Virus record (IMG/VR): IMGVR_UViG_3300027996_000032
Location: 1 to 62,757 of that record
Source of the DNA: a virus
Lineage: Duplodnaviria > Caudoviricetes
Reading direction: 5' to 3' (one strand)
Length of the DNA stretch: 62,757 bases
Part shown: positions 1 through 62,757 of the stretch, piece after piece
How the letters are laid out: each line of letters opens with the position of its first letter
How positions within the stretch are numbered: position 1 is the stretch's first letter
The notes under the pieces: generated by a model
Seen by the model: only the letters and a program-made list of their open reading frames with translations
What the model was told of the DNA's origin: nothing
Databases searched by the model: none
Position numbers and translations under genes: made by a program

Positions 1-83
1 CTCCACAAGTTGGTGTCGTTGTCGTACACGCTCTTGGCGTAGCCCTTGGCCCAAGTCCACGCGAAACGTACATCGTTGGCCAT
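1..83 (-). CDS. 5' end of a hypothetical protein running off the window (MANDVRFAWTWAKG...)
   Basis: ATG at 83 directly abuts the TAA of the upstream ORF; the frame stays open to base 1. Confidence 0.5.
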   Translation of the reverse strand, partial: MANDVRFAWTWAKGYAKSVYDNDTNLW

Positions 84-614
84 TTACACTCCCAGATCGG
101 CAGCGTCGTTGAACACGTCCGGCATCAGTTTGACGAGCTCGGCGAGCGGGGTTTCCGCCCACGATGCCGGCACGGCCACACCGGCCGCGACAGCGGCCAC
201 CACGCGGCCACCGAGCGGCACGAGGTATGCCCAGCCATCGGCGTCGGGATCGAATGCCGCGCCGCGTCCGGTCTCGTCGTTGTCGGGCACGATGGCGAAG
301 GTGTGGCGCTCCCAGCCCTGCGGGGATGAGCCCGAAGCCGCGAGCACCAGCGGGGCGGTGTCGCCCTGGCACAGCATGGCGCAATCCGCTTTGGCGTCCT
401 TGCGGCGTGGCGACTCGGCGAACGTCACGCGCTCCCAGTCGTCGGGCATGTCGTCAGGTACGACGCTCACCCGCAGGAGTGCGCTCGCTGGCCATCGAAG
501 GATGGAACCCCCCACGTTCGCCGGCGTGTGGCAGTCCACGCCGTCGGAAACGGTACCCCGTTCGTTCACGCAGATCGGAGCCAGATACCACTTTCGACCG
601 CTCCAGATCCCCAT
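84..614 (-). CDS. hypothetical protein
   Basis: ORF 84..749; likely start MGIWSGRKWY at 614 behind a GGAG-like RBS; protein-like composition. Confidence 0.55.
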   Translation of the reverse strand: MGIWSGRKWYLAPICVNERGTVSDGVDCHTPANVGGSILRWPASALLRVSVVPDDMPDDWERVTFAESPRRKDAKADCAMLCQGDTAPLVLAASGSSPQGWERHTFAIVPDNDETGRGAAFDPDADGWAYLVPLGGRVVAAVAAGVAVPASWAETPLAELVKLMPDVFNDAADLGV

Positions 615-772
615 GGCATGCTCCCCTGGGTTGCCGCCCAAGCATAACCCGACGCCAGCCCTACCCAACAGCGCCGCGCGCTGATACCCTGGCGACACGG
701 CGAACCGAGGCGTAAGAAAGGAACTGGAAGCACCTCGTGCGCGCCGCATCTACCCATGACGGAGAATGCGCG

Positions 773-1015
773 ATGTCTTCCCCAATCGGTTCCCCAATCG
801 GCCGCTACGTGCGGCTTTACGCCAACCAGTCGCCAAGCATCGGTCAGGTCACGACGGTGCGGGACGGCAAGCTGGGAATCCAGCGGCTCGGCAGCGACAG
901 CACCGCTATCCACTGGCGCGCGCCGCTCACGGTCGAGATTCTTCGGGACTCGAATCCTGCGGTAGTCGCCGCACTCGCCGCGCTCGAGCCCGGCAAGTCG
1001 GGAGGTGAGGCTTGA
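773..1015 (+). CDS. small hypothetical protein
   Basis: GGAG upstream of ATG 773; stop overlaps the next start (TTGA). Confidence 0.5.
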   Translation: MSSPIGSPIGRYVRLYANQSPSIGQVTTVRDGKLGIQRLGSDSTAIHWRAPLTVEILRDSNPAVVAALAALEPGKSGGEA

Positions 1016-2448
1016 GTTTTCCACACACAACCCGGGCACCCATCACCTGGTACGACATCACCGTTGAGCGCGATGGCGTGGAGCCGATCAAGTGGAAGCA
1101 CTGGGCGACATCGCTACAGATGGTGGTGCCCGTGCTGGGCTCCATGCCCGACGTGGACGCCACCGAAACACGAGATGGCTGGTACTTCCTCGACGAGAAG
1201 GCTCCTCTCGTCCTGGATGGCAGATACATCGTGCTGGGGCGACGCTCGCACACGGTGCGGGCGCCCGCTCTGCTTGTTCGGCGCCTCGTGCATGAGCGGT
1301 GCGTGACGTGGCTGGAGGACTACAATTCCAGGAAGCCGCACCCAGGCGACCGACTGGACACCACGCCGGCCGACGAACGGACCATGATCCAGGAGAAGGT
1401 CACCGCCGAGCTGCGCGTCCACGCCCTCCCCTCGGTGGTCGAGACGCCCATGGTGATCGACACCCACCAGTCCCGCATCTACTTCTTCGATTCCGCCAGC
1501 CCAGCCCGTCGAAAGGACGCGATGGACGCCCTGGCGACCCACCTCTGTGAAGAGTTCCGATACACCGGGGTCTCGTTCCATGAGGTGCCGCTGGAGGCTT
1601 GGATTCTGGCCACCCGGCCCGGTGCTGTGTTGCCAGCCAAGATCGGCGCGAAGTTCCTGCGATGGCTCGCACAACACGCACTCCGAGGCGGGTGGTGCGT
1701 CTTCAACCGCCGCGGCAGCGAGGTCGCGCTGCAGCTCACCCTTGACCGGCACGTGACCCTGACCGTTGACGGTGGCCTGATGCACGTCGATGGCCCCGAG
1801 GCCGTGAAGCTGGTGATCGAGGACCTCTTCGACCCCGACACCGACTCGCCCAGCTCGTCCATCGTGAACGCCATCTTCACCCTCGGTGAGGCGGGGCGAG
1901 ATGACGCGAGCTGGTCCGTGAAGCTCACGCGGGACGGCACGATCTCGCGATGCATCGTGAACGCCCCCAGAGAGCCAGGGGACAACGACCGGCTGCCCGA
2001 GAAGACGCTACACCGACTCAGAGACTTCCTCGATGCCTCCGACAACGTCACGGCGCTGTGGAACGCCTTCAATTCTGGCCCCGTCCAGGAGTGGATCGGA
2101 GGCGAGCCGCAGAAGCAGCTGTTTCCCGGGCAGACAGAGGCGCCGCCGACCTGGCGTGAGGAACTGGACGGCGAGGTGGTGAATCCCGACCAGGCCGCGC
2201 TGTTCGAGCCCCAGGAGGAGGAGGAAAGCACACCCACCGACCTACCTACAGACACCAAGGTGCCGTGGGGCGGCATGCCTTGTGGTGAGGTCACGAACGG
2301 GCGCTCTGTCCGGATCGTCATGAGTCACGACGACGAGGGTGTGACGTACGGCCTCAAAAACGGGAAAGAACGCACCGACCCATGGCCCAAGTGGCGTTCA
2401 TGGCTCGGCGCCGACTTCCGCTTCGTGCCCGGGACAGCACCGGCATGA
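1012..2448 (+). CDS. rdgC: RdgC-like recombination-associated DNA-binding protein with acidic C-terminal extension
   Basis: RdgC-like pattern: GW...YIVLGRR...P..LV...E...IQEKVTAEL..HALP...VID......FDSAS..R; GGAGG RBS. Confidence 0.6.
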   Translation: MSFPHTTRAPITWYDITVERDGVEPIKWKHWATSLQMVVPVLGSMPDVDATETRDGWYFLDEKAPLVLDGRYIVLGRRSHTVRAPALLVRRLVHERCVTWLEDYNSRKPHPGDRLDTTPADERTMIQEKVTAELRVHALPSVVETPMVIDTHQSRIYFFDSASPARRKDAMDALATHLCEEFRYTGVSFHEVPLEAWILATRPGAVLPAKIGAKFLRWLAQHALRGGWCVFNRRGSEVALQLTLDRHVTLTVDGGLMHVDGPEAVKLVIEDLFDPDTDSPSSSIVNAIFTLGEAGRDDASWSVKLTRDGTISRCIVNAPREPGDNDRLPEKTLHRLRDFLDASDNVTALWNAFNSGPVQEWIGGEPQKQLFPGQTEAPPTWREELDGEVVNPDQAALFEPQEEEESTPTDLPTDTKVPWGGMPCGEVTNGRSVRIVMSHDDEGVTYGLKNGKERTDPWPKWRSWLGADFRFVPGTAPA

Positions 2449-3125
2449 GTTCCACGGGACGGGGGCGCGAGCGACAGCCGCGCGACTACTACCCGACACC
2501 TGCCCCTGTGGTGCGGGCATGCCTCGATCTGCTCGACCTCCGCCCCGACCAACACGGGTTGGAGCCGAGCGCCGGCACGGGCGCATGGCTCGGCCCCATG
2601 CTTGACCGTCTTGGGCACGTCGATGCGGTGGAGATCGACCGCAAGAAGTGCAAGGCGCTGCGGGAGCTCCGCGCAGGACATGAGACCCCTGGGTCTGTGA
2701 TCTGCACCGACTTCACCGAACACATGCCGCCCGGTGTCGGCGCCACGGGTATGTACGACTGGATCATCGGCAACCCACCCTTCAGTGTCGCGAGCCAGCA
2801 CGTGCAACACGCTCACTGGCTCCTGAAGCCTGGGGGCCGCCTAGCGTTCCTGCTCGGCTCCGGATGGCTCCACACCGCTGGGCGGCGGTGGCTCCGCGAG
2901 CGCTTCGCCTTGTGGCGCGACTACGGCATAGAGGGCCGCCCGCCCTTCATGCAGGCAGTCCAGGTCGAGGGGACCGATAGCGTGGAATACAGCCTGTTTG
3001 TCTGGCAGCGCGGCTACACCGGCAGCGCACCGAAGCGCTATTTTTCCTGGAAGGACGGCGCCCCGGTTGCGGAGGACAGGGAGAAGATCCGCGCACTCGA
3101 CTGGTCCCACGACAGCGTGAAGTGA
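2445..3125 (+). CDS. DNA N6-adenine methyltransferase (orphan)
   Basis: RDYYPTP, LEPSAGTG (motif I), IGNPPF (motif IV); ATGA coupling to the upstream gene. Confidence 0.85.
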   Translation: MSSTGRGRERQPRDYYPTPAPVVRACLDLLDLRPDQHGLEPSAGTGAWLGPMLDRLGHVDAVEIDRKKCKALRELRAGHETPGSVICTDFTEHMPPGVGATGMYDWIIGNPPFSVASQHVQHAHWLLKPGGRLAFLLGSGWLHTAGRRWLRERFALWRDYGIEGRPPFMQAVQVEGTDSVEYSLFVWQRGYTGSAPKRYFSWKDGAPVAEDREKIRALDWSHDSVK

Positions 3126-3220
3126 CACCAGGCGGTGTGTGAAGTGCCACACAGAACGATACCCGCCCTGGTGCCCTCCTTTGGGCGGCGCTACCATGCG
3201 AGGGAATGCATGGAGTTTCA

Positions 3221-3736
3221 ATGTTCGCTCAAGCGGTGATGGCCGACCTCGTGCCTTTTGAACCCCTGACCTGCCCTGACAGCCCGTTTAGCGCTATCTC
3301 TGATGACCCGTCCGCGGTACGTGTGGAGTACGCGGAGGGGGCGCCAATGACCGAGCAGTGGCCTGACATCGTTGAAAGGATCGTGTCTCGTGCCCTCAGT
3401 AGTGTCGAAACACGGCTCAAAACGATCGACAAGACAGCCTCGAACAACGCAGGGGCCATCGCGGGCATTCGTGAGGGGCTCGCCGGTTGGCGTGGCGCCG
3501 ACCTGGGTGGCAAGATCGACAAGCTGGAGTCGAGGCTAGAAGCCGAGGTCGAGAAACGAACCGACGCGCTAGCAGCCGAGGTCGGGGCGCGAACCGAAGC
3601 TCTCAAGACCATGGGCGAGAAAGTGGCGAAGCTCGAAGCCGAGCGCCACCGGGCAATCGGCGCATTCTTCATCTTGTCACTGGTCCCCACCGGCCTGACT
3701 GTCGCGACAGCCCTCGGGTGGTTCACACCCGCCTGA
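3221..3736 (+). CDS. coiled-coil protein with C-terminal TM helix (holin/XhlA-like candidate); start may be 3348
   Basis: heptad coiled coil followed by hydrophobic AIGAFFILSLVPTGLTVATALGWF. Confidence 0.5.
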   Translation: MFAQAVMADLVPFEPLTCPDSPFSAISDDPSAVRVEYAEGAPMTEQWPDIVERIVSRALSSVETRLKTIDKTASNNAGAIAGIREGLAGWRGADLGGKIDKLESRLEAEVEKRTDALAAEVGARTEALKTMGEKVAKLEAERHRAIGAFFILSLVPTGLTVATALGWFTPA

Positions 3737-3737
3737 G

Positions 3738-4103
3738 CTAGGGCTCGCCAGACATCATGCGGCGCGCGACCTCCGCCATCCCGCCACCGCTCGCAAGGGC
3801 TGCGACCGCATACGCCGCCGTCTTCCAGTCCACGCGCTCCAGAATGCCCGTCGCCAGGGCTACCTTCTGCTCCTCCGCCTTCGTCTCGGCAGCCTGCTCG
3901 CGCTCCACGACCTCGAGCAGGGTCACGACACGTCGCAACACCTCGCCAGTCTCGCCGAGACGCTCGAACAGCACGCGTTCCGGCGTGATGCTGTCCAGGT
4001 GGGCGCGCAGGGCCCCCACCGCGGCGCGCAGTGCGTCCGGAAGCTCCGACTGCTCCAGGAGCCGTACAGCGGCCTCAGCGCGTGCCAGATCTTCGCGGGT
4101 CAC
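3738..4103 (-). CDS. coiled-coil protein with C-terminal hydrophobic segment
   Basis: GTG start overlapping the upstream TGA; helical and charged, ends WKTAAYAVAALASGGG. Confidence 0.5.
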   Translation of the reverse strand: MTREDLARAEAAVRLLEQSELPDALRAAVGALRAHLDSITPERVLFERLGETGEVLRRVVTLLEVVEREQAAETKAEEQKVALATGILERVDWKTAAYAVAALASGGGMAEVARRMMSGEP

Positions 4104-4918
4104 CTTCGGGCCGAGACACGCACCGTGCCGACAGCTCCGGCGCCTGTGGCCCACACTAGGGCAGAGGTCCATTCCTGCCAGGCGTTGAAGTGCAGAGCGT
4201 AGCGTCCTGCACCATCAGCGGCGTCGATGTCGAAGCGATACGGGTGCCCGGTCGAGATGCCGGTAGCCGCTGCCAGGTTGTCGGCCAGGTCACAAGGGGA
4301 CCAGTGCCCCGCCGTCGCCACAGCTGGGGCGACGAGACCGCTTTGCCGGCACCAGACGTGCAGGAAGGTCGACGCGTTCCAGGCCGTGACATCGACAATC
4401 AGGCTGCAGTCCTTGTAATCGTACAGATCGACCTTCGTGGTTCGGCTCGCGGCGACATCCATGTTCGTGTTGAAGCCGCCGGTCGCGTCCAGGATCTCGT
4501 ACTCCGTGAGCCGCCGGTTGGTCTCGATGGGCATCACAGGCGCCCAGCCGCCGAACCGGTAGAACAGCGAGGCGCCAGTGGCCACGGAACCGTTCAGGTG
4601 GGTCAAATAGAATCCGATAGACTCGCCATCGGCTGCCGCAATATCGACCTGGGTGTGGTTGCCGTCAATTAGGACCACCCGATCCTCGACGAACCCGCCC
4701 CGCCAGCGCCCCACATGCAAGCGAGCGCTGGTGAGAGTCCCGAGAGCGACCTGGACCCGCAGCGTGGAGTCCTGGTGGACGCGTAGACACTGCAGCTCGG
4801 CGACAGGTGTCGACTGGTCTGCTACGACCTCGGGCACCTTCAGTTGCGCCCACGGACCGCCAACCGCGCCACCGTAGCGATTGAACTGCCTACTCTGGTT
4901 GCCAGATAGCCCGGACAT
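4100..4918 (-). CDS. hypothetical beta-rich protein, probably virion-associated
   Basis: 272-aa ORF with GGAGG RBS; beta-strand-like composition. Confidence 0.55.
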   Translation of the reverse strand: MSGLSGNQSRQFNRYGGAVGGPWAQLKVPEVVADQSTPVAELQCLRVHQDSTLRVQVALGTLTSARLHVGRWRGGFVEDRVVLIDGNHTQVDIAAADGESIGFYLTHLNGSVATGASLFYRFGGWAPVMPIETNRRLTEYEILDATGGFNTNMDVAASRTTKVDLYDYKDCSLIVDVTAWNASTFLHVWCRQSGLVAPAVATAGHWSPCDLADNLAAATGISTGHPYRFDIDAADGAGRYALHFNAWQEWTSALVWATGAGAVGTVRVSARR

Positions 4919-4951
4919 CGCGGCCTCCTACTGTGGGCCCATCTTACCCGG

Positions 4952-5356
4952 TCACTTCCGGCTGTGCCCCTTGGCAGCCTTGCGGAGCCCTCGGCGCATG
5001 CGTCGGGCCTTCTTCTTCATGGCCTTTCGATTCCGCGGTGCAAGCCGTTCCATCCACACAACCAGCGTCACGAGCCCGCCCACCACCGCGCGACGCTCCA
5101 CCTCTGGCTGCTGGCGCCAATCGGCGCCGAGCTCGGCGTCGAGGAGCGCCATCATCAGGTCCGTGAGATCCTCGATGCTGACAGCGTCACCCACAAGGTC
5201 GTCATCATCAAGCACTTCCGCGATCAGCTCGAAGATCAGCGACACCATCTGCGCGAGCCAGCTTGGCAGGCCCTGGTCCGCGAACAGTTTCGGCAGCACC
5301 GCCTTCAGCAAGACCTCACCCACAGGGATCAGGCCCTTCAACGCAAGATCAATCAT
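4952..5356 (-). CDS. hypothetical protein with basic C-terminal tail
   Basis: 134-aa ORF with GGAG RBS. Confidence 0.5.
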   Translation of the reverse strand: MIDLALKGLIPVGEVLLKAVLPKLFADQGLPSWLAQMVSLIFELIAEVLDDDDLVGDAVSIEDLTDLMMALLDAELGADWRQQPEVERRAVVGGLVTLVVWMERLAPRNRKAMKKKARRMRRGLRKAAKGHSRK

Positions 5357-5558
5357 AATTCGCTCCCATGTCTGGTAGTCGTACCGAGCCGCTCGCCGTC
5401 ACGCACCAGCACACCATCAGCTCGGAGCGCAGCACGGGCGTGTGGGGAACGCACTTCCTCTCACACCGCCACGACGATCCGGCATGAGCCATCCAGAGAC
5501 CCAGGGCGGCAAGCGCCAGTGAGCCAATGATCCAAGCAGCGTCGACCCGTGTGAACAT
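5349..5558 (-). CDS. small membrane-anchored Cys-containing protein
   Basis: MFTRVDAAWIIGSLALAALGLW TM segment, then C-x3-C...CWC. Confidence 0.4.
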   Translation of the reverse strand: MFTRVDAAWIIGSLALAALGLWMAHAGSSWRCERKCVPHTPVLRSELMVCWCVTASGSVRLPDMGANYD

Positions 5559-5701
5559 GGGGCCAGCATACACCACCCCTATGGATTGACGACACGGCGG
5601 CGTGACGGTACTGTCGGGGCCAGTGCGGGGCTCTCTCCACTCTCTCTCGGACAGGGTTGGTTCGGCCGCCCAGAGCCCCGCACCCCACATCGAGGTGATC
5701 C

Positions 5702-6487
5702 ATGGGTGTTGTTGGTGTCGATCCATCCGGTCGGTCCACGGGTCTCGCGTACGTGACCCCGACGCTTGTGGAGCTTGTTCCGATCATCATGTACGCGGGG
5801 GATCCAGAGCGCTCGTACCGTGACCGGATCATGCCCGCGCTGGCACGATGGCAGCCGCAAGCCGTCGGCATCGAGAAGACAGCGGGGCGAGCCAGGAAGG
5901 ACACGAACCACGGCCCCCAGGCCGCACTCGCGGAGCCTTTGGGCTACCTGCGCGGCCTGATCGCTCACCCCTATGTGGTGGCCGGCATGCGGCCCATCTA
6001 CCCGGACCCCGGGGAATGGCGGCGCTCCCTACAGGCGCACGCGATGTCGCTTGGGGTGTCGCTCCCCACCCCGAGCCGTCGCTCTCTGCGCGCGAAAGCC
6101 GCGAGCCAGAGCGCGGGAGCATCGAAGCCCGACCGGTTGGAGGCCATCGTAAGGGACCACGAGAGCGGAGGGTATCGGGCCACGTGGGAACGGTGCGGGT
6201 GCGCCTTCACGGCTCCCGACCTGGTGGCCATCATGGACAAGCCCGACGCGTGCCCCTCGTGCGCTGGTGCCCCACCAGTCGACGGCGGCGACATAGCGAA
6301 ACTCGTGCGGGCCGCGTGGAAGTCCTGGGCATGCGAGATCGTGCACCGCCTACACCCGGAGCCCTACAGTCGACTCGTCACCGACGCGCGCAGCCGAGCC
6401 AGGACCGCGAAGGATGACCACCAGCTCTCTGGGGTCTCCGACGCCTGCGAAGCCTTTGGGATCGCCATCCACACGAGGACAGCATGA
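5702..6487 (+). CDS. RuvC-like Holliday junction resolvase with inserted Cys4 (Zn-binding) segment
   Basis: VVGVDPS (catalytic D), VGIEK (E), SDACEAFGIA (C-terminal acidic helix); CGC...CPSC insert; GAGGTG RBS. Confidence 0.7.
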   Translation: MGVVGVDPSGRSTGLAYVTPTLVELVPIIMYAGDPERSYRDRIMPALARWQPQAVGIEKTAGRARKDTNHGPQAALAEPLGYLRGLIAHPYVVAGMRPIYPDPGEWRRSLQAHAMSLGVSLPTPSRRSLRAKAASQSAGASKPDRLEAIVRDHESGGYRATWERCGCAFTAPDLVAIMDKPDACPSCAGAPPVDGGDIAKLVRAAWKSWACEIVHRLHPEPYSRLVTDARSRARTAKDDHQLSGVSDACEAFGIAIHTRTA

Positions 6488-6984
6488 GGGACACGTCCAG
6501 GGCGGCACACGAGCGGATCAGGCCGAGCGCCCTCGTGCTGCGTGAGCGAGTCGCCCGTTTCGTGGAAGCTCGAGGCGTTGAGGGCGCGACGGACCAGGAG
6601 GTGCAGATCGGCCTCGCCATGTCGGGCAACACACAACGCCCGCGCCGCTGGGAACTCATGCACGACGGGCGCCTCAAGGACTCCGGGGCCACGAGGACCA
6701 CCCGGAAGGGACGAGCCGCCATCGTGTGGGTGTACGTCCACGACGAGGACGAGCGGACCGAGCTACGGCGCCAACAGGTCCGGGACTACAGCCGAACCGC
6801 TACCGATCTCATCGGCGAGATCGGCGCCTTGAACGAACGCCTCGCTGGATGCGCCTCCGCGCTCCGGCGACTGGGGCCAGAGTGGGCGGCATCCCACATC
6901 GTGGCGTGCCTGGAAGGGCGAGCCGACGTGGGGGACCTAGACGCCACCCAGGGCGACATGTTCGGCGGTCAGTCGAACCGCTGA
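6484..6984 (+). CDS. winged-helix DNA-binding protein
   Basis: DTSRAA...GATDQEV...NTQRPRRWEL...G.L.DSG.TR.TRKGRAAIVW, a common phage wHTH pattern. Confidence 0.7.
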   Translation: MRDTSRAAHERIRPSALVLRERVARFVEARGVEGATDQEVQIGLAMSGNTQRPRRWELMHDGRLKDSGATRTTRKGRAAIVWVYVHDEDERTELRRQQVRDYSRTATDLIGEIGALNERLAGCASALRRLGPEWAASHIVACLEGRADVGDLDATQGDMFGGQSNR

Positions 6985-8915
6985 GACGGGGGCAGCCCGA
7001 GCCGCACCGGCATGACTTCGCACCCGTCGACGACATTGACGACTGGCTTTGTGTCGATGAACACGACCCACGGGAACCCCAGCGTGGGGATGATCCGGAT
7101 CCTCTCCGCGGCCGCCACATGCGCCGCGTCCGTGATCCGCAGCCAGCTCTCGTCTCTGTAGATCTCGGTGGGGAACGTAAGCGCCCCCTCGTCATCGCTT
7201 GTCGCCCCGACGAGGATTTGCGCGTAGTGCGACTTGGCAGTATCGGCGCGGCCGTAGACCACCGCGAGGCCACCACCCGGGGCTGCCCACGCACAAACGT
7301 CGTATTTGTCCGCTGTCGCCTGCTCGCCGACCACCGTCCCACCTGCCGTTGACGCGGCGTCTGGAAGGTCCTCGTTCACCGACCTCTTGACTCGGATCTT
7401 CTGCTTGGCCAGCGGGTTGTTCTCGATGAACACCCACCAGATGGTGCCGTCGTCAGTCTGCGCGAGACGCGCCTGGGTGGCCTCGACCGAGGACACAAAG
7501 GCGTCGAGGATCGTGAACCCCGCGTGCGCGTTGGTCGTCCAGGTTGACCCATAGTCATCGCTGTACACGTAGCTGATCCCGTACTGCTGCCCGACTGGCT
7601 GGCTGGCGTCGCCGTACACGGCACCAAGGATCAGCCTCCCACGCCGAGTGAGCAGCAGATCGATACCGAAGAGGAGATCCGCGGCAGCGATGAGTGTGGG
7701 ATCCCAGATCTTCACCTCCGCGCCCCATGTCGCCCCGTTGTCGGTGGACGGTCGCAGATAGGCGATCCCCGCCTTCAGGTAGACACAAACGTGCGTGTTC
7801 CCCGTCGAAGGGGGCACAGCCTCAATGGCGCATGGTCCGTCTGCGCCCGCGCCCTGCACCACCCCTGCCGCAGCCCAGGACCTGGAATCACGAGAGAGTG
7901 TCAGCGCCCGAACCTCGGGTCCACCAGGGCGTCCCGCAACCATCACGGCCCGGACGTTGCTACCGTTCGATGCTGCGGGTGCCCCGTCAATGTCGGTAAC
8001 CGACGACGCTGGCGCCCAGACAGCCTGTCTGTTGAGCTCCGTCGAGAGGTAGTCACCAGCCCCCGCCGAGTGGTGGTTCGTCCGCAGCTCCAGCCACGTC
8101 AGACCCCGCTCCTCGTGTTGCGGCCGCCACCTGTTCGCGTGACGACGGTCGATGATCTGGACCTTCGGAGGCCCGCCCGCATCGTTCCTCTTCGTGTCGC
8201 AGATGATCATGTCGCCAGCTGCCGGCACCCGGGTGCGTGCGACCTCGACCAGGGCGGGCTTGATCCGTTCGTGGATGTCCGGATCTGCGGGTGTCGCAAT
8301 CGAGAAGTCGCCTACCACCGAGAAGGTCAGCCCAGCCTCTGTGTTCCCGAGCGGTGCCGTCCGCATCGTCGCGGTGGTGTCGGTGGCCACCGTGTCGAGT
8401 TCATAGATCCCGTCGTTGCCCAGGGCCGAACCCGTGATCTTGATCCGTGTGCCCTTCTTCATGTCCTGGACGGCATCACTCGTGAAGCCGTGGTATCGCG
8501 TGAACTCGGTCCCGATGCCTGTGATCGACGTGGAACCAACCGTGAAGGTGATGGTTCCACGCTCCTTGTCTTCGCTTCCTCGTCGCAGCACCAGCGTGTA
8601 CCAAGTGTTGTCGTCCGTCAGCGCGAGCTCGATGTCCTGGTAGAGCTGGAGTGCGTACCCATCGCTGTCGATGGCCAGGGCGTGACCCTGCGGACCCACG
8701 GAGACAGTGATCGTGCCATCATCGTTGGCGTCGTGCGCTCGCCACTGCCCCGCCTGCTCGGCGCCGAGGGCGTTGCCCATGACGAGGCCAGTCTTTCGGG
8801 AGTGGGCGAGCCGCTCACGGCGGCGAACCTCCCCGTTCTCAAACTGCCACCACTGCAGCTCGTCCATTCCGACCTTCAGGCCCTTCGCAAAAACCAATCC
8901 TCGGCTCACAGGCAT
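6969..8915 (-). CDS. tail fibre / receptor-binding protein with sialidase-like (Asp-box) beta-propeller
   Basis: Asp-box motifs STDNGATW and SDDYGSTW; last gene of the baseplate operon. Confidence 0.65.
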   Translation of the reverse strand: MPVSRGLVFAKGLKVGMDELQWWQFENGEVRRRERLAHSRKTGLVMGNALGAEQAGQWRAHDANDDGTITVSVGPQGHALAIDSDGYALQLYQDIELALTDDNTWYTLVLRRGSEDKERGTITFTVGSTSITGIGTEFTRYHGFTSDAVQDMKKGTRIKITGSALGNDGIYELDTVATDTTATMRTAPLGNTEAGLTFSVVGDFSIATPADPDIHERIKPALVEVARTRVPAAGDMIICDTKRNDAGGPPKVQIIDRRHANRWRPQHEERGLTWLELRTNHHSAGAGDYLSTELNRQAVWAPASSVTDIDGAPAASNGSNVRAVMVAGRPGGPEVRALTLSRDSRSWAAAGVVQGAGADGPCAIEAVPPSTGNTHVCVYLKAGIAYLRPSTDNGATWGAEVKIWDPTLIAAADLLFGIDLLLTRRGRLILGAVYGDASQPVGQQYGISYVYSDDYGSTWTTNAHAGFTILDAFVSSVEATQARLAQTDDGTIWWVFIENNPLAKQKIRVKRSVNEDLPDAASTAGGTVVGEQATADKYDVCAWAAPGGGLAVVYGRADTAKSHYAQILVGATSDDEGALTFPTEIYRDESWLRITDAAHVAAAERIRIIPTLGFPWVVFIDTKPVVNVVDGCEVMPVRLGLPPSQRFD

Positions 8916-8925
8916 GTCGACCTCA

Positions 8926-9762
8926 TCAGGCTACCGCTAGGGTGCGGCGCAGCACATCGGTGGTGTAGTAGGTGCGGCTGAGGCCGTCGACGACGACCTG
9001 GGTATCGCTTGGCACGAGCTGCACGGTGCGTGTCTCGCGGAAGGTGTCGGCGCCGTTGCGCACAACCACCGTGGAGCCCACGGGGAAGTCGCGGGAATCC
9101 TCGACCGTGAGCAGGGAGCCCAGGGCGTGCGGTGCCGTGGTCGCCCGCAGGTGGGTCGCGACGGCTACCTCGTAGACCATCTCCACCACCGACCTGGGTG
9201 CCAGGTGGCTCGCGATCCAGTCCGCGAGCCGTTGCGCCGTGAAATTAGGAGCCTTGTACGTCTGGAACTCGACGGCGATAGTGAGGAGCGTGCCGGGGAA
9301 GTCGAGCCAGATCGGCGTCACCTCTGGATAGGTGACATCGAGGATCCATTCCCCTGGACGACCAGACGACCACACCACCTGACGGGTGCCGCAGGTGAGC
9401 CGGAGCACCGACAGCTCCAGGCCACGCGTCGAGCCCATGAGCTGCATCGTCGCGGGCAGCCTCCGCAGCCAGAGGCGCAGCTCTTCGTTGAGCTCGCAGC
9501 CACCGTGTGCCAAGCCCCGCTCGATCACGTTCTGGACGAACGCCGGGCGGCGCTGGCGGTCCGTCGTGCGGTGCAGCGTCTCACCCTCGCGGGTGTCGGC
9601 CGTCGCGGTCACACCCTCGGAGATGAAGATCGTCGCGGATGGCGAGACCGTGACCACCGGCTTGTAGAGGGCACCGAGGCCGATCTTGGAGACCGCCTGT
9701 GACACCGTGGGGAAGCCAAGGAGCCCGAGCCCAATCTTTGATACGCGCTCATTGTCGGGCAT
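8926..9762 (-). CDS. baseplate/tail-associated structural protein
   Basis: position between baseplate genes and fibre; translationally coupled. Confidence 0.5.
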   Translation of the reverse strand: MPDNERVSKIGLGLLGFPTVSQAVSKIGLGALYKPVVTVSPSATIFISEGVTATADTREGETLHRTTDRQRRPAFVQNVIERGLAHGGCELNEELRLWLRRLPATMQLMGSTRGLELSVLRLTCGTRQVVWSSGRPGEWILDVTYPEVTPIWLDFPGTLLTIAVEFQTYKAPNFTAQRLADWIASHLAPRSVVEMVYEVAVATHLRATTAPHALGSLLTVEDSRDFPVGSTVVVRNGADTFRETRTVQLVPSDTQVVVDGLSRTYYTTDVLRRTLAVA

Positions 9763-11003
9763 TAGACCCCCTTCACGCGGTAGCCGAACATGTCAACACC
9801 GTTGAGGAATGCCGCGGTCCACTGGCCATCGGTGTCTGGACGCACCGGCCACGGGTGCCCAATCGTCGCGAATGCCACACCGGTCGCGATCTCGGGACTG
9901 TAGTAGACGACCCCCGACACCTTCAGCGCCAGCTGACCCTTGACGAGGGTGGCGCCGGTGTGCTGCACGCGAGCCCGCACCTGGGCAGAGATGATGTTGG
10001 CCAGCGCGACGCCTGTGCTGGAGTAGCGGTCCATCTCGTCGACGACGAGCCCCTCAACATAGTCCGCGTCGCTGGCCGGTGTTTCGTCGACAAGCTGGTA
10101 GTTGTCGATCGAGTCCGCATCGGAGCCCACGAAGTCAATTTGTGCGCTGTCGCCGGTTGGGGCGACCTCGAGGTAGTAGACGGCACCGAGCAAGAGAGAG
10201 CCGGGCTCGAAGCCCGACACGTAGTGAGCGGATGGTGCGTGAGCGTCCGCGGTGGCACCCGCGACATCGGCGATCTGCTCGTTGTCCTGAAACGCGGTAC
10301 CGTCCCAGGTGTGGAGCACGAGGTAGCCCCCCGCCACGTTGTCCGAGTACACCACGGCGGTGGCTCCCGATGTCGCGCCGGTGAGGATGTCCCCAGGCGT
10401 GAACGGACCACCCGCAACGCCGTCATAGGCCAGGGTGATCGAGGATACATAGTAGTCGTCGAAGGTGTTCAGGTCGTTGTTCGCACCGAACCACACCTCG
10501 TCAATGTCGGTTTCGGCGCCTGGTTTCGTGTCGCCGGTCCAGGTCACGTAGGGGGTCGAGTGGTCGCCGTCGACGTAGACGTGCACGAATCCGCTCACGT
10601 CGTGGATGTAGACGTGCACCTCGATGTACGAGATCCCGTTCGGGAGCGACCCCAAGGATGTGGCCTTCAGCACGCCAGGGGCTGCACCTACGCGGATCTC
10701 GACACCACCCGTCGAGTTGATCACGACCTGGCCCAGATCCGCCGCGGTACCAATCCACGACAGCCCGCCAGCAGCCGCGAAGCCTCGATCGTACGCGAAC
10801 CCGATTCGCTTCTCTGGCGACGCCACACCACACGCGTGCGTGATTGTCCCCACGCCGCCGGATGGCCGCCCACGGTAGTCGCCCCCGTCTCCGTTCGGGT
10901 CCTTCCGGCCCGGCCCGTCGACCTGCCAGGCGCCAGCACCCACAAGCCAGCCATCCCATTCGATGGTGCCGCCCTCGAAGCCACCGTAAAAATCCAGTCC
11001 CAT
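9762..11003 (-). CDS. beta-sandwich (lectin/LamG-like) virion protein
   Basis: likely start MGLDFYGGFEGG at 11003 with GAGG RBS; YIEVHV...G.V.VYVDG...GDT...FDDYYV pattern. Confidence 0.55.
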   Translation of the reverse strand: MGLDFYGGFEGGTIEWDGWLVGAGAWQVDGPGRKDPNGDGGDYRGRPSGGVGTITHACGVASPEKRIGFAYDRGFAAAGGLSWIGTAADLGQVVINSTGGVEIRVGAAPGVLKATSLGSLPNGISYIEVHVYIHDVSGFVHVYVDGDHSTPYVTWTGDTKPGAETDIDEVWFGANNDLNTFDDYYVSSITLAYDGVAGGPFTPGDILTGATSGATAVVYSDNVAGGYLVLHTWDGTAFQDNEQIADVAGATADAHAPSAHYVSGFEPGSLLLGAVYYLEVAPTGDSAQIDFVGSDADSIDNYQLVDETPASDADYVEGLVVDEMDRYSSTGVALANIISAQVRARVQHTGATLVKGQLALKVSGVVYYSPEIATGVAFATIGHPWPVRPDTDGQWTAAFLNGVDMFGYRVKGV

Positions 11004-11010
11004 CGCTACC

Positions 11011-12312
11011 TCACACAAAGTCCAGAGACGAGTACGGGATCCGATCGACGATCTGCTCGTCAACCACCAAGAAACACCAGGACGGCGCCTGTAGCACCAC
11101 CTCGACGTGATGCACGCGCCACGGGTCCACCTGCCAGCGCTCGCCGAGCTCCACCACCGGGGCCCCGTCCGTGACGCTGGTCGTGAGCACCCACGACCAG
11201 TGTGCACCAGCCACCACCTGGACCAGCTGCGCCACGGCCCACTTCGTGCCGTCAGTCATTCGCATGCCCGGCCCCATCCGCCCCCAGGCGTCCGGGGTGC
11301 TGCTCCGCAGGATCCAGCGCGCCGCGACGTTGTATTCGGGCGCCTCGGTGAACACGGGATTGCTGTACGTGTACTTGGCGCCGGTCTCGGTCCCCACCGC
11401 GGTGAACCGGAGACGCTCACGCACCACCGAGACCGCGGCACCATTGACGAGCACCCAGGGCTCCGGCTCCGCAGTTGGTAGGCGCTCGCCCTCGTAGGTG
11501 GTGCCGGCGGCGTCGTAGGTGCCTGCCATGGTGTCGGACCAAGCAAGTTTCATGCGGTCCTGCGCATCCTGGAAGACGCCGACCAGGGCGCGGAGCACAC
11601 CCTCAGCGTTCCGGGTCCAGCGTGACAGGTGGCGCGCCGGGAACTCCAGCTGTGTCAGGCTCGCCTGCCATTGCGAGGGTACAGCGATCCCGGTCGACCA
11701 CTCGATGGATTCGAAGATCCCACGGGCGCTCAGGGCCACGGACATAGAGCCCCACCCGTGGCCAGCGGAACCCACACGCTGGAACCCCGCCGCGGTGGGC
11801 TCACCAACAGCAGGGGGAGCCTCTTCATACCCGACATCGCCATACTGCTTGTCGTCGACCCACACCTGCCACCGGTCCGTGCCGACCTTCACGAGCTTGT
11901 ACGTCTTCGCGCTGGTCCACGGCCACCCCTCGACCAGCACCCTCAGCGTCGCCAAGGTGCCGGGGTGCACGAGCTCGAGGTTCGCGCCCAGGCGGAGCCC
12001 CATGCTTCGCTCGCCGTCGTCGATCCAGAGCAACAGGGGCGACGCCGCGCCAGTGTGCGAGACGCCACGAAAGCGGCTCTGGATCTCCATCCGCTCCGCC
12101 GCCATTGATTCGGGCTTCTCGACGTTCACGTCGGGGAACGCCTCGATCCAGTGCACGAGACGCTCGACGCCGCTGGTGTCGTTGATATCGAAACCGGTGT
12201 CCACGATCGAGACCGCGCCAGCACCCGCCTTGATCCAGGCCGGGGTCGCGAGATCCGGCAGCACACCATCATCGCTGGTCAGGAACCCGTAGTCTCGGAA
12301 GTCGTCCGCCAT
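11011..12312 (-). CDS. baseplate wedge / tail protein
   Basis: directly follows baseplate J; 433 aa; coupled start/stop. Confidence 0.5.
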   Translation of the reverse strand: MADDFRDYGFLTSDDGVLPDLATPAWIKAGAGAVSIVDTGFDINDTSGVERLVHWIEAFPDVNVEKPESMAAERMEIQSRFRGVSHTGAASPLLLWIDDGERSMGLRLGANLELVHPGTLATLRVLVEGWPWTSAKTYKLVKVGTDRWQVWVDDKQYGDVGYEEAPPAVGEPTAAGFQRVGSAGHGWGSMSVALSARGIFESIEWSTGIAVPSQWQASLTQLEFPARHLSRWTRNAEGVLRALVGVFQDAQDRMKLAWSDTMAGTYDAAGTTYEGERLPTAEPEPWVLVNGAAVSVVRERLRFTAVGTETGAKYTYSNPVFTEAPEYNVAARWILRSSTPDAWGRMGPGMRMTDGTKWAVAQLVQVVAGAHWSWVLTTSVTDGAPVVELGERWQVDPWRVHHVEVVLQAPSWCFLVVDEQIVDRIPYSSLDFV

Positions 12313-13715
12313 CAGAAACTGACCGAGACGACCGTGTTGATCGTCTCACCCGTGACACTGTCTTTCAGACTCAGTCGGGTGAGGCGCGGCAGCGAGTCGG
12401 CCGCCACAGTCACCGGAGCCGCCGGCAGGAATGACGCCGAATCGAGTGTCTGGACCCCCTTTGTCGACCGCGCCAGCGAGAGCAGCAGGGAGTCGTCCAC
12501 GGCGACGCCCGCATCAGCCTTGCGGTAGTCCAGCGCCTGGTGGGTCACCAGTCGGTCAGCCATCAGCGTCAGCACTTGCCTCAGCGTGGCTTGGGGGGTC
12601 AGGGTGATCACGGCCTCCACCTCCACCGATGTCAGCGTGATGTTGGTCACGTCAAGCGTGAGCATGCTTCGTACCCGCGCCTCCACGTACGCCTTCATGG
12701 ATGCGAGCTCGGCAACACCGAACAGCCCGCCGTTGCGGTGAAGCACCTGCACAGCCATGACGCCCACCGATGTCGACACGGCGGGGATCAGCCGCTCGAT
12801 GTCTTCGTCCGATCGCCGCAGCATGGTCTCGATCCAGTCCCGCGTCTCCAGCTTCGCCTCGGCTGGCCCCTGCATCGTTCGCCGCTTCAGCTGTAGATCC
12901 GACTCCTTCGCCTCACCACCACGACCACCCTCGGGATTGATGACCCCGACGAGGCCCGCGATGGGTGTGGTGGGGCGCGTAACGTTCAGCGGTGGCACGT
13001 TGCCCTCTGGTCCCGCCGTTGTCGCCTCGGCCATCACCTTGTCAGCCAGGGCGAGAGCGGTCGACTCACCAGCGAACACAGGGTTCGCGTCGCCCGTGAC
13101 GATGGTCTGGAGCGTCGCGAACTGGACGCCGGCCCGGGTGTCGACGGTCGTGCCCTCGGCGATGGTGATTCGTCGAAGCACCTGCACGTCATCCGCCGTC
13201 AAAACCGGAATGTACGCGTTGGCGAGAGCCGGCACCACAATCTCGTCGAAGCCGTTCGGGCCTGTTGCCACCGAGATCGAGCCGATGGTCGCGACCTCTG
13301 TCACGGTCCCGTCGATGTTCCTGATCCGCAGCGAGTTGCCCGCGATGAACCCGGTGGACAGCTCCACCTCGATGTGGGTCCTCGCGCCGTTGAGCGCCGT
13401 CACGCGCTCCGTGCGGGGCCGGAAGACGAGCGGGAGCTGCGCGGCCTGCTTGCCACGCTGCCGGCGCCCGCGCTCGCGCGCCACCATCACGAGATCATCA
13501 CCCTGGGCCGCCATCACCGTAAAGCGGCGCAGCAGGGCACCATACAGGGCGTAGCCGTTCATGATGGCAAGGGCCGCACACGCGGTCGCGATGCCTCGCA
13601 GGTAGCCAAGGGGCTGGAAGTTCCAGGCGCTCCCGCTCGGTGGTGGAGTCACCACCACGAAGCGGTAGATCCACTGTTCTATCGCTTGCTTTCGCGTCTG
13701 TAGGGGTCCACTCAT
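12312..13715 (-). CDS. baseplate J-like wedge protein
   Basis: AQGDDL, AEATTAGPEGNV, NPEGGRGGEAKESDLQLKRR are baseplate J motifs. Confidence 0.85.
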   Translation of the reverse strand: MSGPLQTRKQAIEQWIYRFVVVTPPPSGSAWNFQPLGYLRGIATACAALAIMNGYALYGALLRRFTVMAAQGDDLVMVARERGRRQRGKQAAQLPLVFRPRTERVTALNGARTHIEVELSTGFIAGNSLRIRNIDGTVTEVATIGSISVATGPNGFDEIVVPALANAYIPVLTADDVQVLRRITIAEGTTVDTRAGVQFATLQTIVTGDANPVFAGESTALALADKVMAEATTAGPEGNVPPLNVTRPTTPIAGLVGVINPEGGRGGEAKESDLQLKRRTMQGPAEAKLETRDWIETMLRRSDEDIERLIPAVSTSVGVMAVQVLHRNGGLFGVAELASMKAYVEARVRSMLTLDVTNITLTSVEVEAVITLTPQATLRQVLTLMADRLVTHQALDYRKADAGVAVDDSLLLSLARSTKGVQTLDSASFLPAAPVTVAADSLPRLTRLSLKDSVTGETINTVVSVSF

Positions 13716-15376
13716 GCCGCTTCTCCCACCCTGATCGTCTCGCCGTTGATCGCGGTCACGACGACAGAAAGCGCCAGCGCTGACCCCTCGAATACCACGC
13801 TCACCTGGTCGACAGCGGTGAACCTCCGATCTTGAACGATCGCGCGCTCAAGTTTGGAGGTGATCCACTGTGCTCGCGAGTTCTCCGGCACCTGCTGCAG
13901 CTGCTTCAGGAGCTTTCCCGAATACTGCTCGATCAGCGTTTCCAACGCCTGGATCAACGCAGCCTCACCAGACACCAGGAGGAGCTCGCCCGCGGTGTTG
14001 TCCGGGAATCCCGGCTCCAGGTCCACACCCCACGCGCCCTCGCCGGACTGGTCCCCGTACACGGCGAGGTCGGCGCCAGGGATGGCCCCGTGATGTCGCG
14101 GTGATGGCACCACCAGGACCGTCCCCGACCGCAACGCCTCCTCAGGGAGAAGCCGGCTCATCGCGAGAATCCTGGGCCACGCGACCCCGTGGCGGCGCGA
14201 AATGGATGCCGCGGTGTCGCCATCCGCCACAATGTACGGGCGGGTTCGAGACACGTCGGGCCGTCGCAGGACGGTGGAGCGGTCGGCCTCGGACATGAGG
14301 AACGCCAGATATTCCACCTGCCCCATGCCGAAGAACGCCCCCGCCACCTCCTGCATCCTCGCCGAGTCCACGAGATCCTCTAGCCCCTCGATGGCGTCGA
14401 CGCGCAGCAGTTCGTCGTTGTCGCCCTCGCCCTCCACCTGCGACATCTCCACGGCGCCAGTGTCGGCGGACGGCGCCCCGGTGCCGGAGCGGCCGGCAGA
14501 GGCGATCAGGTCCTCGCCCTCGGTCACCAGGTCGGCGACGCCCTGGAAGAAGTCACCCATGGCCGCGGAGGACGTGGCCGGGGCCGTTCCTGCGCTCATC
14601 AGCGCCCGGACACCATCGACCTGGGCACCCACGGCGGCGATGGTGGCCTCGAGCTGACCGATGGCGATATCGCCAAGGTTCAAGACGCTACCGACCAGCG
14701 CATCCGCCGTGTAGCTCTTGATCACCTCGTTGGCGTCATCCCACACGCTTGCGGCCTTCAGGACACCCTTCAGCACCGACGTGAGCGGTGAGCCGTCGAT
14801 GATGGGTCCTGCCTCGGTGAACTGCAGCGTGTAGTGGATCAGACCCGACGCGCCCCCGCGACGATGGCCTCGCTCCCAGCTGTAGGAATCGATCTGTGCG
14901 CCGAACTCGAAGCCGTGCCAGAAGTCGTAGAAGTTCACCGCGAACACGCTGTTCAGCTCATCGTACGGCGCCAGGATCAGCGGAAGTAGCGGCGTGCCGG
15001 TAAGGATGTTGGTGGCCGCCTTGACATCGGCTTTCGACATCGCGTCTGGTAGCCTGACCACTTCGTTGTAAAACCGCTCGTGGCGCACCTCTCCGGTGCC
15101 GACGTAGAAGAGCAGGCCCGCGGAATCCACGCCCCATGAGCCCTGCATGGAACAGCGACGGAGCGCTCGCGGTGCCTTGGTCTGCAGCGTTCCGAGCGTC
15201 TGTGTCGTCGTGCTCCGTCCCGTGTCGGTGTATCGGATCATCTCGGGCACAATGACGAGCGGGTGAATGCCCACCGTCTGCACGGTCTGGCTTCCGCTGT
15301 CCGGGTCGGTCGTGATCATCACGACCTCGAACAAAAACAGGTTGTTGTTGTTGTTCGCGTTCGAGCCGGCTGGCAT
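13712..15376 (-). CDS. tail-tube initiator-like / LysM / gp25-like baseplate fusion protein
   Basis: LysM YIVADGDTAASISRRHGVAWPRILAMS; C-terminal gp25-like GELLLVSG...LIQAL...AIVQDRRFTAVDQV. Confidence 0.65.
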   Translation of the reverse strand: MPAGSNANNNNNLFLFEVVMITTDPDSGSQTVQTVGIHPLVIVPEMIRYTDTGRSTTTQTLGTLQTKAPRALRRCSMQGSWGVDSAGLLFYVGTGEVRHERFYNEVVRLPDAMSKADVKAATNILTGTPLLPLILAPYDELNSVFAVNFYDFWHGFEFGAQIDSYSWERGHRRGGASGLIHYTLQFTEAGPIIDGSPLTSVLKGVLKAASVWDDANEVIKSYTADALVGSVLNLGDIAIGQLEATIAAVGAQVDGVRALMSAGTAPATSSAAMGDFFQGVADLVTEGEDLIASAGRSGTGAPSADTGAVEMSQVEGEGDNDELLRVDAIEGLEDLVDSARMQEVAGAFFGMGQVEYLAFLMSEADRSTVLRRPDVSRTRPYIVADGDTAASISRRHGVAWPRILAMSRLLPEEALRSGTVLVVPSPRHHGAIPGADLAVYGDQSGEGAWGVDLEPGFPDNTAGELLLVSGEAALIQALETLIEQYSGKLLKQLQQVPENSRAQWITSKLERAIVQDRRFTAVDQVSVVFEGSALALSVVVTAINGETIRVGEAA

Positions 15377-15396
15377 TTACGGCTCCCTGGCTGGGG

Positions 15397-15636
15397 TCAG
15401 TCTAACGGACACGGGATCACGAAGCTGATCACCGGCAGCGAGGGGAGCGCGGGCAGGATTATGGTCGGGATGGGTAGCGCCGGGATGGGAATCGGCGGAA
15501 GCGCGCACTGCCCCTCACCAAGGGGGCACGGGATCACGAAGCTGATCACCGGCAGCGAGGGGAGCGCGGGCAGGATTATGGTCGGGATGGGTAGCGCCGG
15601 GATGGGAATCGGCGGAAGCGCGCAACGGGTCGCCAT
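15397..15636 (-). CDS. Pro/Ile-rich 79-aa peptide made of two identical Cys-flanked units
   Basis: CALPPIPIPALPIPTIILPALPSLPVISFVIPCPL x2; start one base after the stop of the spike gene. Confidence 0.55.
   Translation of the reverse strand: MATRCALPPIPIPALPIPTIILPALPSLPVISFVIPCPLGEGQCALPPIPIPALPIPTIILPALPSLPVISFVIPCPLD
15410..15624. repeat. perfect 98-bp direct repeat, period 117 bp (15410-15507 and 15527-15624)
   Basis: identical sequence CACGGGATCACGAAG...GGAAGCGCGCA read twice. Confidence 0.95.
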
Positions 15637-15637
15637 C

Positions 15638-16567
15638 TCACATCCCCTTGATGACCTTGCTCATGTAGATGTTCGCCGCCGGTGGCACCACCAGCTTCAC
15701 GGTGAAGCCGGGCGATGCTCCCCCAGCAAGCGCCCACAATGCGTCGAGTTCAACGGCTAGATCGGTGAGGAACCCCGACGTGAGGAGGTACGGCTCCGTG
15801 GCAGGACCAGACCCATCGGTGAAACTGACGCCCGAGCCGACGAGCTCCACGACCTTCGCCATCGCCTGGATGATGTCCTTTCGGATCTGAATCAGCTCGC
15901 CCGTCTTCCGGTACCAGGAGAGATCCCCGCTCGCCGAATCGAGTTGGAACCCGTCGCCCTTGCTGGTGGCTACCGAGATCGTCTCCGTCGACATCCGCAG
16001 GACCGTGCCCCGTGATGTCCGGAACTCCACCGTGGGATCGTCGAAGTCGGAAATTGCCACGAAGGTACGGGGCCCGATCTCGTCCCCCGACTTCACCATG
16101 AGCCGCAGACTCGCGTCGTCGTCGTGGGAGAGCTCCCATTCGATCAGACCCTTTGGCTTCCCCTCTTCGTCGAGCGGCTCGATGCGACCCGCCAGCCGGT
16201 TCGGACTCGCACCATCGGCCTCGTGGTTGTAGGGCAGGAAGTCGTGGGGCGCGACCCTCCGGATCCCGCCCTCCACCAGCGGGCGCTTCGAGTCGCCGTC
16301 GATGAACTGGATCGTCACGTTGTCGCCCTGGACGAGGATCTCGCCCCCGACCTTCGACAGTTCGCGAGGCCGCGGCAGCTTCACTAGCCCTTCGTTGGCG
16401 TGGCCGAAGCTACCAGTGCGGATCGACACGTTCTTGATCGGCCAGGTCGCCCCCAGGTGAGAGGACAACCGCACCGTGCCGTCTGCGGTCCGGTAGAACC
16501 AACCCCACGTGGTGGCTGGGTTGCCTCGCACCGTCGAGCGCTTGCGCCTCGGGATCGTTGGGTCCAC
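15638..16567 (-). CDS. baseplate central spike (gpV/gp5/VgrG-like)
   Basis: OB-fold-like GDNVTIQFIDGDSKRPLVEG followed by beta-helix-like repeats; follows the hub gene. Confidence 0.65.
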   Translation of the reverse strand: MDPTIPRRKRSTVRGNPATTWGWFYRTADGTVRLSSHLGATWPIKNVSIRTGSFGHANEGLVKLPRPRELSKVGGEILVQGDNVTIQFIDGDSKRPLVEGGIRRVAPHDFLPYNHEADGASPNRLAGRIEPLDEEGKPKGLIEWELSHDDDASLRLMVKSGDEIGPRTFVAISDFDDPTVEFRTSRGTVLRMSTETISVATSKGDGFQLDSASGDLSWYRKTGELIQIRKDIIQAMAKVVELVGSGVSFTDGSGPATEPYLLTSGFLTDLAVELDALWALAGGASPGFTVKLVVPPAANIYMSKVIKGM

Positions 16568-16579
16568 CTCGTTCCTCCT

Positions 16580-18085
16580 TCATACCGACGCGTAGTGGTC
16601 TGGGCTCTCGCTTGGAGCATCATCCGAGATCGCCGTCAGCACCTCGTCGATCATGCTCTCGTTGTACCCGCGAATCAGGCGGAGTGTGCACGTGTAGGGT
16701 TCACCGAACCGCCAGGCCCAGGTGATCTCTGGACAGTAGAACTGCAAGCCGATCTCGGTGCCGCGTGCTGGGATGATCCAGGGCAAGAGGAAGGGGTCGC
16801 CGGGACGGTAGCGGTCGCGCCCCGCCACCACCACCGAGCCCTCCTCGAACCATGGTTGCGCCCAGTGCCAGTTGAAGAGCCGGTTCCTGAACTCGTGCAC
16901 CTGGGTTCGGATCTGGCTGAAGTCGGCATCGCCATCGATCTCGGTCTGGAGGTCACCAGCAAGGAGCGAGAGCGATGCATGGTACTTCCGGACGCCGAAC
17001 CGCTTCGCGGCGTAGGTGTCGATCAGCGGGAACGACAGGCCCTTGCGCTCCCCCAGCTCCGAACCCACCAGGCTCGTCGAGCTCGTCACGAGATAGAACG
17101 ACATCGCGGTGTCATCACCACGACCGAGGTTCTCGGTCAGCACATCCTCGCGAAGCAGTTCGTGGTATTCGAGATCGTCGATCAACGTCCGGAGCTCCTC
17201 CCGAGAGGTGCCCGTCTCTTCGTCCACGGGAGCACGTTCCAGGACCTTGGAATCGAACGGCTTGGGGCGCACGATCAGGTGCATGTCCGGCACGCCGGAG
17301 TCGGACGGCAAGAAGTCGATCCAGGCTTCGTAGAAGTCCGGGTCGATCACGCTCATCAGAAAGCCCCAGATCGTGCCCTGGTACATCCCCAGCGAATCGC
17401 TGTACACGCGGCCGTCGTTCCACGTCGTCACAGACTTGGAGGTGTCGATGTACGAGGCCGGTCGGCCGTCCCCGCCAAGGACGGACTGGAGGAGCTCGAT
17501 TTGCATGCTCGGCGCGTACTGAAGCACCCAGTCGATCGCGTCCTGAACCCCCTGGGCCTTGAATGGCACCACGTCGTCATCCTTGGAGCTGACGGCGGCG
17601 ACATACCAGGTCACCAGCGGGTTGTTCTCGCCCAGCGCGGCCTCGATCGACAGCTTGAACTTGCTCCCGTCTGGGTCGTCCTCACCAGCCACGTAGGCGT
17701 GTGCCACGGCATCCTGGGCCAGGGTCTGGCCTACGTCCTTGCATTCCAGGCGCAGGCTGGTGAGCTGCTGGCCCCCGCTGTAGTTGGACACCCGCCTGAT
17801 CCGCTTGATCAGGCCCATCGTGATCCCGCCCTCCTCGTCGACCCCCAGCGTGATCACATCGTTGGGCTCAAGAGCACGGTACAGCTGTGCGACGGTGCGC
17901 AGGTCCGCCGGTGTCTGCGTGTCCACAGCGGTCCGCGGAAGGATCTCCACCCAGAAGTCGCCCCCGGGTCCGTCGACCGAGCGTGATGCACTGAAGGCCA
18001 CAATGTCGGTGGACACGTTCACGCGGTCCAAAGGGTCGCCCGTCGGGAACACGTAGCAGATCGGCCGCGGTGCCTGGATGGTCAC
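16580..18085 (-). CDS. baseplate hub protein (gp27/gp44-like)
   Basis: follows the tape measure; LIVRPKPF, KRFGVR, GSVVVAGRDRYRPG, C-terminal TLRLIRG hub pattern. Confidence 0.7.
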   Translation of the reverse strand: MTIQAPRPICYVFPTGDPLDRVNVSTDIVAFSASRSVDGPGGDFWVEILPRTAVDTQTPADLRTVAQLYRALEPNDVITLGVDEEGGITMGLIKRIRRVSNYSGGQQLTSLRLECKDVGQTLAQDAVAHAYVAGEDDPDGSKFKLSIEAALGENNPLVTWYVAAVSSKDDDVVPFKAQGVQDAIDWVLQYAPSMQIELLQSVLGGDGRPASYIDTSKSVTTWNDGRVYSDSLGMYQGTIWGFLMSVIDPDFYEAWIDFLPSDSGVPDMHLIVRPKPFDSKVLERAPVDEETGTSREELRTLIDDLEYHELLREDVLTENLGRGDDTAMSFYLVTSSTSLVGSELGERKGLSFPLIDTYAAKRFGVRKYHASLSLLAGDLQTEIDGDADFSQIRTQVHEFRNRLFNWHWAQPWFEEGSVVVAGRDRYRPGDPFLLPWIIPARGTEIGLQFYCPEITWAWRFGEPYTCTLRLIRGYNESMIDEVLTAISDDAPSESPDHYASV

Positions 18086-20025
18086 GGGCCGCCCCCGAAG
18101 TCCACGCCCTCGACAGGCTCACCACGAGAGTCTGTCGTTACACCCGCCTCGCGCGTGTAGGTGGTGCTCGTCTTGTTCCCCATACCCAGTTGGTCTAGGC
18201 GTGCCTGCGTTCGCGCCTGAGCCCCACTGTCAAACGGGCTGCGATACAGGTCAGCGACAGCTCGCGCCCCCCTCTTCGTCGCCCCCGCCATTTCAGGCGA
18301 CTCGGACATCTGTTTCATCCACCCACTCGCGTCGCGCATGAACCCGCTGGCCTCGGTGAAGAAGGCGCCAATGTCGATGTCGGCCAGGTTGCTCGTGGCT
18401 CCAGCCAGGTTCATCAGCGTCCCCTGCAGGTCGACGATGACCTGTGATGTCACCCCGCCCACCGCAAGCTGCATCTGCTCGGTCTTGACCTTGTTGATCT
18501 CGCCACGCCCGATGTGCTTCCTACCCTCCGCTGCGAACTGGCCCACCTTGAACTCGCCTTCCAGGCCGTACGCCATCTGTTCCTCGGAAAGGAACCCCTC
18601 GGCAGCGGAGCCACGCAGCCCGATGGACTGCATGAAGCGTTGCCGGCGCTTGATGGCCGTTTCGTCCATGCTGACGCCGCCAAACTGGCCAGCGATCTCG
18701 TCAAGCTCCGCCATCCCTTCCGGGGTGTTGAATTTCTTGACCATCGCCGCCAAAGCGTGCGCGGGGATCCCGCTCTTCTCCAGGGCGGCGAACTGCATGT
18801 TCTCGCCCAACCCTTGCGCCTGAAACCCCTTGAACAGCATCTGTAGGTTTCGGGGATCGTTCACCCCGGCCTCGAGGCGCTCCCGGACATCCATATAGGA
18901 CATCTTGTTGCTCTTGGTGCCGTACCCCATCTGCTGCATCAGGTAGTACTCCATGGGCCCACCCTGGGTGAGCATGCCGTGCACCTGATCCGTGAACTTG
19001 TCGCCGCGGCGCCCCTTGCCCCGCTCGTCGTCGGCACCAAACACGGCGCGCCCGATCCCCATCACGTCGAGCGCCTGAAGAGGGTCCATCCGTCCCGTGG
19101 CGTCGAACATCTTGTCTGCCCGACCCGCAAGCACCCCCATGTGTTCGCCGAACCGCCCGCGCTCCATGCCCTGAGAGATGGCCTCACCGAAGACCTGCGC
19201 AAGCGTGTCAGTAGACAGCGCCCCACCACCACGAGTCAGCTGCTGGATACCGCCGAGCTGGCCAGCGGCCCCCGTGGGGTCGAGGCCGAACGTCTTCGCG
19301 AAGCCGGTGTATTCGCGCAGGTCGCGGCGAGCGACCTTGTTCACCTGGGCACCGAGGGCGCCCGCGATGCCGGCCGACTCGCTCGCGGTCTGCCCGAACT
19401 CGCCCAGAAAATAGTTCGCGTCATCGCCAGCGCCACGAAGCGTCCGCCGCAGCTTGGTCAGGATGGTGTCGACCTCCATGTACTTTTGTGCGGAGGTCAG
19501 GAAGAAGCCCTCGATGGAGCTCCCCAGGGCCATACCCACGGCTGTGGATGCCGTGTTGGAGGCGAAGCCGCGAGCTCGCCCAGCCATGCGGCCCATTGTG
19601 CCGCCACCCCCACCCCGAGAAGGGGCGGACTCCATGCGCTGGATGCGCAGCTGCGCCTCGCGCATGCTCAGCTGGTGCATGGCCTGTCGACGCGCCTCGG
19701 CCTGCTCCGCCACACGCAGGCGGCGCTCAGCGTTAGCGCCGCTCACCCCTCGACCAGGCGCCGACGGGATAGCCGCCGCCCCAGGCACCGGGCTCGGTGC
19801 AGGAGGCACGTGTGATGCACCTGGCCCCCCAGCTCCACCAGCCGGAGGGGGTGGCGCCGGTGTCGGTGGTGGGGCGCCCGTCTGCGCGCCCCCGCTGCTC
19901 CCGCCTTGGGCCGTCTGCACGTCACGCATGGCAGAAGCCACGTCGCGCAGGATCTGGATGTACTCGCGCCCAGCGGCCACATCCGCCTGCAGCCGCAGCT
20001 TTAGGGTGCTTTCCTGGTCGCTCAT
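18082..20025 (-). CDS. tape measure protein
   Basis: Ala/Gly/Met-rich helical 647-aa ORF directly after the chaperone genes. Confidence 0.75.
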   Translation of the reverse strand: MSDQESTLKLRLQADVAAGREYIQILRDVASAMRDVQTAQGGSSGGAQTGAPPPTPAPPPPAGGAGGPGASHVPPAPSPVPGAAAIPSAPGRGVSGANAERRLRVAEQAEARRQAMHQLSMREAQLRIQRMESAPSRGGGGGTMGRMAGRARGFASNTASTAVGMALGSSIEGFFLTSAQKYMEVDTILTKLRRTLRGAGDDANYFLGEFGQTASESAGIAGALGAQVNKVARRDLREYTGFAKTFGLDPTGAAGQLGGIQQLTRGGGALSTDTLAQVFGEAISQGMERGRFGEHMGVLAGRADKMFDATGRMDPLQALDVMGIGRAVFGADDERGKGRRGDKFTDQVHGMLTQGGPMEYYLMQQMGYGTKSNKMSYMDVRERLEAGVNDPRNLQMLFKGFQAQGLGENMQFAALEKSGIPAHALAAMVKKFNTPEGMAELDEIAGQFGGVSMDETAIKRRQRFMQSIGLRGSAAEGFLSEEQMAYGLEGEFKVGQFAAEGRKHIGRGEINKVKTEQMQLAVGGVTSQVIVDLQGTLMNLAGATSNLADIDIGAFFTEASGFMRDASGWMKQMSESPEMAGATKRGARAVADLYRSPFDSGAQARTQARLDQLGMGNKTSTTYTREAGVTTDSRGEPVEGVDFGGGP

Positions 20026-20432
20026 GGGAAGCCCCGCATACTAAGGGAGATGGTTCTGGGTGGAATGTCCTCCCTCTTTCTACCCTGTGCGCGCTCCAGC
20101 GCCGCCTTCACAATCGGCTGCTCCAGCGCCGCCTGCTTCCTGGCCTGGTAGCTTTCCAGCGCGTCGGCATCATGGACCGAGACAGGATCGGGGTGTGCGG
20201 AGCCCCGGACCTGCGCCTGGTAGCTGGCCCGCTCTAGCAGGTCCGCGATGATCATCTCGTCGGTAGCGTCCAGATACCTGGGGTCCGTCGGCGCGAAGTT
20301 GTAGATCATGCGCCACATCGTTCGTGGTTCCATGGACGACCGCCAGGCGCTGATCACAGCGGGGTGTGCGTTGCTGGCTGGTGGCTCTACGCCCCCCGAG
20401 CGATTCAGGGCTCGGAGGGCTGCGTTTTTCCC
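20022..20432 (-). CDS. tail assembly chaperone, -1 frameshift extension (GT-like)
   Basis: the -1 frame is open from the slippery site to 20022; WRMIYNFAPTDPRYLDAT resembles second-chaperone motifs of SPO1-like phages. Confidence 0.7.
   Translation of the reverse strand, partial: GKNAALRALNRSGGVEPPASNAHPAVISAWRSSMEPRTMWRMIYNFAPTDPRYLDATDEMIIADLLERASYQAQVRGSAHPDPVSVHDADALESYQARKQAALEQPIVKAALERAQGRKREDIPPRTISLSMRGFP
20391..20432 (-). promoter_or_regulatory. programmed -1 ribosomal frameshift signal
   Basis: G GGA AAA heptamer (20432-20426), then after 5 nt an 11-bp hairpin GCCCTCCGAGC/GCTCGGGGGGC. Confidence 0.8.
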
Positions 20433-20962
20433 GTGACCACCTCCACCATGGCCTCGAACATCGCGCCCTGAATGGCCCAGAACACCGGATCTGGGACAGA
20501 ACGCTCGGCCAGGTCCTCCCAACCCTTCGGGACATCGACCACCCGAAGGGGCCAGCGCGCAATGAAGTTGATCCCGCTGAGGAGCTCTTCGAGCGACCTG
20601 CACTGCGCCGCTTCGCTGCTCTCGTCTGCGATGGATGCTTTGCCGAGGGCTACTTCGTAGGCCGTGACCACCGCCTCGTCCGCGCCCTCGTGAGGGGGCT
20701 TGATCTCCCCCTCTTCCTCGTATTTGGTCCGGAGCTTCCGGCGCTGCTGCATGATCGCGGTCTCGATGTCGCACCACGCCGCGAGCCCACCCGCGAGGTC
20801 GTGACACCGCCGCGTGACGACGATCTCGTCGCGTCGGGTCAGCGAGGCCCGAAGCGTGAACCTCGCGGCCTCGGCCTCCTCCGTGGTCGTGTTGCCATCT
20901 GGAGCCAGCCACCGCTTCCGGTTCGGCGAAAGCCGAACCGTGAACGTCACGTCTTGGATCAT
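20405..20962 (-). CDS. tail assembly chaperone (G-like)
   Basis: between tube and tape measure; ends just after the slippery site; GAGG RBS. Confidence 0.75.
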   Translation of the reverse strand: MIQDVTFTVRLSPNRKRWLAPDGNTTTEEAEAARFTLRASLTRRDEIVVTRRCHDLAGGLAAWCDIETAIMQQRRKLRTKYEEEGEIKPPHEGADEAVVTAYEVALGKASIADESSEAAQCRSLEELLSGINFIARWPLRVVDVPKGWEDLAERSVPDPVFWAIQGAMFEAMVEVVTGKTQPSEP

Positions 20963-20988
20963 CCTCGTCCCTCCTCGTTAGTTTCTTG

Positions 20989-21468
20989 CTACCCGCCAGC
21001 CTGCAGCGACCAGTTCTTGCCGTTGATGCCCTCAGTACCCATGAACGACATGTCCATGGTTCGGGCACCACGCGCGCCGTGCGCCTTGTTGAGGCGCTGC
21101 AGCACGCAGCCCGTGACAACATCCATGACCTCGCCAGCGTTCGGCCAGTTCGGCCCAATCTGGCACACCACGGTGTACGACTTCCCCAAGAAGTTCGTCA
21201 GGTCCGGCAGCTTGTCCCCCCATTCCGGTGTCCAGAAGGCGTTCAGGTTCACCGAGACGTTGCCGCGACCCTGCACGATGGAGGACACGATTTCGTTCCC
21301 CGCCTCTTCGATCGGCACGGCCTCGAGGTCGTACGAGACGTTGGCGCCCGTGACGGCCCCGCTCACCTCGTTGCCTGGATCGTTCTCGTCGATGAGCACC
21401 ACCTCAAGCTCTGCACCTGCGTGCTTGCTGGTGTAGCCGGGCGAAGCCTCTAGAGTCGCGTATGCCAT
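20989..21468 (-). CDS. tail tube protein
   Basis: 159 aa directly after the sheath; beta-rich tube pattern. Confidence 0.8.
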   Translation of the reverse strand: MAYATLEASPGYTSKHAGAELEVVLIDENDPGNEVSGAVTGANVSYDLEAVPIEEAGNEIVSSIVQGRGNVSVNLNAFWTPEWGDKLPDLTNFLGKSYTVVCQIGPNWPNAGEVMDVVTGCVLQRLNKAHGARGARTMDMSFMGTEGINGKNWSLQAGG

Positions 21469-21480
21469 AGGTAGCTCCGA

Positions 21481-23256
21481 TCAGGCGAGAATGGTGTTTT
21501 CGACAGTGATGTAGTCTGCCGTTGTCGGGAACCTGTAGCGCTGCGCCACATCGTACCCAGTAGCGCCCGCGTTGAGGACGGTGGAGTCGATCTTCCATGA
21601 CCCCTTCACGATGTACCCGCGCGGCTCCAGGCTCTTCTTCACCCTCGCCCTCAAGACCGCGGCCACCGATGTCGGCGTCACCTGTGAGGCGCCAATCTGC
21701 AGGGCATCGAGGTCGCCCTGGAAGGTGCGCTCCACGAAGTCAGCCAAGATACGTTGCATCGTGAACGGCGTGTCTCGTGTGACCGTGTTCCACGCCACCG
21801 AGTTCGCCTGGAGCGTGTTCAAGCCCTGCGAGATCTTGTAGCGGATTCCGTCCGCCGAGATCGAGAGACGGTAGGTGCAGACGCCAAACTTGTGCAGGGT
21901 CGTCAGGTCGCCGCTGTTGCGTTCGTCCCAGATGACCTCAAGATCCGAGTACAGGAACCCGTCGTTCGTGAGGTTGTGACCGACGCCACCGCCAACCGCG
22001 CGACCGAACACAGCGGGAGCGAAAGAGAGGTTCGCGCCCAGCTTGTCGTACCCGCCGGCACAAAGCACGAAGTTCTGGCAGTTCAGAGCCGCAGCCCTGA
22101 ACTCTGGTGCGGTGTCGTTGCCAGCACCGACCACCACGTCGCCCCACCCCGCCCCGGCGAAGAAGTAGACCGGGTTGCCCTCTCCGCGCTTCGCGATGCT
22201 CCAGTCGCGCAGCGTCCCGTGGACTGTGGAGCTTTCGTCCGTGCACAAGAACGCGTAGGGCAGCACTTGGTACTTGAGCCCGAACGCATCGTATGCGCTG
22301 GCATCCAGTAGCGTCACGATGGCCGTGTAGTCGGCCGCAATCGGTGCAGGGCTGATCCCCTTCACCACCGCGCCCCAGGCCGCGATCTCTATCAGCGGCG
22401 TCGAGGCCACCAGGGCATCCACCGTGGCGGGGTTCGTGAAGGTCGCCGCGGCGGTCGCCTTCAGGTGCGTGCTGGCGCTGCTGTTGAACCAGTCGATTTG
22501 CGACTGCGCATCAGCGAGCGCAACCGATGTCTCCTTGCGAGCATCGTCGTATTCGAGGGCGCAGCCGTAGAGTGCGGTGGTGAGCACGGAGCCGATTGTG
22601 GTGGTGAGGTCAATCCACGACCGCACCTGCCCCACGGCATCGAGGTCGGTACCATGGGCCGCCACCACCTTCGTGAAGACCGCCGTATTGTTGTCCGCGA
22701 ACGAGAGCGTCATGCCGTCCCGGACCCAACTCACATCACGGACATAGAGCCGCTTGTCCGTCGCCCCCGCGTTCGCTGTCAGCAGAGAATGGTACTTGAG
22801 CGGCGTCACCTCGATGGTGGTACCGCCCGTGACCTTGACCTTGATCAGGTTGCCCGGTGCTCCAAACAGCTTCGGGTACAGCTTGTATTCATTCACACCG
22901 CCGCCGCCGGAGGTGACAATCACCGAGCCCCGGGTGAGTGCGGACATGCTCACGCAATACGCATTGGGCAGCCCGTGACGCCATGAGTGCTTGGTCGCGG
23001 TGGCCATGTCCGAATCGGGCCCGTAGTAGTCCGCCGCTGCCGAGCTCGTGCCGCGGTACACGAAGGGGCTGATCGGGCTCTCGTTGGCCTCCAGGAGAGA
23101 ATCCACGTTGTAAGGCGTCCCCTTGACCGCGGAGGACAAGATCACGGGGATCAGGAAGTCAGGGAGGGGACCAGGCCCATCCCTGCTCACGCGGGTCGTC
23201 TGGTAGACGCCGGGGATGTAGTGGGTCTTTCCGTCAGAGTCTTGGACAAAGGGCAT
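21481..23256 (-). CDS. contractile tail sheath protein
   Basis: starts MPF...HYIPGVY; C-terminal ISQGLNT...QRILADFV...DYITV sheath motifs; GGAGG RBS. Confidence 0.85.
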   Translation of the reverse strand: MPFVQDSDGKTHYIPGVYQTTRVSRDGPGPLPDFLIPVILSSAVKGTPYNVDSLLEANESPISPFVYRGTSSAAADYYGPDSDMATATKHSWRHGLPNAYCVSMSALTRGSVIVTSGGGGVNEYKLYPKLFGAPGNLIKVKVTGGTTIEVTPLKYHSLLTANAGATDKRLYVRDVSWVRDGMTLSFADNNTAVFTKVVAAHGTDLDAVGQVRSWIDLTTTIGSVLTTALYGCALEYDDARKETSVALADAQSQIDWFNSSASTHLKATAAATFTNPATVDALVASTPLIEIAAWGAVVKGISPAPIAADYTAIVTLLDASAYDAFGLKYQVLPYAFLCTDESSTVHGTLRDWSIAKRGEGNPVYFFAGAGWGDVVVGAGNDTAPEFRAAALNCQNFVLCAGGYDKLGANLSFAPAVFGRAVGGGVGHNLTNDGFLYSDLEVIWDERNSGDLTTLHKFGVCTYRLSISADGIRYKISQGLNTLQANSVAWNTVTRDTPFTMQRILADFVERTFQGDLDALQIGASQVTPTSVAAVLRARVKKSLEPRGYIVKGSWKIDSTVLNAGATGYDVAQRYRFPTTADYITVENTILA

Positions 23257-23257
23257 G

Positions 23258-23545
23258 TTACGCCTCCAGCTCGGCGACGAGCGCCATGAACGCCTCGGGA
23301 TCACGAAGACGACGGCGGTCTGCAGCCGACCACCTCACCGCCACTTTGGCCAGGGCCGCCCACTTCGACGCCGGCAGCTTCTGCTCACCGATGAAGCCTT
23401 CCAAGCTCAGAAGCTCACGGCTCGCGGCTCGGTGCTCCGCATCATCAGGCAGCGCAGCGAAGTACTGCGACCTGGTGGTGTCAGATCCCGACGATCGGCG
23501 TTTCGAGCGTGTAGAAGTGGGGGACATCACGTCGCGTGGTGGCAT
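23258..23545 (-). CDS. small hypothetical virion-morphogenesis protein
   Basis: fills the gap before the sheath gene; exact start uncertain. Confidence 0.4.
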   Translation of the reverse strand: MPPRDVMSPTSTRSKRRSSGSDTTRSQYFAALPDDAEHRAASRELLSLEGFIGEQKLPASKWAALAKVAVRWSAADRRRLRDPEAFMALVAELEA

Positions 23546-24176
23546 ATCGAGTCCATCTTAGCGTGGCAGTCAGGATCGGCACATAGCCGGTGTCGGGGTA
23601 GAGCTGACGATCGGGCGTGACGCCACCGTCTGCAAGAGACATCTCCAGGATGCCCGCGGGGGCCAGCTGGCCCTTCGAGCCGAAGACTATCTGAGTGATC
23701 ATGGAATGAAGCAGGATGGACGAGACCGGGGCGCGAGTCCACGAGCCGATCTGAATCCGTGTTGTCCACTCGTTGCCCTGCACGGTGTGCTGGTGGACCC
23801 GACGCACGCCGCCCTCATAGACGAACTCACCCTGTTTGGTCTGCACGTCCCCCATCACGGCGGAACCGGCGTCTTCCACGCCCTGCGCGTTCATGATCGA
23901 GACGTACGGGAGCACCGCGGCATCCCACGGGTACCCGATATCGATCTTCACGTGCTCCGGTGTCGTGGGGTCGAACCACCGCCCGAACTGGTCCAGCGCA
24001 TCGGTGAGCCACTCGTCGTCTTCCCCGACGCCGTACAGCTCCATCACCCGCGTCGCGAGCTGCCGCTGCTGCTCCTCGTCCTGCTCGAGCTCCAGGAACC
24101 CACGCTTCAGCGCGGCCCGCACGGCGAACTCGGGGACGTGGAGGCCAGCGGCGCCTCTTGGTAGGTTCACGGTCAC
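23481..24176 (-). CDS. tail terminator / completion-like protein
   Basis: position upstream of the sheath; IGYP....LPYVSI pattern. Confidence 0.55.
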   Translation of the reverse strand: MTVNLPRGAAGLHVPEFAVRAALKRGFLELEQDEEQQRQLATRVMELYGVGEDDEWLTDALDQFGRWFDPTTPEHVKIDIGYPWDAAVLPYVSIMNAQGVEDAGSAVMGDVQTKQGEFVYEGGVRRVHQHTVQGNEWTTRIQIGSWTRAPVSSILLHSMITQIVFGSKGQLAPAGILEMSLADGGVTPDRQLYPDTGYVPILTATLRWTRYATTRRDVPHFYTLETPIVGI

Positions 24177-25150
24177 GAGAGGGTTCCCATCACGGCCTCA
24201 ACCACCAGCGCCCGAAGGTCCTCGTCGCGAGGTAGTTCGCGCGCGACACGCCGTGCAATGCCGTATCCCGACTGCGCCGGGATGTTCCAGCCCACACTGT
24301 CAGGCGTGATGGTGCGGATCGTCATGTACTCCGTGTGTCGAGGCGCTCCCGTCTTCATGAGCCCCTCAAACTTCGAGGACTTCCACGCCGGGTTGAAGAG
24401 CTTCCCATCCGCGCCACGACCAACGAAGCGCGCGCTGCGCCGCTCCACGTGCGTCGCCTCGGAACCCATGCCAGCCACCACACCAGGGGCGACCTCACCA
24501 CGCCGCATGCGTGGCTTCCCCTTGCCGGACCAGTGGTAGCGATCCGCCGCGATGAACTTGCCCGCACCGTCGTGCTGGCGTCCCGCGTTTTCTCGTAGTC
24601 GTCGCGACTGGCGAGCAGCGCGGCGAGACACGGAACGGGGCATCATGCGTTTGTGGGTCGCGATGGTGGTACCGCCATCCTCCCGTTGCTTGCCGGTCTG
24701 GTAGACCGAGTGGCCGAACGGGATGTTCAGGTATGGCCGACCCTTCTTCGTGCGCTTGATGCTCCCGCCAGGTTTGCCCCAGTTGATGTGTGATGGCAGG
24801 TGGAACGCGACGTGCCCGTCCTCGACGATGGCGGCATGTTTGGCCGTGTTCGTGACCGCGACCACCACCTCGTAGAGGGCGCCGCTGTCGGCGTCGTCTG
24901 CTCGCTCGCTCACGATCTCCACGCGCCCCTCGGACTGGAGGCCGGAGACGTACCCGCCACCAGACTCAAACCCGAGCGCTACGGCCGTCTCGACCCAAGC
25001 CGTCTGGATGAAGAGACCTGCAGCCAGGGCCGCACGCCTGAGCGCACTCCCGATGTGGTCCAGCTCCAGGGATGGTAGCGAGCCCTCCAGGTCGACGTGG
25101 AGCTGCACGAAGACCGGCGACATCGGGGATGGGTTGCGGGGGATGCTCAT
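24173..25150 (-). CDS. neck / tail-completion protein
   Basis: YLNIPF.H and YMTIRTITPDSVGWNIP motifs typical of SPO1-like neck proteins. Confidence 0.65.
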   Translation of the reverse strand: MSIPRNPSPMSPVFVQLHVDLEGSLPSLELDHIGSALRRAALAAGLFIQTAWVETAVALGFESGGGYVSGLQSEGRVEIVSERADDADSGALYEVVVAVTNTAKHAAIVEDGHVAFHLPSHINWGKPGGSIKRTKKGRPYLNIPFGHSVYQTGKQREDGGTTIATHKRMMPRSVSRRAARQSRRLRENAGRQHDGAGKFIAADRYHWSGKGKPRMRRGEVAPGVVAGMGSEATHVERRSARFVGRGADGKLFNPAWKSSKFEGLMKTGAPRHTEYMTIRTITPDSVGWNIPAQSGYGIARRVARELPRDEDLRALVVEAVMGTLS

Positions 25151-25944
25151 GTCCGCACGTCCGGGTCGCCCCAGCGGTCCAGTCGCTCCGCCGTGGTCTG
25201 GTACGGCATCGCTGTGCTGTGCTCGACGCGGACCACAGGCGCGGCATCACCGAGCATGTACGCGGCGGGCGCACGGTACCTCACCGCGTAGCCGCGACCG
25301 TGCTCGGGCCCGAACCCATCCTTCCAGTTGATCCGGCGGTCCTCCAGGTAGTAGGTGGACGGGTCAGCCACGAGAGACCGGCTGGTTCGACCTTGCGCCT
25401 CCTGGAAGACGACGGCCTCGATCTCCGTGATGTCGGAGTACAGGAGGTATTCCAGGCCGCTCGGCACGCCGCCCGCTGCGGGCTTGTCGACCACCCGGCG
25501 GTTCGCCGTGTACGGCTGCTCTCGCAGGTCGGATGGGTTGATCTCCTCCTTCTCGCGCCGGAACACCTGCAGCACCACGTGTATCTCCTTCTCGGGCAGG
25601 AGCATGTCACCACGCGTCGGGACGATCCCGGTGGGGAAGGTGCACTGTGCCGTACCAGCCCAGTGACGCCCCGCCATGGTCTCGGTCTGCTTTGCCCGCC
25701 GCGAGCTGACGAGCACCATGGTCGGCTCCCGCATCTGCTCGGGATAGAAGTACCCGATGCCCTTGCACGTCGTGCAGCCGACGCGAGCCTCAGCGCGCCC
25801 GTTGGGTCGGCACGGGCACAACATCGCCCTCCGGAGCTCGGCGCCGATCCCATGGGTCTCGATCTGCTCGTTCAGCTCCACCGGGTCGAAGTGCAGCGCC
25901 GGCCCAAGCTGTGAGAGCCGGCGGAGCTGGTCGAAACCGTTCAA
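25147..25944 (-). CDS. head closure / neck protein with CPC...CxxC motif
   Basis: AMLCPC...GCTTCKGIGYFY; TTG start overlapping the upstream TGA. Confidence 0.65.
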   Translation of the reverse strand: MNGFDQLRRLSQLGPALHFDPVELNEQIETHGIGAELRRAMLCPCRPNGRAEARVGCTTCKGIGYFYPEQMREPTMVLVSSRRAKQTETMAGRHWAGTAQCTFPTGIVPTRGDMLLPEKEIHVVLQVFRREKEEINPSDLREQPYTANRRVVDKPAAGGVPSGLEYLLYSDITEIEAVVFQEAQGRTSRSLVADPSTYYLEDRRINWKDGFGPEHGRGYAVRYRAPAAYMLGDAAPVVRVEHSTAMPYQTTAERLDRWGDPDVRT

Positions 25945-26867
25945 TAGCTGTACATCTTGAGACGGATCCCTCGCTTCGAGGAGCGCAACGCCTCCCAGTC
26001 GATCAGCTCCATCAGGGCCTTGAATTGGTCCAGGAGCGACTGATAGATGTTCGGGGGCAGGCTGATCGAGCGTGACAGGCCGTCGAAGCTCACGCTGGTA
26101 GACTGGACGCCAAATGTGTTCAGTGCTGAATCCATCCCGAAGATGGCCATGGCCGCGACCATCGACACCCAGTGCCCAAGCACCAGCTCCACCTCGCCAG
26201 GACGCCCCTCCTGCGTGGTCGGGCCCGTCGTGTAGTCGACGGCCCAGAAGCGGGGCACCGGCGACCTGTGGTGCCGTAGCGTCCACCAGATCCCGTAGTT
26301 CCCGCTCGACGCCTCAATCGCAAGCGACTGGAGCTGCACCGGGATGATGTGGGAGATCCCCTGTCGCCCCCACTGGAGCTGCAGCATGCTCGGATCGTCG
26401 CCGTCGATCTCCCAAACAAGCTGCTCGTAGAAGTACGCCCGCACCCGCTGGATGCTGAGCGTGCCCGTCGGAAGATCGATCCGATACCACTGTTCGTTTT
26501 CGCCGAGCGTGTAGGGGAGCCTTGGCGCGACGGCATCGTAGTGCTGCCCCAGGACGAGCCCAGGGTCCACCGGGTCGGCCTTCCACCTGGTCGTGGCCAT
26601 GGGCACGCCGAGCTTCATCTGGAGCATCGAGAGCGCGACCCGTAGGTGGTAGCCGATCACGTCGTTCGGCAGCTGGTCCAGCGCCTCCTGTGCTCCCGCC
26701 GCGGCGCCACTGGCAACCTGCGATGCCGTGAAGCCCGCGGGGATGGCACCCGTCAGCCGTTGCCCACGGAGGAGGCCCCACGCGTAGTTCTTCCGCCACC
26801 GCTCCGGATCGATCAAGTCGATCACGGGAACGCTCAATCCCATGCTCTGGTACGAGGGCTGAGACAC
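25941..26867 (-). CDS. head-tail adaptor (neck) protein
   Basis: WAVDYTTG and GVQSTSVSFDGLSRSI, motifs of SPO1-like adaptors; GGAGG RBS. Confidence 0.7.
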   Translation of the reverse strand: MSQPSYQSMGLSVPVIDLIDPERWRKNYAWGLLRGQRLTGAIPAGFTASQVASGAAAGAQEALDQLPNDVIGYHLRVALSMLQMKLGVPMATTRWKADPVDPGLVLGQHYDAVAPRLPYTLGENEQWYRIDLPTGTLSIQRVRAYFYEQLVWEIDGDDPSMLQLQWGRQGISHIIPVQLQSLAIEASSGNYGIWWTLRHHRSPVPRFWAVDYTTGPTTQEGRPGEVELVLGHWVSMVAAMAIFGMDSALNTFGVQSTSVSFDGLSRSISLPPNIYQSLLDQFKALMELIDWEALRSSKRGIRLKMYSY

Positions 26868-26881
26868 GCGGCCTCCTAAAG

Positions 26882-26910
26882 TCGGGCCGCGTGGCTGCTC
26901 CCGCGGCCCG
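26882..26910 (-). terminator. GC-rich hairpin after the capsid/decoration genes, probable terminator or attenuator
   Basis: TCGGGCCGCG...CGCGGCCCGA 10-bp inverted repeat, followed by CTTT on the minus strand. Confidence 0.5.
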
Positions 26911-26921
26911 AGCGGTTCAGA

Positions 26922-27425
26922 TCAGAGGCGTTGGCACCAAAGGGTAGCCTGCGGGCCGACCATCGCGCCGACGCCAGTGGTCCCCTTGATGTAGACCTCG
27001 GAGTTGTAGGGCACCTCATCAGACCCGACTTCCGGCGCAACGCGCACAGGAACGGTCAAGCCAGCCTTCACGCTCTCGGCAGCATCCAGGATGGACGCCG
27101 CTGCAGCGGTCGGGGTGTCGACCCAGATGTCTACGGTGCCTGTTGCAGCCGCACACGTCTCGCACGCCACATCGGCGGCGAAGATCTGCACCGGGAATGG
27201 AGTCTTCACGCCAACAGAACGCAGCGTGTTGTTGTTCGGGGACGTGAAGATCCCGAACTGAAGCGCCATGAAGGACGCGGGGAATGCATGCATGTGCGCA
27301 TGCGGCGCGTACTCCAGCGTCGCCTCGGACCGGCGAAGCCGCCCGTAGCTGCTGTTGTCGTCAGCGTCCACGCCTGCTCGGACGTTGAACGCGCCCACAA
27401 TGCTCGTATTGGTGATCTCTGCCAT
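26922..27425 (-). CDS. putative head decoration / virion protein
   Basis: 167-aa beta-rich ORF two genes after the MCP; GAGG RBS. Confidence 0.5.
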   Translation of the reverse strand: MAEITNTSIVGAFNVRAGVDADDNSSYGRLRRSEATLEYAPHAHMHAFPASFMALQFGIFTSPNNNTLRSVGVKTPFPVQIFAADVACETCAAATGTVDIWVDTPTAAAASILDAAESVKAGLTVPVRVAPEVGSDEVPYNSEVYIKGTTGVGAMVGPQATLWCQRL

Positions 27426-27464
27426 GATGTCCTCTGGTTTGTGGGCGCCGCCCGCCGCGACTAC

Positions 27465-28325
27465 CTAGCGTAGCCGGGTCGCGAGCGCCGCATACTCGTA
27501 CTTGCCGATACTGGGCAGCTTGTGCTTCTTCAAGTGATACCGAGCCTGCCCAAAGGACGGGTTCGTGCCAGACTTCGCGTCGCGCAGCTCCTGGAGAATA
27601 ACGACGGCGGCGTCGCACTCCTCCGGTGTACCGTACTCCGCCAGCCAGTGACTCAGCGGGCGCCCGTCGAACAGCGGCTCGGGGGGGCCAGGTTCGGGTT
27701 CGGGCTCGGGCTCGGGCTCCGCCGCCGTCTCGGAGCTCGAGGGGGGCGGCGCCGCCGGTAGTGGCTCCCCCGGCTCTGGCGGAACCTCGTCCTTGATCTT
27801 CGGGGCGACATCCGGGTGCCGCCAACCCTGAAGCGCGGCCGGACTCCATCCAGCAATCTCCCAGGGCCATCGCGTGCTGGCGAGTTCCGCCCACCCAGGG
27901 GGAGGCACAACCAGCGAGAGCTGCGCAGCCGTGAGGGTGGTCGTGGCACTGAAGCCGCCACCTGGGCCCGGATCGCCGTTCGTTCCGGCACCCTTCAGAT
28001 CCTCCTCGCGCCACCCGTTCGACAACGCTTGAAGGACGACCGCAGATCGCCCCCCGTCGTCGGTTGGAGCAACCGGGTGCGGGGTCGACACCACCACCGT
28101 CGTCTTCATGACATCGGCCGAAGCCTTCTCCACGAAGAACGCGGGGTTGTGACGGGTGGCCGCTAGGATCGCGGTCCCCGTCTCCGTGGTATCGTCGAGA
28201 GCAGCGAAGTGCACATAACGGCCTTCCGCTGCACACCACTCCCGCTCGAACCACACCAGCGCCCCGGCCAGGTAGATACCCAGCCGGGGTTGAGGCGTTG
28301 GCTTCACGATTCGGATTCGCACCAC
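27465..28325 (-). CDS. hypothetical protein with Pro/Glu linker (EPEPEPEP) and small C-terminal helical domain
   Basis: directly after the MCP; GAGGTG RBS. Confidence 0.55.
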   Translation of the reverse strand: MVRIRIVKPTPQPRLGIYLAGALVWFEREWCAAEGRYVHFAALDDTTETGTAILAATRHNPAFFVEKASADVMKTTVVVSTPHPVAPTDDGGRSAVVLQALSNGWREEDLKGAGTNGDPGPGGGFSATTTLTAAQLSLVVPPPGWAELASTRWPWEIAGWSPAALQGWRHPDVAPKIKDEVPPEPGEPLPAAPPPSSSETAAEPEPEPEPEPGPPEPLFDGRPLSHWLAEYGTPEECDAAVVILQELRDAKSGTNPSFGQARYHLKKHKLPSIGKYEYAALATRLR

Positions 28326-28341
28326 GTTTCACCTCTCCAGA

Positions 28342-29865
28342 CTAGAGCCGGCCGATGTTCCGGAACGCGACCTGTTGCCACGGGTTCCGGCACTCTGCAG
28401 CGTACGCACTGTAGAGCAGCGGACGATCAAGGGTCGCCAGGACAGGCGCCAGCTGCATCTCACCCATCTGCGGGCCCAGATGGGCCACCGCACAGGTATT
28501 CCTATTCGGCATGTCGTTCTGTGTGAGGAACGACGCGGACTGTGCCACGGAGTCGAAGTAGGCCGTCGGGTTCGGCGCCAGAAGCGCCTTGCTCGCACGG
28601 CTGTGCAGGTTCAGGCCGAACGCCCACCCCGTGTTGGGACGCTGCGCGTTGAGGTCGTAGATCACGACCGCACCGCCGCCGCCGCTGTTGGCCGCCTCCT
28701 GGATGAACCACGCGCTGGTGAGCCCGCCGTCATCCGTGGAAACGCCCCGGTACAGGCGGAAGCTGTCCGCGATGGAGGTGCCGGGGGTCACGGTGATCGC
28801 GACCTCCTGGCCCGCCGCGACGGTGTGGTAGGTCGCCGGAGTGGCGGGCGAGCGTACGCCGAGACCCTCCTTCTCGTTCACGACCTCAGTGAGCACGTAG
28901 TACACGGTGCCAGCGCTGGCGGCGTCCCAGATGGACACACGACCACCACCAGGTGCACCAATCACCACACCCGTGACGGTGGGCAGCGTGGTCGGGGCTC
29001 CCTCCTCCTGGGCCGCGGTGTACTGCGGATGCGAGTACATGGCGCTGAGGGTGTTGTCGGTCACGAACCGGGTCACGCCACCCTGGGTCTGCAGACCGGC
29101 GATGTTCGAGCCCAGGTGGTACGGACGAGCACCGAGCGGGAAGTTCAGGCGGTTGGCACCGTCCATTGACTTCTCAAAATCTCCACGGGTGAGGGGATCC
29201 ATGAACAGACACGTGAAGCGCCCGTAGACCTGGATTCCCCGCGACACGCGGTCGCGCACGGTGTCGGGGGTCAGGGGCAGCCCCAACATGTCGATGACGT
29301 GCGACGCACCCAGGGGGCTCGTCAGCACGGTGCCATCGGTGCCTTCTCGGATCTGCTGCAGCAGACCACGGGCCTTCAGCGACGCATTGCCGAGTCGCGT
29401 GGTCGTGGTGTCCATGAAGTAGACGTTCCGAGCCTTCTTCTGCAGCACGTTGCGACGGAGCGCGACGCGTTCGAAGTTCTGGGCACCCGTCATGCCCTCC
29501 CACTTCTGGGTCTCTTCCAGGCCCGCGAGCAGGAAGGTGGGACCGACCTCGCCCATGAGCCGGATGTTGACCACAAAGCGCTGGCTGGAGAAGTTGGTCT
29601 CGCCAGGCAGGGCCCGTTCCCCGAAGTGGCCGGTGCCCTTGGACACACCGTATCCGGTCATGTTCGTGTACTCATGAGCGACCGACTTGGCCGGAACGCT
29701 CGGGAGATACTTCAGAATCGCCAGCTCCTCTGCGTCGGTTTCCCGCCACAGGAGGTTGTGCGCCTCGATCTCAAGGTCCTCAGGGACCACCGCTGCGATG
29801 TTCCCCGAATGGACCGCCTTTTCGAGGGCGTTCAGCATCAGGCCCTGCTGTTTTGCCGTGAGCAT
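28342..29865 (-). CDS. major capsid protein (Herelleviridae type)
   Basis: ALEKA propeptide-like end, AVVPEDLE...PAKSVAHEY...G...F.E pattern as in A511/K-type MCPs; internal Ig-like insertion ending FRLYRG. Confidence 0.85.
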   Translation of the reverse strand: MLTAKQQGLMLNALEKAVHSGNIAAVVPEDLEIEAHNLLWRETDAEELAILKYLPSVPAKSVAHEYTNMTGYGVSKGTGHFGERALPGETNFSSQRFVVNIRLMGEVGPTFLLAGLEETQKWEGMTGAQNFERVALRRNVLQKKARNVYFMDTTTTRLGNASLKARGLLQQIREGTDGTVLTSPLGASHVIDMLGLPLTPDTVRDRVSRGIQVYGRFTCLFMDPLTRGDFEKSMDGANRLNFPLGARPYHLGSNIAGLQTQGGVTRFVTDNTLSAMYSHPQYTAAQEEGAPTTLPTVTGVVIGAPGGGRVSIWDAASAGTVYYVLTEVVNEKEGLGVRSPATPATYHTVAAGQEVAITVTPGTSIADSFRLYRGVSTDDGGLTSAWFIQEAANSGGGGAVVIYDLNAQRPNTGWAFGLNLHSRASKALLAPNPTAYFDSVAQSASFLTQNDMPNRNTCAVAHLGPQMGEMQLAPVLATLDRPLLYSAYAAECRNPWQQVAFRNIGRL

Positions 29866-29944
29866 TTCGTTCTCCTGGTTGCCCCCGACATGCGTAGGGC
29901 GAGGTTTCGTGTGGGCCTTGACCCGGTAGAGAGAGCAGAGCGGG

Positions 29945-30622
29945 CTAGGCGGCCGCAGCCTGGACGGCCGTCAGGATCTTGGTGTTCTCCGCCTCGTCAT
30001 CCGAGAAGGTGCCGGTCGCCTTCCACCTGGCCAACTGGTTGGAGCCGATCACACCCTCGCCGCTCGCCTTGGCGAGCTGGATCATGGTCAGGCCGTGGAA
30101 GTCACCGCCCACACCCCGACCCTTGCCCACGCTCTTCCGGAGCTTGCGGACGCCCGCCAGGTTGGCCTGCGCGACGCTCGACACACCACCTGTGCTCTCG
30201 CGCAGGAAGGTGTCGATGCCAGCCACACCCTTGGTCAGGGGGCCCAGCACCTTGGCCAGCGCCGCCGACTGGCGGATGGTGAGCGTGGTCAGCTGCGCGA
30301 TCTTCGCGTCCTGAGCCGCGACGGCCTTGCGGAGCTCGGTCACGTCACCACCGACCTGCTCGATGAACTCGGACACGTCGATGTACTCGTCGCCCTTCCC
30401 GAGCGTCTCCAGGTCGGCATAGCCGGGATCTCCCTCCTCGCCTTCCTCCTCGGTGTCCTCGCCTTCGCCCTCCTCGCCCTCTTCCAGGTCTTCGGGGCCG
30501 CCCTTCGCGAGACGTACGAGATCCGAGATGCCGTCAGCCATGCCCTTCAGCATCGACGTGATTGCCGACTCGCCACCAGCGAGTGCGGCGGCGTCTGCCA
30601 GCTCTTCCAGTTCATTGGGCAT
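29945..30622 (-). CDS. capsid scaffolding protein
   Basis: acidic and coiled-coil; between protease and MCP; seven [LM]xK[AGS] sites. Confidence 0.75.
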   Translation of the reverse strand: MPNELEELADAAALAGGESAITSMLKGMADGISDLVRLAKGGPEDLEEGEEGEGEDTEEEGEEGDPGYADLETLGKGDEYIDVSEFIEQVGGDVTELRKAVAAQDAKIAQLTTLTIRQSAALAKVLGPLTKGVAGIDTFLRESTGGVSSVAQANLAGVRKLRKSVGKGRGVGGDFHGLTMIQLAKASGEGVIGSNQLARWKATGTFSDDEAENTKILTAVQAAAA

Positions 30623-31607
30623 GATCTGCCTCCTTGTTCTTCCGGCTCGCCATGAGCTGACGCAGCCACTGTTTCGCGATAGCTTCGGTCACACCATATT
30701 TCTTCATGATGCGACCGACGACTTCCTTCACCCGGGTCGAACTCGTGTTCTGCGGGTCCTGGTCCTGGCCCTCCAGGTCCTCCGGCACGTGCGCGCCTGT
30801 GGCAGCGGCTGTGCCGTACTGGCTCGCACCGGACGCGTCCGCCTTGGCGAGACGAATCCCCTCGCATGCACCAGGTGGGCACGTGCAGCGTCCGCACTCG
30901 GGGACGCCCACCATGCGACGGCGCTGCGACTTGGTGAGGATCTCCAGCGGCGAGGTGCCCTTCTCCATCACGTCCAGCGTCGCGTCCGGGTTCTTCGGGA
31001 GCTCGCAGACCGCAGCCGCCGACACCTGCGCAAAGATGATGCGTTTCCCGCATGGGCTGAGCGCCATCAGACCGTGAGCTGACAGACCGAGCCCCCGAGG
31101 TGTGCCCTTCAGCAGGTGGGCGAGGCTCCAAAAATGGTCAGCTCGTGCGAACTCGTGTTCGGTTGGGCGCCGGGCCGAACCCTTCGCGTTGGTGAGACCA
31201 TCCCAACTCGCCGGGCTGTCGCGGTCGAAGAGTCGACCCGCGGTCCAGAAGCCGACCTTCCCGTGAGCCTTCGCCAACTTCGTGGTGGCATCATGGAACT
31301 CGAGGCCACCAGCCACCGGAAGACCCACAGCCACAGATTCGTTGTGGGTGTCGTTCCAGACTCCGCCCTTCTCGTACTTCGACCAATCGATCAGGCCGAG
31401 CTGTGACGCCACATCGGCACGATGGCCGTCGCGATCGATTGTCGGCACCACCCCACCCTGGGGGCCAATCTTGCCGTACGTCATCAGCCACCCACCCATC
31501 GGGCGGGTGTGGCGACTCCTCGCGCCCACGGACTTCGCGAGCGACCGCAAGGGCAGCACGCTACCGAAGATCGTGAAGTGCTCGATAGTGGCGTCAGGTA
31601 TGACCAT
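30612..31607 (-). CDS. prohead protease
   Basis: DRDG...IDWSKYEKGGVWNDTH...VGLP...RGLGLSAHG (His and Ser motifs like SPO1-type LGFSIEG proteases); start MVIPDAT. Confidence 0.75.
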   Translation of the reverse strand: MVIPDATIEHFTIFGSVLPLRSLAKSVGARSRHTRPMGGWLMTYGKIGPQGGVVPTIDRDGHRADVASQLGLIDWSKYEKGGVWNDTHNESVAVGLPVAGGLEFHDATTKLAKAHGKVGFWTAGRLFDRDSPASWDGLTNAKGSARRPTEHEFARADHFWSLAHLLKGTPRGLGLSAHGLMALSPCGKRIIFAQVSAAAVCELPKNPDATLDVMEKGTSPLEILTKSQRRRMVGVPECGRCTCPPGACEGIRLAKADASGASQYGTAAATGAHVPEDLEGQDQDPQNTSSTRVKEVVGRIMKKYGVTEAIAKQWLRQLMASRKNKEADHAQ

Positions 31608-31698
31608 ATGCCCCACAAAAGGAAAGCGCGGCCGACTCCCAAAAGAAGGAGCGGGCCGCGCTGGACCGTGGGCCGTGGCGATGTCGTACGCTCCTACC

Positions 31699-31974
31699 CT
31701 ACCGATCCGGCGGTGATCCGTCAACGCGACGGCGGCGAACCACTGCGCGGCGCCGCTTCCGTCCCCCCTCCTCGTCGCTAGCCTCCTCGGCCTCCTGGAC
31801 GGCCAGCCAAGGGACCCGAACAGCGCTTCGACACCTCGGGCACCGGGCCACGAACTGCCCGCCGACGAGACGCAAGATCCGAGCCCGTAGCGTCCACTCC
31901 CCACCTCGATGGGCCCACAGGTCCTCGCCGCACTGGCAGCGGGCCCTCAGCTCGGATGGCTCAGTCGTCCCCAT
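31699..31974 (-). CDS. small Zn-ribbon protein with basic tail
   Basis: RCQCG...RCPRC; ends KRRRAVVRRRRV. Confidence 0.55.
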   Translation of the reverse strand: MGTTEPSELRARCQCGEDLWAHRGGEWTLRARILRLVGGQFVARCPRCRSAVRVPWLAVQEAEEASDEEGGRKRRRAVVRRRRVDGSPPDR

Positions 31975-32236
31975 TGCTGCTCGCCACGAAGCGGTCCAGG
32001 CGCCCACGCTCATCGTGAAGGACTCGCAAGCGGCGAGCAGCGAAGGGGCCGCCGCCATGATCCACAGCTACATGCTGCTCTACCGTGTGGATGGTGTCCG
32101 GCATGCTGTCGAGCTGCCTCGTGGCACGCTTCGCCAGCTGAGCACGCGCCGCCTTCACCTCGCGGCGCTGGTGCTCGATCTTCGCGGCCGCAGCCACCAG
32201 CTTGTCCCGGCTCAAAGCACGAGCTCGTAGCCGCAC
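31961..32236 (-). CDS. small basic coiled-coil hypothetical protein
   Basis: ORF overlaps its neighbours in the operon; start uncertain. Confidence 0.4.
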   Translation of the reverse strand: MRLRARALSRDKLVAAAAKIEHQRREVKAARAQLAKRATRQLDSMPDTIHTVEQHVAVDHGGGPFAARRLRVLHDERGRLDRFVASSNGDD

Positions 32237-32607
32237 GTCTCGGCGCGATCCCGCATCTCCTCGGCACGAGCGGGGTTGGGCTCCTCCGCCGCGGCCCGAA
32301 GCAGCTGGAAGGCTTGGGCCGCACGCTTGTGCTTCGAGCTACCCCAGCGCACAGACTGGTCGTGGCGTCGCCCAGCACGCCGCACCCGTACATGCGACGG
32401 TCGAGTCGTGTCGTCACGCTCCACGAATATGGCGCCGTGATGAAGGGAGCGGTCGATCTTCGTGGCGTCGATCCACTCCTCTGTGCCGCCCGGCCACTGC
32501 ATCAGGACGCGAGAAGAACCAAGGCTCTTCACGGTGCCGTCAGGTTGGAGGATCCCGCCGCCTGTCATGCCCTTTTCGCTCGTCCCCATCGTTCCGCCTC
32601 CGTGCAT
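32212..32607 (-). CDS. hypothetical protein
   Basis: ORF directly after the helicase; likely start MGTSEKG behind GAGG. Confidence 0.45.
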   Translation of the reverse strand: MHGGGTMGTSEKGMTGGGILQPDGTVKSLGSSRVLMQWPGGTEEWIDATKIDRSLHHGAIFVERDDTTRPSHVRVRRAGRRHDQSVRWGSSKHKRAAQAFQLLRAAAEEPNPARAEEMRDRAETCGYELVL

Positions 32608-32618
32608 CAGGTCCTAGC

Positions 32619-35600
32619 CTACTTCGCCGCGTACGCCATCTCTGGCGGGAGTTCCCTGTGCCCCGTGCGCTCCCGCTGCGCCGCGGCGTAGTGGCCGGCG
32701 ATCCCGTGCTCCTCCAGTGACACCGGAGTCTCGTGCGCCTCGGCCAGCGTCTTCTTTCGACGGAGCCTTCGGAGCGCGCGACGGTCGAAATCGGTATCGG
32801 TGTGCCAGTTGTGGATGTCCACGTCCCCATGCTGCCCCTGGCGGAAGGCCCGCCCGCTGCGCTGGGCGTGCGCCTTTTGCGTCATCGGGAGATCGTAGTG
32901 GTGCACAGCCTTCGCGCGTTGCGCGTTCACGCCGGCCTCCATGGCGCGGGTCGCGACGATCACGTCATGCGATGGATCGCCGCCCCCCTCCGGCTGAAAG
33001 CCCCGCATCACCTTGTCTCTGGCCTTGACGTTCATGCCGCCGTGGTAGGTCGCGGATCGAACCCCGCGCTTCGAGAGCGAGTCGTGGATCATCCGCAGCT
33101 CGGCGAGCGAGTCGGTGAACACGATCGTGGGCTTCCCCTTCTGCTTCGAGCCACCGCGATCGAGGTACTCGCCGTTCTTCACGTCGTGCGCGATCACGTC
33201 AGCCATGGTCTTCAGCTTGTGGTTGATCTCCTCCGGCGCCTGGTTGATGGCTCGCCGCATGGCCATCTCGCGCATGGTCCCCACCGCCTTGGCCTTCCCT
33301 TTCGCCAGCTCTTCGTGGTCGGCCTCTGGCGTGGTGTCGAAACCCTTCGGGCTCAGCTCCTTGACCGCCTCCACATCCACCTTTCCGACGCTCTTGCCCT
33401 TCCGCACGCGCTCGTAGAGGGCATCGACACGATCCACCAGCTTCTTCTGCTCCGGATGGAGCTCCAAGGGGCCGCCCGACGCGACCTTCTTGCCGTCCTC
33501 GATCTTTGGGTTGGCCGAATCGTGGCGTTCCACGCCCTCGGGGTCGATCCTCGAGGTGAACGTGAGGTGCGACAACTCCCGGCGCAGCGCGTCAGGGTTG
33601 TGCCCGCTGCCGCCGAATGACGACATGAAGTCACGACGACCCCCGTACCTGTCGGGCGCCAGGTCGGCGGCCGTGCTCCACGCCTCCGACGGGTCATTCT
33701 TGACCGGTGTGGCGGAGCCCCGAACGTAATGGGTCGTGTTGGAGGGGTGGCTTGCCGCGGTCATGACAAGAGACAGCATGCTGGGCTTCGCGCCCTCGCG
33801 CTGCACCGTCATGTGTGCCTCGTCGTTGTACGTGAAGTGAGCCGGCACGCCATGCGCCTCCCGCGCGTCGCGGTACCAGCCCGCCCTCTCCTGGACCGTG
33901 GAGCTCCGCAGCTTCTTTCGCATCTCGTCGTGCGACACGTTCGCGTGGTCCGCCATCATGCGCAGCGCGGTGTCGCGGAACGCGGCGTGCGTGAAGACGC
34001 GCATGTGCGTGTCGCCCTTCAGGATCCCCATCCGGTCAGCGTGGCCTTTCCCCTCGCTGGTCTTCCACGAGTGTTTTCCGGGCTCCGTGTACCGCAACAT
34101 CTCGTTGCCGAACTGGCGCTGAACCGAGGTCGGCACCAGGAACAGCCCGTGTTTCGTCGCGCCTTTCCCGTGCTGGCCCGTGAACATCCCGATCGTCGTC
34201 AGCGACTTGCCGAAGCCGGTGCCGCCGGTGAGCTGCATTCGACCGCCGTTCGCGTCGAGCATCTTCGCGGCGCGTTGCTGGTCGGCGCGGTGTCCGTCCA
34301 TGTTGAGGCCCTTCACCAGGTCCACACCGCCCTGCCGGGGGTCGAACTGTTGCCCGACGTGACCCATGAGAGACTCGATCTGGCCCTCCGCGCGACGCCC
34401 AAGCGACACCCGCTGCCCGAGCGATGGTGTCGCGATCTCCTCCGCGGATCTGGGCTCCATCTTCACCTCTCCGGACGGCTTCGGGGGCCCACCAAACATG
34501 CCGCCACCACCGAACATGCCACCCTGCGCGGTAGCCCTCGCGCGGTCCTCCTCCCGGCTCTTGGTCTCCTTGGCGAGCAGGGCCCCCTCGCCACCCATGC
34601 CGCTGTACTGCTTCGTGTCGGCGTGGCGCTCCTGGACCTCCTGCATCCTCGTGCGGCGCGCCTCGCGGTACGCGGCATGCTCCTTGGGGTTCGCGGTGGC
34701 GAAGACGTGGTTCTCGCGGTTGTGCACATCCGAGACCGTCCGCCGCAGCGTCTTGCCTGTGGTCTGCCCGTGGTGGTGAGCGAAGCGTGCCGCGAAGTCG
34801 CCGCGTAGCTCGTCCTGGAGCGCGCGCTGAGCGTTCTCGAGGCCGCCGTGCATGGACACGTACAGGCCCCATGGCGTATCTGCACCGGCCGCCCGCTGCT
34901 CGAATCGAGCGTTCTTCGCCTCCCACATCTTGGGAGCCAGGTAGCTGTCCACGTGCTGGGGTAGGATGCGCGGCGCGTACTCGTGTGCTTTCGGGGAGCC
35001 GAGAGCATCGATCGCGTGCGGGTCCTCCCCTCGTCGCCTCGCCTCCGCGGATCCCATCTCGGTTCTCGCCGCCCTCACCACCTTGTCAGCACTCAGCCAT
35101 GGTGCCTTTTCGTGTGCGGCGTCGATCGCCTTCACCTGCTCGTCCGTGAGATCTGGGTGCCGCGTCGACTCCGGAGCATCACCACGAAGTCGCCGGTGGA
35201 GCTCCCGGCCCTCCGATGGGTACCGACCAGCGAGCGCCATAGCATCGCGCTTCCAGTCGCCGTATTCCTTCGACTCCGTCTGAGGCCCGAAGAACGACAT
35301 GGTTCCACCGAACTGCTTCGGCTCCTTCCCGAGCTTCTCCAGCTCCTCGTTGAAGATCCCCTTGTAACTGCGCTCGTCAGCGATGCCCTGGCGCTCGTAG
35401 AAGTGATCGATCAGGGCTTGGCGGTCCTCTGGCTTCAGCTGACTCGGCGGCGTGAACCCGACCTTCAGGAGGGGTCGCTCAGCGAGCGTGCGGAACAGCG
35501 CCTCGTGGGTCTCTGGCGAGTCGGTGTCGATGCTCTGCCGGTGTGCGGCATCAGTCTCGCCCTTCCCAGTGGCACCCAGGTGCTCACCGACAAGGCTGTC

Positions 35601-38333
35601 GAAGTGCTCCGCGAACTCGTCGGATGGCCGCACGTTCCCCTCGGCGTCGCGGATCGGGATGGCCTTCCGCATGGATGCCAGAAACGGCTTGATCTTGTCG
35701 CCTACCTGGTTCGTCACCGAGGGGGACATCAGATCGGCCTGGATGTCCTCGGGGCGCTCGCCGTCCGCCACCCGTGCCCCGACGTGGGAGCGCAGGGCCG
35801 CGTCCATGTCATCACCGGACAGATCGAGCGGCGCGAAGTGCCGAGGCGCATCGGGCAGGTCCCGGTTGAACGTGGTGCTTGCCCTCCGCTTGATCCCCTC
35901 TGGTAGCCAGCCCTTCTCGTCGCGGTCGCCACGCTTGATCGCCTCCACCTCTTTCCGGCGTTCCAGCACGTCCGCCGACTCGCGGTGCACGAGCTTCTCC
36001 CAAGAAGCTTGGGGCACCGTCACCTGCTTGCCTTCCAGGTCCACCGAGTAGTCGGAAGACGTGAGGCCCGCGGCGTGGAGCCATTGCAGCTGAGTGTTCA
36101 GGTCCGACCCCTCGCGAAGGGGCAGCGTCATCTTGTCGGGCAGGGGGGTGCGGTACGCCTGCGCCAGCGTCGCGGTAGCCTCCAGGCTGCCAAGGGCCGC
36201 CCCCACGGCCGTCTGCGCGTCGTCAAGGTCGGCATCGTAGGCGCCAAGGTGCGCCGCGGCGTCCTCGATGCTCCCCACATCTTCGACGGACCGCTGCAGG
36301 CCGGGCACCGCCGACTCCACTTGCTGCAGCGCCTTCACCGATCGGGTCTTCACCTGCTCGACGTGGTGGCTCTCCAGGGCGCCGAGCACCGTGGCGTCGT
36401 CGTGCCCGTCGGATGACATGGCCCAGCGGGTCAGGAGCGCCGCATTCCCGACACCCACAGCATCCACCGTGAGCCTGTCCAGATACCTCTGCTTCGAGAT
36501 CCCGAGCGAGACATCGGCGAGCGCCGAGTAGTGCCCATCGGCCAGGGCGGTCGCGTGAGCCCCACGCTTCTCGTCTGCGACCCCCAGGAGCTGCCGCGTG
36601 AGCTGCGTCCTCACCGCATCCTCGATGTCTTGGCTGACCTTCTCGGGTGGTGGCCCCACCTTCAACTCGACCGCGCGGCGTGAGGCATCATAGTCGCCCG
36701 ATTCCGCGGCCTTCACCATGGCCTTGAACTCCTTCTGTGCGGCCCGTAGGGCGTCTTTCGACTCCATCAGGTCGCGGAACTCGTGCAGCTCCGCCTCGCG
36801 CAGGGGGACCCGAGACGAGTCGGTCAGGCCCAATTTCTTGGCGTACTCCGAGGCGTCCTTGGTGATCCCCGCCATCAGTTCGCCGTAGGCTAGAGCCGCC
36901 ATCGCTTTGTTGCCCTCGCCTTCCGCCTCCAACCCGGCGAACTTGTCGGCCTGCGCTCGCTTCACCTCTGCGCGCCTCACCTGGCGCCCCGCCTCCCGCT
37001 TCAGGGCATCGGCGTGGTCCTCCGGGTCTCCTTCGAGACCGAGCCGCTCCATGGCTTCCGCCACCGCGGCCTTCCTGCCCTCGTCGAGATCCCCACCACC
37101 GGCGGCGTCAGACAGCGCCGCGGCGGTGTCCATGGCCACCAGGGATTGGCGCTCGGCCTCGTGTGACGCGAGATCGATAGACTCGGGGCGGTCACGGCCC
37201 CCAGCAGCCTCCAAGTCCTTCGCCAGCTGGTCATGGTCGACCAGCTCCAACTGCTTGGCGGCGTGCTCTGTTGCTGCGGCACCCACCTCGCTGGCTGCCG
37301 ATGGTGTCCGGCTCCGACGCGCGGCACGCTCCCCCGCTCGCTCGGTCTCCTCCTGGGCCTGCAGCTCGAGCTCGGCACGCGCCATGTGCACGACATCGCC
37401 GTGAACCGGGTCTTCACCCTCGACGGAATCACGCACGATCTCCGCGTCCACGGCTTCCATGGCCTTCCCAGCCACGATCTTCTCGTGGTGCTCGCGCAGC
37501 CGCTTGTTGGCCTGTGACAGCTGCCGGCGGTGGTGGCGAGACCGGATGATGTTGCGAGCCCCATCGCTCGGCACCTTCGCGAGGTCGGATTCCGGCAGGT
37601 CGTCCTCGACGCCCCCGAGCTTCTCGCGCACCGTCTCAATGAACTTGCGCTCGGCGTCGACCTTCGCGTCTTTCGCCTCCTTGACGGTCTTGTCTTCCTG
37701 CTCGTTCTCCTCGTCGGATTGCCCCTCGCGGCGCTCTTTGGTCGTGGCGTCTTTCTTCTTCTTCCGCTCCGCCGACTTCTTCGCCCACTTCTTCCGGTTC
37801 TCTGGCGTGTCCTTGGCGACCCCTTTGAGGCGGGCGTGGGTCATCTTGCCGCCAGCCCCACCGATGATCCGGTGCGTGCCGTCCGGGTTCGGGCGGATCA
37901 GGACAGGAACCCCCTTCTCGCCGTCGCCGTTCGGGTGCACCGTGATCCAGCGCTCACCCTCCTTCAGAGCCCGGCCCTTCCGCAGCAGGCGCCCACCAGC
38001 CTGGACGAGCCGCACCACAGGCAGCCGCAGCTTGGACACCTTCGCGGATTCCGAGACGCGATACCGGCCGTGCTGCACCTTGTGCATCTTGCCGTCGGCA
38101 TCCACGACCTGGATGCCGTGCTCGCCGCGCGTGTGCTCGACACCGACGCGATCGTCGGTGTCGCCATCACCGCGCCAGTGCACTCGGGGCGAGTCGTGCC
38201 ATGCGAGCGAGGTGTGCCGCTGCTCCCACGGCACCCGCACCCGGTACGCCTGCCCGGAACGTGTGCATGTGAGACTCACGATCGCGTGGTCTGAACTCCG
38301 CTGACAACGCTCGAACCGCATGGCGCCTCCCAC
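32619..38333 (-). CDS. 1904-aa polyvalent protein with C-terminal SF2/SNF2-like helicase
   Basis: GGTGFGKS (Walker A), NDEAH (Walker B), GSATP (III), IVFTDS (IV), ATRAMEAGVN (V), QRSGRAFRQGQ (VI); N-terminal WITVHPNG...PVLI...IIGGAGGK motif. Confidence 0.85.
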   Translation of the reverse strand: MGGAMRFERCQRSSDHAIVSLTCTRSGQAYRVRVPWEQRHTSLAWHDSPRVHWRGDGDTDDRVGVEHTRGEHGIQVVDADGKMHKVQHGRYRVSESAKVSKLRLPVVRLVQAGGRLLRKGRALKEGERWITVHPNGDGEKGVPVLIRPNPDGTHRIIGGAGGKMTHARLKGVAKDTPENRKKWAKKSAERKKKKDATTKERREGQSDEENEQEDKTVKEAKDAKVDAERKFIETVREKLGGVEDDLPESDLAKVPSDGARNIIRSRHHRRQLSQANKRLREHHEKIVAGKAMEAVDAEIVRDSVEGEDPVHGDVVHMARAELELQAQEETERAGERAARRSRTPSAASEVGAAATEHAAKQLELVDHDQLAKDLEAAGGRDRPESIDLASHEAERQSLVAMDTAAALSDAAGGGDLDEGRKAAVAEAMERLGLEGDPEDHADALKREAGRQVRRAEVKRAQADKFAGLEAEGEGNKAMAALAYGELMAGITKDASEYAKKLGLTDSSRVPLREAELHEFRDLMESKDALRAAQKEFKAMVKAAESGDYDASRRAVELKVGPPPEKVSQDIEDAVRTQLTRQLLGVADEKRGAHATALADGHYSALADVSLGISKQRYLDRLTVDAVGVGNAALLTRWAMSSDGHDDATVLGALESHHVEQVKTRSVKALQQVESAVPGLQRSVEDVGSIEDAAAHLGAYDADLDDAQTAVGAALGSLEATATLAQAYRTPLPDKMTLPLREGSDLNTQLQWLHAAGLTSSDYSVDLEGKQVTVPQASWEKLVHRESADVLERRKEVEAIKRGDRDEKGWLPEGIKRRASTTFNRDLPDAPRHFAPLDLSGDDMDAALRSHVGARVADGERPEDIQADLMSPSVTNQVGDKIKPFLASMRKAIPIRDAEGNVRPSDEFAEHFDSLVGEHLGATGKGETDAAHRQSIDTDSPETHEALFRTLAERPLLKVGFTPPSQLKPEDRQALIDHFYERQGIADERSYKGIFNEELEKLGKEPKQFGGTMSFFGPQTESKEYGDWKRDAMALAGRYPSEGRELHRRLRGDAPESTRHPDLTDEQVKAIDAAHEKAPWLSADKVVRAARTEMGSAEARRRGEDPHAIDALGSPKAHEYAPRILPQHVDSYLAPKMWEAKNARFEQRAAGADTPWGLYVSMHGGLENAQRALQDELRGDFAARFAHHHGQTTGKTLRRTVSDVHNRENHVFATANPKEHAAYREARRTRMQEVQERHADTKQYSGMGGEGALLAKETKSREEDRARATAQGGMFGGGGMFGGPPKPSGEVKMEPRSAEEIATPSLGQRVSLGRRAEGQIESLMGHVGQQFDPRQGGVDLVKGLNMDGHRADQQRAAKMLDANGGRMQLTGGTGFGKSLTTIGMFTGQHGKGATKHGLFLVPTSVQRQFGNEMLRYTEPGKHSWKTSEGKGHADRMGILKGDTHMRVFTHAAFRDTALRMMADHANVSHDEMRKKLRSSTVQERAGWYRDAREAHGVPAHFTYNDEAHMTVQREGAKPSMLSLVMTAASHPSNTTHYVRGSATPVKNDPSEAWSTAADLAPDRYGGRRDFMSSFGGSGHNPDALRRELSHLTFTSRIDPEGVERHDSANPKIEDGKKVASGGPLELHPEQKKLVDRVDALYERVRKGKSVGKVDVEAVKELSPKGFDTTPEADHEELAKGKAKAVGTMREMAMRRAINQAPEEINHKLKTMADVIAHDVKNGEYLDRGGSKQKGKPTIVFTDSLAELRMIHDSLSKRGVRSATYHGGMNVKARDKVMRGFQPEGGGDPSHDVIVATRAMEAGVNAQRAKAVHHYDLPMTQKAHAQRSGRAFRQGQHGDVDIHNWHTDTDFDRRALRRLRRKKTLAEAHETPVSLEEHGIAGHYAAAQRERTGHRELPPEMAYAAK

Positions 38334-38344
38334 GTGGGAGTACC

Positions 38345-38533
38345 CTACCCGAGAGCTCCAAGCAGCGAGACAGGACCCAGCCGGTCGGCGACGAGAGGCT
38401 CACCCTTGACACCGGCTTGCGCCAGGCAGGGATCACACACCGGTTGCCTGTTGTCCATGCTGGCCACGCGCGTCGCCGTCTGCACCATCTTGCTCACGTC
38501 CTTCTGACCACACTTCACACAATCGTGCTTCAC
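38345..38533 (-). CDS. small Cys4 Zn-finger protein
   Basis: CVKC...CDPC. Confidence 0.45.
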   Translation of the reverse strand: MKHDCVKCGQKDVSKMVQTATRVASMDNRQPVCDPCLAQAGVKGEPLVADRLGPVSLLGALG

Positions 38534-38737
38534 CTTGCACCTCCTTGTGGACCGAATCCTACAGGCGGGTCACGCCTCCGCGACAGCATGGTTGAGGATA
38601 CCGAAGAAGAAGCACTCGCAGCAAAACATGTCTCGTCCGCTGGCTTGTGTGGGGGTTCTCTCGCCTACGCGCGCGGCGCCTGGACACGTGCAGACTTTCG
38701 CATGTCGGCGCTGTGGTGGCTTGCCCATCGGGCCACA

Positions 38738-39022
38738 TCAAGATCGCTCATCCGCTCCTTGAGCCAGTCGCGCCTTTAGATCTATGGCCACATAGCGCTG
38801 CTCGAACGTGCCATCGGCCATCCACTTCGCGCGCCACCACCCTCTTCGTAGGGCGCTTGCCCGTGTTTCGCACTGATTGGGCACGCCCGAAAAGACATGC
38901 TTCGTGCCGCATGGTCGCTCCACGTCGAAGCGCCAGGGGTACGGGTGCCATGAGGGCATCCCGTCCGGAACAAACGCGCGAACATGGTGGCCGTGGTACG
39001 TCTTCACCGTTTCCGTGGTCAT
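38738..39022 (-). CDS. hypothetical protein
   Basis: GGAG RBS, ATGA coupling. Confidence 0.55.
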   Translation of the reverse strand: MTTETVKTYHGHHVRAFVPDGMPSWHPYPWRFDVERPCGTKHVFSGVPNQCETRASALRRGWWRAKWMADGTFEQRYVAIDLKARLAQGADERS

Positions 39023-39177
39023 CGCGCCAACTCCTCGGGCCAGTCGCCCGTGTCTCCGGTCTCTGGTGGCACCTCACAGGTCCAGGTCACGATCCGGCGC
39101 CCTGGCTCCAACCCCGAAGGGGTGCAGCCAACGGTGGCCAGGAGGAGGACGGCAACGAACAGTGCGCGTTCAATCAC
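39019..39177 (-). CDS. 52-aa lipoprotein (below the ORF-track cutoff)
   Basis: MIERALFVAVLLLATVG-C lipobox-like signal peptide; overlaps both neighbouring genes. Confidence 0.6.
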   Translation of the reverse strand: MIERALFVAVLLLATVGCTPSGLEPGRRIVTWTCEVPPETGDTGDWPEELAR

Positions 39178-39559
39178 GAGGCCCCCCAAAGCGGCGAAGG
39201 AGATCCCTTTCCAGCTCGCTCGCCGTATCGGGAGTGAGGGCGCCGGCGTTCACCATCTTCTGCAAGAGGAGCACCGCGTCGACGGCCTCGTCTTCGTCTT
39301 TAACCACCACCAACTCTACCTGATCCATCAGGTCGGCCGGTATGATCGGGAAGAAACTCGCATCACGGCACGCCATGTTGAGCACGTGCGCCATCTCCTC
39401 AAGGTCCTGACTGCTGATCCCAGCACGAGGCACGATAACCACAGGGCTGTGAGCGCTGCCCCCGTAGCAGAACTTGACGATCGAACGGTTCAACTCCGCC
39501 CATTCGCTTTTGACGTAGCCGGGAGAGCCCACAGCCTTCGTCCACAAGCACGTCACCAT
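39170..39559 (-). CDS. hypothetical protein
   Basis: GAGGTG RBS; 129 aa. Confidence 0.55.
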   Translation of the reverse strand: MVTCLWTKAVGSPGYVKSEWAELNRSIVKFCYGGSAHSPVVIVPRAGISSQDLEEMAHVLNMACRDASFFPIIPADLMDQVELVVVKDEDEAVDAVLLLQKMVNAGALTPDTASELERDLLRRFGGPRD

Positions 39560-39574
39560 CGCTTCACCTCGTTG

Positions 39575-39805
39575 CTATTTGTCCCAGAACACTCGGCCCG
39601 GCAGCTGCACTGTCGGGTTGCCTTCTTCCCACGTGACCCAGAACCCGGCCTTCGACAGCGCGAAGCACCGTCCGAAGTGCTCCGCAGACGGGTCGCCACC
39701 ATGCGTTTCGTGGTCCTCGATGCGCTCGCACACCACCTCATAGGTCCGCACCACGCCGATCTCGGCAGGGGACCAACGCGGCCAACATGATCCTGTGAGG
39801 ATCAT
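39575..39805 (-). CDS. hypothetical protein
   Basis: 76-aa ORF with protein-like composition. Confidence 0.4.
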   Translation of the reverse strand: MILTGSCWPRWSPAEIGVVRTYEVVCERIEDHETHGGDPSAEHFGRCFALSKAGFWVTWEEGNPTVQLPGRVFWDK

Positions 39806-39811
39806 GTTGGC
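39781..39811. repeat. perfect 14-bp inverted repeat GCCAACATGATCCT-GTG-AGGATCATGTTGGC
   Basis: read directly from the sequence. Confidence 0.85.
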
Positions 39812-39931
39812 TCAGCGCCCCCGGTTTCTTCGGCTCGACTTCTGGCGACGCTTCCACACCGGCCGAGTCACGAACGGCACAGGTCGTCGCGATGCCACAG
39901 GTGGTTGGCGGCGGTAGTTGCGGGGTGATGA

Positions 39932-40294
39932 TCACGACACCTCGCCGAGCTCGTCACCCACCCACCGCATGCTCTGTACCGTGACGGGTCCACCATCCAG
40001 TCGTTCCGCGGCACGCACCTCGACGAGAGGCGCTTGCATGCGGGCCACGACACGGTTGTTGCTCACCACCTCGACCGTCCAGTCGCGACGCCCGACCGAC
40101 CTGGCCCACGGCTCGCCGTCCGGGGGCTCGATGTACGCGCGCCGACAGCACTCGATGCTCGGCCACCGCAGAACAAGGACGCCGTCGTCGATGTACCGTC
40201 CATCATCCACCAGCACGACACGAGCCCGACCCACCCACGCGGGACCACCTGGTGGCCCGTAGGTGATGGCGCAGCCCTCGAAGCGCGTGATCAT
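39932..40294 (-). CDS. hypothetical protein
   Basis: start MITRFEG coupled to the stop of an upstream 40-aa ORF. Confidence 0.45.
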   Translation of the reverse strand: MITRFEGCAITYGPPGGPAWVGRARVVLVDDGRYIDDGVLVLRWPSIECCRRAYIEPPDGEPWARSVGRRDWTVEVVSNNRVVARMQAPLVEVRAAERLDGGPVTVQSMRWVGDELGEVS

Positions 40295-40413
40295 CCCTCG
40301 CCCCCTGGCGCTGGTTCCCACCCATCAGGCCATGCAACCACCCGGGCCTCCCTCACGAGGTCGTCGGGGTTGTCGTCGTACAGCGTGACGCTGCCGTCTG
40401 AGTACAGCCACAT
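40291..40413 (-). CDS. 40-aa hypothetical protein (MWLYSDGSVTLYDD...), possibly leaderless
   Basis: TGtTACTGT extended -10-like element 3 nt before the ATG; TGA overlaps the next ATG. Confidence 0.4.
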   Translation of the reverse strand: MWLYSDGSVTLYDDNPDDLVREARVVAWPDGWEPAPGGEG

Positions 40414-40443
40414 GCAACAGTAACACGGCGAGACGGGTGGAGG

Positions 40444-43400
40444 CTACGATGCCCGGCGTTTCACAACGAGGCGAGGACGGCGGCGGCGGGCTGCTGCGCG
40501 TAGCGCCTTGGCCAGCACATCGGTGCGCTGCATGGCCTTCACGAGATCCCCAACGGCCTCGTGGATGTGCGCGCGCTCGGCATCCTGCGGGTAGGGCTGC
40601 TCGGTGCGGGTCGGGTCCTTCATCCGGGTACCGTAGACAAGGTAGGTGCTCTGCCTCTTCTGCTTGTGGAGCGTGTCTTCCACGTATGACTCGAAGGCGC
40701 GAGCGAACATCTCGTGCGGCGTCGCCCAGTACCCCTTTCCGAGTGCTTCGGCGTGCTGTAGGTACGTGGTCTTGTTCGCGGTAGGTAGTGCCTTGATCTT
40801 GGCGTTGAACGTCTTCACTTCTTCGTTGTATGCGTCCGACGCGGCGCTCCTTTCCTTCCCCTTCAGGCGCGCAGCCTTCGACCTGACCAACCGCAGGCGT
40901 TGTCGCTCCGCGTTCAGGTCTGTATCCGCGGCTGCTCGCTCCTTCCGAAGCTCGGCCTGGCGCTCTGGTGTCGGGGTCGTGATCCGATGCATCACCTCGC
41001 GGAACGCTCTCGACACATCTGGGTGCAGCTTGTCCGCTGACGACCTGGCGGACACGAACGGCGCGCTTGCCTTCTGTCCTGGCCGCCCTGGCGTCATGGC
41101 GGAAGGATCATCCACGAGCTGGTGGTCGAAGAAGTGCGCCCATTCGTGGGCGAGACTGCCCGCACCTTTGGTGTGGGTGAGGTTGATCACCTGCGTGTCG
41201 GGCTCGTAGTGAGCCGCCGCGGCCCCCCCTTGCTTGCCGCCACGAGCGCCGATCGTGATGGCCAACACACCACCGTGAGATATCTGCCTCGGGTGCATCC
41301 CGAGGACATCCGCCAGGTCGGTCAGGGCCTCGTGAGAGCGTGCAAGGTGCTCGTCACGGCTGGCCTGGTCCACCCAATCGCCCCAGCGGACAGCGCGCAG
41401 CCCAAACAGATCGGTGAGCTTTTCGCCGGACGGGTTCGACACGTCGACCTTTGGCCCCCCAACACGACGGTTCTCGGTGGTGGCTCGGGTCCATTTGGTG
41501 CCCTTGCGCCGCGTCTTCTTCTTCGAGTCGAGCATGGACGACCAATCGTCCTCTTTCTCGATCTTCCTTGCATGGTAGCGGTCCTTTTCCCAGAACGCAG
41601 AGTTCGCGGTCCGCTCGGTTCTGGCTCGGTGGTCGGCACCGTTGATCACGCTGGCCAGGCGTCGGGCTGACCGGCGTCCACGCCGGTCAAAGCCAGCCTC
41701 ACCGCTGAGCGCGTCCATGTAGCGATACCAGACGTTCTCGGACTTCGGGATCGGCTTGGTGAGACGGTAGCCGCCGCCGCCCCGCACCACCTCCGACGAG
41801 TACCCGGCCGCCTTCAGCATCCCGAACGAGATCTGTTCGCGACGGTCGAGGGCGTCGATCTTCACGTTGAGTCGCTTCACCTCGTCCCAGTCCGGCACGG
41901 CCTTTGTTCTTTCAGCCTTGAGGGCCTGGAGCTGCTTCAGCTCCGCTCGTGTGTTCAGGTTGATCTGCGTGTAGCCGCCACCGCTCGGAGCACCCTTGTG
42001 CTCCTTCACCTCGGCCCACAGCTCTTGTGCCGAGAGGGTCTTTTCCTCGACCATGTGGCCGCTCGCCATGAGCTTCCAGTCCCGAACGAATGAGATCACC
42101 TTCTCCATGGTGTCGCACGCCGCGAGTTCCTTCTGCAGCCAGGTGGCGCCGGCCACGTAGTCGCGGCGATAGTCGGCGCCATCCTTCGGACCCACAGCCA
42201 CAGCCGCCAGGAGCTTCTTCTTGAGCCATGCGGCACCAGGTGTCGCTCCCGAATCCCTCTCCTCCTCGGCGCTGAACTTCTCGAACACGTTCTTCTTGAG
42301 TGCGTGCTTTCTTGCTGTCTTGGCGCCACGCGATTCGAGCTCGCCAATGTTCGCCTCGTTGATGCGCGTTTTGGCCCTCCACTCGTCTTTTCGGTCGCCT
42401 GGCACGTAGACGCCCACATCCACGTGGTCGCCGGCCTTCGCGGGTGTCCGCGACCGCTTCGGCGACTTCTTGGGGGCTGGCGCCAGTTGACCGTCCGGCG
42501 TCACAGCTGGCGCCAAAGCGGCGGAGCCTGTGGCCGGCTTCGGCTTCTTCGCCTCCGCTGCCTTCAGCTCAAGCTCGTAGCGCATCCCAACCATGGCGGG
42601 GCCGACCGACATCTTCGGGCGCCTGCCTCTCTTGTCCGGCATGTAGCCCGGGAGATACTCACCATCGCCGCCCGACAGGGCCGCCCACAACCCGGACGCC
42701 CTGCGAAGGGCCTCGCGGCCATCGTCTGCGACCTGGCCCGTGCTACCCATGCTCGCGGCATGGATGAGCAGCAAGCGCTCGATCTCACTGAGGTGCTCCT
42801 CCTCGGACTTTGGTCCCTCGGAAGTTTCCGCCGCACCCTCGGAAGTTTCCGCCGCACTTTCGGGGTCGACCTCGCCCCGCTTCTTCTTCGCCTTGTCGCG
42901 AAACTCGGCCGCGGCATCCTTGTCGCCGCGCTTCTCGGCCATGTCACCGTGCAGATCGAGGTAGGCCGCCGCCGTCTTCTTCCGCCCGATGTCGTCCTCG
43001 GACAGCTTCGACCCCTGCGCCTCGGGTGCCGGCTCTGGCGTAGGTTCGGGTGCCGGCTCTGGTGCTGGTGTGGGCTCCACAGCCGCCGGAGTCACGGCCG
43101 GCTGCTCGGGCTCGGGCTCCACCACCTGGTGGCCCTTGGCGGTGCGCTCCCCCTCCGTCACCTGAGCCACACCCGTCTTGGTACGACGCAGATGGCGCTT
43201 CACTTTGTAGCGCTGCCCCGCACCTTCGCGTCGCTTGTGCTTCTCGGCTCGCTTCGCGGCGCGCCGGTTGAGCTCCGTTTGCACCACACCGTGGTCGGCG
43301 TGGTTGGGCCCCACCTTCTCCTGGTGGGCTCGCAGCTCTTCGGCGCGCATGCGGAAGACGGAGCGACCAGTCAGCGGTGGCTGTGGCGGCGGCTTCTCGG

Positions 43401-43569
43401 GCTGCAGTGTCGTCGCTGGCTTCTCTGGCGCCCTGGTCGGCGGCGCCTCCTTCTTCTTCGGCTTCCGGCGAGCCTTCGCCTTCTTCTTCTGTGCGGGTGT
43501 CGGGGCACCGAACATGCTCAACTGGGCTTTGAGCAGCTGCAGCCTGGCCGCGACGACGTAACGGCGCAT
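40444..43569 (-). CDS. polyvalent protein with LPD5-like and LPD1 (zincin-like HExxH) domains
   Basis: DVGVYVPGDRKDEW (LPD5-like); VRWGDWV...EALTDLADVLG...GARG...AAAHYEP...INLT...GAGSLAHEWAHFFD...YWATPHEMFARAFESYV...YPQ (LPD1). Confidence 0.8.
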   Translation of the reverse strand: MRRYVVAARLQLLKAQLSMFGAPTPAQKKKAKARRKPKKKEAPPTRAPEKPATTLQPEKPPPQPPLTGRSVFRMRAEELRAHQEKVGPNHADHGVVQTELNRRAAKRAEKHKRREGAGQRYKVKRHLRRTKTGVAQVTEGERTAKGHQVVEPEPEQPAVTPAAVEPTPAPEPAPEPTPEPAPEAQGSKLSEDDIGRKKTAAAYLDLHGDMAEKRGDKDAAAEFRDKAKKKRGEVDPESAAETSEGAAETSEGPKSEEEHLSEIERLLLIHAASMGSTGQVADDGREALRRASGLWAALSGGDGEYLPGYMPDKRGRRPKMSVGPAMVGMRYELELKAAEAKKPKPATGSAALAPAVTPDGQLAPAPKKSPKRSRTPAKAGDHVDVGVYVPGDRKDEWRAKTRINEANIGELESRGAKTARKHALKKNVFEKFSAEEERDSGATPGAAWLKKKLLAAVAVGPKDGADYRRDYVAGATWLQKELAACDTMEKVISFVRDWKLMASGHMVEEKTLSAQELWAEVKEHKGAPSGGGYTQINLNTRAELKQLQALKAERTKAVPDWDEVKRLNVKIDALDRREQISFGMLKAAGYSSEVVRGGGGYRLTKPIPKSENVWYRYMDALSGEAGFDRRGRRSARRLASVINGADHRARTERTANSAFWEKDRYHARKIEKEDDWSSMLDSKKKTRRKGTKWTRATTENRRVGGPKVDVSNPSGEKLTDLFGLRAVRWGDWVDQASRDEHLARSHEALTDLADVLGMHPRQISHGGVLAITIGARGGKQGGAAAAHYEPDTQVINLTHTKGAGSLAHEWAHFFDHQLVDDPSAMTPGRPGQKASAPFVSARSSADKLHPDVSRAFREVMHRITTPTPERQAELRKERAAADTDLNAERQRLRLVRSKAARLKGKERSAASDAYNEEVKTFNAKIKALPTANKTTYLQHAEALGKGYWATPHEMFARAFESYVEDTLHKQKRQSTYLVYGTRMKDPTRTEQPYPQDAERAHIHEAVGDLVKAMQRTDVLAKALRAAARRRRPRLVVKRRAS
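42815..42856. repeat. 21-bp tandem duplication (AAETSEG x2) in a linker of the LPD1 protein
   Basis: CCCTCGGAAGTTTCCGCCGCA twice. Confidence 0.9.
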
Positions 43570-43622
43570 CTCTAGCCCCCTATTCGATACCGGACGGATA
43601 GCGCACGCCGCGGCGCGACGCT

Positions 43623-45653
43623 CTATGCCGCTCGCATGTTCTCACGGCACCGACGAACAACGGGCCTTGCTTTCCACGCCTTGGACAACGGCAGCCCATC
43701 CGGCTTGTCGAGCACGATCCGAATCGCCCGCACGCCGGTGCCGGACCTCCGCCACGCCTTGGGGTCGATCATGCGGTCGCTCTCTCCACGATGCTCGGAC
43801 ACAAAGCGCTGAAACGCCTGGTGAGCCTTTGAGCTGTTGTGCATCGCACCAGCGCCCACGATGGCCACCAGCCGCCCGCCTGGCTTCAGGTTGGTGTGGA
43901 ACGCCTGGAGTACGTGGGCCATGTCCTGACCCTTCTCGAAGGGCGGGTTCATCACCACACGATCGAACCGCCGCGACACCCCCAGCCCGTCCGCCTGCAC
44001 GTTCTGGTAGCCCTTCTCACCCAGTACCTTCCGGAGGGTCGGCGAGATCTCCGCCACGTGGATCTCGGCGTGGGCTGGCAGCATGTCGGCAATGCCACCA
44101 GTGCCGGCCGACGGCTCCAGCACGGACATCCCGGGCTGGATGTCCGCTGACTCCACCATCAGCGCCGCCTCGGGGTAGGGCGTCGGGAAGTAGCCGGCGA
44201 TCATCTTGTGGGCGGGATCCTTCCACCGCTTCGCCTCGAGCTCCTCGGCGTAGGCCATGCGGTCGTCGGCGTTGTCGGTGCGCGAGCGGTCCGGAGCCGG
44301 CCACCGCTCCACCTTCACCCGCTTGCCTGGCTCGGTCCGCTCCAGGAAGGAGCGCGTTCGCTCGACCACGCCATCGTAGTCGCTCGCTGTCTTCCATCCG
44401 ATCTCGTGCTTCGCGGTCCACGTCTTCGCGGACGCCCACCCGGGATCGCGCTTGGTGATCTTCTTGAAGGCCAGCTCAGCGGCGCGCAGCTTCGCGGCGT
44501 CGGCATGGCTCGGCATTCGGATGTGGTCGGCACCAGAGCTGCCTCGGATGGCGTACTTGGAGCGCATGCGTCCGATCAGGCGATTGTATGCGCCGATCGC
44601 CTTCTCCACCTTCTTCTCGTCGAGCCCCCGCCGCTTGTCGCTGTATGAGGTGTCGGCTGTCCGCAGGTAGGTGGTGGTGTCACGGTGCCCCATCGACACC
44701 CGCTCGCGCCTCTCCGTGGCTCGGTCCTGTGCCGCGACGGCGTTCATGGCCGCGGACTTCGCCTCAGGGCTACTCACCACCCGCTCCTCGAAGCGCGTGG
44801 GGCGATACCCCTGATCGATAGCCTCGGCGAACTGCTGCAGCCGCTGGCCCCACAGCACCTTGGCGCCGGCAGACGCCCGACGGTGCGCGCCCTCGCTCGC
44901 TCGCTTGTGCGTGTTCTCGGTGCCGTAGAATGTCGCGGATTCGGTGTTCCGCTCCACCAGGGCGGCGCCCCGCTTCCGGATCTTCGCCGCGAGCTTCGTG
45001 GCCTCCGCATCACCAAGCCGCTGCTCGTGTAGCGGCTCCTGGGTTTCCCTGGCGTGGTGCTCCTGGGCCTTCCGTACCGCCTTCTTGCGCGCCTGGGCTT
45101 CCGTCTTCGCCCCACCGTAGTGCTCGCCGTGCACCCCCTTCGGGGTCCGCATCGTGTCGCGGTGCACCATCGTTGCGTAGGCGTCCGGCAGGCCCGCGCG
45201 GCGCGTCGCCGACAACGCAGCCCGAGCAGACTTCGCCTGAGCGCCGGTCTGGTCGTTGCGGCCAGCCCTGGACATCTTGCGCTTCGCCACGGCATCCGAG
45301 ATGTCTGGCCCAGATGGCGCGCGCACCACCGCCCTCTGCCCGAGCTTCTTCGCCTTCTTCTCGGAACGTCGGCGCGTGCGACGCTCGATCTCCGCCTGCA
45401 GAACGTTGTGGTCGGGGTGGTCTTCCCCCACCTTGCGCTGGTGCGCCACCATGGCGGCACGCCCCATGCGGAACGCGTCCGAAGAGGTCAGCGTGGCCGC
45501 GGTCTTCCGGGTCGAGTGATGCTCTGGCACCGACACCACACCCGCCTTCGTCCGTCGCAGGTGCGCCTTGACCTTGACCTTCTGTGTGGGGGCGCCAAAT
45601 AGGCTCATCTGCGACTTGAGCATCGCGACGAGACCACGCCACTCCCCCATCAT
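43623..45653 (-). CDS. N6-adenine DNA methyltransferase with long basic N-terminal region (DarB-like MTase domain)
   Basis: GYFPTP, VLEPSAGTG, VVMNPPF, LKPGGRLVAI. Confidence 0.85.
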   Translation of the reverse strand: MMGEWRGLVAMLKSQMSLFGAPTQKVKVKAHLRRTKAGVVSVPEHHSTRKTAATLTSSDAFRMGRAAMVAHQRKVGEDHPDHNVLQAEIERRTRRRSEKKAKKLGQRAVVRAPSGPDISDAVAKRKMSRAGRNDQTGAQAKSARAALSATRRAGLPDAYATMVHRDTMRTPKGVHGEHYGGAKTEAQARKKAVRKAQEHHARETQEPLHEQRLGDAEATKLAAKIRKRGAALVERNTESATFYGTENTHKRASEGAHRRASAGAKVLWGQRLQQFAEAIDQGYRPTRFEERVVSSPEAKSAAMNAVAAQDRATERRERVSMGHRDTTTYLRTADTSYSDKRRGLDEKKVEKAIGAYNRLIGRMRSKYAIRGSSGADHIRMPSHADAAKLRAAELAFKKITKRDPGWASAKTWTAKHEIGWKTASDYDGVVERTRSFLERTEPGKRVKVERWPAPDRSRTDNADDRMAYAEELEAKRWKDPAHKMIAGYFPTPYPEAALMVESADIQPGMSVLEPSAGTGGIADMLPAHAEIHVAEISPTLRKVLGEKGYQNVQADGLGVSRRFDRVVMNPPFEKGQDMAHVLQAFHTNLKPGGRLVAIVGAGAMHNSSKAHQAFQRFVSEHRGESDRMIDPKAWRRSGTGVRAIRIVLDKPDGLPLSKAWKARPVVRRCRENMRAA

Positions 45654-47737
45654 TGGAGGCCACGCGTGCGACGGATTCGCTCCATGACGCTCATCAGAGA
45701 GCGTTCGCTCTTCGAGCGCTCCCCGTAGGGCGGCACCACCTCGGGACCATCACCCTTCGCGAGCTTGCGGTACTCCTCGCTTCGGGAGTCCTCGCCGTCT
45801 TTGCGCGTGAACTCCTCGACAATGATCGGATCTATGTACTTGTCAAGAGCGGTCGTCACCGTCAGCTCCCATTCTTTGTTGGGTGGATGCTCGGCCTTCG
45901 GCAGGACCTTGTGCGCAGTCCTCCCGAGTTCCGCCTGATACCGCTTCCGGTCCGCGGTCCCATGGAAGCCCGCCACGTCGGCACCGAAGAGGGCGCCGCC
46001 GTGCTTCTCAACCAGCATTCTATCAGCCTTCTCGTCCGTTTTCACGAAGTGAGAGCGGCTCTTGCCGACCTTGTGCCCGAGCGCTTCCGCAGCCACTGTC
46101 GCGGCCGCTGTGACCCGATCCCCAACCTTCTGCGGGGCACCAGCCTTCGCGAGAGCATCCATCTCGGCAACGAAGATCCGGTTCGCGTGGAAGGTCCGGA
46201 AGTCCTTGATCGTCCCCCCCGTGTGCGAACGCACGTACGTGTTGAGACGGCTGGCGCTCCCCTCGAAGACGCGGGCATCGGGTGGGGGCCCGAGCAGCGG
46301 GGCGATGACCTTGGCGAGCGCAGCATCCTCCACGCTCTTCACGTGTGGCACTGACGCCTTCCCAACGTACGTCAGGATGACCCGATCACCATCGACGCTC
46401 ACCTGTCCTCGCGTGAGGGTCGTCACACCCCTTACATCGAGCTTCGCAGACTTCTCGTTGCCGGCACGGATCAGGGTGCTGTCCACGAGCACAGCCATCG
46501 CCGCAAGATGCGAGCCCCTGGCGAGGTCGGCGATGAACGTCTGGCGCGCACTGTCCAGCGACAGCCCAAACGCGTACATCTTCGCGAACTTCTTCGCGGC
46601 CTGGGCCTTGAGAAAGTCCTCGTGGTAGCCGTAGGTTTTGCGGCTGGTGGTGGGCGACACCCAGCGCAGGCTCCAGTTGTCGGAGGCTCCGCCGCGGGTC
46701 GCGGCGACGCCGACCGGTGGGTACTTGTCCAGGCCGGGCATGTCCGCCCGTAGCTTCGCGGCTGCAGCTTTGGCGTCGGCAATAGGTTGATTCGGCGCGA
46801 CCTTCCGTGTGGCTTGGTGTTGGGGCACCGACACCACGCCCGTCTTCGTGCGGCGAAGGTGGCGCTTCACCGTGACCTTCTGCTCGCCGAACAGCCCGGC
46901 CTGCGCCTTCCGCAGCTCCTTGGGGAGTGCAGCCCACACCCGGTCCGGCTTGTCGAGCCGCTTCGAGCGCGACGACCGCTTGCGCAGGTACGCGGCGAGC
47001 TCGGCGACAGGCCATGCTGTGAGGCCACCATCGAAGCCTGGTTTCGTGTACTGCTTCAGATACGCTCGTCTCGCCGCCGCCGCGGTCCGGTAGCCCAGCA
47101 TGACCTTGTCTTCGTCGAAGACCTGGGTGCCCGGAACCTTCTGGTGCACGACGTAGGCGGTAGGTGCTGATCCATCCTCCCCGACGTAGACATCCACTGG
47201 ATCACCATCGACACCGAGAGTCCGACAGAACTCGCCGTAGTGCGCATGCATCTTGATGATCCATTTCTTCCCGTCTGGATCAAACCCCGTGCGCGTCGAA
47301 CCCTTGCGGTTCTCGACCTTGATCTCGAGCCCCTGGAAGTCGATCACCCCCACGAAGGGGTACTCGCGGCGGTTCGGTTTCGGTGGTGGGCCCACCACCA
47401 CCGCCGATTCAGCGAGCGCCCGCAGCCGCTTTGCCTCCGCGGTGGGTCCGCTGCCCTTCGTCAGCTTGGTGCGACGCAGGCGACGCGCGACGTAGCGCTG
47501 CGAAGGCCGCACGCCCTTCTCCATTTTGCGGAACAGCCCCTCATACGGGACGCCGCCGGTCTTGAATGTGCGCACCAGTTCTGCCGTCTGCGCCCTGGCT
47601 TTCCGGAGACTCGTCACGAGCATGTGGTAGGGCAGCGGGAGCCCTGTACCCTCGATGGTGAGGACACCGACCCGACGCGGCCCACGCCGCCCCCATGCGA
47701 AGGTGAGACCACCGGCTGTCCATGTCGTCGCGACCAT
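45650..47737 (-). CDS. fusion of an inorganic-pyrophosphatase-like domain and DNA topoisomerase IB
   Basis: IKVENRKGSTRTG...HYG...GVDGDPVDVYVG...FDEDKVMLGY (PPase-like); LIRAGNE, YVGK, KDFRTFHAN, LGH, KYIDP (TopIB R-K-R-H-Y pentad). Confidence 0.85.
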   Translation of the reverse strand: MVATTWTAGGLTFAWGRRGPRRVGVLTIEGTGLPLPYHMLVTSLRKARAQTAELVRTFKTGGVPYEGLFRKMEKGVRPSQRYVARRLRRTKLTKGSGPTAEAKRLRALAESAVVVGPPPKPNRREYPFVGVIDFQGLEIKVENRKGSTRTGFDPDGKKWIIKMHAHYGEFCRTLGVDGDPVDVYVGEDGSAPTAYVVHQKVPGTQVFDEDKVMLGYRTAAAARRAYLKQYTKPGFDGGLTAWPVAELAAYLRKRSSRSKRLDKPDRVWAALPKELRKAQAGLFGEQKVTVKRHLRRTKTGVVSVPQHQATRKVAPNQPIADAKAAAAKLRADMPGLDKYPPVGVAATRGGASDNWSLRWVSPTTSRKTYGYHEDFLKAQAAKKFAKMYAFGLSLDSARQTFIADLARGSHLAAMAVLVDSTLIRAGNEKSAKLDVRGVTTLTRGQVSVDGDRVILTYVGKASVPHVKSVEDAALAKVIAPLLGPPPDARVFEGSASRLNTYVRSHTGGTIKDFRTFHANRIFVAEMDALAKAGAPQKVGDRVTAAATVAAEALGHKVGKSRSHFVKTDEKADRMLVEKHGGALFGADVAGFHGTADRKRYQAELGRTAHKVLPKAEHPPNKEWELTVTTALDKYIDPIIVEEFTRKDGEDSRSEEYRKLAKGDGPEVVPPYGERSKSERSLMSVMERIRRTRGLQ

Positions 47738-47785
47738 TTGGGCCTCCGTCGTTCAGCTGCCGGGATTCTAACGTGCGGCGCACCC

Positions 47786-47814
47786 TTGACGCGTGCGGCC
47801 ATCGCGTGCAGGAT
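47786..47814 (+). promoter_or_regulatory. putative sigma70-type promoter for the RNA island
   Basis: TTGACG-N17-CAGGAT, upstream of a structured leader and the tRNA-like genes. Confidence 0.5.
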
Positions 47815-47900
47815 CCCCTCATGTACAACCGCACCCATTGACAGCACGACCCCGCACGGCGGGGACGAGAGCCATCAGGCGGCCCGGCTTGTGCATATCC

Positions 47901-47975
47901 ACCCACGTAGTTCAGTTGGCAGAACACCCGGTGTAATGAACCGGGAGGTCGAGGGTTCGATCCCCTCCGCGGGTA
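47901..47975 (+). tRNA. tRNA-like gene with expanded anticodon arm (9-nt loop TGTAATGAA; identity undetermined)
   Basis: acceptor ACCCACG/CGCGGGT (one A-C mismatch), D arm GTTC/GAAC, AC stem CCCGG/CCGGG, T arm GAGGG-TTCGATC-CCCTC; no encoded CCA. Confidence 0.7.
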
Positions 47976-47978
47976 TTG

Positions 47979-48051
47979 GGGCGAGTAGCTCAGCGGTAGA
48001 GCGTCGGGCCTTCGGGTCCGGAGGTGGCTGGGTCAGCACCAGCCTCGCCCA
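47979..48051 (+). ncRNA. anticodon-less tRNA-like RNA (anticodon loop replaced by a cUUCGg tetraloop)
   Basis: acceptor GGGCGAG/CTCGCCC, D arm GCTC-AGCGGTA-GAGC, TCGGGCC-TTCG-GGTCCGG, T arm GCTGG-GTCAGCA-CCAGC. Confidence 0.7.
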
Positions 48052-48072
48052 TACCCTTTCCAGAGGTGAGCG

Positions 48073-48369
48073 ATGAAGCTCTATCTGATCGTGAAGACCG
48101 CCCTGGGGGCAGGTCTTCGGTGTGCGCAGGCCATCCACGCCTTCCGCGCCTTCGTTGGCGAGTACCCGCACATTGAGACGTTCTGGCACCTCGAGCACAA
48201 CAACATCGTGGTGCTGCGCCACGAGGATCCCGAGTCGCTCGCCGCGTTGCTCCGGATGCATGGCCTCCGCTTATCCCTCTTCCGGGAACCCGACCTCGAC
48301 AACGAAGTCACGGCGCTGTGCGTCGAGCCCGCCGGCGCCCGCTACCTGTCGACACTTCCCCTCGCGTGA
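48073..48369 (+). CDS. Pth2-like peptidyl-tRNA hydrolase
   Basis: KLYLIV...L.AG..CAQAIHA...IVVL...FREPDLDNEVTALCVEP...LS.LPL; GAGGTG RBS. Confidence 0.8.
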   Translation: MKLYLIVKTALGAGLRCAQAIHAFRAFVGEYPHIETFWHLEHNNIVVLRHEDPESLAALLRMHGLRLSLFREPDLDNEVTALCVEPAGARYLSTLPLA

Positions 48370-48397
48370 CGACCACAAGGCTATCTTCCCCATGGTG

Positions 48398-48472
48398 GGG
48401 CCTGTAGCTCAGTGGTAGAGCACTCGTCTGATAAGTGAAAGGTCGGCCGTTCGAACCGGCCCAGGCCCACCA
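48398..48472 (+). tRNA. tRNA-Ile(GAT)
   Basis: GGGCCTG/CAGGCCC-ACCA, loop CTGATAA, T loop TTCGAAC; weak anticodon stem (one C-A, two G-U). Confidence 0.85.
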
Positions 48473-48480
48473 CCTCGAAA

Positions 48481-48890
48481 GGGCTGTCCGATCTTGCGCC
48501 GACTGGCGTCAATCGTGCGGACGGTGGGACTACCCCGGGAGGCGACAAGCCACCGTCGCTGTGGATCCCCGTTGAGGGCCCAGGCCAGCGGGCGGCTGGT
48601 GTCGGGAACAACCTCCGCGGGATGATCACGCAGCCGGGACCATGGAGAGCTAACGAGACACCTCGATCGGCTGTGCCAAACTGCCATTGGATGACCCAGC
48701 GTCCATAGGCGTCGTTGCAGCGTCCGGAGAGGGTGGCGAGTGCTCCGTGCTGGACCCGCGACGATCGGATAGGGTCCGACAGAGCTGGCTGGGCCAGCAC
48801 CGCCCATCCCCTTTGCGGGGATTGAAACGCGACGCGCGCAGTTATCTGCACGCTTAAACAGGCCAGAGGGTTCAAACCCTCTGGCCTGTT
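48481..48890 (+). ncRNA. candidate ~410-nt highly structured ncRNA
   Basis: no credible ORF; many nested helices and two possible pseudoknots (see findings). Confidence 0.6.
48857..48890. terminator. perfect 14-bp hairpin between convergent units, probable terminator or 3' end of the ncRNA
   Basis: AACAGGCCAGAGGG-TTCAAA-CCCTCTGGCCTGTT. Confidence 0.65.
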
Positions 48891-48899
48891 GCGCTGGTG

Positions 48900-49088
48900 C
48901 TACCTGTCGACGCGTGACGAACCGAACTCCACACTCACCGACTCCACCTTGAACGACAACATGGGGTGCGTCTCGATCATCGCCTTGATGCGCTCCTCCG
49001 CCCGTAGTTCTCGTATTCCGGGTAGCCCTGAAACCTCACCGTCGCTGCGAGTTGCTTTGGTTCTTCCACCTCGTTCCTCCTGCGCCAT
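48900..49088 (-). CDS. small hypothetical protein
   Basis: 62-aa ORF after the TopIB-like gene. Confidence 0.35.
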   Translation of the reverse strand: MAQEERGGRTKATRSDGEVSGLPGIRELRAEERIKAMIETHPMLSFKVESVSVEFGSSRVDR

Positions 49089-49106
49089 GTCACCACACCA
49101 TAACCG

Positions 49107-49967
49107 CTAGGGCTGGTGGTGGTCATCGAACGGGTCGGAGCGCTTCACAGCATCCAGGTGCCCACCAAAGTCGTCGTGTGACTCCATGCTCTTGGGGACG
49201 ACCCCATACCTGCCGTGAGCCTTTCGCGTGGTGGCGTCCACATCGTCGAGCTCGACGCCAGACTTGAAGGCCGCGCGCTCGGCGTGTCTCTCCGCCTGCT
49301 GCTTCGTCTTCGGGCGCCCCAGCTCGGCGACCTCTTTGGACCATCGCCGCGTGGCGTGGTGCCCCCTGACACCATCCATGCCGGCGCCGAGGTGGTCCTT
49401 CAGGTATTCCTCCACGTGGTCGGCCTCGACGGCCCGTGGTGAGCCGTCGTGCCCCGCCCCTTCGAAGACCTGCCCCACCTCGCGACCTTCGAGCGCCGCC
49501 CGAAGCCATGCCGCAAGGCGGGCGTCCTCGACTTCGTGGTGGGGCTGCGACGCCGCACGCACCGACACCTTGGTGCCGTCCACCTTGATCTCGTTGGCCG
49601 TGATGTGGTGGATGTGGCGGCCCGCATACTGGGTGAGCAGCGCACATGCAGCGCGCGCAGCTATGGGGCTCGTCGCGCCGAGGCGTAGATCTCGGTACGC
49701 ATGGGCGCGGAACTTCGGGATCTCCGCGTGGTGCCTCCGGAGCTCCGCGAACCCCGCACCCGCGTCGCTGTGTTCCTTCGCCTTCGCTCGCCCCTCGTCG
49801 TGAGAGGGCCCACCGCTTCCGGAGTGCTCGACGTAGTGCCCGTGATGGACGCGATGGGTCGCGCCCTCGTCGTCCTGGACTGTGACACCGTGGCGGCCTG
49901 GCTTGTGGACCAGCCGCCCGGTGTGTGGTTTCCCCGTCTGCGGGTGTCGGAACTGGACCCGCTTCAC
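49107..49967 (-). CDS. SH3/KOW-like N-terminus plus degenerate topoisomerase IB-like catalytic domain
   Basis: IPKFRAHAYRDL...ACALL...IKVDGTKVSV...EVEDARLAAWL...QVFE...VEEYLK...VRGHHAT matches the TopIB core by eye; no RxGNE or YIDP. Confidence 0.55.
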   Translation of the reverse strand: MKRVQFRHPQTGKPHTGRLVHKPGRHGVTVQDDEGATHRVHHGHYVEHSGSGGPSHDEGRAKAKEHSDAGAGFAELRRHHAEIPKFRAHAYRDLRLGATSPIAARAACALLTQYAGRHIHHITANEIKVDGTKVSVRAASQPHHEVEDARLAAWLRAALEGREVGQVFEGAGHDGSPRAVEADHVEEYLKDHLGAGMDGVRGHHATRRWSKEVAELGRPKTKQQAERHAERAAFKSGVELDDVDATTRKAHGRYGVVPKSMESHDDFGGHLDAVKRSDPFDDHHQP

Positions 49968-49988
49968 GGTCGCCCCCTAATCAGCTAA

Positions 49989-50597
49989 TCAGTCGAAGGT
50001 GATGGCCGCGACGGCCGCGGGTCCACCCTTCAGCCCGCCAGTGGTCCCCACGGGGTAGATCGCCAGGTACAGCGTCGCGCCAGAACCAGACGCGACATCC
50101 GTGGCGCTGATCACCGCGGCACCAGCGGCGTCCGTGGTGAAGAGCAAGGTAGGCTTCGCCGTGGCGGACACCTCGGCGCCAGCGCCGGTCTCTGCGAGGG
50201 TGAAGGCGCCCACCAGGCTGTCAAGCATGTTGGCGTCGTAGAGCTTCGCCACGTACTGCGCCGCCTGCGCGGGTCCCGCGATGGTGACGGCGATCACGTC
50301 CGCGGCCTCGACGCCCACGGTGAGCGTGAGCGGCGTCGCGAGCTCGTCCAGGGCAGCGGCGACCGTGGCACCCACAAGGGATGCGTTCGCGTCCTGGTAC
50401 CCAATCAGCGCCGCTCCAGCGCCAGCTGCAGCGCTACCGAGCTGCACGATGTCTGTGATCAGGCCGTTGATGGTGGTTCCGAGCGACAGGGTTCGGACAT
50501 CGCTGCTCACGGCGCCGCCGACGGGGGATCCCGAGAGCTTCCCGTCGAGCCAGTCGATCAGCCGAGCCGTGAGCGCTGTGGTGGTAGTGAATGGCAT
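49989..50597 (-). CDS. Ala/Thr/Gly-rich putative virion (head fibre/decoration) protein
   Basis: composition; GAGALIG-like GAALIGYQD motif; GGAGG RBS. Confidence 0.55.
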   Translation of the reverse strand: MPFTTTTALTARLIDWLDGKLSGSPVGGAVSSDVRTLSLGTTINGLITDIVQLGSAAAGAGAALIGYQDANASLVGATVAAALDELATPLTLTVGVEAADVIAVTIAGPAQAAQYVAKLYDANMLDSLVGAFTLAETGAGAEVSATAKPTLLFTTDAAGAAVISATDVASGSGATLYLAIYPVGTTGGLKGGPAAVAAITFD

Positions 50598-50621
50598 GAT
50601 ACCCCTCCGCCTTTGCGCCTA

Positions 50622-51011
50622 TTACGCCGGCTTTTCGATGATGTAGACCTTCAGCTTGGACGGCGTGACGCCGTTGCCCGTCAGCAACACGGACGTGCTG
50701 GCGACCTTCTTTGTGGAGACGTGGCCCCACACCTCGAGCTTCCGGATGTCCGTCAGGAGCGTTTCGCCCCCGGCGAGCCGGAGACTGAACTCGTTGTCTT
50801 CGGAGACGATGAGGAGACCGATCGCGTTGGTGAACGTGACCGCGAGGTCGGTGTCACCGGACAGCAGGTAGATGGATGCTACCGAATGAGCGGTGTAGCC
50901 GGAAAGGACAAGACCACCGGTGAGGCGGTCCGTGTCGAGGCTTTCGGAGGCTTTGTTGCCGGCGTCATCGAGGAAGTCCACGATGCCGCGATTGCTGGCT
51001 GACTTGCTCAC
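50622..51011 (-). CDS. putative virion structural protein
   Basis: GTG start after GGAGG; beta-rich. Confidence 0.5.
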   Translation of the reverse strand: MSKSASNRGIVDFLDDAGNKASESLDTDRLTGGLVLSGYTAHSVASIYLLSGDTDLAVTFTNAIGLLIVSEDNEFSLRLAGGETLLTDIRKLEVWGHVSTKKVASTSVLLTGNGVTPSKLKVYIIEKPA

Positions 51012-51254
51012 CCGGGCCTCCGTCCGCCGTTCGGCGCATGATCCGCGCATCCGGGGCGATCCGTGTAACGTATAGCAGGTGCGTCGCCGTGTGACTACGC
51101 GCAGCGCCGAGCGTGGTAGCCTCTGGATGGCGCCGGGTGGCGAACTGTCAGCCCCCGTCGCTCGTCGCCTCGGGTCGGTAAGCGTCCGGTGCGCGCCGTC
51201 CGTCTATCCCACGGGCGGCGCGCTGACCGGGTGGTGCGATGCTACGATCCCGGT

Positions 51255-51545
51255 ATGCCAGACGACCCACGCACCCCCAAACCGCCTCAGCAGAAGCGCG
51301 GTGGTGGCGTTGGCACAGGCGCCTTCACCATGGTGCTCGACCACCTCAAAGAGGATCGGAACAGGGACGCCGAACAGCAGGCCGCTACGATCCTCGCGAT
51401 GGAGCGCTCGCACCGCGCACTGATCTACGTCATCGGCGGTCTTGTCGTCGTTCTCGCCATCCTCGTCGCCGGCGTCGTTGGTGTTGGCGTCACCGGGAAG
51501 GTTCCAGGTCTCGGCGAGATCGAGGTCGTGCAGCCGCAGCCGTGA
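51255..51545 (+). CDS. small single-TM protein (holin/antiholin-like candidate), antisense to the late operon
   Basis: TM segment ALIYVIGGLVVVLAILVAGVVGV; TGcTACGAT extended -10 six nt before the ATG (leaderless). Confidence 0.55.
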   Translation: MPDDPRTPKPPQQKRGGGVGTGAFTMVLDHLKEDRNRDAEQQAATILAMERSHRALIYVIGGLVVVLAILVAGVVGVGVTGKVPGLGEIEVVQPQP

Positions 51546-52700
51546 CTACCGCAGCCGGCCACCGTCCGCCTTCACTCTTTCCGCGAGACTTCGAGCGCCA
51601 CGCTTGATCCGCTCGATGTACAGGATCGCCGCCCCTTCTGTGCAATTCGGGTGAACGGGCCCAATGACCGGCCCCCACTGTGCCGCGGGGAGACGGAAGT
51701 TTGCGCCCGCGCGCTCCCTCGCTTCCAGGGTGGACACCCTGTAGAGGTGCGGATCCGTGTTCGGGCCCCAAATCCGCTTGCAATGCTTGCATGCGGTACG
51801 AGCCACCAGCTTGTACACCCTTGGGTCCTTCCCGAGACCCAACTGGATGGCTTGCTCCTTCAGCCGGACCCAGGCGCCCTGAGCGTGGGCGTTCACCAAC
51901 TCGGTGCGCGCAACCCGGGTCATGTTGTTGACCAGGGCTGTGCCCTTCGCGGCCTCCTTGAGTTCCCGCCCCAGGGCTGCCACAGAGAGGCGACCCCGGT
52001 ATCCGGCCTCGATGGTGCTCCGCATGGCGGCGAGTTCGTCACCAGACAGCGCGCGGTCCGCCTCGGCCACCACCCGCCACGCCTCACCCGTCCACTCGTG
52101 AGCGGGGCGCCGCATGTAGATCGCGGCGCGGCGTCGGATGTACCGCACCGCCGCCTCGTCCTTTGGCGTCCACGGTCCCGCCACCCCATCCTTCACCAGT
52201 CGCGCGAGCGTCTTCGTCGACTTCGGCCGCTCTGGTGGCGACGCGAGCGTCTCAAGCTGGCGCCCGATGCGGTAGGAGACCTCAATCCATGAGGTGTCGG
52301 ACAACTCCGGGGAGATCAGCCCCGCGGTTTCCAGCCTCCTACGCTGGTGCTCGGCACCCGCGGGACGAGCGAACCGGATCAGCATGGCAAGGGAATGATC
52401 CTCAAGGAGCGCCATCAGGACCCGCTCGCGCGCCTCCGTCAGCGGGAACAACTGCCCCCGGCCGTGCAGGTCGGTCACCTGGGCAATGAGCTTGTCTCCC
52501 CAGCGCGCCCAGTCCTTCCGAGCCAGGCGGATCAGCTGGAACAGCTCCGGCAGCCGGGGATCGTCACCCTCGCCGTCGTCGTGGACGTGAGCCTTGAGCA
52601 TCGAGGTCAGCCCAAGGTGGGCCGCCAGGCCGTGCAGGAGCGCCGGGTAGTCGGACCGCTCCACACCATCCAGGCGCAGGCCCACGTCGAGAGAGCTCAT
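51546..52700 (-). CDS. MuF / SPP1 gp7-like minor head protein
   Basis: RVARTEL..AHAQG, ACKHC, GPVHPNC motifs. Confidence 0.8.
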   Translation of the reverse strand: MSSLDVGLRLDGVERSDYPALLHGLAAHLGLTSMLKAHVHDDGEGDDPRLPELFQLIRLARKDWARWGDKLIAQVTDLHGRGQLFPLTEARERVLMALLEDHSLAMLIRFARPAGAEHQRRRLETAGLISPELSDTSWIEVSYRIGRQLETLASPPERPKSTKTLARLVKDGVAGPWTPKDEAAVRYIRRRAAIYMRRPAHEWTGEAWRVVAEADRALSGDELAAMRSTIEAGYRGRLSVAALGRELKEAAKGTALVNNMTRVARTELVNAHAQGAWVRLKEQAIQLGLGKDPRVYKLVARTACKHCKRIWGPNTDPHLYRVSTLEARERAGANFRLPAAQWGPVIGPVHPNCTEGAAILYIERIKRGARSLAERVKADGGRLR

Positions 52701-53107
52701 GCCTCACCGTCCACCAGTGCCGCGAGCTCGGGGCCCACATCGAGGTCGTGAAGACTGCCAGCGTGGGTACTCACCAGCTGCGCCAGGAGGTCCCCCGGCG
52801 TCATGTCTTCGCTCGCCGCCACCTCCAGGAACGCCTCTGGTGAGCAGCTCCGACACGCGGGGGGGGCATCGATCATCGGTTCCATGCGGGTTCTGCATCG
52901 CATGCAGAGGGCGACGGGCACGGGCCCCTCCACTCGGCCGAGCCGATTTAGCCAGGTGTGATCCATAGGTTGGTAGCCGTCAACTCGTCGACGGATCGCG
53001 CGGCGAGCCCCCGTCGTCGTGTGCTCCTGGTAGGCCCACACCGAGGTGCTGTGGTGTGTTTTCCATCCGAACCCGAGGTGCCGCAGCGCTCTTTGTAGCC
53101 ACATCAT
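52697..53107 (-). CDS. hypothetical protein with Cys4 motif
   Basis: CMRC...CRSC; coupled to neighbours. Confidence 0.45.
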   Translation of the reverse strand: MMWLQRALRHLGFGWKTHHSTSVWAYQEHTTTGARRAIRRRVDGYQPMDHTWLNRLGRVEGPVPVALCMRCRTRMEPMIDAPPACRSCSPEAFLEVAASEDMTPGDLLAQLVSTHAGSLHDLDVGPELAALVDGEA

Positions 53108-53979
53108 GCGTCCCACCAAAGAATGAAACCAAGGATGTCCGTCAGATCTCGCTCCCTCACGGCCACCATGTTCGACACGTTGGCGTCCACGCTCGACACC
53201 TTGCCCGGCTTCGCCGAGTACAGCGTCACCGCGACATGCCCCGCCCAGTGTCCGGCAGGTACTTCGCCTGGATCATCGGAACCCGACAGCCCGCGACGCA
53301 TGATCAACAGCGAGCCAGGCGGCACCACCTGGTCTGTGGTGGCGATCACCTCGTCGACGGAGAGGAACACGCCGCGCTCCAGCGCCCACTCATACGCCTG
53401 TTTCGCGCCACCGAGCCACACGCCGAGCGGTGTGGCTGCCCACACGCCCCGGTCCGTGGCGTCAACGACACGATGACCACCGCAGCCGCGGCGAACCCAG
53501 TGAGAGGCCGCCATGCCGCACCAAGGGAGGCCACCACCGGCCCCGATCTGCCAGTACTCGCGGTAACCGTCGACGAGGTGGGCGATCTCGGGTCCCAGGT
53601 TGCTGTCCCCGGCCTCCCGAGCCCCCAGGTCGTCCAGGCCGGCGAATGCCGTGGCAGCCGCGCAGTCCGGCAGCTCGACGCCATGCGAGATCGCCCAGTG
53701 CTCGAGGCCGTCATCCACGAGCGCCATCCACTGAGAGCGCCCCTCCTCCACGACCGCCGCAGGAGGCACCGCCCGCCCCTCGACCAGGAGGGCGTCCCAC
53801 GTCCGTGGGCCGACGATGCCGTCAGCTCCCAGTCCAGCCTGCATCTGGAACGTGACCACCGCGCGACGGGTGCCGCCACCGAAGACACCGTCGACGCCGA
53901 CGGGTAGGCCATGCACCGCGAGGCGCTCCTGAGCGTACGTCACCGCACTTCCGCTGCTGCCTTGTCTGATCGTCTTCAA
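53104..53979 (-). CDS. endolysin: peptidoglycan-binding domain plus CHAP amidase
   Basis: IRQGSSGSAV...DGVFG..T..AV..FQ...GL.ADGIVGP.TW; PWC, GHVA, DAN catalytic motifs. Confidence 0.85.
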   Translation of the reverse strand: MKTIRQGSSGSAVTYAQERLAVHGLPVGVDGVFGGGTRRAVVTFQMQAGLGADGIVGPRTWDALLVEGRAVPPAAVVEEGRSQWMALVDDGLEHWAISHGVELPDCAAATAFAGLDDLGAREAGDSNLGPEIAHLVDGYREYWQIGAGGGLPWCGMAASHWVRRGCGGHRVVDATDRGVWAATPLGVWLGGAKQAYEWALERGVFLSVDEVIATTDQVVPPGSLLIMRRGLSGSDDPGEVPAGHWAGHVAVTLYSAKPGKVSSVDANVSNMVAVRERDLTDILGFILWWDA

Positions 53980-53980
53980 T

Positions 53981-56023
53981 TCACCCCTCCTCGTGGACGC
54001 GCACCACGGTCACCCGAGCCGCCTTCTGCATCGGTTGGCCTGGCTGCCCAGGCATGCCCGGTGGGGGTCCACCAGGAGCCCCAGGCGGGCCACCAGGCTG
54101 GGGCTGCGGGGGTTGGCCGGGTGGTTGCTCACCGAAGGGACCGGGAGGCGCACCTGGACCACCGAAGCCGTCGCCGTCCTCCTCCTGGCCGTCATCCATC
54201 GCCTGTTGCTGCAGCATGCCGATTGCGGTCTGGTTCAGAATGTTGTTGTACGGGTTTGCTCGGTACTTCTTGAGCATCTCCAGCTTCTTCTCGGTCTTCT
54301 TCTTCTTCTTGTCCTTCTTCTTGTCCTCAGGCGACGCCTCGGGCTCCTGCCCCTGCCCCTGGGGATCCTCCTGCCCCTCCTGGTCGTCGGGCTCCTCCTG
54401 GTCGTCGTCGGCGTTCTGGGGGAACCCCTCCCCCTCGCCCTTCTCCATCGCCTGGGGTGGCCCTTCCTCGTCGTCGTCGTCGTCGTCGCTCATCATGTCG
54501 CGACGCTCCAGTTCCTCAAGGGCCCGAAGGTCGGCGGGCTCGATCCAGAACCCCAAGGGGGTCAATCCCTCCAGCAGGCGCACCTCGTTGGGTGTGCGGC
54601 GCGACCTGGTCTCGATCTCCGCGACCTCCGCATCCTCGCGGCCGTTCACGTCGCCGTACTCCCACACCAGGCGCAGATCTGGATGGATCCGCGCCAGCAT
54701 GGGATCGAAGATCGAGTCGGTCAGGTGGCCCACATCAGCCTGTAGGCCCTCCGCCTTGGCCAGCGAGATCTCCATCTCCCGGTTCGGAGCGTTCAGCGTG
54801 GGACCGGCGCCACCGCTCCAGGGCTTCGCGTTGATGACGCTGGGATCCATCCTGTAGTGCGAGCACATGAGCGACACGATCAGGGAAAAGTAACCCTCGA
54901 ACCCCATCTCGGTGACGGGGGGCTTGAGGTCGATCTTCGTGATCGTGCCGTCCTGTGGGAGCGGCATGATCGGCGGCTGGTGAGCGCGTCGGACACCCTG
55001 CGACGCCTGGCGCAGCAGGTCCACGAAGGCGTCGAGATCCTGATCGTGGACGTTGCCGGTGATCCCGAGGATGAAATCGGACATCATGCCGCGCGTGAAG
55101 AGTGAGCTGTTGTACGTCCAGGTGTTGAGCCCGGCAAGCAGCGTTTCCGCGCTGTATTCCACATGGCTCGGCTGGTACGCGGCGTGTCGCACGTCCGTGG
55201 TCGTGTAGCGCTGCCCCATGATCAGGCGGCCGGGACGGAAGACCCCCTCCATCACGCCCTCACGCACCAGGACATACTCGGCGGTGCGGATGTCGTGACC
55301 CACATCAGCCGCGATCATCTCCAGGCACTCCTCGTCGGTGATGCCCGCATAGCCTTCGTCGAACCCAGGATGATCCGCGATCCATCGTTCGAGGTAGAAG
55401 AGAGTGGGCCACACCAGCGCCCCGTCCACGGGGCGCCAGCCCACGACGTAGTGCGGATCGTAGTCGCTATACAGCAGCTCCACACACGGCCGGTTGATGG
55501 TGAGAAACTCCTCTTCGAGCTGCACAAGGGCCGCTCGGAACGTCGTGCAATACCGTGCGGACGGCTTCGCGATCTGGCGAGCGCCGGTCGCGATCAGGCG
55601 CTCGAACCCCTCCGGCGGCGTGGCGTCCGCCTCCTCGTGGTCCTTGTGCACCACCCGCCAGCCCACCGAGCCTTTCTTGCCGCGGTAGGGACGACACAGC
55701 CTCGCGACCTGGTGCTGCCGCGCGGCGTGGATGGCGCTCGTGATCACGCTCTCGCGACGGATGCGGCGGAGCACGTCCAGGGGGAGCTCGCTCTGGCCAG
55801 TCGACTTGTCGATCCCCATGCCGCCGCCGTCTCGGTGCACGTACCGGGCGGTCGAGGGCATGCGCGGCTTCGTGGCCTCCCGAATGGAGCGATCCCGCAT
55901 GGTCCGGATCACGTCAGGCGGCACGTAGACGCCACCCTCGACGCTCTGGCGCAACCCCGCACCGAGCAACGTTTGCACGGGGCTCTGCTTCAGCATGGGC
56001 ACCTGGCCCGCTCTACCTGCCAT
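53981..56023 (-). CDS. portal protein with low-complexity C-terminal extension
   Basis: LDVLRR, W.PVDG, EMGFEGY...MCSHYRMDPS.IN, SLAKAEGL, TPNEVRLLEGL portal motifs. Confidence 0.85.
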   Translation of the reverse strand: MAGRAGQVPMLKQSPVQTLLGAGLRQSVEGGVYVPPDVIRTMRDRSIREATKPRMPSTARYVHRDGGGMGIDKSTGQSELPLDVLRRIRRESVITSAIHAARQHQVARLCRPYRGKKGSVGWRVVHKDHEEADATPPEGFERLIATGARQIAKPSARYCTTFRAALVQLEEEFLTINRPCVELLYSDYDPHYVVGWRPVDGALVWPTLFYLERWIADHPGFDEGYAGITDEECLEMIAADVGHDIRTAEYVLVREGVMEGVFRPGRLIMGQRYTTTDVRHAAYQPSHVEYSAETLLAGLNTWTYNSSLFTRGMMSDFILGITGNVHDQDLDAFVDLLRQASQGVRRAHQPPIMPLPQDGTITKIDLKPPVTEMGFEGYFSLIVSLMCSHYRMDPSVINAKPWSGGAGPTLNAPNREMEISLAKAEGLQADVGHLTDSIFDPMLARIHPDLRLVWEYGDVNGREDAEVAEIETRSRRTPNEVRLLEGLTPLGFWIEPADLRALEELERRDMMSDDDDDDEEGPPQAMEKGEGEGFPQNADDDQEEPDDQEGQEDPQGQGQEPEASPEDKKKDKKKKKTEKKLEMLKKYRANPYNNILNQTAIGMLQQQAMDDGQEEDGDGFGGPGAPPGPFGEQPPGQPPQPQPGGPPGAPGGPPPGMPGQPGQPMQKAARVTVVRVHEEG

Positions 56024-56426
56024 GTCGACCCCTATGCTTCAGATCGTCTCGGACCCTCATCTCTACCGCCCAGGTAGCCCCACACGCCGGACACGTCCGG
56101 CGGAACGGCAACCGGAGGTGCCCCAACTGCTGCTCGATGCCGCGTGCGAGCATCATGCAACACCGGCGTCCCTGCAGGATCTCAAGGCCCGAAGCCGTGC
56201 GGCTCTCACCTCGATACGCGTTCTGCTGCAGCCACGCACTCGGGCGTCGCTTGCCTCCACCGGGGTCGCCCAGGTGTTCGATGATCTCGGCGATCGGCGC
56301 CAGCCTGTCCTCCACGAGCACCATGGTGGGTGCGGCCCGGGATGGCAGCCCGGAGAACTGGCCGGCGCTCTCCTCCTCGTCGAAGATGGCGCGCCGCATC
56401 GCGAGACGGGCAGAATCAGAGAGCAT
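56013..56426 (-). CDS. hypothetical protein with C-terminal Zn ribbon
   Basis: CC...CPAC; between terminase and portal. Confidence 0.5.
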   Translation of the reverse strand: MLSDSARLAMRRAIFDEEESAGQFSGLPSRAAPTMVLVEDRLAPIAEIIEHLGDPGGGKRRPSAWLQQNAYRGESRTASGLEILQGRRCCMMLARGIEQQLGHLRLPFRRTCPACGATWAVEMRVRDDLKHRGRHGR

Positions 56427-56435
56427 CGGGACACC

Positions 56436-58307
56436 TCATGGAGCGCGCGAGAGCGCGACATCAGCGTACAGGTTCGCGTGGGCAAAGTCCGCCTGACCGA
56501 GGTGAGAAGCACGGATCGTGTAGATCCCCATGCGCTTCGCCGCATCGTTGACGTAGTGGCGATTGAAGAGGACGGCCCGTTGGTGCGGGAAATAGATGTC
56601 CCTGCACACCGCCACGGCACCCATGCTGCCGGCGGAGAGGTTCGGGCGCAGCGTCGGCTTGCCGTCCACGACGGGCAGCTGCTGGATCAACGTCCGTGGA
56701 TTCGGCACCTCGTTGTGGCGGTTGACCCATCTCTTCAGAGACCAGTCGAGGGCCTTCGTTCTGGAGATCGTGACGATGAACGGGAACTTCGCCTCTCCAT
56801 CCCGTTGGTCGGCTGGGGCTTTCTTGCGGTCCTTCCAGCTGATCATGGACGAGCTTTCCGCCTCAGTGTAGTAGGCGAGCCAAACCCGACCCTCGAACGC
56901 CTGCGCGAACGAGAGCACGGCATCCCACTCTGGCTGCGCGTCGAGCACGGCGAACCGGACATCGTACTCGACCATGAGCGAGCCCAGGCGCTTCCACTGG
57001 TCCGCTGGCTTGCCTCCCCGGTAGTGCACGACCTCGACGTGCACGGTCTGGAACTTCCCGGACTTCGCCCGCCTCTTGATCACGGCGAGGCCGTACCCCT
57101 TCTGCACGTCGTACCCGAGGGCGCAGTTGGACATGTTGCGGCGCCGCCACGTCTCCGACTGGTGAGCGGGCCAGTCGATCTGTTCATCCACGCACGCCAT
57201 CAGGTGCTGTCGCTGTACCGGCCTGGCGTCGGGGTTCACGAAGGGTCGACCCAACATGTCGTTGTACAGGACCTGTAGATCCGCGTTCGGGTGGTTCCAT
57301 TCGTACAGCGCCCTCGCGGCGCTGTAGGTCCACAGCGTCAGTTGTGACATCTGGTAGCCGTGAGCGTAGACACCCGGGTTGTGCGGCTCCCACCACCCTT
57401 CCAGCGGGTTCGGGATCACGTTGCCGCAGGTCGGGCACTGGAAGACGGCCGGCGGGTACTTCTCGCGATGCCCGTCGGGCCACATCTTGCGTCCCGCGCG
57501 GTCGAAAGTCGCCTGAACCTTGCGAAGCAAGGCAGGTGTCGCCGACTTGAGATCGAGGGTGCACTTCGGGAACGTTTCGGCAAGCACGACGCCATCAGCA
57601 CAGCCGCCGCAGTCCGTGTGCCAGTGACGCTGGTCCGTGGCGTTGAACTCCGCGTTGATGTCCTGGTCCGGATGCCGCGCCGTCGACACCTTGACCTTCT
57701 TCGGTCTGGCCTGGGCACTGATCCGCTTCTCCGCGAGCAGCACGTCCGAGGCTTCCATGCGACGGAGTTCGTCGAAGTAGATCGCCGCCATCGGCAACCC
57801 CTCTGTCGCGGTGGTGCCGCGGGTCGAGAGGAAGAACAGGACCGAGGGCCCGAGCGTACGAGTCAACACCTGGTCAGTACCCTTCTCCTTGGCATAGTTG
57901 CGACCCATCCAGCCACCGAGCTCGGGGCTCGACCTCACGAACGGCTTGAAACGCTGCTCACTGAACGCCTTGGGCAGGTGATAGTCGGGGAAGTAGTACC
58001 CGAACATGCCGCCCCAGTTCCGTACGGCCTCGCGGAGCATGTGGGACATCACGAAGACGCTCTTGCCCACCTGCGCCGAGCACTGCAGCACGATGTCGTC
58101 GCAGTCGTCCTCATAGATGTCGACCCATTGCGCGTACCGGTCCCAATCGAAGGGCTCGCCGCGGATGGTGAGCCCGTACGAGTCCACGAACTCCTTCACC
58201 GAGTCGTGGTGCTTCAGCGAAGCCGGTCGTTGCCCGCCCCCCACATCCCATTGCTGGAAGAAGCCAGGCGCGACCATGGACTCCACGGAGCCTCGGCGCC
58301 GCGCCAC
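56436..58307 (-). CDS. terL: terminase large subunit (GpA-like)
   Basis: SAQVGKS (Walker A), IYFDE (Walker B), VST, CxxC pairs, GYQMSQL, NDMLGRPF, GYDVQ nuclease motif. Confidence 0.9.
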   Translation of the reverse strand: MARRRGSVESMVAPGFFQQWDVGGGQRPASLKHHDSVKEFVDSYGLTIRGEPFDWDRYAQWVDIYEDDCDDIVLQCSAQVGKSVFVMSHMLREAVRNWGGMFGYYFPDYHLPKAFSEQRFKPFVRSSPELGGWMGRNYAKEKGTDQVLTRTLGPSVLFFLSTRGTTATEGLPMAAIYFDELRRMEASDVLLAEKRISAQARPKKVKVSTARHPDQDINAEFNATDQRHWHTDCGGCADGVVLAETFPKCTLDLKSATPALLRKVQATFDRAGRKMWPDGHREKYPPAVFQCPTCGNVIPNPLEGWWEPHNPGVYAHGYQMSQLTLWTYSAARALYEWNHPNADLQVLYNDMLGRPFVNPDARPVQRQHLMACVDEQIDWPAHQSETWRRRNMSNCALGYDVQKGYGLAVIKRRAKSGKFQTVHVEVVHYRGGKPADQWKRLGSLMVEYDVRFAVLDAQPEWDAVLSFAQAFEGRVWLAYYTEAESSSMISWKDRKKAPADQRDGEAKFPFIVTISRTKALDWSLKRWVNRHNEVPNPRTLIQQLPVVDGKPTLRPNLSAGSMGAVAVCRDIYFPHQRAVLFNRHYVNDAAKRMGIYTIRASHLGQADFAHANLYADVALSRAP

Positions 58308-59006
58308 CTACTCGCCCGCGGCGGCGATCTGTGCAGCCACGGCCGCAAAGGACGCCTGAAGGTCGCGGATGATCTCGTCTCGAAGCCTCGGGTGGCTGCG
58401 TAGCCTGCGCTCAAGTGTGCCTCGGATCAGGTCTGCGAGCCGCGCCATGAAGGGGGCAGCCCCAGCCATGAGCAACTCCCCAGCCTTTGAGCGCTGGTGA
58501 GCCGCGTTGACCACCGAGGCATGCGCCCGCACCGTGGAATGGATGCCACGAAGCTCGGACATCCAGGCACGCCAGATGTCCACCGCCGACGGCTCTGGTC
58601 CCTGGTCACCGCCACCGTCCGATATCCGGGCGTCTCGGATCTGCTCCGCGAGCGCCCAGACCCGATCCACGTCGGGCTCCAGCGGGGTCTGCGCCATCAC
58701 CAGGGCCGAGAGGGCGACGGGCTTCCTCACCTCCAGGAGGTCGGGATCCGCCTCGAGCTCCGCGAGCCGGATGCGACCCTCGGCCGAGAGCGCCTGGAAG
58801 TGCGCGGAATACCGACCCGACACCACCTGCGGTCGGATGTCACGACCCGGCAGGCGTCCGCCGTGCTGGCGACACCGTTCGCCACCCTCGACGGGTTGGT
58901 TCCGGCACTCGCCCCCGGCCCTTGTCTTTGCGCCGCACGGGGGGCGCTTCACACCTCTGCGACGACGCTTCGCACGCCTGTTCCTGTCGGCGGCCTTACG
59001 AGTCAC
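58308..59006 (-). CDS. terminase small subunit with HGGxSTG-like Zn motif
   Basis: CGAKTRAGGEC......RCRQHGG; immediately upstream of TerL. Confidence 0.65.
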   Translation of the reverse strand: MTRKAADRNRRAKRRRRGVKRPPCGAKTRAGGECRNQPVEGGERCRQHGGRLPGRDIRPQVVSGRYSAHFQALSAEGRIRLAELEADPDLLEVRKPVALSALVMAQTPLEPDVDRVWALAEQIRDARISDGGGDQGPEPSAVDIWRAWMSELRGIHSTVRAHASVVNAAHQRSKAGELLMAGAAPFMARLADLIRGTLERRLRSHPRLRDEIIRDLQASFAAVAAQIAAAGE

Positions 59007-59289
59007 GATACCGAGAATGCCAACCGGGCTCCACGCCTCGAAGAGGCACGGAGCGATAGCCGCCGGCCCACTTCTCTAGGCGGCACTCGGCCACCAGGGC
59101 ACGGATGATCCCCGCCTTCGTGTCCTCGCGTGCCTTGACGCCCAGCACCAGCATCGGCGAGCGCCCGTGTGGGTCCTTGGTCGCGAGCCACTCGTCGATC
59201 GTCTTGGTGCTGAGCGGCGGCTCGCGCTCCACGATCTCGCGAAGCATGATGACCGCGGCCTTCACGACACCCTGTTGCGTGCTTCCCAT
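58996..59289 (-). CDS. hypothetical protein, possibly wHTH-like
   Basis: start MGSTQQG coupled to the upstream stop. Confidence 0.4.
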   Translation of the reverse strand: MGSTQQGVVKAAVIMLREIVEREPPLSTKTIDEWLATKDPHGRSPMLVLGVKAREDTKAGIIRALVAECRLEKWAGGYRSVPLRGVEPGWHSRYRDS

Positions 59290-60341
59290 CACTTTGTGGA
59301 GGACGAGATGCTGAGGCCAACCGGGGCGGCGCTGGCTCGCGTTGTGGTTGTTGCGAACGCGTAGAGCTTCCCGTCCTCGCCCTCCTCCACCCGAAAGCCC
59401 TCGCCGGCGAGGGCCGCCACGGCGGATCGGGACCAAGTTGGTCCTCCTGGGCCGCAACCTTTACCCTCGATGGCAATCGTGGCGGTCATCAGGGTGTCCT
59501 CCACCAGGGTGGCGCGAGGCGCCGCCTCCTGACCAGTCGCGTCGTGAAGCGCCGACAGCACCTGATCCGGCGAAGCCTCGACATCCATTCCTTCCCCCAA
59601 CACTGAGCGTATCGCCTCCCGCGTGAACCCGTCGCGCTTCCCCGTCATCAGTACCCGGACACCGCGAAGGGCGAGGTGCGCTTGAAGAGACAATTCCATC
59701 GGGTTGTCGGCCCTTGATCCAGCGTAGGTACCCGCAAGCGTGCACCCAGCTCGGCAGACGTTCGCGTTGTTCATGGGCTCCGGCACCCACCCATGCAACA
59801 GATTCTCGTAGGGGGCGAGGGCACCGAGGAAGACGAACTCGCCAGACTCCGGCGCGTGAAGGTATGGTTCTCGCGTGACGATACCGAACTCCAGGGCGCG
59901 CCGCCTGAGCCCGTCGTACGCCCCTTGCGTCGCGCACATCGCCGCGGAATCGAGCACGACGCAGGCGCCCCACTGCCGGAACCCTTCGTTCGGTGGCGGA
60001 AAGAACGCGGGCACCATGGGACGGGTCGAGAAGTCGACACCACCACGCGCCCACTGTCCCGCAAGCTCCTCCACCCGGTTCTCGTGCTGGCGAGCGTGCG
60101 CAGCCACACACATCTCCGTCCCCAAGGCCGCACCGAGCAGACGGAGAGGACCATGCCCGGCCGCGCGCTCCGCGACATCCCATGCCGACAGGGCCACGAT
60201 GAACCCTGGCTGTAGGCGCATGCCGTAGTTGTCGACCTCCGCCAGGTTGTGAGCCTTGATCACCTCCCCCGCTCGACGCAGGAGTCGGTCATTCGACCAC
60301 GCGCACTTCAGGCCGCGCACGACCTCCAATCTTCCGATCAT
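59289..60341 (-). CDS. hypothetical protein
   Basis: 350-aa ORF, translationally coupled. Confidence 0.55.
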   Translation of the reverse strand: MIGRLEVVRGLKCAWSNDRLLRRAGEVIKAHNLAEVDNYGMRLQPGFIVALSAWDVAERAAGHGPLRLLGAALGTEMCVAAHARQHENRVEELAGQWARGGVDFSTRPMVPAFFPPPNEGFRQWGACVVLDSAAMCATQGAYDGLRRRALEFGIVTREPYLHAPESGEFVFLGALAPYENLLHGWVPEPMNNANVCRAGCTLAGTYAGSRADNPMELSLQAHLALRGVRVLMTGKRDGFTREAIRSVLGEGMDVEASPDQVLSALHDATGQEAAPRATLVEDTLMTATIAIEGKGCGPGGPTWSRSAVAALAGEGFRVEEGEDGKLYAFATTTTRASAAPVGLSISSSTK

Positions 60342-61028
60342 TCAGAACTCCTCGTTGTGGGCCGCCAAGCGGTCCCACCAATCGCCTGTGGGGATGTGGT
60401 ACTTGTACTTTCCGCGACCTGGTGTCGAATCCAGGTCCTCCGGGTGTTGCATGTGCGGCGACAACCACACACGTGCCGCGGGCGTCGCCACCTCAAGGTG
60501 AGACACCCGAAGGATAGGATTCGCGCCATAGAGCGCCTGGTGGAGCACAGAGGCCGCACACCCGATGCGCCACCGCAGGGCCGAAATCAACGCCCAGTAG
60601 CCGTGTGTGGGATTGTCGCGCACCATGCGCACCACATCCTCGCGACTCATGGCGGACACGTCTGCGTGTTCGCCAAACGCGAACGGGATCAGGTCCTCGT
60701 CCATCGCCTCGACCAGGCCACGGATCGAGAGCGTGTCACCTGGCACGCCGGAGTCTACACACCAATCGCCCAGGTCCAGAACGCCGTGTTCGTGTTCGAG
60801 GTGGTGCGTCCAGAACGATCTTGGATCCCGCGAATGGGTGAACACGGAAGACCCCGCCACCGCGCCCGCAAGCGGCGGGGGGGCCATGGTCTCGGCGAGC
60901 ATCACCCGCTTCACCTCACCGAGGTTATTTCGGTGAAACCCAACATACCGAGTCAGCGACGCCCGCACAGTGTCGCTGTCGAATCGCTCTGTCAGCTCCA
61001 CACACAAGAAACCGGTCAAGCCCTTCAC
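60342..61028 (-). CDS. hypothetical protein
   Basis: 228-aa ORF, translationally coupled. Confidence 0.55.
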   Translation of the reverse strand: MKGLTGFLCVELTERFDSDTVRASLTRYVGFHRNNLGEVKRVMLAETMAPPPLAGAVAGSSVFTHSRDPRSFWTHHLEHEHGVLDLGDWCVDSGVPGDTLSIRGLVEAMDEDLIPFAFGEHADVSAMSREDVVRMVRDNPTHGYWALISALRWRIGCAASVLHQALYGANPILRVSHLEVATPAARVWLSPHMQHPEDLDSTPGRGKYKYHIPTGDWWDRLAAHNEEF

Positions 61029-61324
61029 GCCAACCCCTTCGCCATCGCTTCTCCCAACATGGTCACCTCTCGCAGCGCTCCGTCGAGGTGCTCGCGCAAC
61101 TCGGTGCGCCTGCCCTCATGTGGTGCCCGCTCCAGGCATGCCGGGCACCAGTCGACGGGATCCGGCCGCCCCTCGTCGTCGAGGCACGTAATGGCGCGCC
61201 CCTCCGACCTGGCGCCACAGGCGCGGTTCAAGCGGTGCCGCTCGTCATCCAGCCATCGCAGCCCTGTCGACAGGGAGCCGAGCCGCATCAGGACCTCCCG
61301 CAACTCGCTGGGTGTGTCACCCAT
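61025..61324 (-). CDS. small hypothetical protein with Cys cluster
   Basis: start MGDTPSEL; ACG..TC..WCPAC. Confidence 0.4.
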   Translation of the reverse strand: MGDTPSELREVLMRLGSLSTGLRWLDDERHRLNRACGARSEGRAITCLDDEGRPDPVDWCPACLERAPHEGRRTELREHLDGALREVTMLGEAMAKGLA

Positions 61325-61490
61325 GAGACACCCGCGTAAGGGCGGCCCACCAGGCGCGCAGCAGAGCGGCGGGCGAGCGGTCCCCAAAGACAAGGGCGAT
61401 GGAGGAAAGGCCCCACACAAAGGTAAGAACCAGAACCACAGCCATGACAGCACTCGACATTCTCTTCTCCTCGGTTCACCGGGTCGGATT

Positions 61491-61727
61491 CTACCCCGAA
61501 TCGCCCGTGTCGTCAACGCATGGCGCATAGTAGGGCACGCCAAGGATCGCGTCGTAGAACGCCGTGCGGAACGCCTCCAGGTCCTCCACGGAAGGGTAAG
61601 GGCCAGCGAAAGGAAGGCGGTAGACGCTTCGATAGGGCCCCCGCTCGACCAGCACCGCGACCGGCCCAGGTATGAGCTTGACCGCCGGTGCTGCGAACAG
61701 AGAGCGAATGAAGTCTCTGCGCCTCAT
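61491..61727 (-). CDS. small protein with twin-arginine-like N-terminus
   Basis: MRRRDFIRSLFAAPAV; GAGG RBS; ATGA coupling. Confidence 0.45.
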   Translation of the reverse strand: MRRRDFIRSLFAAPAVKLIPGPVAVLVERGPYRSVYRLPFAGPYPSVEDLEAFRTAFYDAILGVPYYAPCVDDTGDSG

Positions 61728-61924
61728 GCCTCGCCGTCCCCCGATGAATGCCGCCTCGTGGCCCGTTGGCACGGGGGCGGCCAGAGATCTAGAGACCGGA
61801 GCGCAACTCCAAGCAGCTCCCTCACGGCGCCGCTGCGGGACAGGCCCTGCGCGCTGGCGACCTGGTTTACAGCCGCCAGCATCTGCGTCGACATACGGCA
61901 CTGTACGGTCAGCGTTTTTCGCAT
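61724..61924 (-). CDS. ribbon-helix-helix (CopG-like) DNA-binding protein
   Basis: TLTVQCRM....L..V...A..QGLSRSGAVRELL. Confidence 0.7.
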   Translation of the reverse strand: MRKTLTVQCRMSTQMLAAVNQVASAQGLSRSGAVRELLGVALRSLDLWPPPCQRATRRHSSGDGEA

Positions 61925-61954
61925 TCTTCCATCCTCGGTTCTCGCATCGTTTTG

Positions 61955-62389
61955 CTAGCGACCGGAGCGCATCACGCGCACGGCCTCCTCGTAGATCTTG
62001 CGCTCCGACCAGTTGGGTTTGTGCCTCTCCAGATGTTTCTCGATAGCGACCGCGATGTCCTCCCGGTCATGAACAAGCTTCCATGCGCCGGAGCTCGTCG
62101 TCGAAGTAGATCGCCGCCATCGGCAACCGAGTTTCCGGGCCATAAGAGCCATCACCGTTACGGCCGCCACAGAGGCCGCATCATAGCCGATCTCCAGCCC
62201 CCGCTGAAAGTCGCTTACTCCTGCTCTTTCGCTCACATGGTCGGCTTTGCGCTCCCCGATTATACCGGTTGCCTCGTGTAGCGCGTCATGCTCATGGGCC
62301 ATCACCTGATCCAACTCGCGCATGTCGAACGGAAGCCCGCACACCTTGCAGTCCATGATGTGGGTGGTGTCGGTGCTCGAACCTGTCAT
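61955..62389 (-). CDS. hypothetical protein with N-terminal CxxC...HxH Zn motif
   Basis: CKVCG..FDMRELDQVMAHEH; GGAG RBS. Confidence 0.5.
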   Translation of the reverse strand: MTGSSTDTTHIMDCKVCGLPFDMRELDQVMAHEHDALHEATGIIGERKADHVSERAGVSDFQRGLEIGYDAASVAAVTVMALMARKLGCRWRRSTSTTSSGAWKLVHDREDIAVAIEKHLERHKPNWSERKIYEEAVRVMRSGR

Positions 62390-62580
62390 CGCTTGCTCCT
62401 GTTCCTTCGCTTCGACTTCTGGCTGCGCTTTCGGGCCTTCTTCTTCTTCCCAGGCGCCTTCTTCCGCCACACCCTGGTGTTGAGCCGCCGGATGCTGGGG
62501 GGCAGACTCGTCGCGGTCGCTGCCGTTACCGCCATCAGAACGAGGCCGAACGTGGTGGCGTCAGTCACCATGGCACCCAT
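62386..62580 (-). CDS. small protein with hydrophobic N-terminus and very basic tail
   Basis: 64-aa ORF ending KKKKARKRSQKSKRRNRSKR. Confidence 0.4.
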   Translation of the reverse strand: MGAMVTDATTFGLVLMAVTAATATSLPPSIRRLNTRVWRKKAPGKKKKARKRSQKSKRRNRSKR

Positions 62581-62757
62581 CCCGCCGCATCTGCTCGGCC
62601 GGGGCGCTCCGGGCCATCACAGGGACCACCCTCACCCCCTCGATCCAAGCCGCTCGACCAGCAGCCGTCACGTGGATGCCCCGAGCGACGCCGCCACCAC
62701 CGAACCAGCCAGCATCCATCATCCTCCGCACCCTCGCCTGTACGCCGGGGCGCGTGA

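What the first reader, a model, noticed from the sequence alone, without database searches (positions are those of the whole stretch)
29820..56023. Candidate capsid-loading and maturation code shared by head proteins and a set of cargo enzymes
Seen: the motif [LM]-x-K-[AGS] occurs 7 times in the 225-aa scaffold (MLKG, LAKG, LGKG, LRKA, LTKG, LRKS, LAKA) and 6 times in the protease. It also ends the putative MCP propeptide (LEKA) and appears in MuF (MLKA) and the portal tail (MEKG, MQKA). The same motif brackets the non-structural enzymes: LPD1 protein (N-terminal LLKA, C-terminal LAKA), MTase (MLKS, LSKA), PPase-TopIB (LRKA/MEKG/LTKG, internal LRKA, C-terminal LAKG) and the SNF2 protein (LRKG after its leader). 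The segments outside these sites share an Arg-rich 'VV' strand: RRYVVAAR, RPRLVVKRR, RPVVRR, RLPVVRL, and portal RVTVVRV. Established: A511/K-type MCPs lose a short propeptide ending in KS, and T4 internal proteins carry a protease-removed capsid-targeting sequence. Inference: the R-x-VV-R peptide is an address label for loading into the prohead, and the prohead protease trims it off.
Basis: partly seen in the sequence, partly recalled or inferred. Interest (0 to 1): 0.9.

Follow-up and report, generated by a model that had tools for sequence, protein, structure and literature searches.

The report
Lysine cut-site code in phage head
An uncultured 63-kb phage and its relatives, three of them cultured, carry a short leucine/methionine-x-lysine-small-residue signal in their head proteins and at the joints of large enzyme proteins, and it is most likely where the head-maturation protease cuts.

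Summary
All reported [LM]-x-K-[AGS] copies exist. Scaffold has 7 against 0.51 expected, protease 6 against 0.57. Tail proteins run at about 1.7x.

Relatives are the stronger evidence.
- Among 400 gapped dipeptides, L-x-K ranks first in 7 scaffolds (z 10.5) and 7 proteases (z 8.9).
- Sites keep their positions: MCP N-terminus 33 of 35, portal C-terminus 5 of 5, MuF-like N-terminus 4 of 5.
- Cultured phages Mecenats66, Touem01 and Dolphis show the same code.

The protease has an assemblin-type fold with invariant His and Ser.

Cargo enzymes are only about 2x enriched overall. Their sites sit at module joints:
- before 16 of 17 Q-L-x-L-F-G tags;
- after the LPD1, MTase and InPase domains;
- before the helicase body.

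The "R-x-VV-R address label" is weakly supported. A basic hydrophobic strand does recur beside cargo and portal sites. The VV form is not conserved, and no loading role was tested.

No cleavage, packaging or injection has been measured. Earlier notes of this scan describe similar lysine-cut cargo polyproteins on other DNA. Verdict: new variant of a known kind.

The parts
28342..29865 (-). Major capsid protein gene (507 aa). LEKA at aa 14-17 (nt 29815-29826) is the presumed maturation cut after K16. VPEDLE lies at aa 27-32.
   Evidence: phrog_752 major head protein, E 8.9e-17. 57 homologs. The motif sits at the aligned place in 33 of 35 N-termini, with variable sequence upstream and conserved sequence downstream. 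Coordinates checked.
29945..30622 (-). Scaffolding protein candidate (225 aa) with 7 [LM]xK[AGS] sites and an acidic stretch.
   Evidence: 7 vs 0.51 expected. [LM]xK is 5.3x over shuffles, and 7 of 8 are followed by A/G/S. Six site positions are conserved across 7 divergent scaffolds, two of them 7 of 7. No Pfam or PHROG hit. The name rests on position, composition and a weak match to relatives' scaffolds.
30612..31607 (-). Prohead protease. The ORF runs to 31904 but the likely start is ATG 31607. N-terminal site LAKS is at nt 31530-31541. The C-terminal linker site LAKA...VPEDLE is at nt 30771-30851.
   Evidence: Invariant H88 and S176 in 41 homologs. AF2 core pLDDT is above 90. BFVD gives 60 matches at E<=1e-3, and the named ones are prohead proteases. 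The best PDB matches are herpesvirus assemblins at E 0.02-0.03. 6 sites vs 0.57 expected. The first ~100 codons have non-coding-like GC2.
32619..38333 (-). SNF2-type helicase protein (1904 aa). LRKG at aa 117-120 (nt 37974-37985) separates a leader from the WITVHPNG module.
   Evidence: Helicase_C E 8.6e-18. A strict site lies 8-11 residues before WITVHPNG in 4 of 5 homologs, including Mecenats66 (MIKA at aa 5). The fifth has VSKG.
40444..43569 (-). LPD1-domain protein (1041 aa). N-terminal tag at nt 43456-43569 (MRRYVVAARLQ-LLKA-QLSMFG...). C-terminal LAKA plus Arg-rich tail at nt 40447-40515.
   Evidence: LPD1 E 8.3e-22. The N-terminus is homologous to the MTase N-terminus, E 4.6e-15. A site directly after the LPD1 domain is conserved in 3 of 3 orthologs.
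43623..45653 (-). Methyltransferase protein (676 aa). N-terminal tag at nt 45468-45653 (MLKS-QMSLFG plus beta-meander). C-terminal LSKA plus tail at nt 43626-43688.
   Evidence: Weak methyltransferase Pfam hits, all below curated cut-offs. Paralog of ORF 2382-3125, E 1.9e-14. Tag HMM i-E 2.2e-22. Site after the MTase domain in 2 of 2. Tag model: low-confidence helix 3-19, then a 4-strand meander 23-50.
45650..47737 (-). InPase-TopIB protein (695 aa). Leader with LRKA44/MEKG72/LTKG92 at nt 47453-47608. Internal tag LRKA275-QAGLFG at nt 46766-46942. C-terminal LAKG659 plus tail at nt 45653-45763.
   Evidence: InPase E 5.1e-38 and Topoisom_I E 3.5e-18. 7 sites vs 1.30 expected. The internal tag is homologous to the MTase N-terminus, E 2e-10. 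A site after the InPase domain occurs in 4 of 4.
51546..52700 (-). MuF-like minor head protein candidate (384 aa). MLKA at aa 34-37 (nt 52590-52601).
   Evidence: No Pfam or PHROG hit. 37-39% identical orthologs follow the portal in relatives. The site is at the aligned position in 4 of 5.
53981..56023 (-). Portal protein (680 aa). C-terminal MQKA plus a 12-aa tail ARVTVVRVHEEG at nt 53984-54031.
   Evidence: phrog_2662 portal E 5.2e-12. A C-terminal [LM]xK[AG] after a Pro/Gly-rich linker occurs in 5 of 5 relatives' portals, 0.19 expected. Touem01 and Dolphis have MQKA plus 11 aa.

Best explanation
[L/M]-x-K followed by A/G/S is the recognition site of this phage's own prohead protease. That protease has the assemblin (HK97-type) fold and uses Ser and His. 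It would cut after the lysine.

Inside the prohead it would do five things:
1. chop the scaffold at about six conserved sites;
2. remove 16 residues from the capsid protein N-terminus;
3. trim itself, taking about 25 residues off the N-terminus and detaching its C-terminal helical domain;
4. clip about 12 residues off the portal C-terminus and about 36 off the MuF-like protein;
5. cut the large enzyme proteins encoded between the portal and protease genes at their module joints.

Those enzyme proteins are polyvalent proteins. In this phage they are partly split into separate genes. A joint reads: domain, L-x-K-[AG], a short Arg-hydrophobic strand, L-x-K-[AGS], then Q-L-x-L-F-G and a small beta-meander that stay on the next module.

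Status of each step:
- Shown from sequence: the enrichment, the positional conservation, the protease fold with its invariant His and Ser, and the gene order.
- Inferred: cleavage itself (about 0.75 for the head proteins, about 0.5 for the cargo joints).
- Inferred only from gene position and from precedent in T4, P1 and the giant phages: that the enzymes are packaged and injected.
For: - Counts against shuffles: scaffold 7 vs 0.51, protease 6 vs 0.57.
- Not a helix or composition effect. [LM]xK is 5.3x and 4.3x over shuffles in scaffold and protease. It is 1.17x in the K-rich SNF2 protein and 1.5x in the 647-aa ORF 18082-20025, which I take to be the tape measure.
- Unbiased ranking of 400 gapped dipeptides puts L-x-K first in 7 scaffolds (42 vs 10.6, z 10.5) and 7 proteases (33 vs 8.8, z 8.9). 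The best pair in 18 tail proteins is P-x-P at z 3.6. P1' is G/A/S in 43 of 56 scaffold and 30 of 36 protease [LM]xK.
- The enrichment recurs in relatives with 40-59% MCP identity. Six scaffold positions are conserved.
- MCP: 33 of 35 N-termini carry the motif at the border between variable and conserved sequence.
- Protease: a strict site within 32 aa before the core in 26 of 41 homologs, and the K is present in at least 90%. The N-terminal and C-terminal linker sites fall in regions of low model confidence, the core is above 90.
- Portal C-terminus 5 of 5 and MuF-like 4 of 5.
- Cargo: 16 of 17 tags are directly preceded by the strict motif. Sites follow LPD1 in 3 of 3, MTase in 2 of 2 and InPase in 4 of 4, whether a short tail or more domains follow. 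SNF2 has the site in 4 of 5. N-terminal 45 aa of cargo ORFs carry a site in 10 of 37 vs 1.9 expected, tails in 1 of 60 vs 1.9.
- Gene borders move relative to modules between relatives while the sites stay.
- Cultured phages: Mecenats66 scaffold 6 vs 0.95, Touem01 7 vs 0.50, Dolphis 9 vs 0.50. Their MCP N-termini carry MMKS, LQKS and LIKA.
- Precedent read in passages: T4, phiKZ and SPN3US proteases cut scaffold, MCP, portal and ejection proteins at a motif and remove capsid-targeting peptides (PMC5694885). The P1 DarB N-terminal 30 residues target the capsid (PMC9024508).
Against: - No proteomic or biochemical datum exists for this clade. Cleavage, packaging and injection are all inferred.
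- Overall cargo density, 19 vs 7.84 in the window and 83 vs 38.7 in relatives, is only a little above the tail background of 1.7x.
- C-terminal sites also occur in tail ORFs, 6 of 60 vs 1.8 expected.
- Close pairs of sites are not in excess, 22 vs 20.6.
- 12 of the 17 tags come from one contig, and tags are homologous copies. '16 of 17' is conservation by descent, not 17 independent events.
- Two of the six protease sites lie inside the confidently folded core and are unlikely to be cut.
- The window protease has no Pfam or PHROG hit, and only 2 of 41 relatives touch Peptidase_S78 at E 0.014. PDB fold matches are not significant, 0 at E<=1e-3.
- The scaffold and MuF-like names have no family support.
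Confidence: 0.6

Rival explanations
1. Only the true head proteins (scaffold, MCP, protease, portal) are cut. In the enzyme proteins the L-x-K-[AGS] is just a conserved part of a mobile junction or leader cassette. That cassette's job lies after expression or injection, for instance DNA or sliding-clamp binding by the Q-L-x-L-F-G plus beta-meander part. The enzymes need not be packaged.
For: The cassette is one homologous unit (E 4.6e-15 and 2e-10; HMM hits), so its L-x-K may be kept for its own fold. The model puts L-x-K and Q..LF in one helix, at low confidence. Overall cargo enrichment is near the tail background. Q-L-x-L-F resembles the bacterial clamp-binding motif (recalled, and noted in e1-6341691).
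Against: Sites also lie at joints without a tag: after LPD1, MTase and InPase, and before WITVHPNG. The P3 and P1' preferences match those of the scaffold sites. The genes sit inside the head module on the same strand, as do packaged proteins in P1.
Confidence: 0.2
2. One reading: the Arg-rich 'VV' strand outside the sites is the capsid address label, a T4-style targeting sequence, and the protease trims it off after loading.
For: The six N-terminal tags start M-x(0-4)-R plus hydrophobic residues before the site (RYVV, RGLV, RFLV, RFLL, RLYIL, RILV). Tails after terminal sites are Arg-hydrophobic strands in portals and several cargo proteins. The same strand is bracketed by two sites in relatives: LSKG-ARLVFR-LTKG and MEKA-VRFIFR-LTKA. 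It lies beside 19-24% of cargo sites vs 6% background, and beside 4-5% of scaffold and protease sites. T4 targeting peptides are 10-20 residues.
Against: The pattern was defined after seeing the data. The strict R..VV..R form is not conserved at homologous termini, and it also occurs in non-head ORFs. The peptide can be as short as MIRF. The retained part is more conserved than the removed part. MCP and protease propeptides lack it.
Confidence: 0.15
3. The motif is a repeated binding or structural element, for example scaffold-to-capsid contact points or helix caps, and is not cut at all.
For: Scaffolds are repetitive binding proteins. Two protease copies lie inside the folded core. No cleavage has been measured.
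Against: The same tetrapeptide marks the variable/conserved border of MCP N-termini, the end of the portal's Pro/Gly linker, and the linkers on both sides of the protease core. These are places typical of processing. Other helical Lys-rich proteins lack it.
Confidence: 0.1
4. Chance or composition: a post-hoc motif in a GC-rich, Ala/Gly/Leu-rich proteome.
For: The motif was chosen after reading the sequence. Tail proteins show 1.7x.
Against: It ranks first of 400 in an unbiased scan. It was replicated in independent relatives and in three cultured phages of different GC content.
Confidence: 0.02

Closest known systems
Phage T4 gp21 prohead protease with the capsid targeting sequences of IPI-III and Alt (PMC5694885, passages)
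   Same: One protease reads a short motif. It fragments the scaffold core, removes the MCP propeptide, processes itself, and removes short N-terminal peptides from internal proteins that are later injected.
   Different: The T4 motif has Glu at P1 (L/I-x-E, recalled), whereas here it is Lys followed by a small residue. Here sites also lie at C-termini and between domains of multi-enzyme proteins. The cargo here is large enzymes, not small internal proteins.
Giant phages phiKZ, 201phi2-1 and SPN3US (gp175/gp245 proteases, A/S/G-x-E motif; PMC5694885)
   Same: Portal, MCP, protease and many ejection proteins are processed at one motif. Propeptides carry multiple sites. The protease cleaves its own C-terminus.
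   Different: The motif differs and propeptides there are long (over 100 aa). Those results are measured by mass spectrometry, while nothing here is measured.
HK97-type prohead proteases (Peptidase_S78; Duda, Oh and Hendrix 2013, seen only as a reference-list entry in PMC12749128; content recalled)
   Same: Assemblin fold, Ser/His, and a gene between portal and capsid genes. A C-terminal part of the protease that directs it into the prohead (recalled) parallels the detachable C-terminal domain seen here.
   Different: The window protein does not reach the S78 model. A separate scaffold gene is present here, instead of a delta domain on the MCP.
[quoted passage not shown]
   Same: A large DNA-modifying and helicase protein encoded beside the portal and prohead-protease genes, loaded into the head by its N-terminus and delivered with the DNA.
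   Different: The P1 authors found no shared consensus among Dar N-termini. Here a shared tag and a cut-site motif are evident. No homology to DarB was tested.
Polyvalent proteins of phages and conjugative elements (Iyer et al. 2017, PMC5512222, passages)
   Same: LPD1, InPase, MTase, helicase and TopIB modules in long proteins next to portal and MuF genes, predicted to be packaged.
   Different: In the passages read, processing is attributed to the proteins' own peptidase domains. A prohead-protease site or a Q-L-x-L-F-G junction tag is not mentioned there ('clamp' occurs 0 times). The paper's online alignments were not seen. In this window the polyvalent protein is partly split into separate genes.

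Membership tests
Assemblin-fold prohead serine protease (HK97/S78-like) | Assemblin-type fold | tested here: met
   AF2 model with core pLDDT above 90. BFVD gives 60 matches at E<=1e-3, and the named ones are prohead or head-maturation proteases, best named E 1.9e-8. The top three PDB matches are herpesvirus assemblins but only at E 0.02-0.3.
Assemblin-fold prohead serine protease (HK97/S78-like) | Conserved catalytic His and Ser | tested here: met
   H88 and S176 (numbering from ATG 31607) are invariant in 41 homologs. Their catalytic role is inferred.
Assemblin-fold prohead serine protease (HK97/S78-like) | Match to the Peptidase_S78 sequence model | tested here: not met
   0 Pfam and 0 PHROG families for the window protein. 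2 of 41 homologs match at best E 0.014. It is therefore filed as the same fold and role, not as an S78 member.
Assemblin-fold prohead serine protease (HK97/S78-like) | Gene between portal and scaffold/MCP genes | tested here: met
   Order is portal, MuF-like, cargo, protease, scaffold, MCP on one strand. The order is the same in Mecenats66, Touem01 and Dolphis.
Assemblin-fold prohead serine protease (HK97/S78-like) | Cleaves scaffold and MCP | not testable with these tools
   Only site statistics and conservation are available.
T4-type capsid targeting sequence | Short N-terminal peptide ending at a prohead-protease site | tested here: met
   LPD1 has 14 aa and MTase 13 aa before the K. Relatives have 7-14 aa.
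T4-type capsid targeting sequence | Necessary and sufficient for loading; protein present in virions | not testable with these tools
   No proteomics exists for this clade.
Phage polyvalent proteins | Signature domains (LPD1, InPase) in multi-domain proteins | tested here: met
   LPD1 E 8.3e-22, InPase E 5.1e-38, plus Topoisom_I and Helicase_C. Relatives have 1,400-2,100-aa versions.
Phage polyvalent proteins | Encoded next to portal, MuF and head genes | tested here: met
Beta-clamp-binding motif (Q-L-x-L-F) | Binds the host sliding clamp | not tested
   Sequence resemblance only (QLSMF, QMSLF, QAGLF; QLGLF in relatives). The motif definition is recalled and the host is unknown.

The most novel reading that the evidence does not exclude
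The joint of these head-module enzyme proteins is a portable 'load, cut, deliver' cassette. The Arg-hydrophobic strand holds each module in the prohead. The maturation protease cuts at L-x-K on both sides of the strand, dicing polyvalent proteins into single enzymes whatever the gene borders are. Each freed enzyme then starts with an exposed Q-L-x-L-F peptide plus a small beta-meander, which takes it to the host sliding clamp or DNA after injection.
Probability: 0.12. Interest if true: 0.85.

Novelty: new variant of a known kind. Interest (0 to 1): 0.6.

Why it matters
Motif-coded head maturation and protease-removed targeting peptides are textbook for T4 and the giant phages. They have not been described for this clade of roughly 86-94-kb myoviruses, as far as seven literature searches show.

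If the code holds, it does three things.
- It gives exact, checkable predictions of mature termini for cultured phages (Mecenats66, Touem01, Dolphis).
- It explains how giant polyvalent proteins could become separate enzymes without a peptidase domain of their own.
- It explains why gene borders can drift while modules persist.

It would also offer a candidate handle for loading foreign proteins into capsids, as the T4 and P1 signals do.

Tried and rejected
- A single-sequence search of viral contigs with the MCP found no relative. A profile of homologs was needed.
- A search with the 110-aa MTase leader among longer proteins returned only the query itself. How widespread the tag is remains unknown beyond the contigs I fetched.
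- Pfam and PHROGs gave nothing for scaffold, protease or the MuF-like protein. A sequence search of PDB gave only a chance hit at E 0.42.
- The idea that sites cluster in close pairs was rejected: 22 observed vs 20.6 expected.
- The idea that overall site density marks cargo proteins was largely rejected. It is about 2.1-2.4x, against 1.7x in tails.
- The portal's internal LAKA421 and MEKG526 are not conserved in relatives and are probably not meaningful.
- Literature searches for a Lys-specific prohead protease were unproductive. The A511 claim was not found.
- Complex prediction was not used. An enzyme-substrate or peptide docking job would not have changed my odds.
- Supplementary files and the online alignments of PMC5512222 were not seen. 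They might already show the junction tag.

Full report
WHAT THE WINDOW IS. The window is a whole IMG/VR virus record of 62,757 bases, linear, estimated 69% complete, with 65% G+C. Almost all genes lie on the minus strand. From high to low coordinates the order is:
- large terminase (GpA_ATPase);
- portal (phrog_2662);
- a peptidoglycan-binding protein;
- a MuF-like protein with no family hit;
- small ORFs and a short plus-strand tRNA island;
- InPase-TopIB, a methyltransferase, an LPD1-domain protein and a 1904-aa SNF2-type helicase protein;
- the protease candidate and the scaffold candidate;
- the major capsid protein (phrog_752);
- what I take to be the tail genes.

I named the tail genes from position and from the N-terminal resemblance of the ORFs after the MCP to annotated sheath and tail proteins in relatives. 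I did not scan them against families.

THE OBSERVATION. I compared each of 46 proteins with 5000 shuffles.
- Scaffold: 7 copies against 0.51 expected.
- Protease ORF: 6 against 0.57.
- InPase-TopIB: 7 against 1.30.
- Portal: 3 against 0.60.
- MCP, MuF-like, MTase, SNF2 and LPD1 are not significant by count.

By class the figures are head 18/2.64, cargo 19/7.84, tail 9/5.11, mid 0/1.29 and other 1/2.25. There is a background of about 1.7x in tail proteins, and I found it again in 42 tail-side ORFs of relatives (16 vs 9.5).

The excess in scaffold and protease is not a by-product of helical, Lys-rich sequence. [LM]-x-K is 5.3x and 4.3x over shuffles there. It is 1.17x in the SNF2 protein with its 121 lysines, and 1.5x in the 647-aa ORF 18082-20025 that I take to be the tape measure.

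RELATIVES. The MCP has 57 homologs at 35-63% identity. In my reading of the aligned N-termini (36 rows, one lacking the N-terminus), 33 of 35 have [LM]-x-K-[AGS] at the same place, one of them shifted by a single column. One has LLKA four residues upstream and one has LEQA. Sequence before the site varies in length and content. Sequence after it is strongly conserved.

I therefore used a profile scan of viral contigs. It gave 38 loci, seven of them at 40-59% MCP identity. I then fetched the head-to-portal regions of five records.

The enrichment recurs in the relatives:
- L002: scaffold 7 vs 0.41.
- L003: protease 5 vs 0.50.
- L004 and L005 (near-identical contigs): protease 6 vs 0.46, scaffold 6 vs 0.54.
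- L006: 5 vs 0.47 and 5 vs 0.22.
- L008: scaffold 6 vs 0.94, protease 2 vs 0.21.
- L007: protease 1 vs 0.19.
- ORFs after the MCP mostly have 0-1.

Some scaffold or protease ORFs failed my GC3 filter and were recovered.

I aligned the seven scaffolds. Two of them show only 25% and 38% BLAST identity to the window's scaffold. The aligned scaffolds share six islands of the motif, and two of the islands are present in all seven. An unbiased ranking of all 400 a-x-b pairs puts L-x-K first in scaffolds (42 vs 10.6, z 10.5) and in proteases (33 vs 8.8, z 8.9). M-x-K is also high in scaffolds (14 vs 3.9). The best pair in 18 tail proteins is P-x-P at z 3.6. After [LM]-x-K the next residue is G, A or S in 43 of 56 and 30 of 36 cases. 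Homologous positions are not independent, so the z-values overstate the evidence. The ranking still stands.

THE PROTEASE. The 430-codon ORF probably starts at ATG 31607. The first ~100 codons have non-coding-like GC2, and relatives align only from about residue 105.

A search of 1.84 billion representatives found only 63 relatives. In an alignment of 41 of them, His88 and Ser176 are invariant, and the Lys of the N-terminal site is present in at least 90%. A strict site lies within 32 residues before the core in 26 of 41. Most of the rest have a looser hydrophobic-x-K-[AG].

The AF2 model has mean pLDDT 79.7. The core, residues 33-215, is above 90. Confidence is low for the N-terminal 32 residues and for 231-284, and the model ends in a confident C-terminal helical pair. 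Four of the six sites fall in those flexible or peripheral parts and two fall in the core.

Against PDB the three best matches are herpesvirus assemblins, but none reaches E 1e-3. Against predicted viral structures there are 60 matches at E<=1e-3. Those that carry a name are prohead or head-maturation proteases, besides MCP fusions. The window protein has no Pfam or PHROG hit, and 2 of 41 relatives touch Peptidase_S78 at E 0.014.

I conclude that it has the same fold and role as HK97-type prohead proteases. It is not demonstrably a member of the S78 sequence family.

OTHER HEAD PROTEINS. All five portals end with a Pro/Gly-rich linker, then [LM]-x-K-[AG], then a 12-37-residue tail (5 of 5, 0.19 expected). 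The MuF-like protein has the site at the aligned N-terminal position in 4 of 5. The portal's other two copies are not conserved.

THE ENZYME PROTEINS. LPD1 and MTase share a homologous N-terminal leader (E 4.6e-15). The MTase leader recurs inside InPase-TopIB between its two domains (E 2e-10).

In relatives the same tag occurs at N-termini and repeatedly inside proteins of 1,400-1,700 residues. I counted 17 tags: 14 with HMM i-E at or below 1e-10, one weaker, the split LPD1 tag, and one found by pattern only. Sixteen are directly preceded by the strict motif and one by LAKT. Twelve of the 17 come from a single contig, and all are homologous copies.

The tag's invariant residues lie in the retained part: Q, V, V and H, with F, K, H and R near-invariant. 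A model gives a low-confidence helix over the site and Q..LF, followed by a confident four-strand meander.

Sites also mark joints without a tag:
- after the LPD1 domain in 3 of 3 orthologs, whether 13-22 residues or 750 residues follow;
- after the MTase domain in 2 of 2;
- after the InPase domain in 4 of 4;
- 8-11 residues before the WITVHPNG module of the helicase in 4 of 5, with VSKG in the fifth.

The leader before that helicase site is 4 residues in Mecenats66, 116 here, and several hundred in two relatives.

Gene borders differ between relatives. InPase is fused to MTase in one. The window's InPase leader is the C-terminal end of the preceding gene in two others. The sites remain at the module borders regardless.

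Overall density in 32 cargo ORFs of relatives is 83 vs 38.7. A site occurs in the N-terminal 45 residues of 10 of 37 cargo ORFs (1.9 expected), against 1 of 60 tail ORFs. A site occurs in the C-terminal 45 residues of 10 of 37 (1.7 expected), against 6 of 60 (1.8 expected).

THE ARG STRAND. The strict R..VV..R form is modestly and non-specifically enriched. It is not kept at homologous termini in relatives.

A looser form does recur: Arg followed by two or three hydrophobic residues.
- It occurs in the six N-terminal tags.
- It occurs in several portal and cargo C-terminal tails.
- In relatives it occurs as a short peptide bracketed by two sites.

With a fixed pattern, it lies within nine residues of 19% (after) and 24% (before) of 83 cargo sites in relatives, against 6% background. 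It lies beside 4-5% of 55 scaffold and protease sites. In the window's own cargo the figures are 5% and 21% of 19 sites. I wrote the pattern after seeing examples, so this is suggestive only.

The window's genes were split from longer polyvalent proteins at or near such joints, which left the strand at the new termini.

CULTURED RELATIVES. Three GenBank phages with 24-29% MCP identity have the same gene order. Mecenats66 also carries a 1371-aa helicase between its minor head protein and its prohead protease. All three have the same code.
- Scaffold candidates: 6 vs 0.95, 7 vs 0.50 and 9 vs 0.50.
- Proteases: 3 vs 0.52, 4 vs 0.52 and 6 vs 0.62.
- MCP N-termini: MMKS, LQKS and LIKA.
- Portals of Touem01 and Dolphis end in MQKA plus 11 residues. 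The Mecenats66 portal was cut off in the fetched stretch.
- M-x-K ranks first and L-x-K second in Touem01 and Dolphis. M-x-K ranks first in Mecenats66.

In the Mecenats66 paper, the terms 'mass spectrometry', 'cleav', 'prohead protease', 'major capsid' and 'virion protein' occur 0 times (passage search only).

WHAT IS KNOWN. Passages of PMC5694885 state the following. [quoted passage not shown] The 10-20-residue T4 capsid targeting sequences load proteins and are then removed. In SPN3US and phiKZ the MCP, portal, protease and ejection proteins are processed at a motif, often at several sites.

Passages of PMC9024508 show that the N-terminal 30 residues of P1 DarB suffice to load a reporter, and that the Dar proteins share no obvious consensus.

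Passages of PMC5512222 predict that phage polyvalent proteins are packaged. They attribute processing to the proteins' own peptidase domains, and the word 'clamp' does not occur.

Seven searches found no paper that describes this Lys code for this clade or links polyvalent-protein joints to a prohead protease. That is not proof of absence. Subscription journals and supplements were not searched.

Earlier notes of this scan describe similar 'lysine-cut head cargo polyproteins' in relatives of Myxococcus phage Mx1 and in SPO1-type phages. They are unchecked AI notes on other DNA and I did not test them. They suggest the pattern is recurrent rather than unique.

VERDICT. The best-supported reading is that L/M-x-K followed by a small residue is the cut site of an assemblin-fold prohead protease. 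My odds are about 0.75 for scaffold, MCP, protease and portal, and about 0.5 for the joints of the enzyme proteins. The specific 'R-x-VV-R address label' idea stands at about 0.15. Nothing has been measured. Cultured relatives make the predictions directly testable.

Noticed in passing
window 29770-29865 (MCP aa 1-32) and 30771-30851 (protease linker): The MCP N-arm and the protease's C-terminal linker share a second motif, [AI]-V-[VI]-P-E-D-L-E, 9-21 residues after an L-x-K-A site. It is found only in MCPs (7 of 7 in looser form) and in 4 of 5 long-form proteases among the roughly 150 proteins scanned. The protease tail may mimic the MCP N-arm to get loaded.
   Followed up: partly
window 31699-32058 (-): A small Cys-rich, zinc-ribbon-like protein lies between the helicase and protease genes and ends in RRAVVRRRR. 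Homologs in two relatives end in RRFVVR and RRRLVVR.
   Followed up: partly
window 38061-38135 (SNF2 aa 67-91) and 49833-49907 (ORF 49107-49967, aa 21-45): A short module, G..V.D..G..H.V.HG.Y, is shared by the helicase leader and the TopIB-like 286-aa protein (E 0.002). In relatives the same module sits at the C-terminal end of 1,049- and 1,700-aa proteins.
   Followed up: partly
window 47534-47725 (InPase-TopIB aa 5-72): This leader is homologous to the C-terminal end of the gene that precedes the InPase gene in two relatives. In another relative InPase is fused to the MTase. Gene borders drift relative to modules.
   Followed up: partly
window 2382-3125 (+): A second, free-standing methyltransferase is paralogous to the catalytic part of the head-module MTase (E 1.9e-14).
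   Followed up: no
window 47901-48472 (+): ARAGORN calls three tRNA-like genes on the opposite strand inside the cargo cluster: two tRNA-Ile and one with an undetermined anticodon.
   Followed up: no
window 53104-53979 (-): A protein with an N-terminal PG_binding_1 domain (E 4.3e-15), resembling endolysin binding domains, is encoded between portal and MuF-like genes. It has 0 motif copies.
   Followed up: no
window 30612-31904 (-): The protease ORF is over-extended. Its first ~100 codons have GC2 of 0.73-0.77, unlike coding sequence, and relatives align only from about residue 105. ATG 31607 is the likely start.
   Followed up: yes
window 45597-45611, 43510-43524, 46889-46903: The retained start of each tag (QMSLF, QLSMF, QAGLF; QLGLF in relatives) resembles the bacterial sliding-clamp-binding motif. 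The motif definition is recalled from memory and no test was made.
   Followed up: no

What the first reader, a model, noticed from the sequence alone, without database searches (positions are those of the whole stretch)
47786..48890. Self-contained antisense translation island inside the cargo cluster
Seen: a ~1.1-kb + strand unit embedded in the minus-strand late region between two TopIB-like genes. Its order is sigma70-like promoter, structured leader, two tRNA mimics, Pth2-like hydrolase, tRNA-Ile, large RNA and terminal hairpin. Established: Pth recycles dropped-off peptidyl-tRNA, and phage Pth2 genes occur near tRNA clusters. Inference: a coordinated RNA-plus-protein module for ribosome rescue or for countering translation-targeting defences. 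It may be an undescribed system.
Basis: partly seen in the sequence, partly recalled or inferred. Interest (0 to 1): 0.8.

Follow-up and report, generated by a model that had tools for sequence, protein, structure and literature searches.

The report
Four-base-reading tRNA gates phage hydrolase
This small phage cassette seems to carry its own tRNA that reads a four-letter codon at the end of a tiny leader gene, so that ribosomes reach a peptidyl-tRNA-hydrolase-like gene; that would be a natural, purpose-built four-base decoding system.

Summary
The + strand island is real, and its core is conserved. It is not a simple tRNA/Pth2 cargo cluster.

- **Leader.** A sigma-70-type promoter (47786-47814) drives a leaderless 6-codon mini-ORF (47821-47841) that ends CAT-TGA-C.
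- **tRNA A (47901-47975).** It has a 9-nt anticodon loop. Its four bases AAUG are the exact complement of CAU+U.
- **Covariation.** In 23 of 23 related loci that have such a mini-ORF, a same-strand tRNA pairs with the last codon plus the U of UGA. Five different quadruplets covary with the tRNA.
- **+1 frame.** In the window the +1 frame after the quadruplet stays open for 78 codons, through both tRNA-like genes. It stops at a TGA overlapping the ATG of a PTH2-fold gene (48073-48369).
- **Relatives.** In some, the hydrolase has no start codon and is fused to that +1 frame. In others it carries the same CAT-TGA-C site internally. A distant chromosomal branch uses an in-frame TAG plus tRNA(CUA).
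- **tRNA-like B (47979-48051).** It has no anticodon; a UUCG cap replaces it. This feature is conserved.

The 'large RNA' (48473-48856) has no support. tRNA-Ile(GAU) and the terminal hairpin are not conserved parts. The function of the hydrolase and of B is inferred only.

The parts
47786..47814 (+). Promoter: -35 TTGACG (47786-47791), 17-nt spacer, -10 CAGGAT (47809-47814), then 6 nt to the ATG
   Evidence: Read. The same -35/16-18/-10/6-9 nt layout is found in 22 of 23 related loci, against 47 of 1833 random ATG/GTG. The generic scan did not call it.
47821..47841 (+). Leaderless mini-ORF of 6 codons plus stop (peptide MYNRTH), ending CAT TGA followed by C
   Evidence: Homologous mini-ORFs of 2-8 codons, all ending NNN-TGA-C, occur in 23 of 25 loci of this branch.
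47836..47839 (+). Proposed quadruplet codon CAUU (last sense codon plus the U of UGA)
   Evidence: It is the exact complement of AAUG in tRNA A. The match covaries over 5 quadruplets in 23 of 23 loci.
47840..48076 (+). +1 reading frame after the quadruplet: 78 codons without a stop, running through both tRNA-like genes. Its stop TGA 48074-48076 overlaps the ATG at 48073.
   Evidence: The +1 frame is longer than the +2 frame in 19 of 20 lineages (median 124.5 against 27 codons, p 1.9e-6).
47847..47867 (+). G+C-rich hairpin 6 nt after the stop (possible stimulator of the shift)
   Evidence: A hairpin sits at a similar distance in most loci, but folding energies do not differ from shuffles (mean z -0.4; 5 of 23 below -1.5).
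47901..47975 (+). tRNA A: cloverleaf with a 5-bp anticodon stem and a 9-nt loop (47932-47940). Four-base anticodon AAUG at 47935-47938, preceded by U and followed by A.
   Evidence: ARAGORN and Rfam, 52.5 bits. Alignment of 24 such tRNAs: 19 of 20 pairs with compensatory changes and an invariant U before the anticodon.
47979..48051 (+). tRNA-like B: acceptor, D and T arms, but the anticodon arm is a 7-bp stem (48004-48010 / 48015-48021) capped by UUCG (48011-48014). There is no anticodon. The T loop is atypical.
   Evidence: Among 20 such RNAs, 19 of 22 pairs show compensatory changes. The anticodon arm varies in length and in most is capped by a short loop such as UUCG or GNRA.
48063..48069 (+). 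Shine-Dalgarno-like GAGGTGA upstream of the hydrolase ATG
   Evidence: Read.
48073..48369 (+). PTH2-fold protein, 98 aa
   Evidence: Pfam PTH2 17.9 bits, below the cut-off of 23. phrog_1866 E 1.7e-7. 59 of 66 relatives hit PF01981. Family profile against PDB 2zv3 E 2.3e-9. Fold match to 1q7s/2zv3 at TM about 0.8.
48398..48472 (+). Canonical tRNA-Ile(GAU); an accessory, not a conserved part of the module
   Evidence: 65 bits. No tRNA sits at this position in the relatives.
48473..48856 (+). 48782-48814 repeats the 3' part of B plus its trailer.
48857..48890 (.). Perfect 16-bp inverted repeat between convergent units, probably a two-way terminator. Just after it, 48899-48920 repeats the 3' end of the hydrolase ORF.
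   Evidence: The terminator scan did not call it because it has no T run.

Best explanation
The island is a self-contained recoding cassette.

1. A sigma-70-type promoter makes a leaderless transcript. Its first 21 bases are a mini-ORF ending CAU-UGA-C.
2. tRNA A, encoded 60 nt downstream, has an enlarged anticodon loop presenting U-AAUG-A.
3. tRNA A reads CAUU as one four-base codon, or reads CAU and shifts +1 on translocation.
4. The ribosome therefore skips the UGA and continues in the +1 frame.
5. That frame is kept open through tRNA A and tRNA-like B. It ends on a TGA overlapping the ATG of the PTH2-fold gene, so ribosomes are delivered to that gene (termination-reinitiation).

**Shown by comparison of sequences:** the four-base match and its covariation; the conserved leaderless mini-ORF with UGA-C; the open +1 frame; and the dependence of the hydrolase ORF on the shift in relatives, either fused or through an internal site.

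**Inferred:**
- tRNA A is processed, charged and used on the ribosome.
- Synthesis of the hydrolase is thereby tied to the activity of the recoding tRNA relative to the normal tRNA-His/RF2 route.
- The hydrolase acts on ester-linked (peptidyl- or aminoacyl-) forms of these special tRNAs or of dropped-off products, closing a feedback loop.

The role of the anticodon-less B is unknown. It may be a processing helper, a decoy or a partner of the enzyme.
For: **1. Codon-anticodon match.**
- Of 25 loci of the window's branch, 23 have a mini-ORF. The two misses are L021, and L022 with only 142 nt of upstream DNA.
- All 23 have a same-strand tRNA whose four bases after the invariant U pair with the last sense codon plus U. 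Twenty have 4 Watson-Crick pairs and 3 have 3 plus G.U (the L019 tRNA comes).
- The pairs are CAUU/AAUG or GAUG (17 loci), GCUU/AAGC (3), CUUU/AAAG (1), CGAU/AUCG (1) and GAUU/AAUC (1).
- For four of the five loci with another loop (L003, L010, L017, L025, L043) I predicted the hexamer from the tRNA loop; the L003 hexamer was set from an offset reading of the loop as ATC+G. All were then found at the end of a promoter-proximal mini-ORF. L008 was read afterwards from the output and confirmed.
- All 23 stops are TGA followed by C.

**2. Independent lineages.** These loci fall into 20 lineages at 70% protein identity.

**3. The ORF depends on the shift.**
- L007, L009, L011, L012, L048 and L056 have no ATG next to the hydrolase ORF: three have no in-frame start at all, three only a GTG inside the T stem. 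In exactly these six the ORF is in frame with, and open from, the +1 frame.
- L103, found without using the protein, is fused in the same way.

**4. Internal site.** L022, L023 and L024 (two distinct sequences) carry CAT-TGA-C inside the hydrolase gene. Reading CATT as one step gives a 100-aa protein, 56% identical to the window's over 97 residues without gaps.

**5. Open +1 frame.** It is longer than the +2 frame in 19 of 20 lineages (median 124.5 against 27 codons, p 1.9e-6; L011, L012 and L024 dropped as near-duplicates). In the window it spans 78 codons and ends in an ATGA overlap. L025 has the same overlap.

**6. Leaderless promoter.** 22 of 23 loci, against 47 of 1833 controls.

**7. tRNA fold.** 19 of 20 pairs are compensatory, with a 9-nt loop.

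**8. Protein-blind search.**
- The scan used promoter + ATG + 9-18 nt + CATTGAC in IMG/VR. It gave 80 loci listed of at least 120 stretches.
- Of 5 hits with a clean in-frame mini-ORF, 4 have both the AAUG tRNA and the hydrolase downstream.
- None of the 75 out-of-frame hits has either.

**9. Same logic with another recoding tRNA.**
- 24 metagenome loci and 6 Actinomycetota MAG loci have a leaderless M/V-P-x-R-TAG fused in frame to the hydrolase.
- 16 of the 24 and 4 of the 6 have a tRNA(CUA) downstream.
Against: - There are no expression, processing or aminoacylation data. No RNA run holds the stretch.
- In the window the hydrolase has its own Shine-Dalgarno sequence and ATG, so it could be translated without the shift.
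- In 8 of 23 loci the +1 frame stops 58-769 nt before the hydrolase gene, so coupling is not universal.
- In-frame CAT followed by T occurs 11 times in the window's genes (11 of 71 CAT codons) and is not depleted. An efficient four-base reader would damage those genes, so efficiency must be low, context-bound or timed.
- Enlarged anticodon loops do not by themselves prove four-base pairing (review passage).
- The hairpin after the shift site is not statistically distinct from shuffles.
- The window protein scores below Pfam's PTH2 cut-off. In the profile alignment the two lysines of the G-K-G-K motif of solved Pth2 align with non-basic residues.
- Which amino acid tRNA A carries is unknown.
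Confidence: 0.7

Rival explanations
1. T-box-like riboregulation. The anticodon loop of tRNA A pairs directly with the four bases in the leader RNA, off the ribosome, and controls a downstream terminator or RNA folding. No four-base decoding takes place.
For: - The four-base complementarity and its covariation fit direct RNA-RNA pairing as well as decoding.
- Several relatives (L004, L007, L009-L012) have a hairpin plus T run between the leader and the tRNA genes.
Against: - The matched bases always sit at the in-frame end of a leaderless mini-ORF, followed by GA-C to make UGA-C.
- The +1 frame is kept open.
- Seven loci have the hydrolase fused to that frame without a start codon.
- L022-L024 need the shift inside the coding sequence.
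- No T-box or other leader family was found by Rfam.
- The window has no terminator before tRNA A.
Confidence: 0.1
2. Ordinary phage tRNA cluster with a Pth2 gene. On this view the tRNAs supply rare codons or replace host tRNAs cut by defence nucleases, and Pth2 recycles dropped peptidyl-tRNA. The parts are neighbours without a specific link.
For: - PTH2-like genes inside phage tRNA arrays are known: about 96% of cluster C mycobacteriophage arrays (PMC5966550, passages) and jumbo phages (PMC7824862, passages).
- The same family is found in 219 GenBank phage records, for example Alice gp150 among 20 tRNA genes.
Against: This view does not explain:
- the 9-nt loops and the anticodon-less B;
- the covariation with the mini-ORF end;
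- the open +1 frame;
- the ORFs without start codons;
- the internal CAT-TGA-C site.
Confidence: 0.07
3. RF2-type programmed +1 frameshift carried out by host tRNAs alone. On this view the mini-ORF senses release-factor or termination efficiency at UGA-C, and tRNA A is an unrelated odd tRNA.
For: NNN_UGA_C is the known type of +1 shift site. Antizyme sites are shown in the review passages; the RF2 site is recalled. UGA followed by C is present in 23 of 23 loci.
Against: - The sense codon varies (CAU, GCU, CUU, CGA, GAU), always together with the co-encoded tRNA loop.
- By base-pairing rules, CAU offers the host tRNA-His no re-pairing in the +1 frame (reasoning, not tested).
Confidence: 0.06
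4. The apparent frameshifts and missing start codons in relatives are assembly errors or decaying pseudogenes, and the window's layout is chance.
For: The relatives are metagenomic contigs. In the window alone, a 78-codon open frame in 66% G+C DNA is not rare (the +2 frame is open for 31 codons).
Against: - The same site recurs in two different sequences from different records.
- The fused arrangement recurs in five lineages at 70% identity: L007/9/11/12, L048, L056, plus L103.
- The protein family stays conserved across the junction.
- The window's island is identical in contigs of four further runs.
Confidence: 0.02

Closest known systems
Frameshift-suppressor (quadruplet-decoding) tRNAs such as SufD, SufB2 and SufJ, and engineered qtRNAs
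   Same: A tRNA with extra bases in the anticodon loop, whose four bases match a four-base codon and move the frame by +1.
   Different: - The known ones are spontaneous or engineered mutants of normal tRNAs with 8-nt loops. They were selected to repair frameshift mutations (SufJ and SufB2 papers seen as search listings only).
- PMC9094753 passages expect natural qtRNAs to be very rare.
- Here the tRNA is a wild-type, conserved gene with a 9-nt loop. It co-evolves with a dedicated site in its own operon.
Programmed +1 frameshifting at NNN_UGA_C (bacterial RF2 gene prfB; antizyme)
   Same: A shift site made of a sense codon followed by UGA and C, used to regulate the downstream product.
   Different: - The known sites rely on host tRNAs slipping, and on release-factor or polyamine levels (PMC5009743 passages; prfB details recalled).
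- Here a co-encoded tRNA complementary to the codon plus U appears to do the shift.
- The zero-frame product is a 2-8-residue leaderless peptide.
PTH2-like genes in phage tRNA arrays (cluster C mycobacteriophages, jumbo phages)
   Same: The same protein family (tblastn hits to 206 Mycobacterium phage records), next to tRNA genes. In phage Alice a tRNA(CUA) lies 250 nt downstream.
   Different: The published accounts describe co-location and suggest ribosome rescue. In the passages read there is no mention of a leader mini-ORF, expanded-loop tRNAs, anticodon-less tRNA-likes or recoding-dependent expression.
Stop-codon recoding in phages with suppressor tRNAs
   Same: A virus-encoded tRNA changes how a stop codon is read. 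The distant branch of this family uses TAG plus tRNA(CUA).
   Different: - Known recoding reassigns a stop throughout late genes (bioRxiv 10.1101/2021.08.26.457843, listing and start of abstract only).
- Here the only in-frame target seen in the 62.7-kb window is the cassette's own leader.
- The stop is bypassed by a four-base reading.
Leader-peptide attenuators, leaderless short ORFs of Actinobacteria, and lambda bar minigenes
   Same: A very short ORF at the 5' end whose translation outcome controls downstream genes. Minigenes are classically linked to peptidyl-tRNA drop-off and Pth (recalled, not from a call).
   Different: Known leaders sense charged host tRNA or termination. None is known to be read by a dedicated tRNA encoded in the same operon.
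T-box riboswitch
   Same: A leader element complementary to a tRNA anticodon.
   Different: No T-box sequence was found by Rfam. The match lies in a translated mini-ORF, and the downstream frame is coding.

Membership tests
PTH2 (Pfam PF01981) | Score at or above Pfam's gathering cut-off | tested here: not met
   The window protein scores 17.9 bits against a cut-off of 23 (E 0.0038). But 59 of 66 aligned relatives match PF01981 at E<=0.01, best 6.5e-12.
PTH2 (Pfam PF01981) | Pth2 alpha/beta fold | tested here: met
   The AF2 model has pLDDT 97.9. Foldseek: 1q7s E 3.9e-7 TM 0.82; also 2zv3, 1wn2, 3erj and 1xty. Profile against PDB sequences: 2zv3 E 2.3e-9.
PTH2 (Pfam PF01981) | Conserved A-Q-x-x-H-A motif and acidic residue plus Thr in the second motif | tested here: met
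   Q19 and D74 are invariant. H22, E72 and T80 are at least 90% conserved in 66 sequences. They align with the same motifs of 2zv3.
PTH2 (Pfam PF01981) | Lysines of the G-K-G-K loop (said to be catalytic; this role is recalled, not from a call) | tested here: not met
   In the profile alignment, the positions facing K-G-K of 2zv3 are a-G-l.
PTH2 (Pfam PF01981) | Hydrolysis of peptidyl-tRNA | not testable with these tools
   Needs an enzyme assay or complementation of a pth(ts) strain.
tRNA (Rfam RF00005), element A | Covariance-model score above gathering, and a cloverleaf with covariation | tested here: met
   52.5 bits against 29. 19 of 20 pairs show compensatory changes in 24 sequences.
tRNA (Rfam RF00005), element A | Seven-base anticodon loop with a three-base anticodon | tested here: not met
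   The loop is 9 nt in the consensus structure (columns 34-42). ARAGORN can only fit it by shifting the stem.
tRNA (Rfam RF00005), element B | An anticodon loop able to read a codon | tested here: not met
   The window has a 7-bp stem capped by UUCG. Across 20 relatives the arms vary in length and in most end in a short cap such as UUCG or GNRA. It still scores 41.8 bits as a tRNA.
Quadruplet-decoding / +1 frameshift-suppressor tRNA | Enlarged anticodon loop with four bases complementary to a four-base codon at a site that needs a +1 shift | tested here: met
   23 of 23 loci match, with 5 covarying quadruplets. The need for the shift is shown by fused ORFs and the internal site.
Quadruplet-decoding / +1 frameshift-suppressor tRNA | Aminoacylation and decoding on the ribosome | not testable with these tools
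   No RNA data. Reporter and tRNA-sequencing experiments are needed.
RF2-type +1 programmed frameshift site | In-frame UGA followed by C after the shift codon | tested here: met
   TGA-C in 23 of 23 loci.
RF2-type +1 programmed frameshift site | A P-site codon that lets the host tRNA re-pair in the +1 frame, and an upstream Shine-Dalgarno-like stimulator | tested here: not met
   The mini-ORF is leaderless and only 2-8 codons long, leaving little or no room for an upstream stimulator. By base-pairing rules, CAU to AUU gives tRNA-His no re-pairing (reasoning).
T-box riboswitch | T-box consensus and antiterminator recognised by the Rfam model | tested here: not met
   No T-box hit in the window region at E<=1, nor in 51 related loci.
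tmRNA | tRNA-like domain plus tag reading frame | tested here: not met
   ARAGORN and Rfam find none in the window. One relative (L004) has a separate tmRNA on the other strand.

The most novel reading that the evidence does not exclude
A widespread, natural recoding homeostat. A PTH2-like esterase is made only when a co-encoded recoding tRNA is active. That tRNA is a four-base reader in phages, and an amber or ochre suppressor in a chromosomal branch and in large phages. The enzyme in turn deacylates or recycles that tRNA, with the anticodon-less tRNA-like B as cofactor, competitor or processing aid. Because the shift competes with a host tRNA and RF2 at the leader, the cassette would also sense loss of that host tRNA, for example after attack by anticodon nucleases, and answer with hydrolase and replacement tRNAs.
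Probability: 0.3. Interest if true: 0.95.

Novelty: categorically new. Interest (0 to 1): 0.9.

Why it matters
Four-base decoding is known from laboratory suppressor mutants and from engineered tRNAs. The passages read from PMC9094753 expect natural instances to be very rare.

A conserved wild-type tRNA that co-evolves with a four-base site in its own operon would have three consequences:
- it would show that nature uses quadruplet decoding as a regulatory device;
- it would give ready-made, evolved tRNA/site pairs (five different quadruplets so far) for genetic-code expansion;
- it would give the long-noted phage PTH2 genes a concrete context, namely partners of recoding tRNAs.

It also defines a class of tRNA-shaped RNAs without an anticodon, whose role is open.

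Limits of the novelty claim:
- Seven full-text searches found no description of such a system.
- Subscription journals and supplementary files were not searchable, so prior description cannot be excluded.

Tried and rejected
- **Single-sequence structure model.** Useless (pLDDT 52.9). It was replaced by a model built with an alignment.
- **Pattern search with the single protein.** Found no IMG/VR relatives.
- **blastn of the island against GenBank phages.** Matched only the canonical tRNA-Ile.
- **Rfam.** Nothing but tRNAs; a weak YrlA hit (E 0.071) only reflects adjacent T and D arms.
- **'Large RNA'.** z -2.0 on the + strand and -1.35 on the - strand. No similarity in related loci. No Pfam or PHROG hit for ORFs within it. 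Rejected as a demonstrated RNA gene.
- **Repeats inside the island.** Taken singly they score within the range of shuffles. Only the two colinear pairs look meaningful.
- **AUG in the loop of tRNA A as a start codon.** Rejected because it is out of frame (sequence).
- **Loop UAAUGA as a tandem-stop mimic.** Rejected once the four-base complement was found.
- **Other CATTGAC sites in the window.** 6 found against 5.7 expected. The two on the coding strand of - strand genes are out of frame by my count from the coordinates.
- **Depletion of in-frame CAT-T.** None found.
- **Hairpin after the shift site.** Not significant.
- **Expression.** No RNA holder was listed. Laying DNA contigs of four runs showed identical sequence and nothing on transcripts.
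- **The search of earlier findings.** Closed.
- **Complex prediction and the protein-atlas search.** Not used; there was no protein-protein claim to test.
- **Supplementary files of papers.** Closed and not consulted. Supplements of PMC7824862 and PMC5966550 may list more PTH2 contexts.
Full report
**Setting.** The window is one linear IMG/VR viral contig of 62,757 bp, 66% G+C. A third-position G+C map shows that nearly all genes from 7 to 61 kb lie on the - strand. A large terminase (phrog_675, E 1e-60) and a portal protein are present.

The island sits between - strand genes of the 'polyvalent protein' kind:
- 45650-47737 has InPase and topoisomerase-IB core domains (E 5e-38 and 3.5e-18).
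- 43623-45653 has a methyltransferase domain.
- The right-hand gene 49107-49967 has no Pfam or PHROG hit. It resembles the TopoIB part of the left gene only weakly (29% over 113 residues, E 2e-7).

**What is at 47786-48890.**
- ARAGORN and Rfam agree on three tRNA-type genes on the + strand.
- The third (48398-48472) is a canonical tRNA-Ile(GAU).
- The first (A, 47901-47975) was called Ile(AAU). It fits only if the anticodon stem is shifted.
- The second (B, 47979-48051) has no anticodon. Its anticodon arm is a 7-bp stem closed by UUCG, and its T loop is atypical.
- The ORF 48073-48369 has coding-type composition (third-position G+C 0.85).
- No promoter passed the generic scan, and the terminal inverted repeat has no T run.
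- The leader does not fold better than shuffles (z -0.69).

**The protein.**
- Pfam PTH2 matches below its cut-off (17.9 against 23 bits). phrog_1866 matches at 1.7e-7.
- A full HMMER search found 713 representative proteins at E<=0.001 and 110 at E<=1e-10.
- I aligned 65 of the 150 listed hits, chosen by eye as the mostly single-domain ones, with the query. 59 of the 66 sequences hit PF01981.
- The profile hits solved Pth2 proteins (2zv3 E 2.3e-9).
- The AF2 model (pLDDT 97.9) superposes on Bit1 and archaeal Pth2 at TM about 0.8.
- Q19 and D74 are invariant. The two lysines of the G-K-G-K loop of solved Pth2 are not conserved.
- The family occurs in 219 GenBank phage records, 206 of them Mycobacterium phages, annotated as peptidyl-tRNA hydrolase. 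In phage Alice it lies inside the tRNA array, with a tRNA(CUA) 250 nt downstream.
- Co-location with tRNA arrays is in print: PMC5966550 and PMC7824862, passages read.

**Related loci.** I used a 10-sequence alignment. It gave 10 IMG/VR loci and 45 metagenome loci. ARAGORN on all of them and Rfam on 51 split them into two branches.

- *The window's branch* has 25 loci counting the window. Same-strand odd tRNA genes lie just upstream of the hydrolase gene. They are of two kinds:
  - A-type, called Ile-AAU, Ile-GAU, Leu-AAG, Phe-AAA or Asp-AUC;
  - B-type, without an anticodon, whose arm is a hairpin of variable length, in most capped by a short loop such as UUCG or GNRA.
- Both kinds fold as cloverleaves with compensatory changes: 19 of 20 pairs in 24 A-type and 19 of 22 pairs in 20 B-type sequences.
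- The A-type consensus has a 5-bp anticodon stem and a 9-nt loop with an invariant U before the variable bases.

**The leader.** A motif CCATTGACRG occurs once per locus, on the + strand, 240-310 nt before the ORF. It turned out to be the end of a mini-ORF...CAT TGA C.
- The mini-ORF has 2-8 codons.
- It starts 6-9 nt after a -10 hexamer that follows a -35 hexamer at 16-18 nt.
- This layout holds in 22 of 23 loci, against 47 of 1833 random ATG/GTG positions in the same DNA.
- Such spacing means a leaderless transcript. That inference rests on what is known of actinobacterial promoters, which I recall rather than tested.
- In the window: TTGACG, 17 nt, CAGGAT, 6 nt, then ATG at 47821, peptide MYNRTH, and the stop at 47839-47841.

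**The match.** The loop of tRNA A reads U-AAUG-A. AAUG is the complement of CAU plus the U of UGA.
- Loci whose A-type loop differs lacked the CATTGA motif.
- For three of these loop types I predicted the hexamer from the loop: AAAG gives CTTTGA and AAGC gives GCTTGA. The L003 hexamer (CGATGA) was set from an offset reading of the loop as ATC+G.
- Each hexamer turned up at the end of a promoter-proximal mini-ORF in L010, L017, L025, L043 and L003.
- L008 was read afterwards: mini-ORF end GAT TGA, tRNA loop AAUC.
- In all, 23 of 25 loci have a mini-ORF. The misses are L021, and L022 with 142 nt of upstream DNA.
- 23 of 23 have a matching tRNA: 20 with four Watson-Crick pairs, 3 with G.U at the fourth codon base.
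- All stops are TGA followed by C.
- The loci represent 20 lineages at 70% protein identity.

**Consequences of a +1 shift.** After the quadruplet the +1 frame stays open for a median of 124.5 codons, against 27 in the +2 frame. It is longer in 19 of 20 lineages (p 1.9e-6; three near-duplicate loci left out). The arrangements are:
- **Fused:** in the six loci without an ATG at the hydrolase ORF, the ORF is in that frame and fused to it.
- **Overlapping:** in the window and L025 the +1 frame ends on a stop overlapping the start codon (ATGA, GTGA).
- **Adjacent:** in L017 it ends 6 nt before the start.
- **Inside:** in four loci it ends 29-89 nt inside the ORF.
- **Upstream:** in eight loci it ends 58-769 nt upstream.

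L022-L024 carry the same CAT-TGA-C inside the hydrolase gene. The N-terminal 29 residues are in one frame and the rest in the +1 frame. Read with CATT as one step, the product is a 100-residue protein that aligns with the window's protein without gaps (56% identity, E 3e-36). Read the same way, the window gives an 84-residue product from 47821 that stops at 48074-48076.

**Protein-blind control.** I scanned IMG/VR for promoter + ATG + 9-18 nt + CATTGAC. The scan returned 80 loci of at least 120 stretches.
- In 75 loci the motif is not a clean in-frame mini-ORF end. Most are ordinary low-G+C genes reading ...ATT GAC.... None of the 75 has an AAUG/GAUG tRNA or the hydrolase within 2.6 kb downstream.
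- Five loci have a clean in-frame mini-ORF, and four of them have both.
- Two of those four are contigs already known (those of L011 and L012). Two are new:
  - L103 (51% G+C) has the hydrolase fused to a 185-codon +1 frame.
  - L090 has a 311-codon +1 frame that ends about 8 nt before the hydrolase start, by my count.

**The distant branch.** 24 metagenome loci have a leaderless M/V-P-(H/Y/F)-R-TAG directly in frame with the conserved N-terminus, with no start codon after the TAG.
- 16 of the 24 have a tRNA(CUA) 630-780 nt downstream on the same strand.
- Six of the other eight loci end too early to show one. L037 and L040 have room and none was found.
- Six Actinomycetota MAG contigs of up to 2.25 Mb show the same leader. 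Four of the six have the tRNA.
- The neighbours in L031 are ordinary chromosomal genes.

So in three different ways (TAG, quadruplet in a leader, quadruplet inside the gene) the hydrolase ORF is made to depend on the recoding tRNA beside it.

**Mechanism and its limits.**
- *Shown by comparison:* the match, its covariation, the conserved leaderless mini-ORF, the open +1 frame, and ORFs that cannot be made without the shift.
- *Inferred:* maturation, charging and ribosomal use of tRNA A; coupling in the window, where the gene also has its own Shine-Dalgarno sequence and ATG; and the purpose.
- *My best reading:* the leader measures the activity of tRNA A against the normal route (tRNA-His, then RF2) and sets hydrolase synthesis accordingly. 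The hydrolase then acts on ester-linked forms of these tRNAs or on dropped-off products.
- *Against an efficient general four-base reader:* 11 in-frame CAT-T sites in the window's genes, not depleted.
- The only in-frame CAT-TGA-C in the window is the leader itself (plus my frame count). The contig is estimated at 69% complete.

**What is not part of it.**
- 48473-48856 has no support as an RNA gene.
- 48782-48814 repeats the 3' part of B and its trailer. 48899-48920 repeats the 3' end of the hydrolase ORF. This looks like the remnant of a second B-hydrolase unit. Taken singly, the repeats score within the range of shuffles.
- The inverted repeat 48857-48890 lies between convergent units and probably ends both.

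**Literature.** Seven full-text searches and passages of five papers gave no description of any of these:
- a natural tRNA matched to a four-base site in its own leader;
- an anticodon-less tRNA-like partner;
- recoding-dependent PTH2 genes.

Only open-access full text was searched, and supplements were closed.

Noticed in passing
L026-L055 (24 loci) and L060-L065: A chromosomal module in Actinomycetota. A leaderless M/V-P-(H/Y/F/N)-R-TAG is fused in frame to a PTH2-like gene, followed by an ORF of about 100 aa with no family hit (seen in L031), then a tRNA(CUA). L033/L034 have a normal ATG and a tRNA(UUA).
   Followed up: partly
L022:137-440, L023:1450-1753, L024:2995-3298: The PTH2-like gene is interrupted by an internal CAT-TGA-C. 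The full-length protein needs a +1 step there. These loci carry two AAUG tRNAs and two anticodon-less tRNA-likes.
   Followed up: yes
window 48782-48814 and 48899-48920: Partial second copies of the 3' part of tRNA-like B with its trailer, and of the 3' end of the hydrolase ORF, in the same order as the originals. This suggests a decayed duplicate unit around the terminal hairpin.
   Followed up: partly
window 40444-47737 (- strand): A run of large multi-domain 'polyvalent' proteins downstream of the head genes: InPase + TopoIB core; a methyltransferase related to DarB-like and other large PHROG families; and a 1041-aa protein.
   Followed up: no
L004:3586-3940 (- strand): A relative (125-kb contig) has a tmRNA gene (Rfam 88 bits) and a tRNA-Arg(ACG) just downstream of the cassette, on the opposite strand.
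   Followed up: no
L004, L007, L009-L012: about 20-90 nt before the first tRNA-like: A hairpin followed by a T run lies between the mini-ORF and the tRNA genes. It would fit transcription attenuation relieved by ribosomes in the +1 frame. The window has no such element.
   Followed up: partly
L008:1990-2075 and 2115-2196; L090 (oriented segment, about 625): Further expanded-loop tRNAs in the same cassettes (loops with AAGC, GAUC, AUAA). Their targets were not identified.
   Followed up: no
L131 (oriented, just after its CATTGAC): The one clean in-frame mini-ORF hit without a tRNA or hydrolase has GTAATGA a few bases after the motif. This is possibly chance.
   Followed up: no
L066-L145 (most): Many low-G+C phage genes start 6 nt after a consensus -10 hexamer, which looks like leaderless starts. 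Among them is a family beginning M-K-Y-A-L-I-D.
   Followed up: no
window 47600-49100: Contigs from four further coded seawater DNA runs (X3-X6) match the island. The long pieces match with no differences, so the arrangement is stable across samples.
   Followed up: yes

What the first reader, a model, noticed from the sequence alone, without database searches (positions are those of the whole stretch)
47901..48051. Tandem tRNA mimics with non-decoding anticodon arms, one capped by a cUUCGg tetraloop
Seen: two cloverleaves 3 nt apart with paired acceptor, D and T stems. The first has a 9-nt anticodon loop (or a 6-bp stem with loop GTAATGA). The second has a 7-bp stem closed by C(UUCG)G and an atypical T loop GTCAGCA. 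Neither encodes CCA. Preserved pairing plus an extra-stable tetraloop suggests selection on shape rather than decay. Inference: decoys or inhibitors of anticodon nucleases (PrrC/RloC/PARIS type) or of tRNA-binding sensors, RNase P/Z processing handles for the polycistron, or partners of the neighbouring Pth2.
Basis: partly seen in the sequence, partly recalled or inferred. Interest (0 to 1): 0.8.

Follow-up and report, generated by a model that had tools for sequence, protein, structure and literature searches.

The report
Sealed-anticodon tRNA mimics beside phage Pth2
A marine phage carries two tRNA-shaped RNA genes whose anticodon arms are built so that they almost certainly cannot read codons, kept together with a small peptidyl-tRNA-hydrolase-like gene as one portable cassette, which points to a job other than translation, probably in the phage-host fight over tRNAs.

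Summary
ARAGORN and Rfam call tRNA-shaped genes at 47901-47975 (52.5 bits) and 47979-48051 (41.8 bits), 3 nt apart, without encoded CCA. The first has a 6-bp anticodon stem with loop GUAAUGA. The second has a 7-bp stem capped by C(UUCG)G.

They are not decaying tRNAs. The only related locus I could fetch (L002) has the same order: tRNA-like 1, tRNA-like 2, Pth2-like gene. It also shares a leader, while its flanks are unrelated. Between the two loci, 11 of 43 counted base pairs changed on both sides and stayed paired. Two cells are unpaired, one in each locus.

The odd arms persist. Arm 1 is again 6 bp plus 7 nt, and its sixth pair changed from U-A to G-C. Arm 2 again has no anticodon loop and, in its best fold, ends in C(UCCG)G. 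Both L002 copies encode CCA.

The neighbouring 98-aa protein has the Pth2 fold (TM about 0.8).

UUCG-capped tRNA-likes also occur in other viral contigs.

The function is inferred, not shown. My best guess is that they are trans-acting tRNA-body mimics working alongside Pth2 in tRNA-centred conflict. Rivals are processing handles, Pth2 substrates, or an odd decoding tRNA. I rate it a new variant of a known kind, interest about 0.65.

The parts
47784..47791 (+). CCTTGACG, a -35-like element conserved in the leader (inferred promoter part)
   Evidence: Identical in the window and L002 in alignment A2. A loose end of the X4 variant contig also shows CCTTGACG. The consensus promoter scan found no full sigma-70 site in 47500-49200, so promoter function is only inferred.
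47850..47864 (+). Leader hairpin CCCCG-CACGG-CGGGG, preceded by the conserved TGACAG
   Evidence: The stem is conserved with a different loop in L002 (CCCCG-GCGAU-CGGGG) in alignment A2. Its function is unknown.
47901..47975 (+). tRNA-like RNA 1: full tRNA body, 6-bp anticodon stem, 7-nt loop GUAAUGA (or 5 bp plus a 9-nt loop), A.C mismatch at acceptor pair 5, no CCA
   Evidence: ARAGORN Ile(aat). Rfam 52.5 bits. Fold. Against L002: 7 of 22 pairs compensatory and 43 of 44 cells paired.
47979..48051 (+). tRNA-like RNA 2: tRNA body, anticodon arm replaced by a 7-bp stem capped with C(UUCG)G, T loop GUCAGCA, no CCA
   Evidence: ARAGORN tRNA-???. Rfam 41.8 bits. Fold at z -2.70. Against L002: 4 of 21 pairs compensatory and 41 of 42 cells paired.
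48073..48369 (+). 98-aa Pth2-fold protein gene, with a Shine-Dalgarno-like GAGGTGA at 48063-48069
   Evidence: Pfam PTH2 at E 0.0038 and 17.9 bits, below the cut-off of 23. phrog_1866 at 1.7e-7. AlphaFold2 pLDDT 90.6. Foldseek top hits are Bit1, MJ0051, AF2095 and Sso Pth2 at TM 0.7-0.83. Ten relatives at 61-74% identity.
48398..48472 (+). Ordinary tRNA-Ile(GAU) with encoded CCA. It is in the same + strand island but is not part of the conserved cassette (absent in L002).
   Evidence: ARAGORN. Rfam 65 bits. It is the only part of 47700-48500 with matches among cultured phages: 27 records, all within query positions 699-776.

Best explanation
Shown: these are two genuine tRNA-shaped RNA genes kept under selection. 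Together with a Pth2-fold gene, a shared leader hairpin and a -35-like box, they form a small + strand cassette. It sits among genes that I read as minus-strand, by a third-position G+C screen of ORFs, and it recurs in an otherwise unrelated contig. Both RNAs keep everything that tRNA-handling enzymes read: a 7-bp acceptor stem, D and T arms, and elbow nucleotides. Their anticodon arms are built so that ordinary decoding is very unlikely. One has an extra sixth base pair under a loop starting GUA, with G at position 32. The other is a closed helix ending in a UNCG tetraloop.

Inferred mechanism: the transcript is cut by RNase P and 3' processing enzymes into free RNAs with a CCA end (encoded in L002, added in the window's host). 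These act in trans as tRNA-body mimics. They would occupy host factors that recognise tRNA by shape, most plausibly defence nucleases that cut anticodon loops, without being usable or cleavable at a normal anticodon loop. The co-expressed Pth2-like hydrolase would release tRNA from peptidyl-tRNA left on stalled or damaged translation complexes.

Confidence that they are conserved RNAs whose anticodon arms depart from every decoding pattern compared here, linked to Pth2, is about 0.8. The figure below is for the whole mimic-plus-clean-up mechanism.
For: - Real tRNA-like genes.
- Homologous cassette L002 with the same order and tight spacing (5 nt against 3 nt). L1 scores 42.7 bits in a short-stretch search and L2 51.4 bits.
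- Flanks are unrelated: the only strong tblastx or blastn matches between L002 and the window lie in the cassette (Pth2 119 bits; everything else 37 bits or less).
- In both loci the cassette points against neighbouring ORFs.
- Covariation for RNA 1: 22 pairs, 7 changed on both sides, 3 on one side with the pair kept, 1 cell unpaired. Controls slid by 1-3 columns give 0-1 such pairs and 36-52% pairing.
- Covariation for RNA 2: 21 pairs, 4 changed on both sides, 1 cell unpaired; slid controls give 0.
- Three of the 6 pairs of the abnormal stem of RNA 1 covary, including the extra sixth pair, U-A to G-C.
- L2 again lacks a 7-nt loop. Its best fold ends in C(UCCG)G, and Rfam and MAFFT align it that way.
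- Both L002 RNAs end in NCCA.
- A diverged variant in run X4 shows U11-A24 changed to C11-G24 in RNA 1.
- Loop positions break decoder rules (recalled textbook rule: Y32, U33, R37). Both loops have G32, and L1 has C37.
- The nominal anticodons AAU and AUG differ between the homologues and would read rare codons: ATT 53 against ATC 465, and CAT 58 against CAC 372, in 32 ORFs.
- The protein has the Pth2 fold.
- PTH2-like genes sit inside phage tRNA arrays (passages of PMC5966550). A role in freeing peptidyl-tRNA after tRNA cleavage has been proposed (passage of PMC7824862).
- The neighbouring genes are 'polyvalent protein' conflict genes.
- Phage tRNAs that escape tRNA nucleases through anticodon-loop changes are in print (PMC10264068, PMC11555353, PMC12409363: search listings and abstract starts only).
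Against: - No expression, processing, CCA or binding data. No RNA run holds the stretch.
- Only one homologous locus could be read, so covariation rests on two sequences. The shuffle control is weak for RNA 2 (96 of 500) and modest for RNA 1 (8 of 500).
- RNA 1 still has an open 7-nt loop with U33, so it is not sealed and could be cut or could even decode.
- The host and its defence systems are unknown, and no tRNA nuclease is tied to this phage.
- A stoichiometric decoy would need high expression. No consensus promoter or terminator was found.
- The MFE folds of L1 and L2 alone are not clean cloverleaves, and their z-scores are weak (-1.16 and -1.01).
- The arm of L2 has a second, nearly isoenergetic reading: 7 bp plus an AGGG loop plus a long variable region. 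The 'conserved UNCG cap' therefore depends on the alignment.
- The atypical T loop of RNA 2 is not conserved (L2 has UUCGAUU).
- UUCG-capped tRNA-likes elsewhere had no Pth2 gene in their (incomplete) records: 0 of 3.
Confidence: 0.35

Rival explanations
1. Cis-acting punctuation. The two cloverleaves serve only as RNase P and RNase Z (or RNase E) cutting sites, or as 5' stabilisers that mature the Pth2-like mRNA. The closed anticodon arms merely keep the released pieces out of translation.
For: They lie directly upstream of the ORF in one + strand unit: 21 nt before the start codon in the window and 91 nt in L002. The leader is shared. tRNA-mRNA co-transcripts are common in bacteria and phages (general knowledge).
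Against: Both L002 copies encode CCA exactly after the discriminator, which a pure cutting signal does not need. Two different mimics are kept, each with its own abnormal arm that covaries. In cluster C mycobacteriophages the homologous Pth2-like gene is not directly preceded by a tRNA; two protein genes lie in between. UUCG-capped tRNA-likes occur inside large tRNA arrays with no adjacent Pth2.
Confidence: 0.2
2. Dedicated partners of the Pth2-like enzyme. The mimics are acylated or aminoacylated at their CCA end. They act as substrates, regulators or carriers for the hydrolase, for example as sacrificial targets of host toxins that modify the aminoacyl or CCA end, or as codon-independent acceptors of nascent chains on stalled ribosomes.
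For: The three parts travel together while the flanks differ. CCA is encoded in L002. The protein has a Pth2 fold, and that family's chemistry acts at the tRNA 3' ester.
Against: I could see no synthetase identity set that works without an anticodon: no G3.U70, no G-1, and no long variable arm in the window copy (read; identity rules recalled). The lysine that follows the glycine in the archaeal Pth2 sequence aligned is not conserved in this subfamily (R, K, Y or M one residue further on). That this lysine is catalytic is recalled, not checked. Acceptor stems vary between the homologues, so sequence-specific reading of the acceptor is unlikely.
Confidence: 0.15
3. RNA 1 is an unusual but working decoder: a 6-bp-stem tRNA reading AUU, or an expanded 9-nt-loop tRNA that shifts frame. 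RNA 2 is a dead or regulatory passenger.
For: ARAGORN assigns Ile(aat), or His(atg) in L002. The loop has 7 nt with U33, and G37 in the window. Decoders with a 6-bp anticodon stem exist (tRNAPyl, mt-tRNASer(UCN)), as does a working 8-nt loop (yeast mt-tRNAThr) (passages of PMC7609411).
Against: The anticodon and the discriminator differ between the homologues (AAU with A73 against AUG with G73). Both would start with A34, which bacteria use only in tRNA-Arg(ACG) (recalled). Both have G32, and L1 has C37. There is none of the compensation seen in tRNAPyl or mt-tRNASer: the variable loop is 5 nt rather than 3, and there are two connector nucleotides rather than one (against PMC7609411). ATT and CAT are rare codons here, and a normal tRNA-Ile(GAU) lies 420 nt away.
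Confidence: 0.1
4. Decaying tRNA pseudogenes or chance cloverleaves, or leftover tRNA copies from integration sites (attP).
For: The window copies have an A.C mismatch in the acceptor of RNA 1, an odd T loop in RNA 2 and no CCA. The 3' half of RNA 1 resembles a tRNA-Lys(CUU)-like contig in the same samples, with 33 of 38 positions identical.
Against: Rfam E-values are 2e-8 and 2e-5. There are 11 compensatory pair changes and 84 of 86 cells paired across the two loci. The defects of the window copies are not shared by L002. Whole cloverleaves are present, not 3' halves. No integrase domain appeared among the 26 window ORFs scanned with Pfam or the 10 scanned with PHROGs; these two sets share 2 ORFs and do not cover every ORF.
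Confidence: 0.04

Closest known systems
Phage-encoded tRNAs that escape tRNA-targeting defences through altered anticodon loops (mycobacteriophage tRNAs against VapC/MazF-type toxins; T5 tRNAs against PARIS and retron effectors)
   Same: They are tRNA genes carried by phages, with changes concentrated in the anticodon arm, and are interpreted as an answer to host nucleases (PMC10264068, PMC11555353, PMC12409363: search listing and abstract starts).
   Different: Those are working decoders with normal 5-bp/7-nt arms that replace cut host tRNAs. Here one arm has no anticodon loop at all and the other is lengthened, so replacement in translation is not the likely role. A term search of PMC10264068 for decoy, tRNA-like, pseudo and hydrolase found nothing.
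PTH2-like genes inside phage tRNA arrays (cluster C mycobacteriophages, jumbo phages)
   Same: A Pth2-family gene embedded among phage tRNA genes. tblastn found 219 phage records, 206 of them Mycobacterium phages, at about 37% identity and annotated as peptidyl tRNA hydrolase. The array context is seen in Alice and described in passages of PMC5966550 and PMC7824862.
   Different: There the neighbours are ordinary tRNAs (11 of 11 in the Alice locus have normal anticodon calls, one of them CUA) and no hidden tRNA-likes were found. Here the two conserved neighbours are non-canonical.
T4 RNA C and RNA D, small stable RNAs from the T4 tRNA region
   Same: Non-tRNA small RNAs transcribed from a phage tRNA cluster, function unknown (passage of PMC3014915).
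   Different: That they are larger than tRNAs is recalled, not checked. They are not linked to a Pth2 gene.
Bacterial Y RNA-like YrlA (RF02553) and the tRNA-like domain of tmRNA
   Same: They are RNAs that keep acceptor, T and D features of tRNA but have no anticodon. They are recognised by tRNA enzymes and act with a protein partner (PMC4201824 and PMC3985003: abstract starts only).
   Different: YrlA scores only 23.2 and 23.4 bits against a gathering score of 69, and the match straddles the T arm of RNA 1 and the D arm of RNA 2, which is an artefact of tandem tRNAs. ARAGORN finds no tmRNA. Here the anticodon arm is retained as a closed helix rather than opened into a long Ro-binding or mRNA-like module.
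tRNAPyl and mt-tRNASer(UCN) (6-bp anticodon stem); yeast mt-tRNAThr(UAG) (8-nt loop)
   Same: RNA 1 shares the 6-bp anticodon stem. Read with 5-bp stems, the arms would have 9-nt and 8-nt loops.
   Different: The known decoders compensate with a 3-nt variable loop and a single connector nucleotide (passages of PMC7609411). RNA 1 has 5 and 2. In RNA 2 the 'extra' loop nucleotides are complementary and end in a tetraloop.

Membership tests
tRNA (Rfam RF00005) as a shape | Covariance-model score at or above the gathering score of 29 bits over the full model | tested here: met
   52.5 and 41.8 bits, model positions 1-71. L002 copies score 42.7 and 51.4 bits.
Decoding elongator tRNA | 5-bp anticodon stem and 7-nt loop with pyrimidine 32, U33 and purine 37 (rule recalled) | tested here: not met
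   RNA 1 has 6 bp and loop GUAAUGA with G32; L1 has loop GUAUGCG with G32 and C37. RNA 2 has 7 bp plus UUCG. L2 has no 7-nt loop in either reading.
Decoding elongator tRNA | Anticodon and identity conserved between orthologues | tested here: not met
   AAU with A73 in the window against AUG with G73 in L002 for RNA 1. No anticodon can be named for RNA 2.
Decoding elongator tRNA | Tertiary-pair nucleotides: U8-A14, G18 G19 with U55 C56, purine 15-pyrimidine 48, T54-A58 (recalled) | tested here: inconclusive
   All are present in RNA 1, L1 and L2. RNA 2 has G15 with G48, and G54 with G58 (read).
Decoding elongator tRNA | Aminoacylation and ribosome use | not testable with these tools
   No RNA or biochemical data. 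No RNA run holds the stretch.
tRNAPyl / mt-tRNASer(UCN) type (6-bp anticodon stem decoders) | 6-bp stem together with a 3-nt variable loop and one connector nucleotide (PMC7609411 passages) | tested here: not met
   The stem is 6 bp, but the variable loop is AGGUC (5 nt) and the connector is UA (2 nt).
YrlA / Y RNA-like (RF02553) | Score at or above 69 bits | tested here: not met
   23.2 bits in the window and 23.4 bits in L002, spanning two adjacent tRNA-likes.
tmRNA | tRNA-like domain plus a tag reading frame, as found by ARAGORN | tested here: not met
   ARAGORN reports 3 tRNA genes and no tmRNA in the window.
PTH2 peptidyl-tRNA hydrolase (PF01981), for the neighbouring ORF | Pfam score at or above 23 bits | tested here: not met
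   17.9 bits, E 0.0038. A profile search against PDB sequences gives only E 0.24 and 0.39, both to Pth2 entries.
PTH2 peptidyl-tRNA hydrolase (PF01981), for the neighbouring ORF | Pth2 fold | tested here: met
   Model pLDDT 90.6. The 13 Foldseek matches at E <= 0.001 are Pth2-family structures (1q7s, 2zv3, 3erj, 1wn2, 1xty, 1rlk), TM by query length 0.71-0.83.
PTH2 peptidyl-tRNA hydrolase (PF01981), for the neighbouring ORF | Catalytic residues and hydrolase activity | tested here: inconclusive
   Invariant Q19, H22, D74 and T80 align with conserved Pth2 positions, but the lysine after the glycine is not kept. The catalytic set is recalled, not checked in a paper. Activity was not tested.
Type III toxin-antitoxin (RNA repeats upstream of a small protein gene) | Tandem near-identical RNA repeats processed by the toxin | tested here: not met
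   The two RNAs are different tRNA-likes, not repeats.

The most novel reading that the evidence does not exclude
The cassette is a minimal ribosome-rescue device that needs no codon. The sealed tRNA mimics receive CCA and an amino acid, enter A sites left empty when host defences cut mRNAs or tRNAs, and take over the nascent chain without reading a codon. The Pth2-like hydrolase then frees the peptide. This would be a phage-borne, tag-less counterpart of tmRNA-SmpB. The UUCG-capped tRNA-likes seen in other viral tRNA arrays would be members of the same class.
Probability: 0.06. Interest if true: 0.9.

Novelty: new variant of a known kind. Interest (0 to 1): 0.65.

Why it matters
Phage tRNAs are now seen as weapons against bacterial immune nucleases that cut tRNAs, but all described cases are working decoders. 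A conserved pair of tRNA look-alikes that keep the body and give up the anticodon, travelling with a Pth2-fold enzyme, would add a different tactic: mimicry or sponging rather than replacement. It would also give the unexplained phage PTH2 genes a concrete RNA partner to test. The side observation that tetraloop-capped tRNA-likes recur in unrelated viral contigs, including large tRNA arrays, suggests that annotators' 'undetermined' tRNAs may hide a class of functional RNAs.

Tried and rejected
- **Close relatives in IMG/VR.** The Pth2-like protein, the InPase-topoisomerase protein, profile A1, an exact 26-mer, and two degenerate patterns built from the window-L002 comparison all found nothing.
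- **Genome contigs.** Profile A1 and one pattern found nothing.
- **Metagenome contigs.** Only L002 was found (after a busy-machine failure).
- **Whole record of L002.** Not held, so its other tRNAs are unknown.
- **Relatives for a virus record.** These are not drawn.
- **RNA evidence.** No RNA holder is listed for the stretch.
- **Read laying.** The X4 variant (record 18) ends inside RNA 1. Eleven of its 26 differences are not itemised. By elimination they lie in its last 30 nt, which is the anticodon arm, and I could not read them.
- **Isotype origin.** blastn of each RNA against cultured phages gave only mixed tRNA types. RNA 1 matched Met, Phe, Lys, His and Gln at 73-80%. RNA 2 matched 24-25 nt of tRNA-Val 5' parts, plus one tRNA-Gln at 77%. 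No parent tRNA could be named.
- **YrlA.** Rejected as an artefact.
- **Promoter and terminator scan.** No sigma-70-like site, and no + strand terminator after the cassette.
- **Archaeal bulge-helix-bulge intron reading of L2.** Considered by eye and dropped, because the mature loop would lack U33.
- **Kissing or pairing** of the RNA 1 loop with the leader hairpin or the ribosome-binding site. Checked by eye; no complementarity.
- **Literature.** Nine searches turned up no description of tRNA-likes with a sealed anticodon arm linked to Pth2. I saw listings, abstract starts and the passages cited, not whole papers, and no supplements.
Full report
**1. What is there**

The stretch read holds two tRNA-shaped genes on the + strand. 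ARAGORN reports tRNA-Ile(aat) at 47901-47975 and tRNA-??? (tc) at 47979-48051. It also reports an ordinary tRNA-Ile(gat) at 48398-48472.

Rfam's tRNA model scores them 52.5, 41.8 and 65 bits against a gathering score of 29. For the first two, the whole-window E-values are 2.1e-8 and 1.7e-5 (alignments).

MFE folding returns cloverleaves:
- RNA 1 has the arm CCCGGU|GUAAUGA|ACCGGG, which is 6 bp plus a 7-nt loop, or equally 5 bp plus a 9-nt loop.
- RNA 2 has UCGGGCC|UUCG|GGUCCGG, which is 7 bp plus a C(UUCG)G tetraloop. Its z-score is -2.70.

RNA 2 has the T loop GUCAGCA. RNA 1 has an A.C mismatch at acceptor pair 5. Neither is followed by CCA, whereas the third tRNA is.

**2. The sequence is sound**

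The window is a linear IMG/VR virus record that CheckV estimates to be 69% complete. Runs labelled seawater metagenome hold the stretch. Contigs of two runs that are not marked as the possible source reproduce the RNAs without a difference: X3 record 11 over 47886-48104 and X4 record 19 over 47917-48378.

**3. Context in the window**

The window is a tailed phage. It has a large terminase, a portal and a major head protein.

By a third-position G+C screen of ORFs, most likely genes lie on the minus strand. The two RNAs, a 98-aa ORF (48073-48369) and tRNA-Ile form a small + strand island.

The upstream, divergent genes are 'polyvalent protein' type:
- an InPase plus topoisomerase-IB fusion at 45650-47737
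- a methyltransferase-bearing 676-aa protein
- an LPD1 protein
- a 1904-aa protein with a helicase C domain

**4. The neighbouring protein**

Pfam gives PTH2 at E 0.0038 and 17.9 bits, below the cut-off of 23. PHROGs gives phrog_1866, of unknown function, at 1.7e-7.

An AlphaFold2 model built from an 11-sequence alignment has a mean pLDDT of 90.6. Its 13 Foldseek matches at E <= 0.001 are Pth2-family structures, among them Bit1 1q7s, MJ0051 2zv3, AF2095 3erj, PH1539 1wn2 and Sulfolobus Pth2 1xty. TM-scores normalised by query length are 0.71-0.83. So 'Pth2-like' holds for the fold. Activity is untested, and one lysine of the archaeal Pth2 sequence (aligned) is not conserved here.

The subfamily is large, with 1433 representative clusters at E <= 0.001 and 433 at E <= 1e-10. 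In cultured phages, tblastn finds 219 records, 206 of them Mycobacterium phages, at about 37% identity and annotated as peptidyl tRNA hydrolase. In phage Alice the gene sits inside an array of ordinary tRNAs. This agrees with passages in PMC5966550 and PMC7824862.

**5. The one readable homologue**

Ten relatives of the protein at 61-74% identity exist. Only one lies in a collection I could read: L002, from a 101-kb contig.

Upstream of its Pth2-like gene lie, in the same order, L1 at 2736-2813 and L2 at 2819-2909:
- L1 is called His(atg) by ARAGORN. It scores 42.7 bits in Rfam when searched in a short stretch, although the whole-locus search missed it.
- L2 scores 51.4 bits.
- The two are 5 nt apart, and both end in NCCA.

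Outside this unit the two loci are unrelated. The only strong tblastx or blastn matches are in the cassette, with the Pth2 gene at 119 bits and everything else at 37 bits or less. None of 8 flanking L002 ORFs has a window counterpart or an informative PHROG. In L002 too, the cassette points against its downstream neighbours.

The leaders share CCTTGACG, a TGACAG box and a CCCCG...CGGGG hairpin with different loops. The conserved unit is therefore leader, RNA 1, RNA 2 and the Pth2-like gene. It has the look of a moron-type insertion.

**6. Selection on structure**

For RNA 1, counted on reference-based alignment A3:
- 22 pairs were counted.
- 7 changed on both sides and stayed paired.
- 3 changed on one side and stayed paired.
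- 1 cell is unpaired, the window's A.C.
- 97.7% of cells are paired. Sliding the partners by 1-3 columns gives 36-52% pairing and 0-1 double changes.
- 8 of 500 shuffles reach the observed values.

For RNA 2, with its lower arm stem (alignment A4):
- 21 pairs were counted.
- 4 changed on both sides.
- 1 cell is unpaired.
- Slid controls give 0 double changes.
- The shuffle control is weak (96 of 500), as expected for two sequences.

A third, diverged variant in run X4 (record 18) shows C6>T, and T11>C together with A24>G. The last two make a compensatory change in the D stem of RNA 1. Random decay is therefore excluded, as far as two to three sequences can show it.

**7. The abnormal arms are what is kept**

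In RNA 1 the 6-bp stem carries 3 of the 7 double changes, including the extra sixth pair (U-A to G-C). The arm is 19 nt in both loci. The loops are GUAAUGA and GUAUGCG, sharing only GUA.

Both loops have G at position 32, and L1 has C at position 37. The nominal anticodons (AAU, AUG) and the discriminators (A, G) differ between the two loci. Both anticodons would begin with A34. The rules invoked here (Y32, U33, R37; A34 in bacteria only in tRNA-Arg) are recalled textbook knowledge.

The codons they would read are rare in 32 window ORFs: ATT 53 against ATC 465, and CAT 58 against CAC 372.

Known decoders with a 6-bp stem compensate with a 3-nt variable loop and a single connector nucleotide (passages of PMC7609411). 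RNA 1 has 5 and 2.

In RNA 2, L2 again lacks a 7-nt loop, and two readings are nearly isoenergetic:
- The best reading (-15.3 kcal/mol) has a 5-bp lower stem, a 2x5 internal loop and GGGCC(UCCG)GGCUU. It leaves the variable loop AGGUU, like AGGUG and AGGUC in the other three RNAs. It is the reading that Rfam and MAFFT give.
- The other reading (-14.3, or -13.2 alone) has 7 bp plus an AGGG loop and a 20-nt variable region.

In either reading the arm is closed.

The MFE folds of whole L1 and L2 are not clean cloverleaves, and their z-scores are weak. The covariance-model scores carry the call.

**8. Wider occurrence (a side result)**

I scanned IMG/VR for a common D arm followed within 5-9 nt by CTTCGG. 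This gave 13 loci (sequences; ARAGORN on 9 of them; folds of 6 of them). None is an ordinary tRNA-Arg.
- Seven near-identical loci from contigs of about 57 kb have a 6-bp stem plus UUCG in place of the anticodon arm, and a weak acceptor.
- L012, in a 20-tRNA array of a 251-kb contig, has a good acceptor and a 3 bp, 1x1 internal loop, 5 bp, UUCG arm.
- L005 and L007 carry the same tRNA-like sequence. L006 is separate. All three have 18-nt arms like RNA 2. L006 carries an A.A mismatch and can be read as 5 bp plus an 8-nt loop.
- L008 is an odd 90-nt tRNA-like in a 17-tRNA array.
- L009 is a fragment.

The pattern itself favours cUUCGg hairpins, so this is not a frequency estimate. It does show that tRNA bodies with capped anticodon helices recur in unrelated viruses. 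No PF01981 match was found in the incomplete records of L005-L007 (0 of 3).

**9. How it most likely works**

Shown: two conserved tRNA-shaped RNAs with non-standard anticodon arms, in a portable unit with a Pth2-fold gene.

Inferred: the RNAs are matured like tRNAs and carry a CCA end. CCA is encoded twice out of twice in L002, which chance would give about once in 4000.

I judge the most coherent role to be trans-acting tRNA-body mimicry in the conflict over tRNAs. The mimics would compete for host factors that recognise tRNA shape, above all defence nucleases that cut anticodon loops, without offering a normal loop. The Pth2-like enzyme would recycle peptidyl-tRNA from stalled translation, a role already proposed for phage PTH2 (PMC7824862 passage). 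I give this whole mechanism about 0.35.

The rivals are:
- cis processing handles (0.2), weakened by the encoded CCA and by selection on two distinct arms
- dedicated substrates or partners of the hydrolase, including a codon-independent rescue role (0.15)
- RNA 1 as an odd decoder (0.1)
- decay, chance or attP remnants (0.04)

**10. Novelty and limits**

Known kinds that come close are:
- phage decoder tRNAs that evade tRNA nucleases (PMC10264068 and others; listings only)
- PTH2 genes in phage tRNA arrays
- T4 RNA C and RNA D (PMC3014915 passage)
- YrlA and the tRNA-like domain of tmRNA

None combines a retained but closed anticodon helix, a lengthened partner and a Pth2-fold gene in one conserved cassette. 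Nine literature searches found no such description. I saw listings and passages, not supplements.

I file it as a new variant of a known kind. The main limits are these:
- There is only one fully readable homologue.
- There are no RNA data.
- The host is unknown.
- The alignment of the L2 arm is ambiguous.

Noticed in passing
L005 7305-7411 (-), L007 (same sequence), L006 2479-2553 (-), L010/L011/L013-L017, L012 3062-3138 (-), L008 4322-4411 (+): tRNA-like genes whose anticodon arm is a helix capped by UUCG (6, 7 or about 9 bp) occur in unrelated IMG/VR contigs. Two sit inside arrays of 17 and 20 tRNAs, one of them in a 251-kb contig. ARAGORN calls several of them 'tRNA-???'. None is an ordinary tRNA-Arg.
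   Followed up: partly
window 32619-47737 (-): A run of large 'polyvalent protein' type genes: a 1904-aa protein with helicase C, a 1041-aa protein with LPD1, a 676-aa protein with a methyltransferase domain, and a 695-aa fusion of an InPase domain with a eukaryotic-type topoisomerase IB core.
   Followed up: partly
window 47784-47864; L002 about 2617-2700: The untranslated leader is conserved between otherwise unrelated contexts: CCTTGACG, TGACAG, and a CCCCG...CGGGG hairpin with different loops. Its role is unknown; it could be a promoter, an attenuator or a processing site.
   Followed up: no
L003 3601-3673 (phage Alice); L004 4097-4165 (uncultured 462-kb phage): In both more distant phages with a Pth2-like gene, a tRNA with anticodon CUA (amber-suppressor type; ARAGORN 'Pyl') lies a few hundred bases downstream of that gene.
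   Followed up: no
window 47806-47954, run X4 record 18: A diverged variant of the leader and of the 5' part of RNA 1 (26 differences, 3 gaps) coexists in one run with the exact sequence. Its D stem carries a compensatory change. Its anticodon arm could not be read.
   Followed up: partly
window 47939-47976: The 3' half of RNA 1 matches, at 33 of 38 positions, contigs from the same seawater runs. Their loose ends read like a tRNA with a CUU (Lys) anticodon loop followed by a T-run. This is a weak hint at ancestry.
   Followed up: no
window 47979-48051: RNA 2 has G15 with G48 and a G54...G58 T loop. Its L002 homologue has A15 with U48 and a canonical UUCGAUU loop. The elbow of the window copy is therefore atypical and not conserved.
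   Followed up: no
window 48398-48472: The bona fide tRNA-Ile(GAU) encodes CCA while the two mimics 350-500 nt upstream do not. The three RNAs of one island would therefore take different 3' maturation routes.
   Followed up: no
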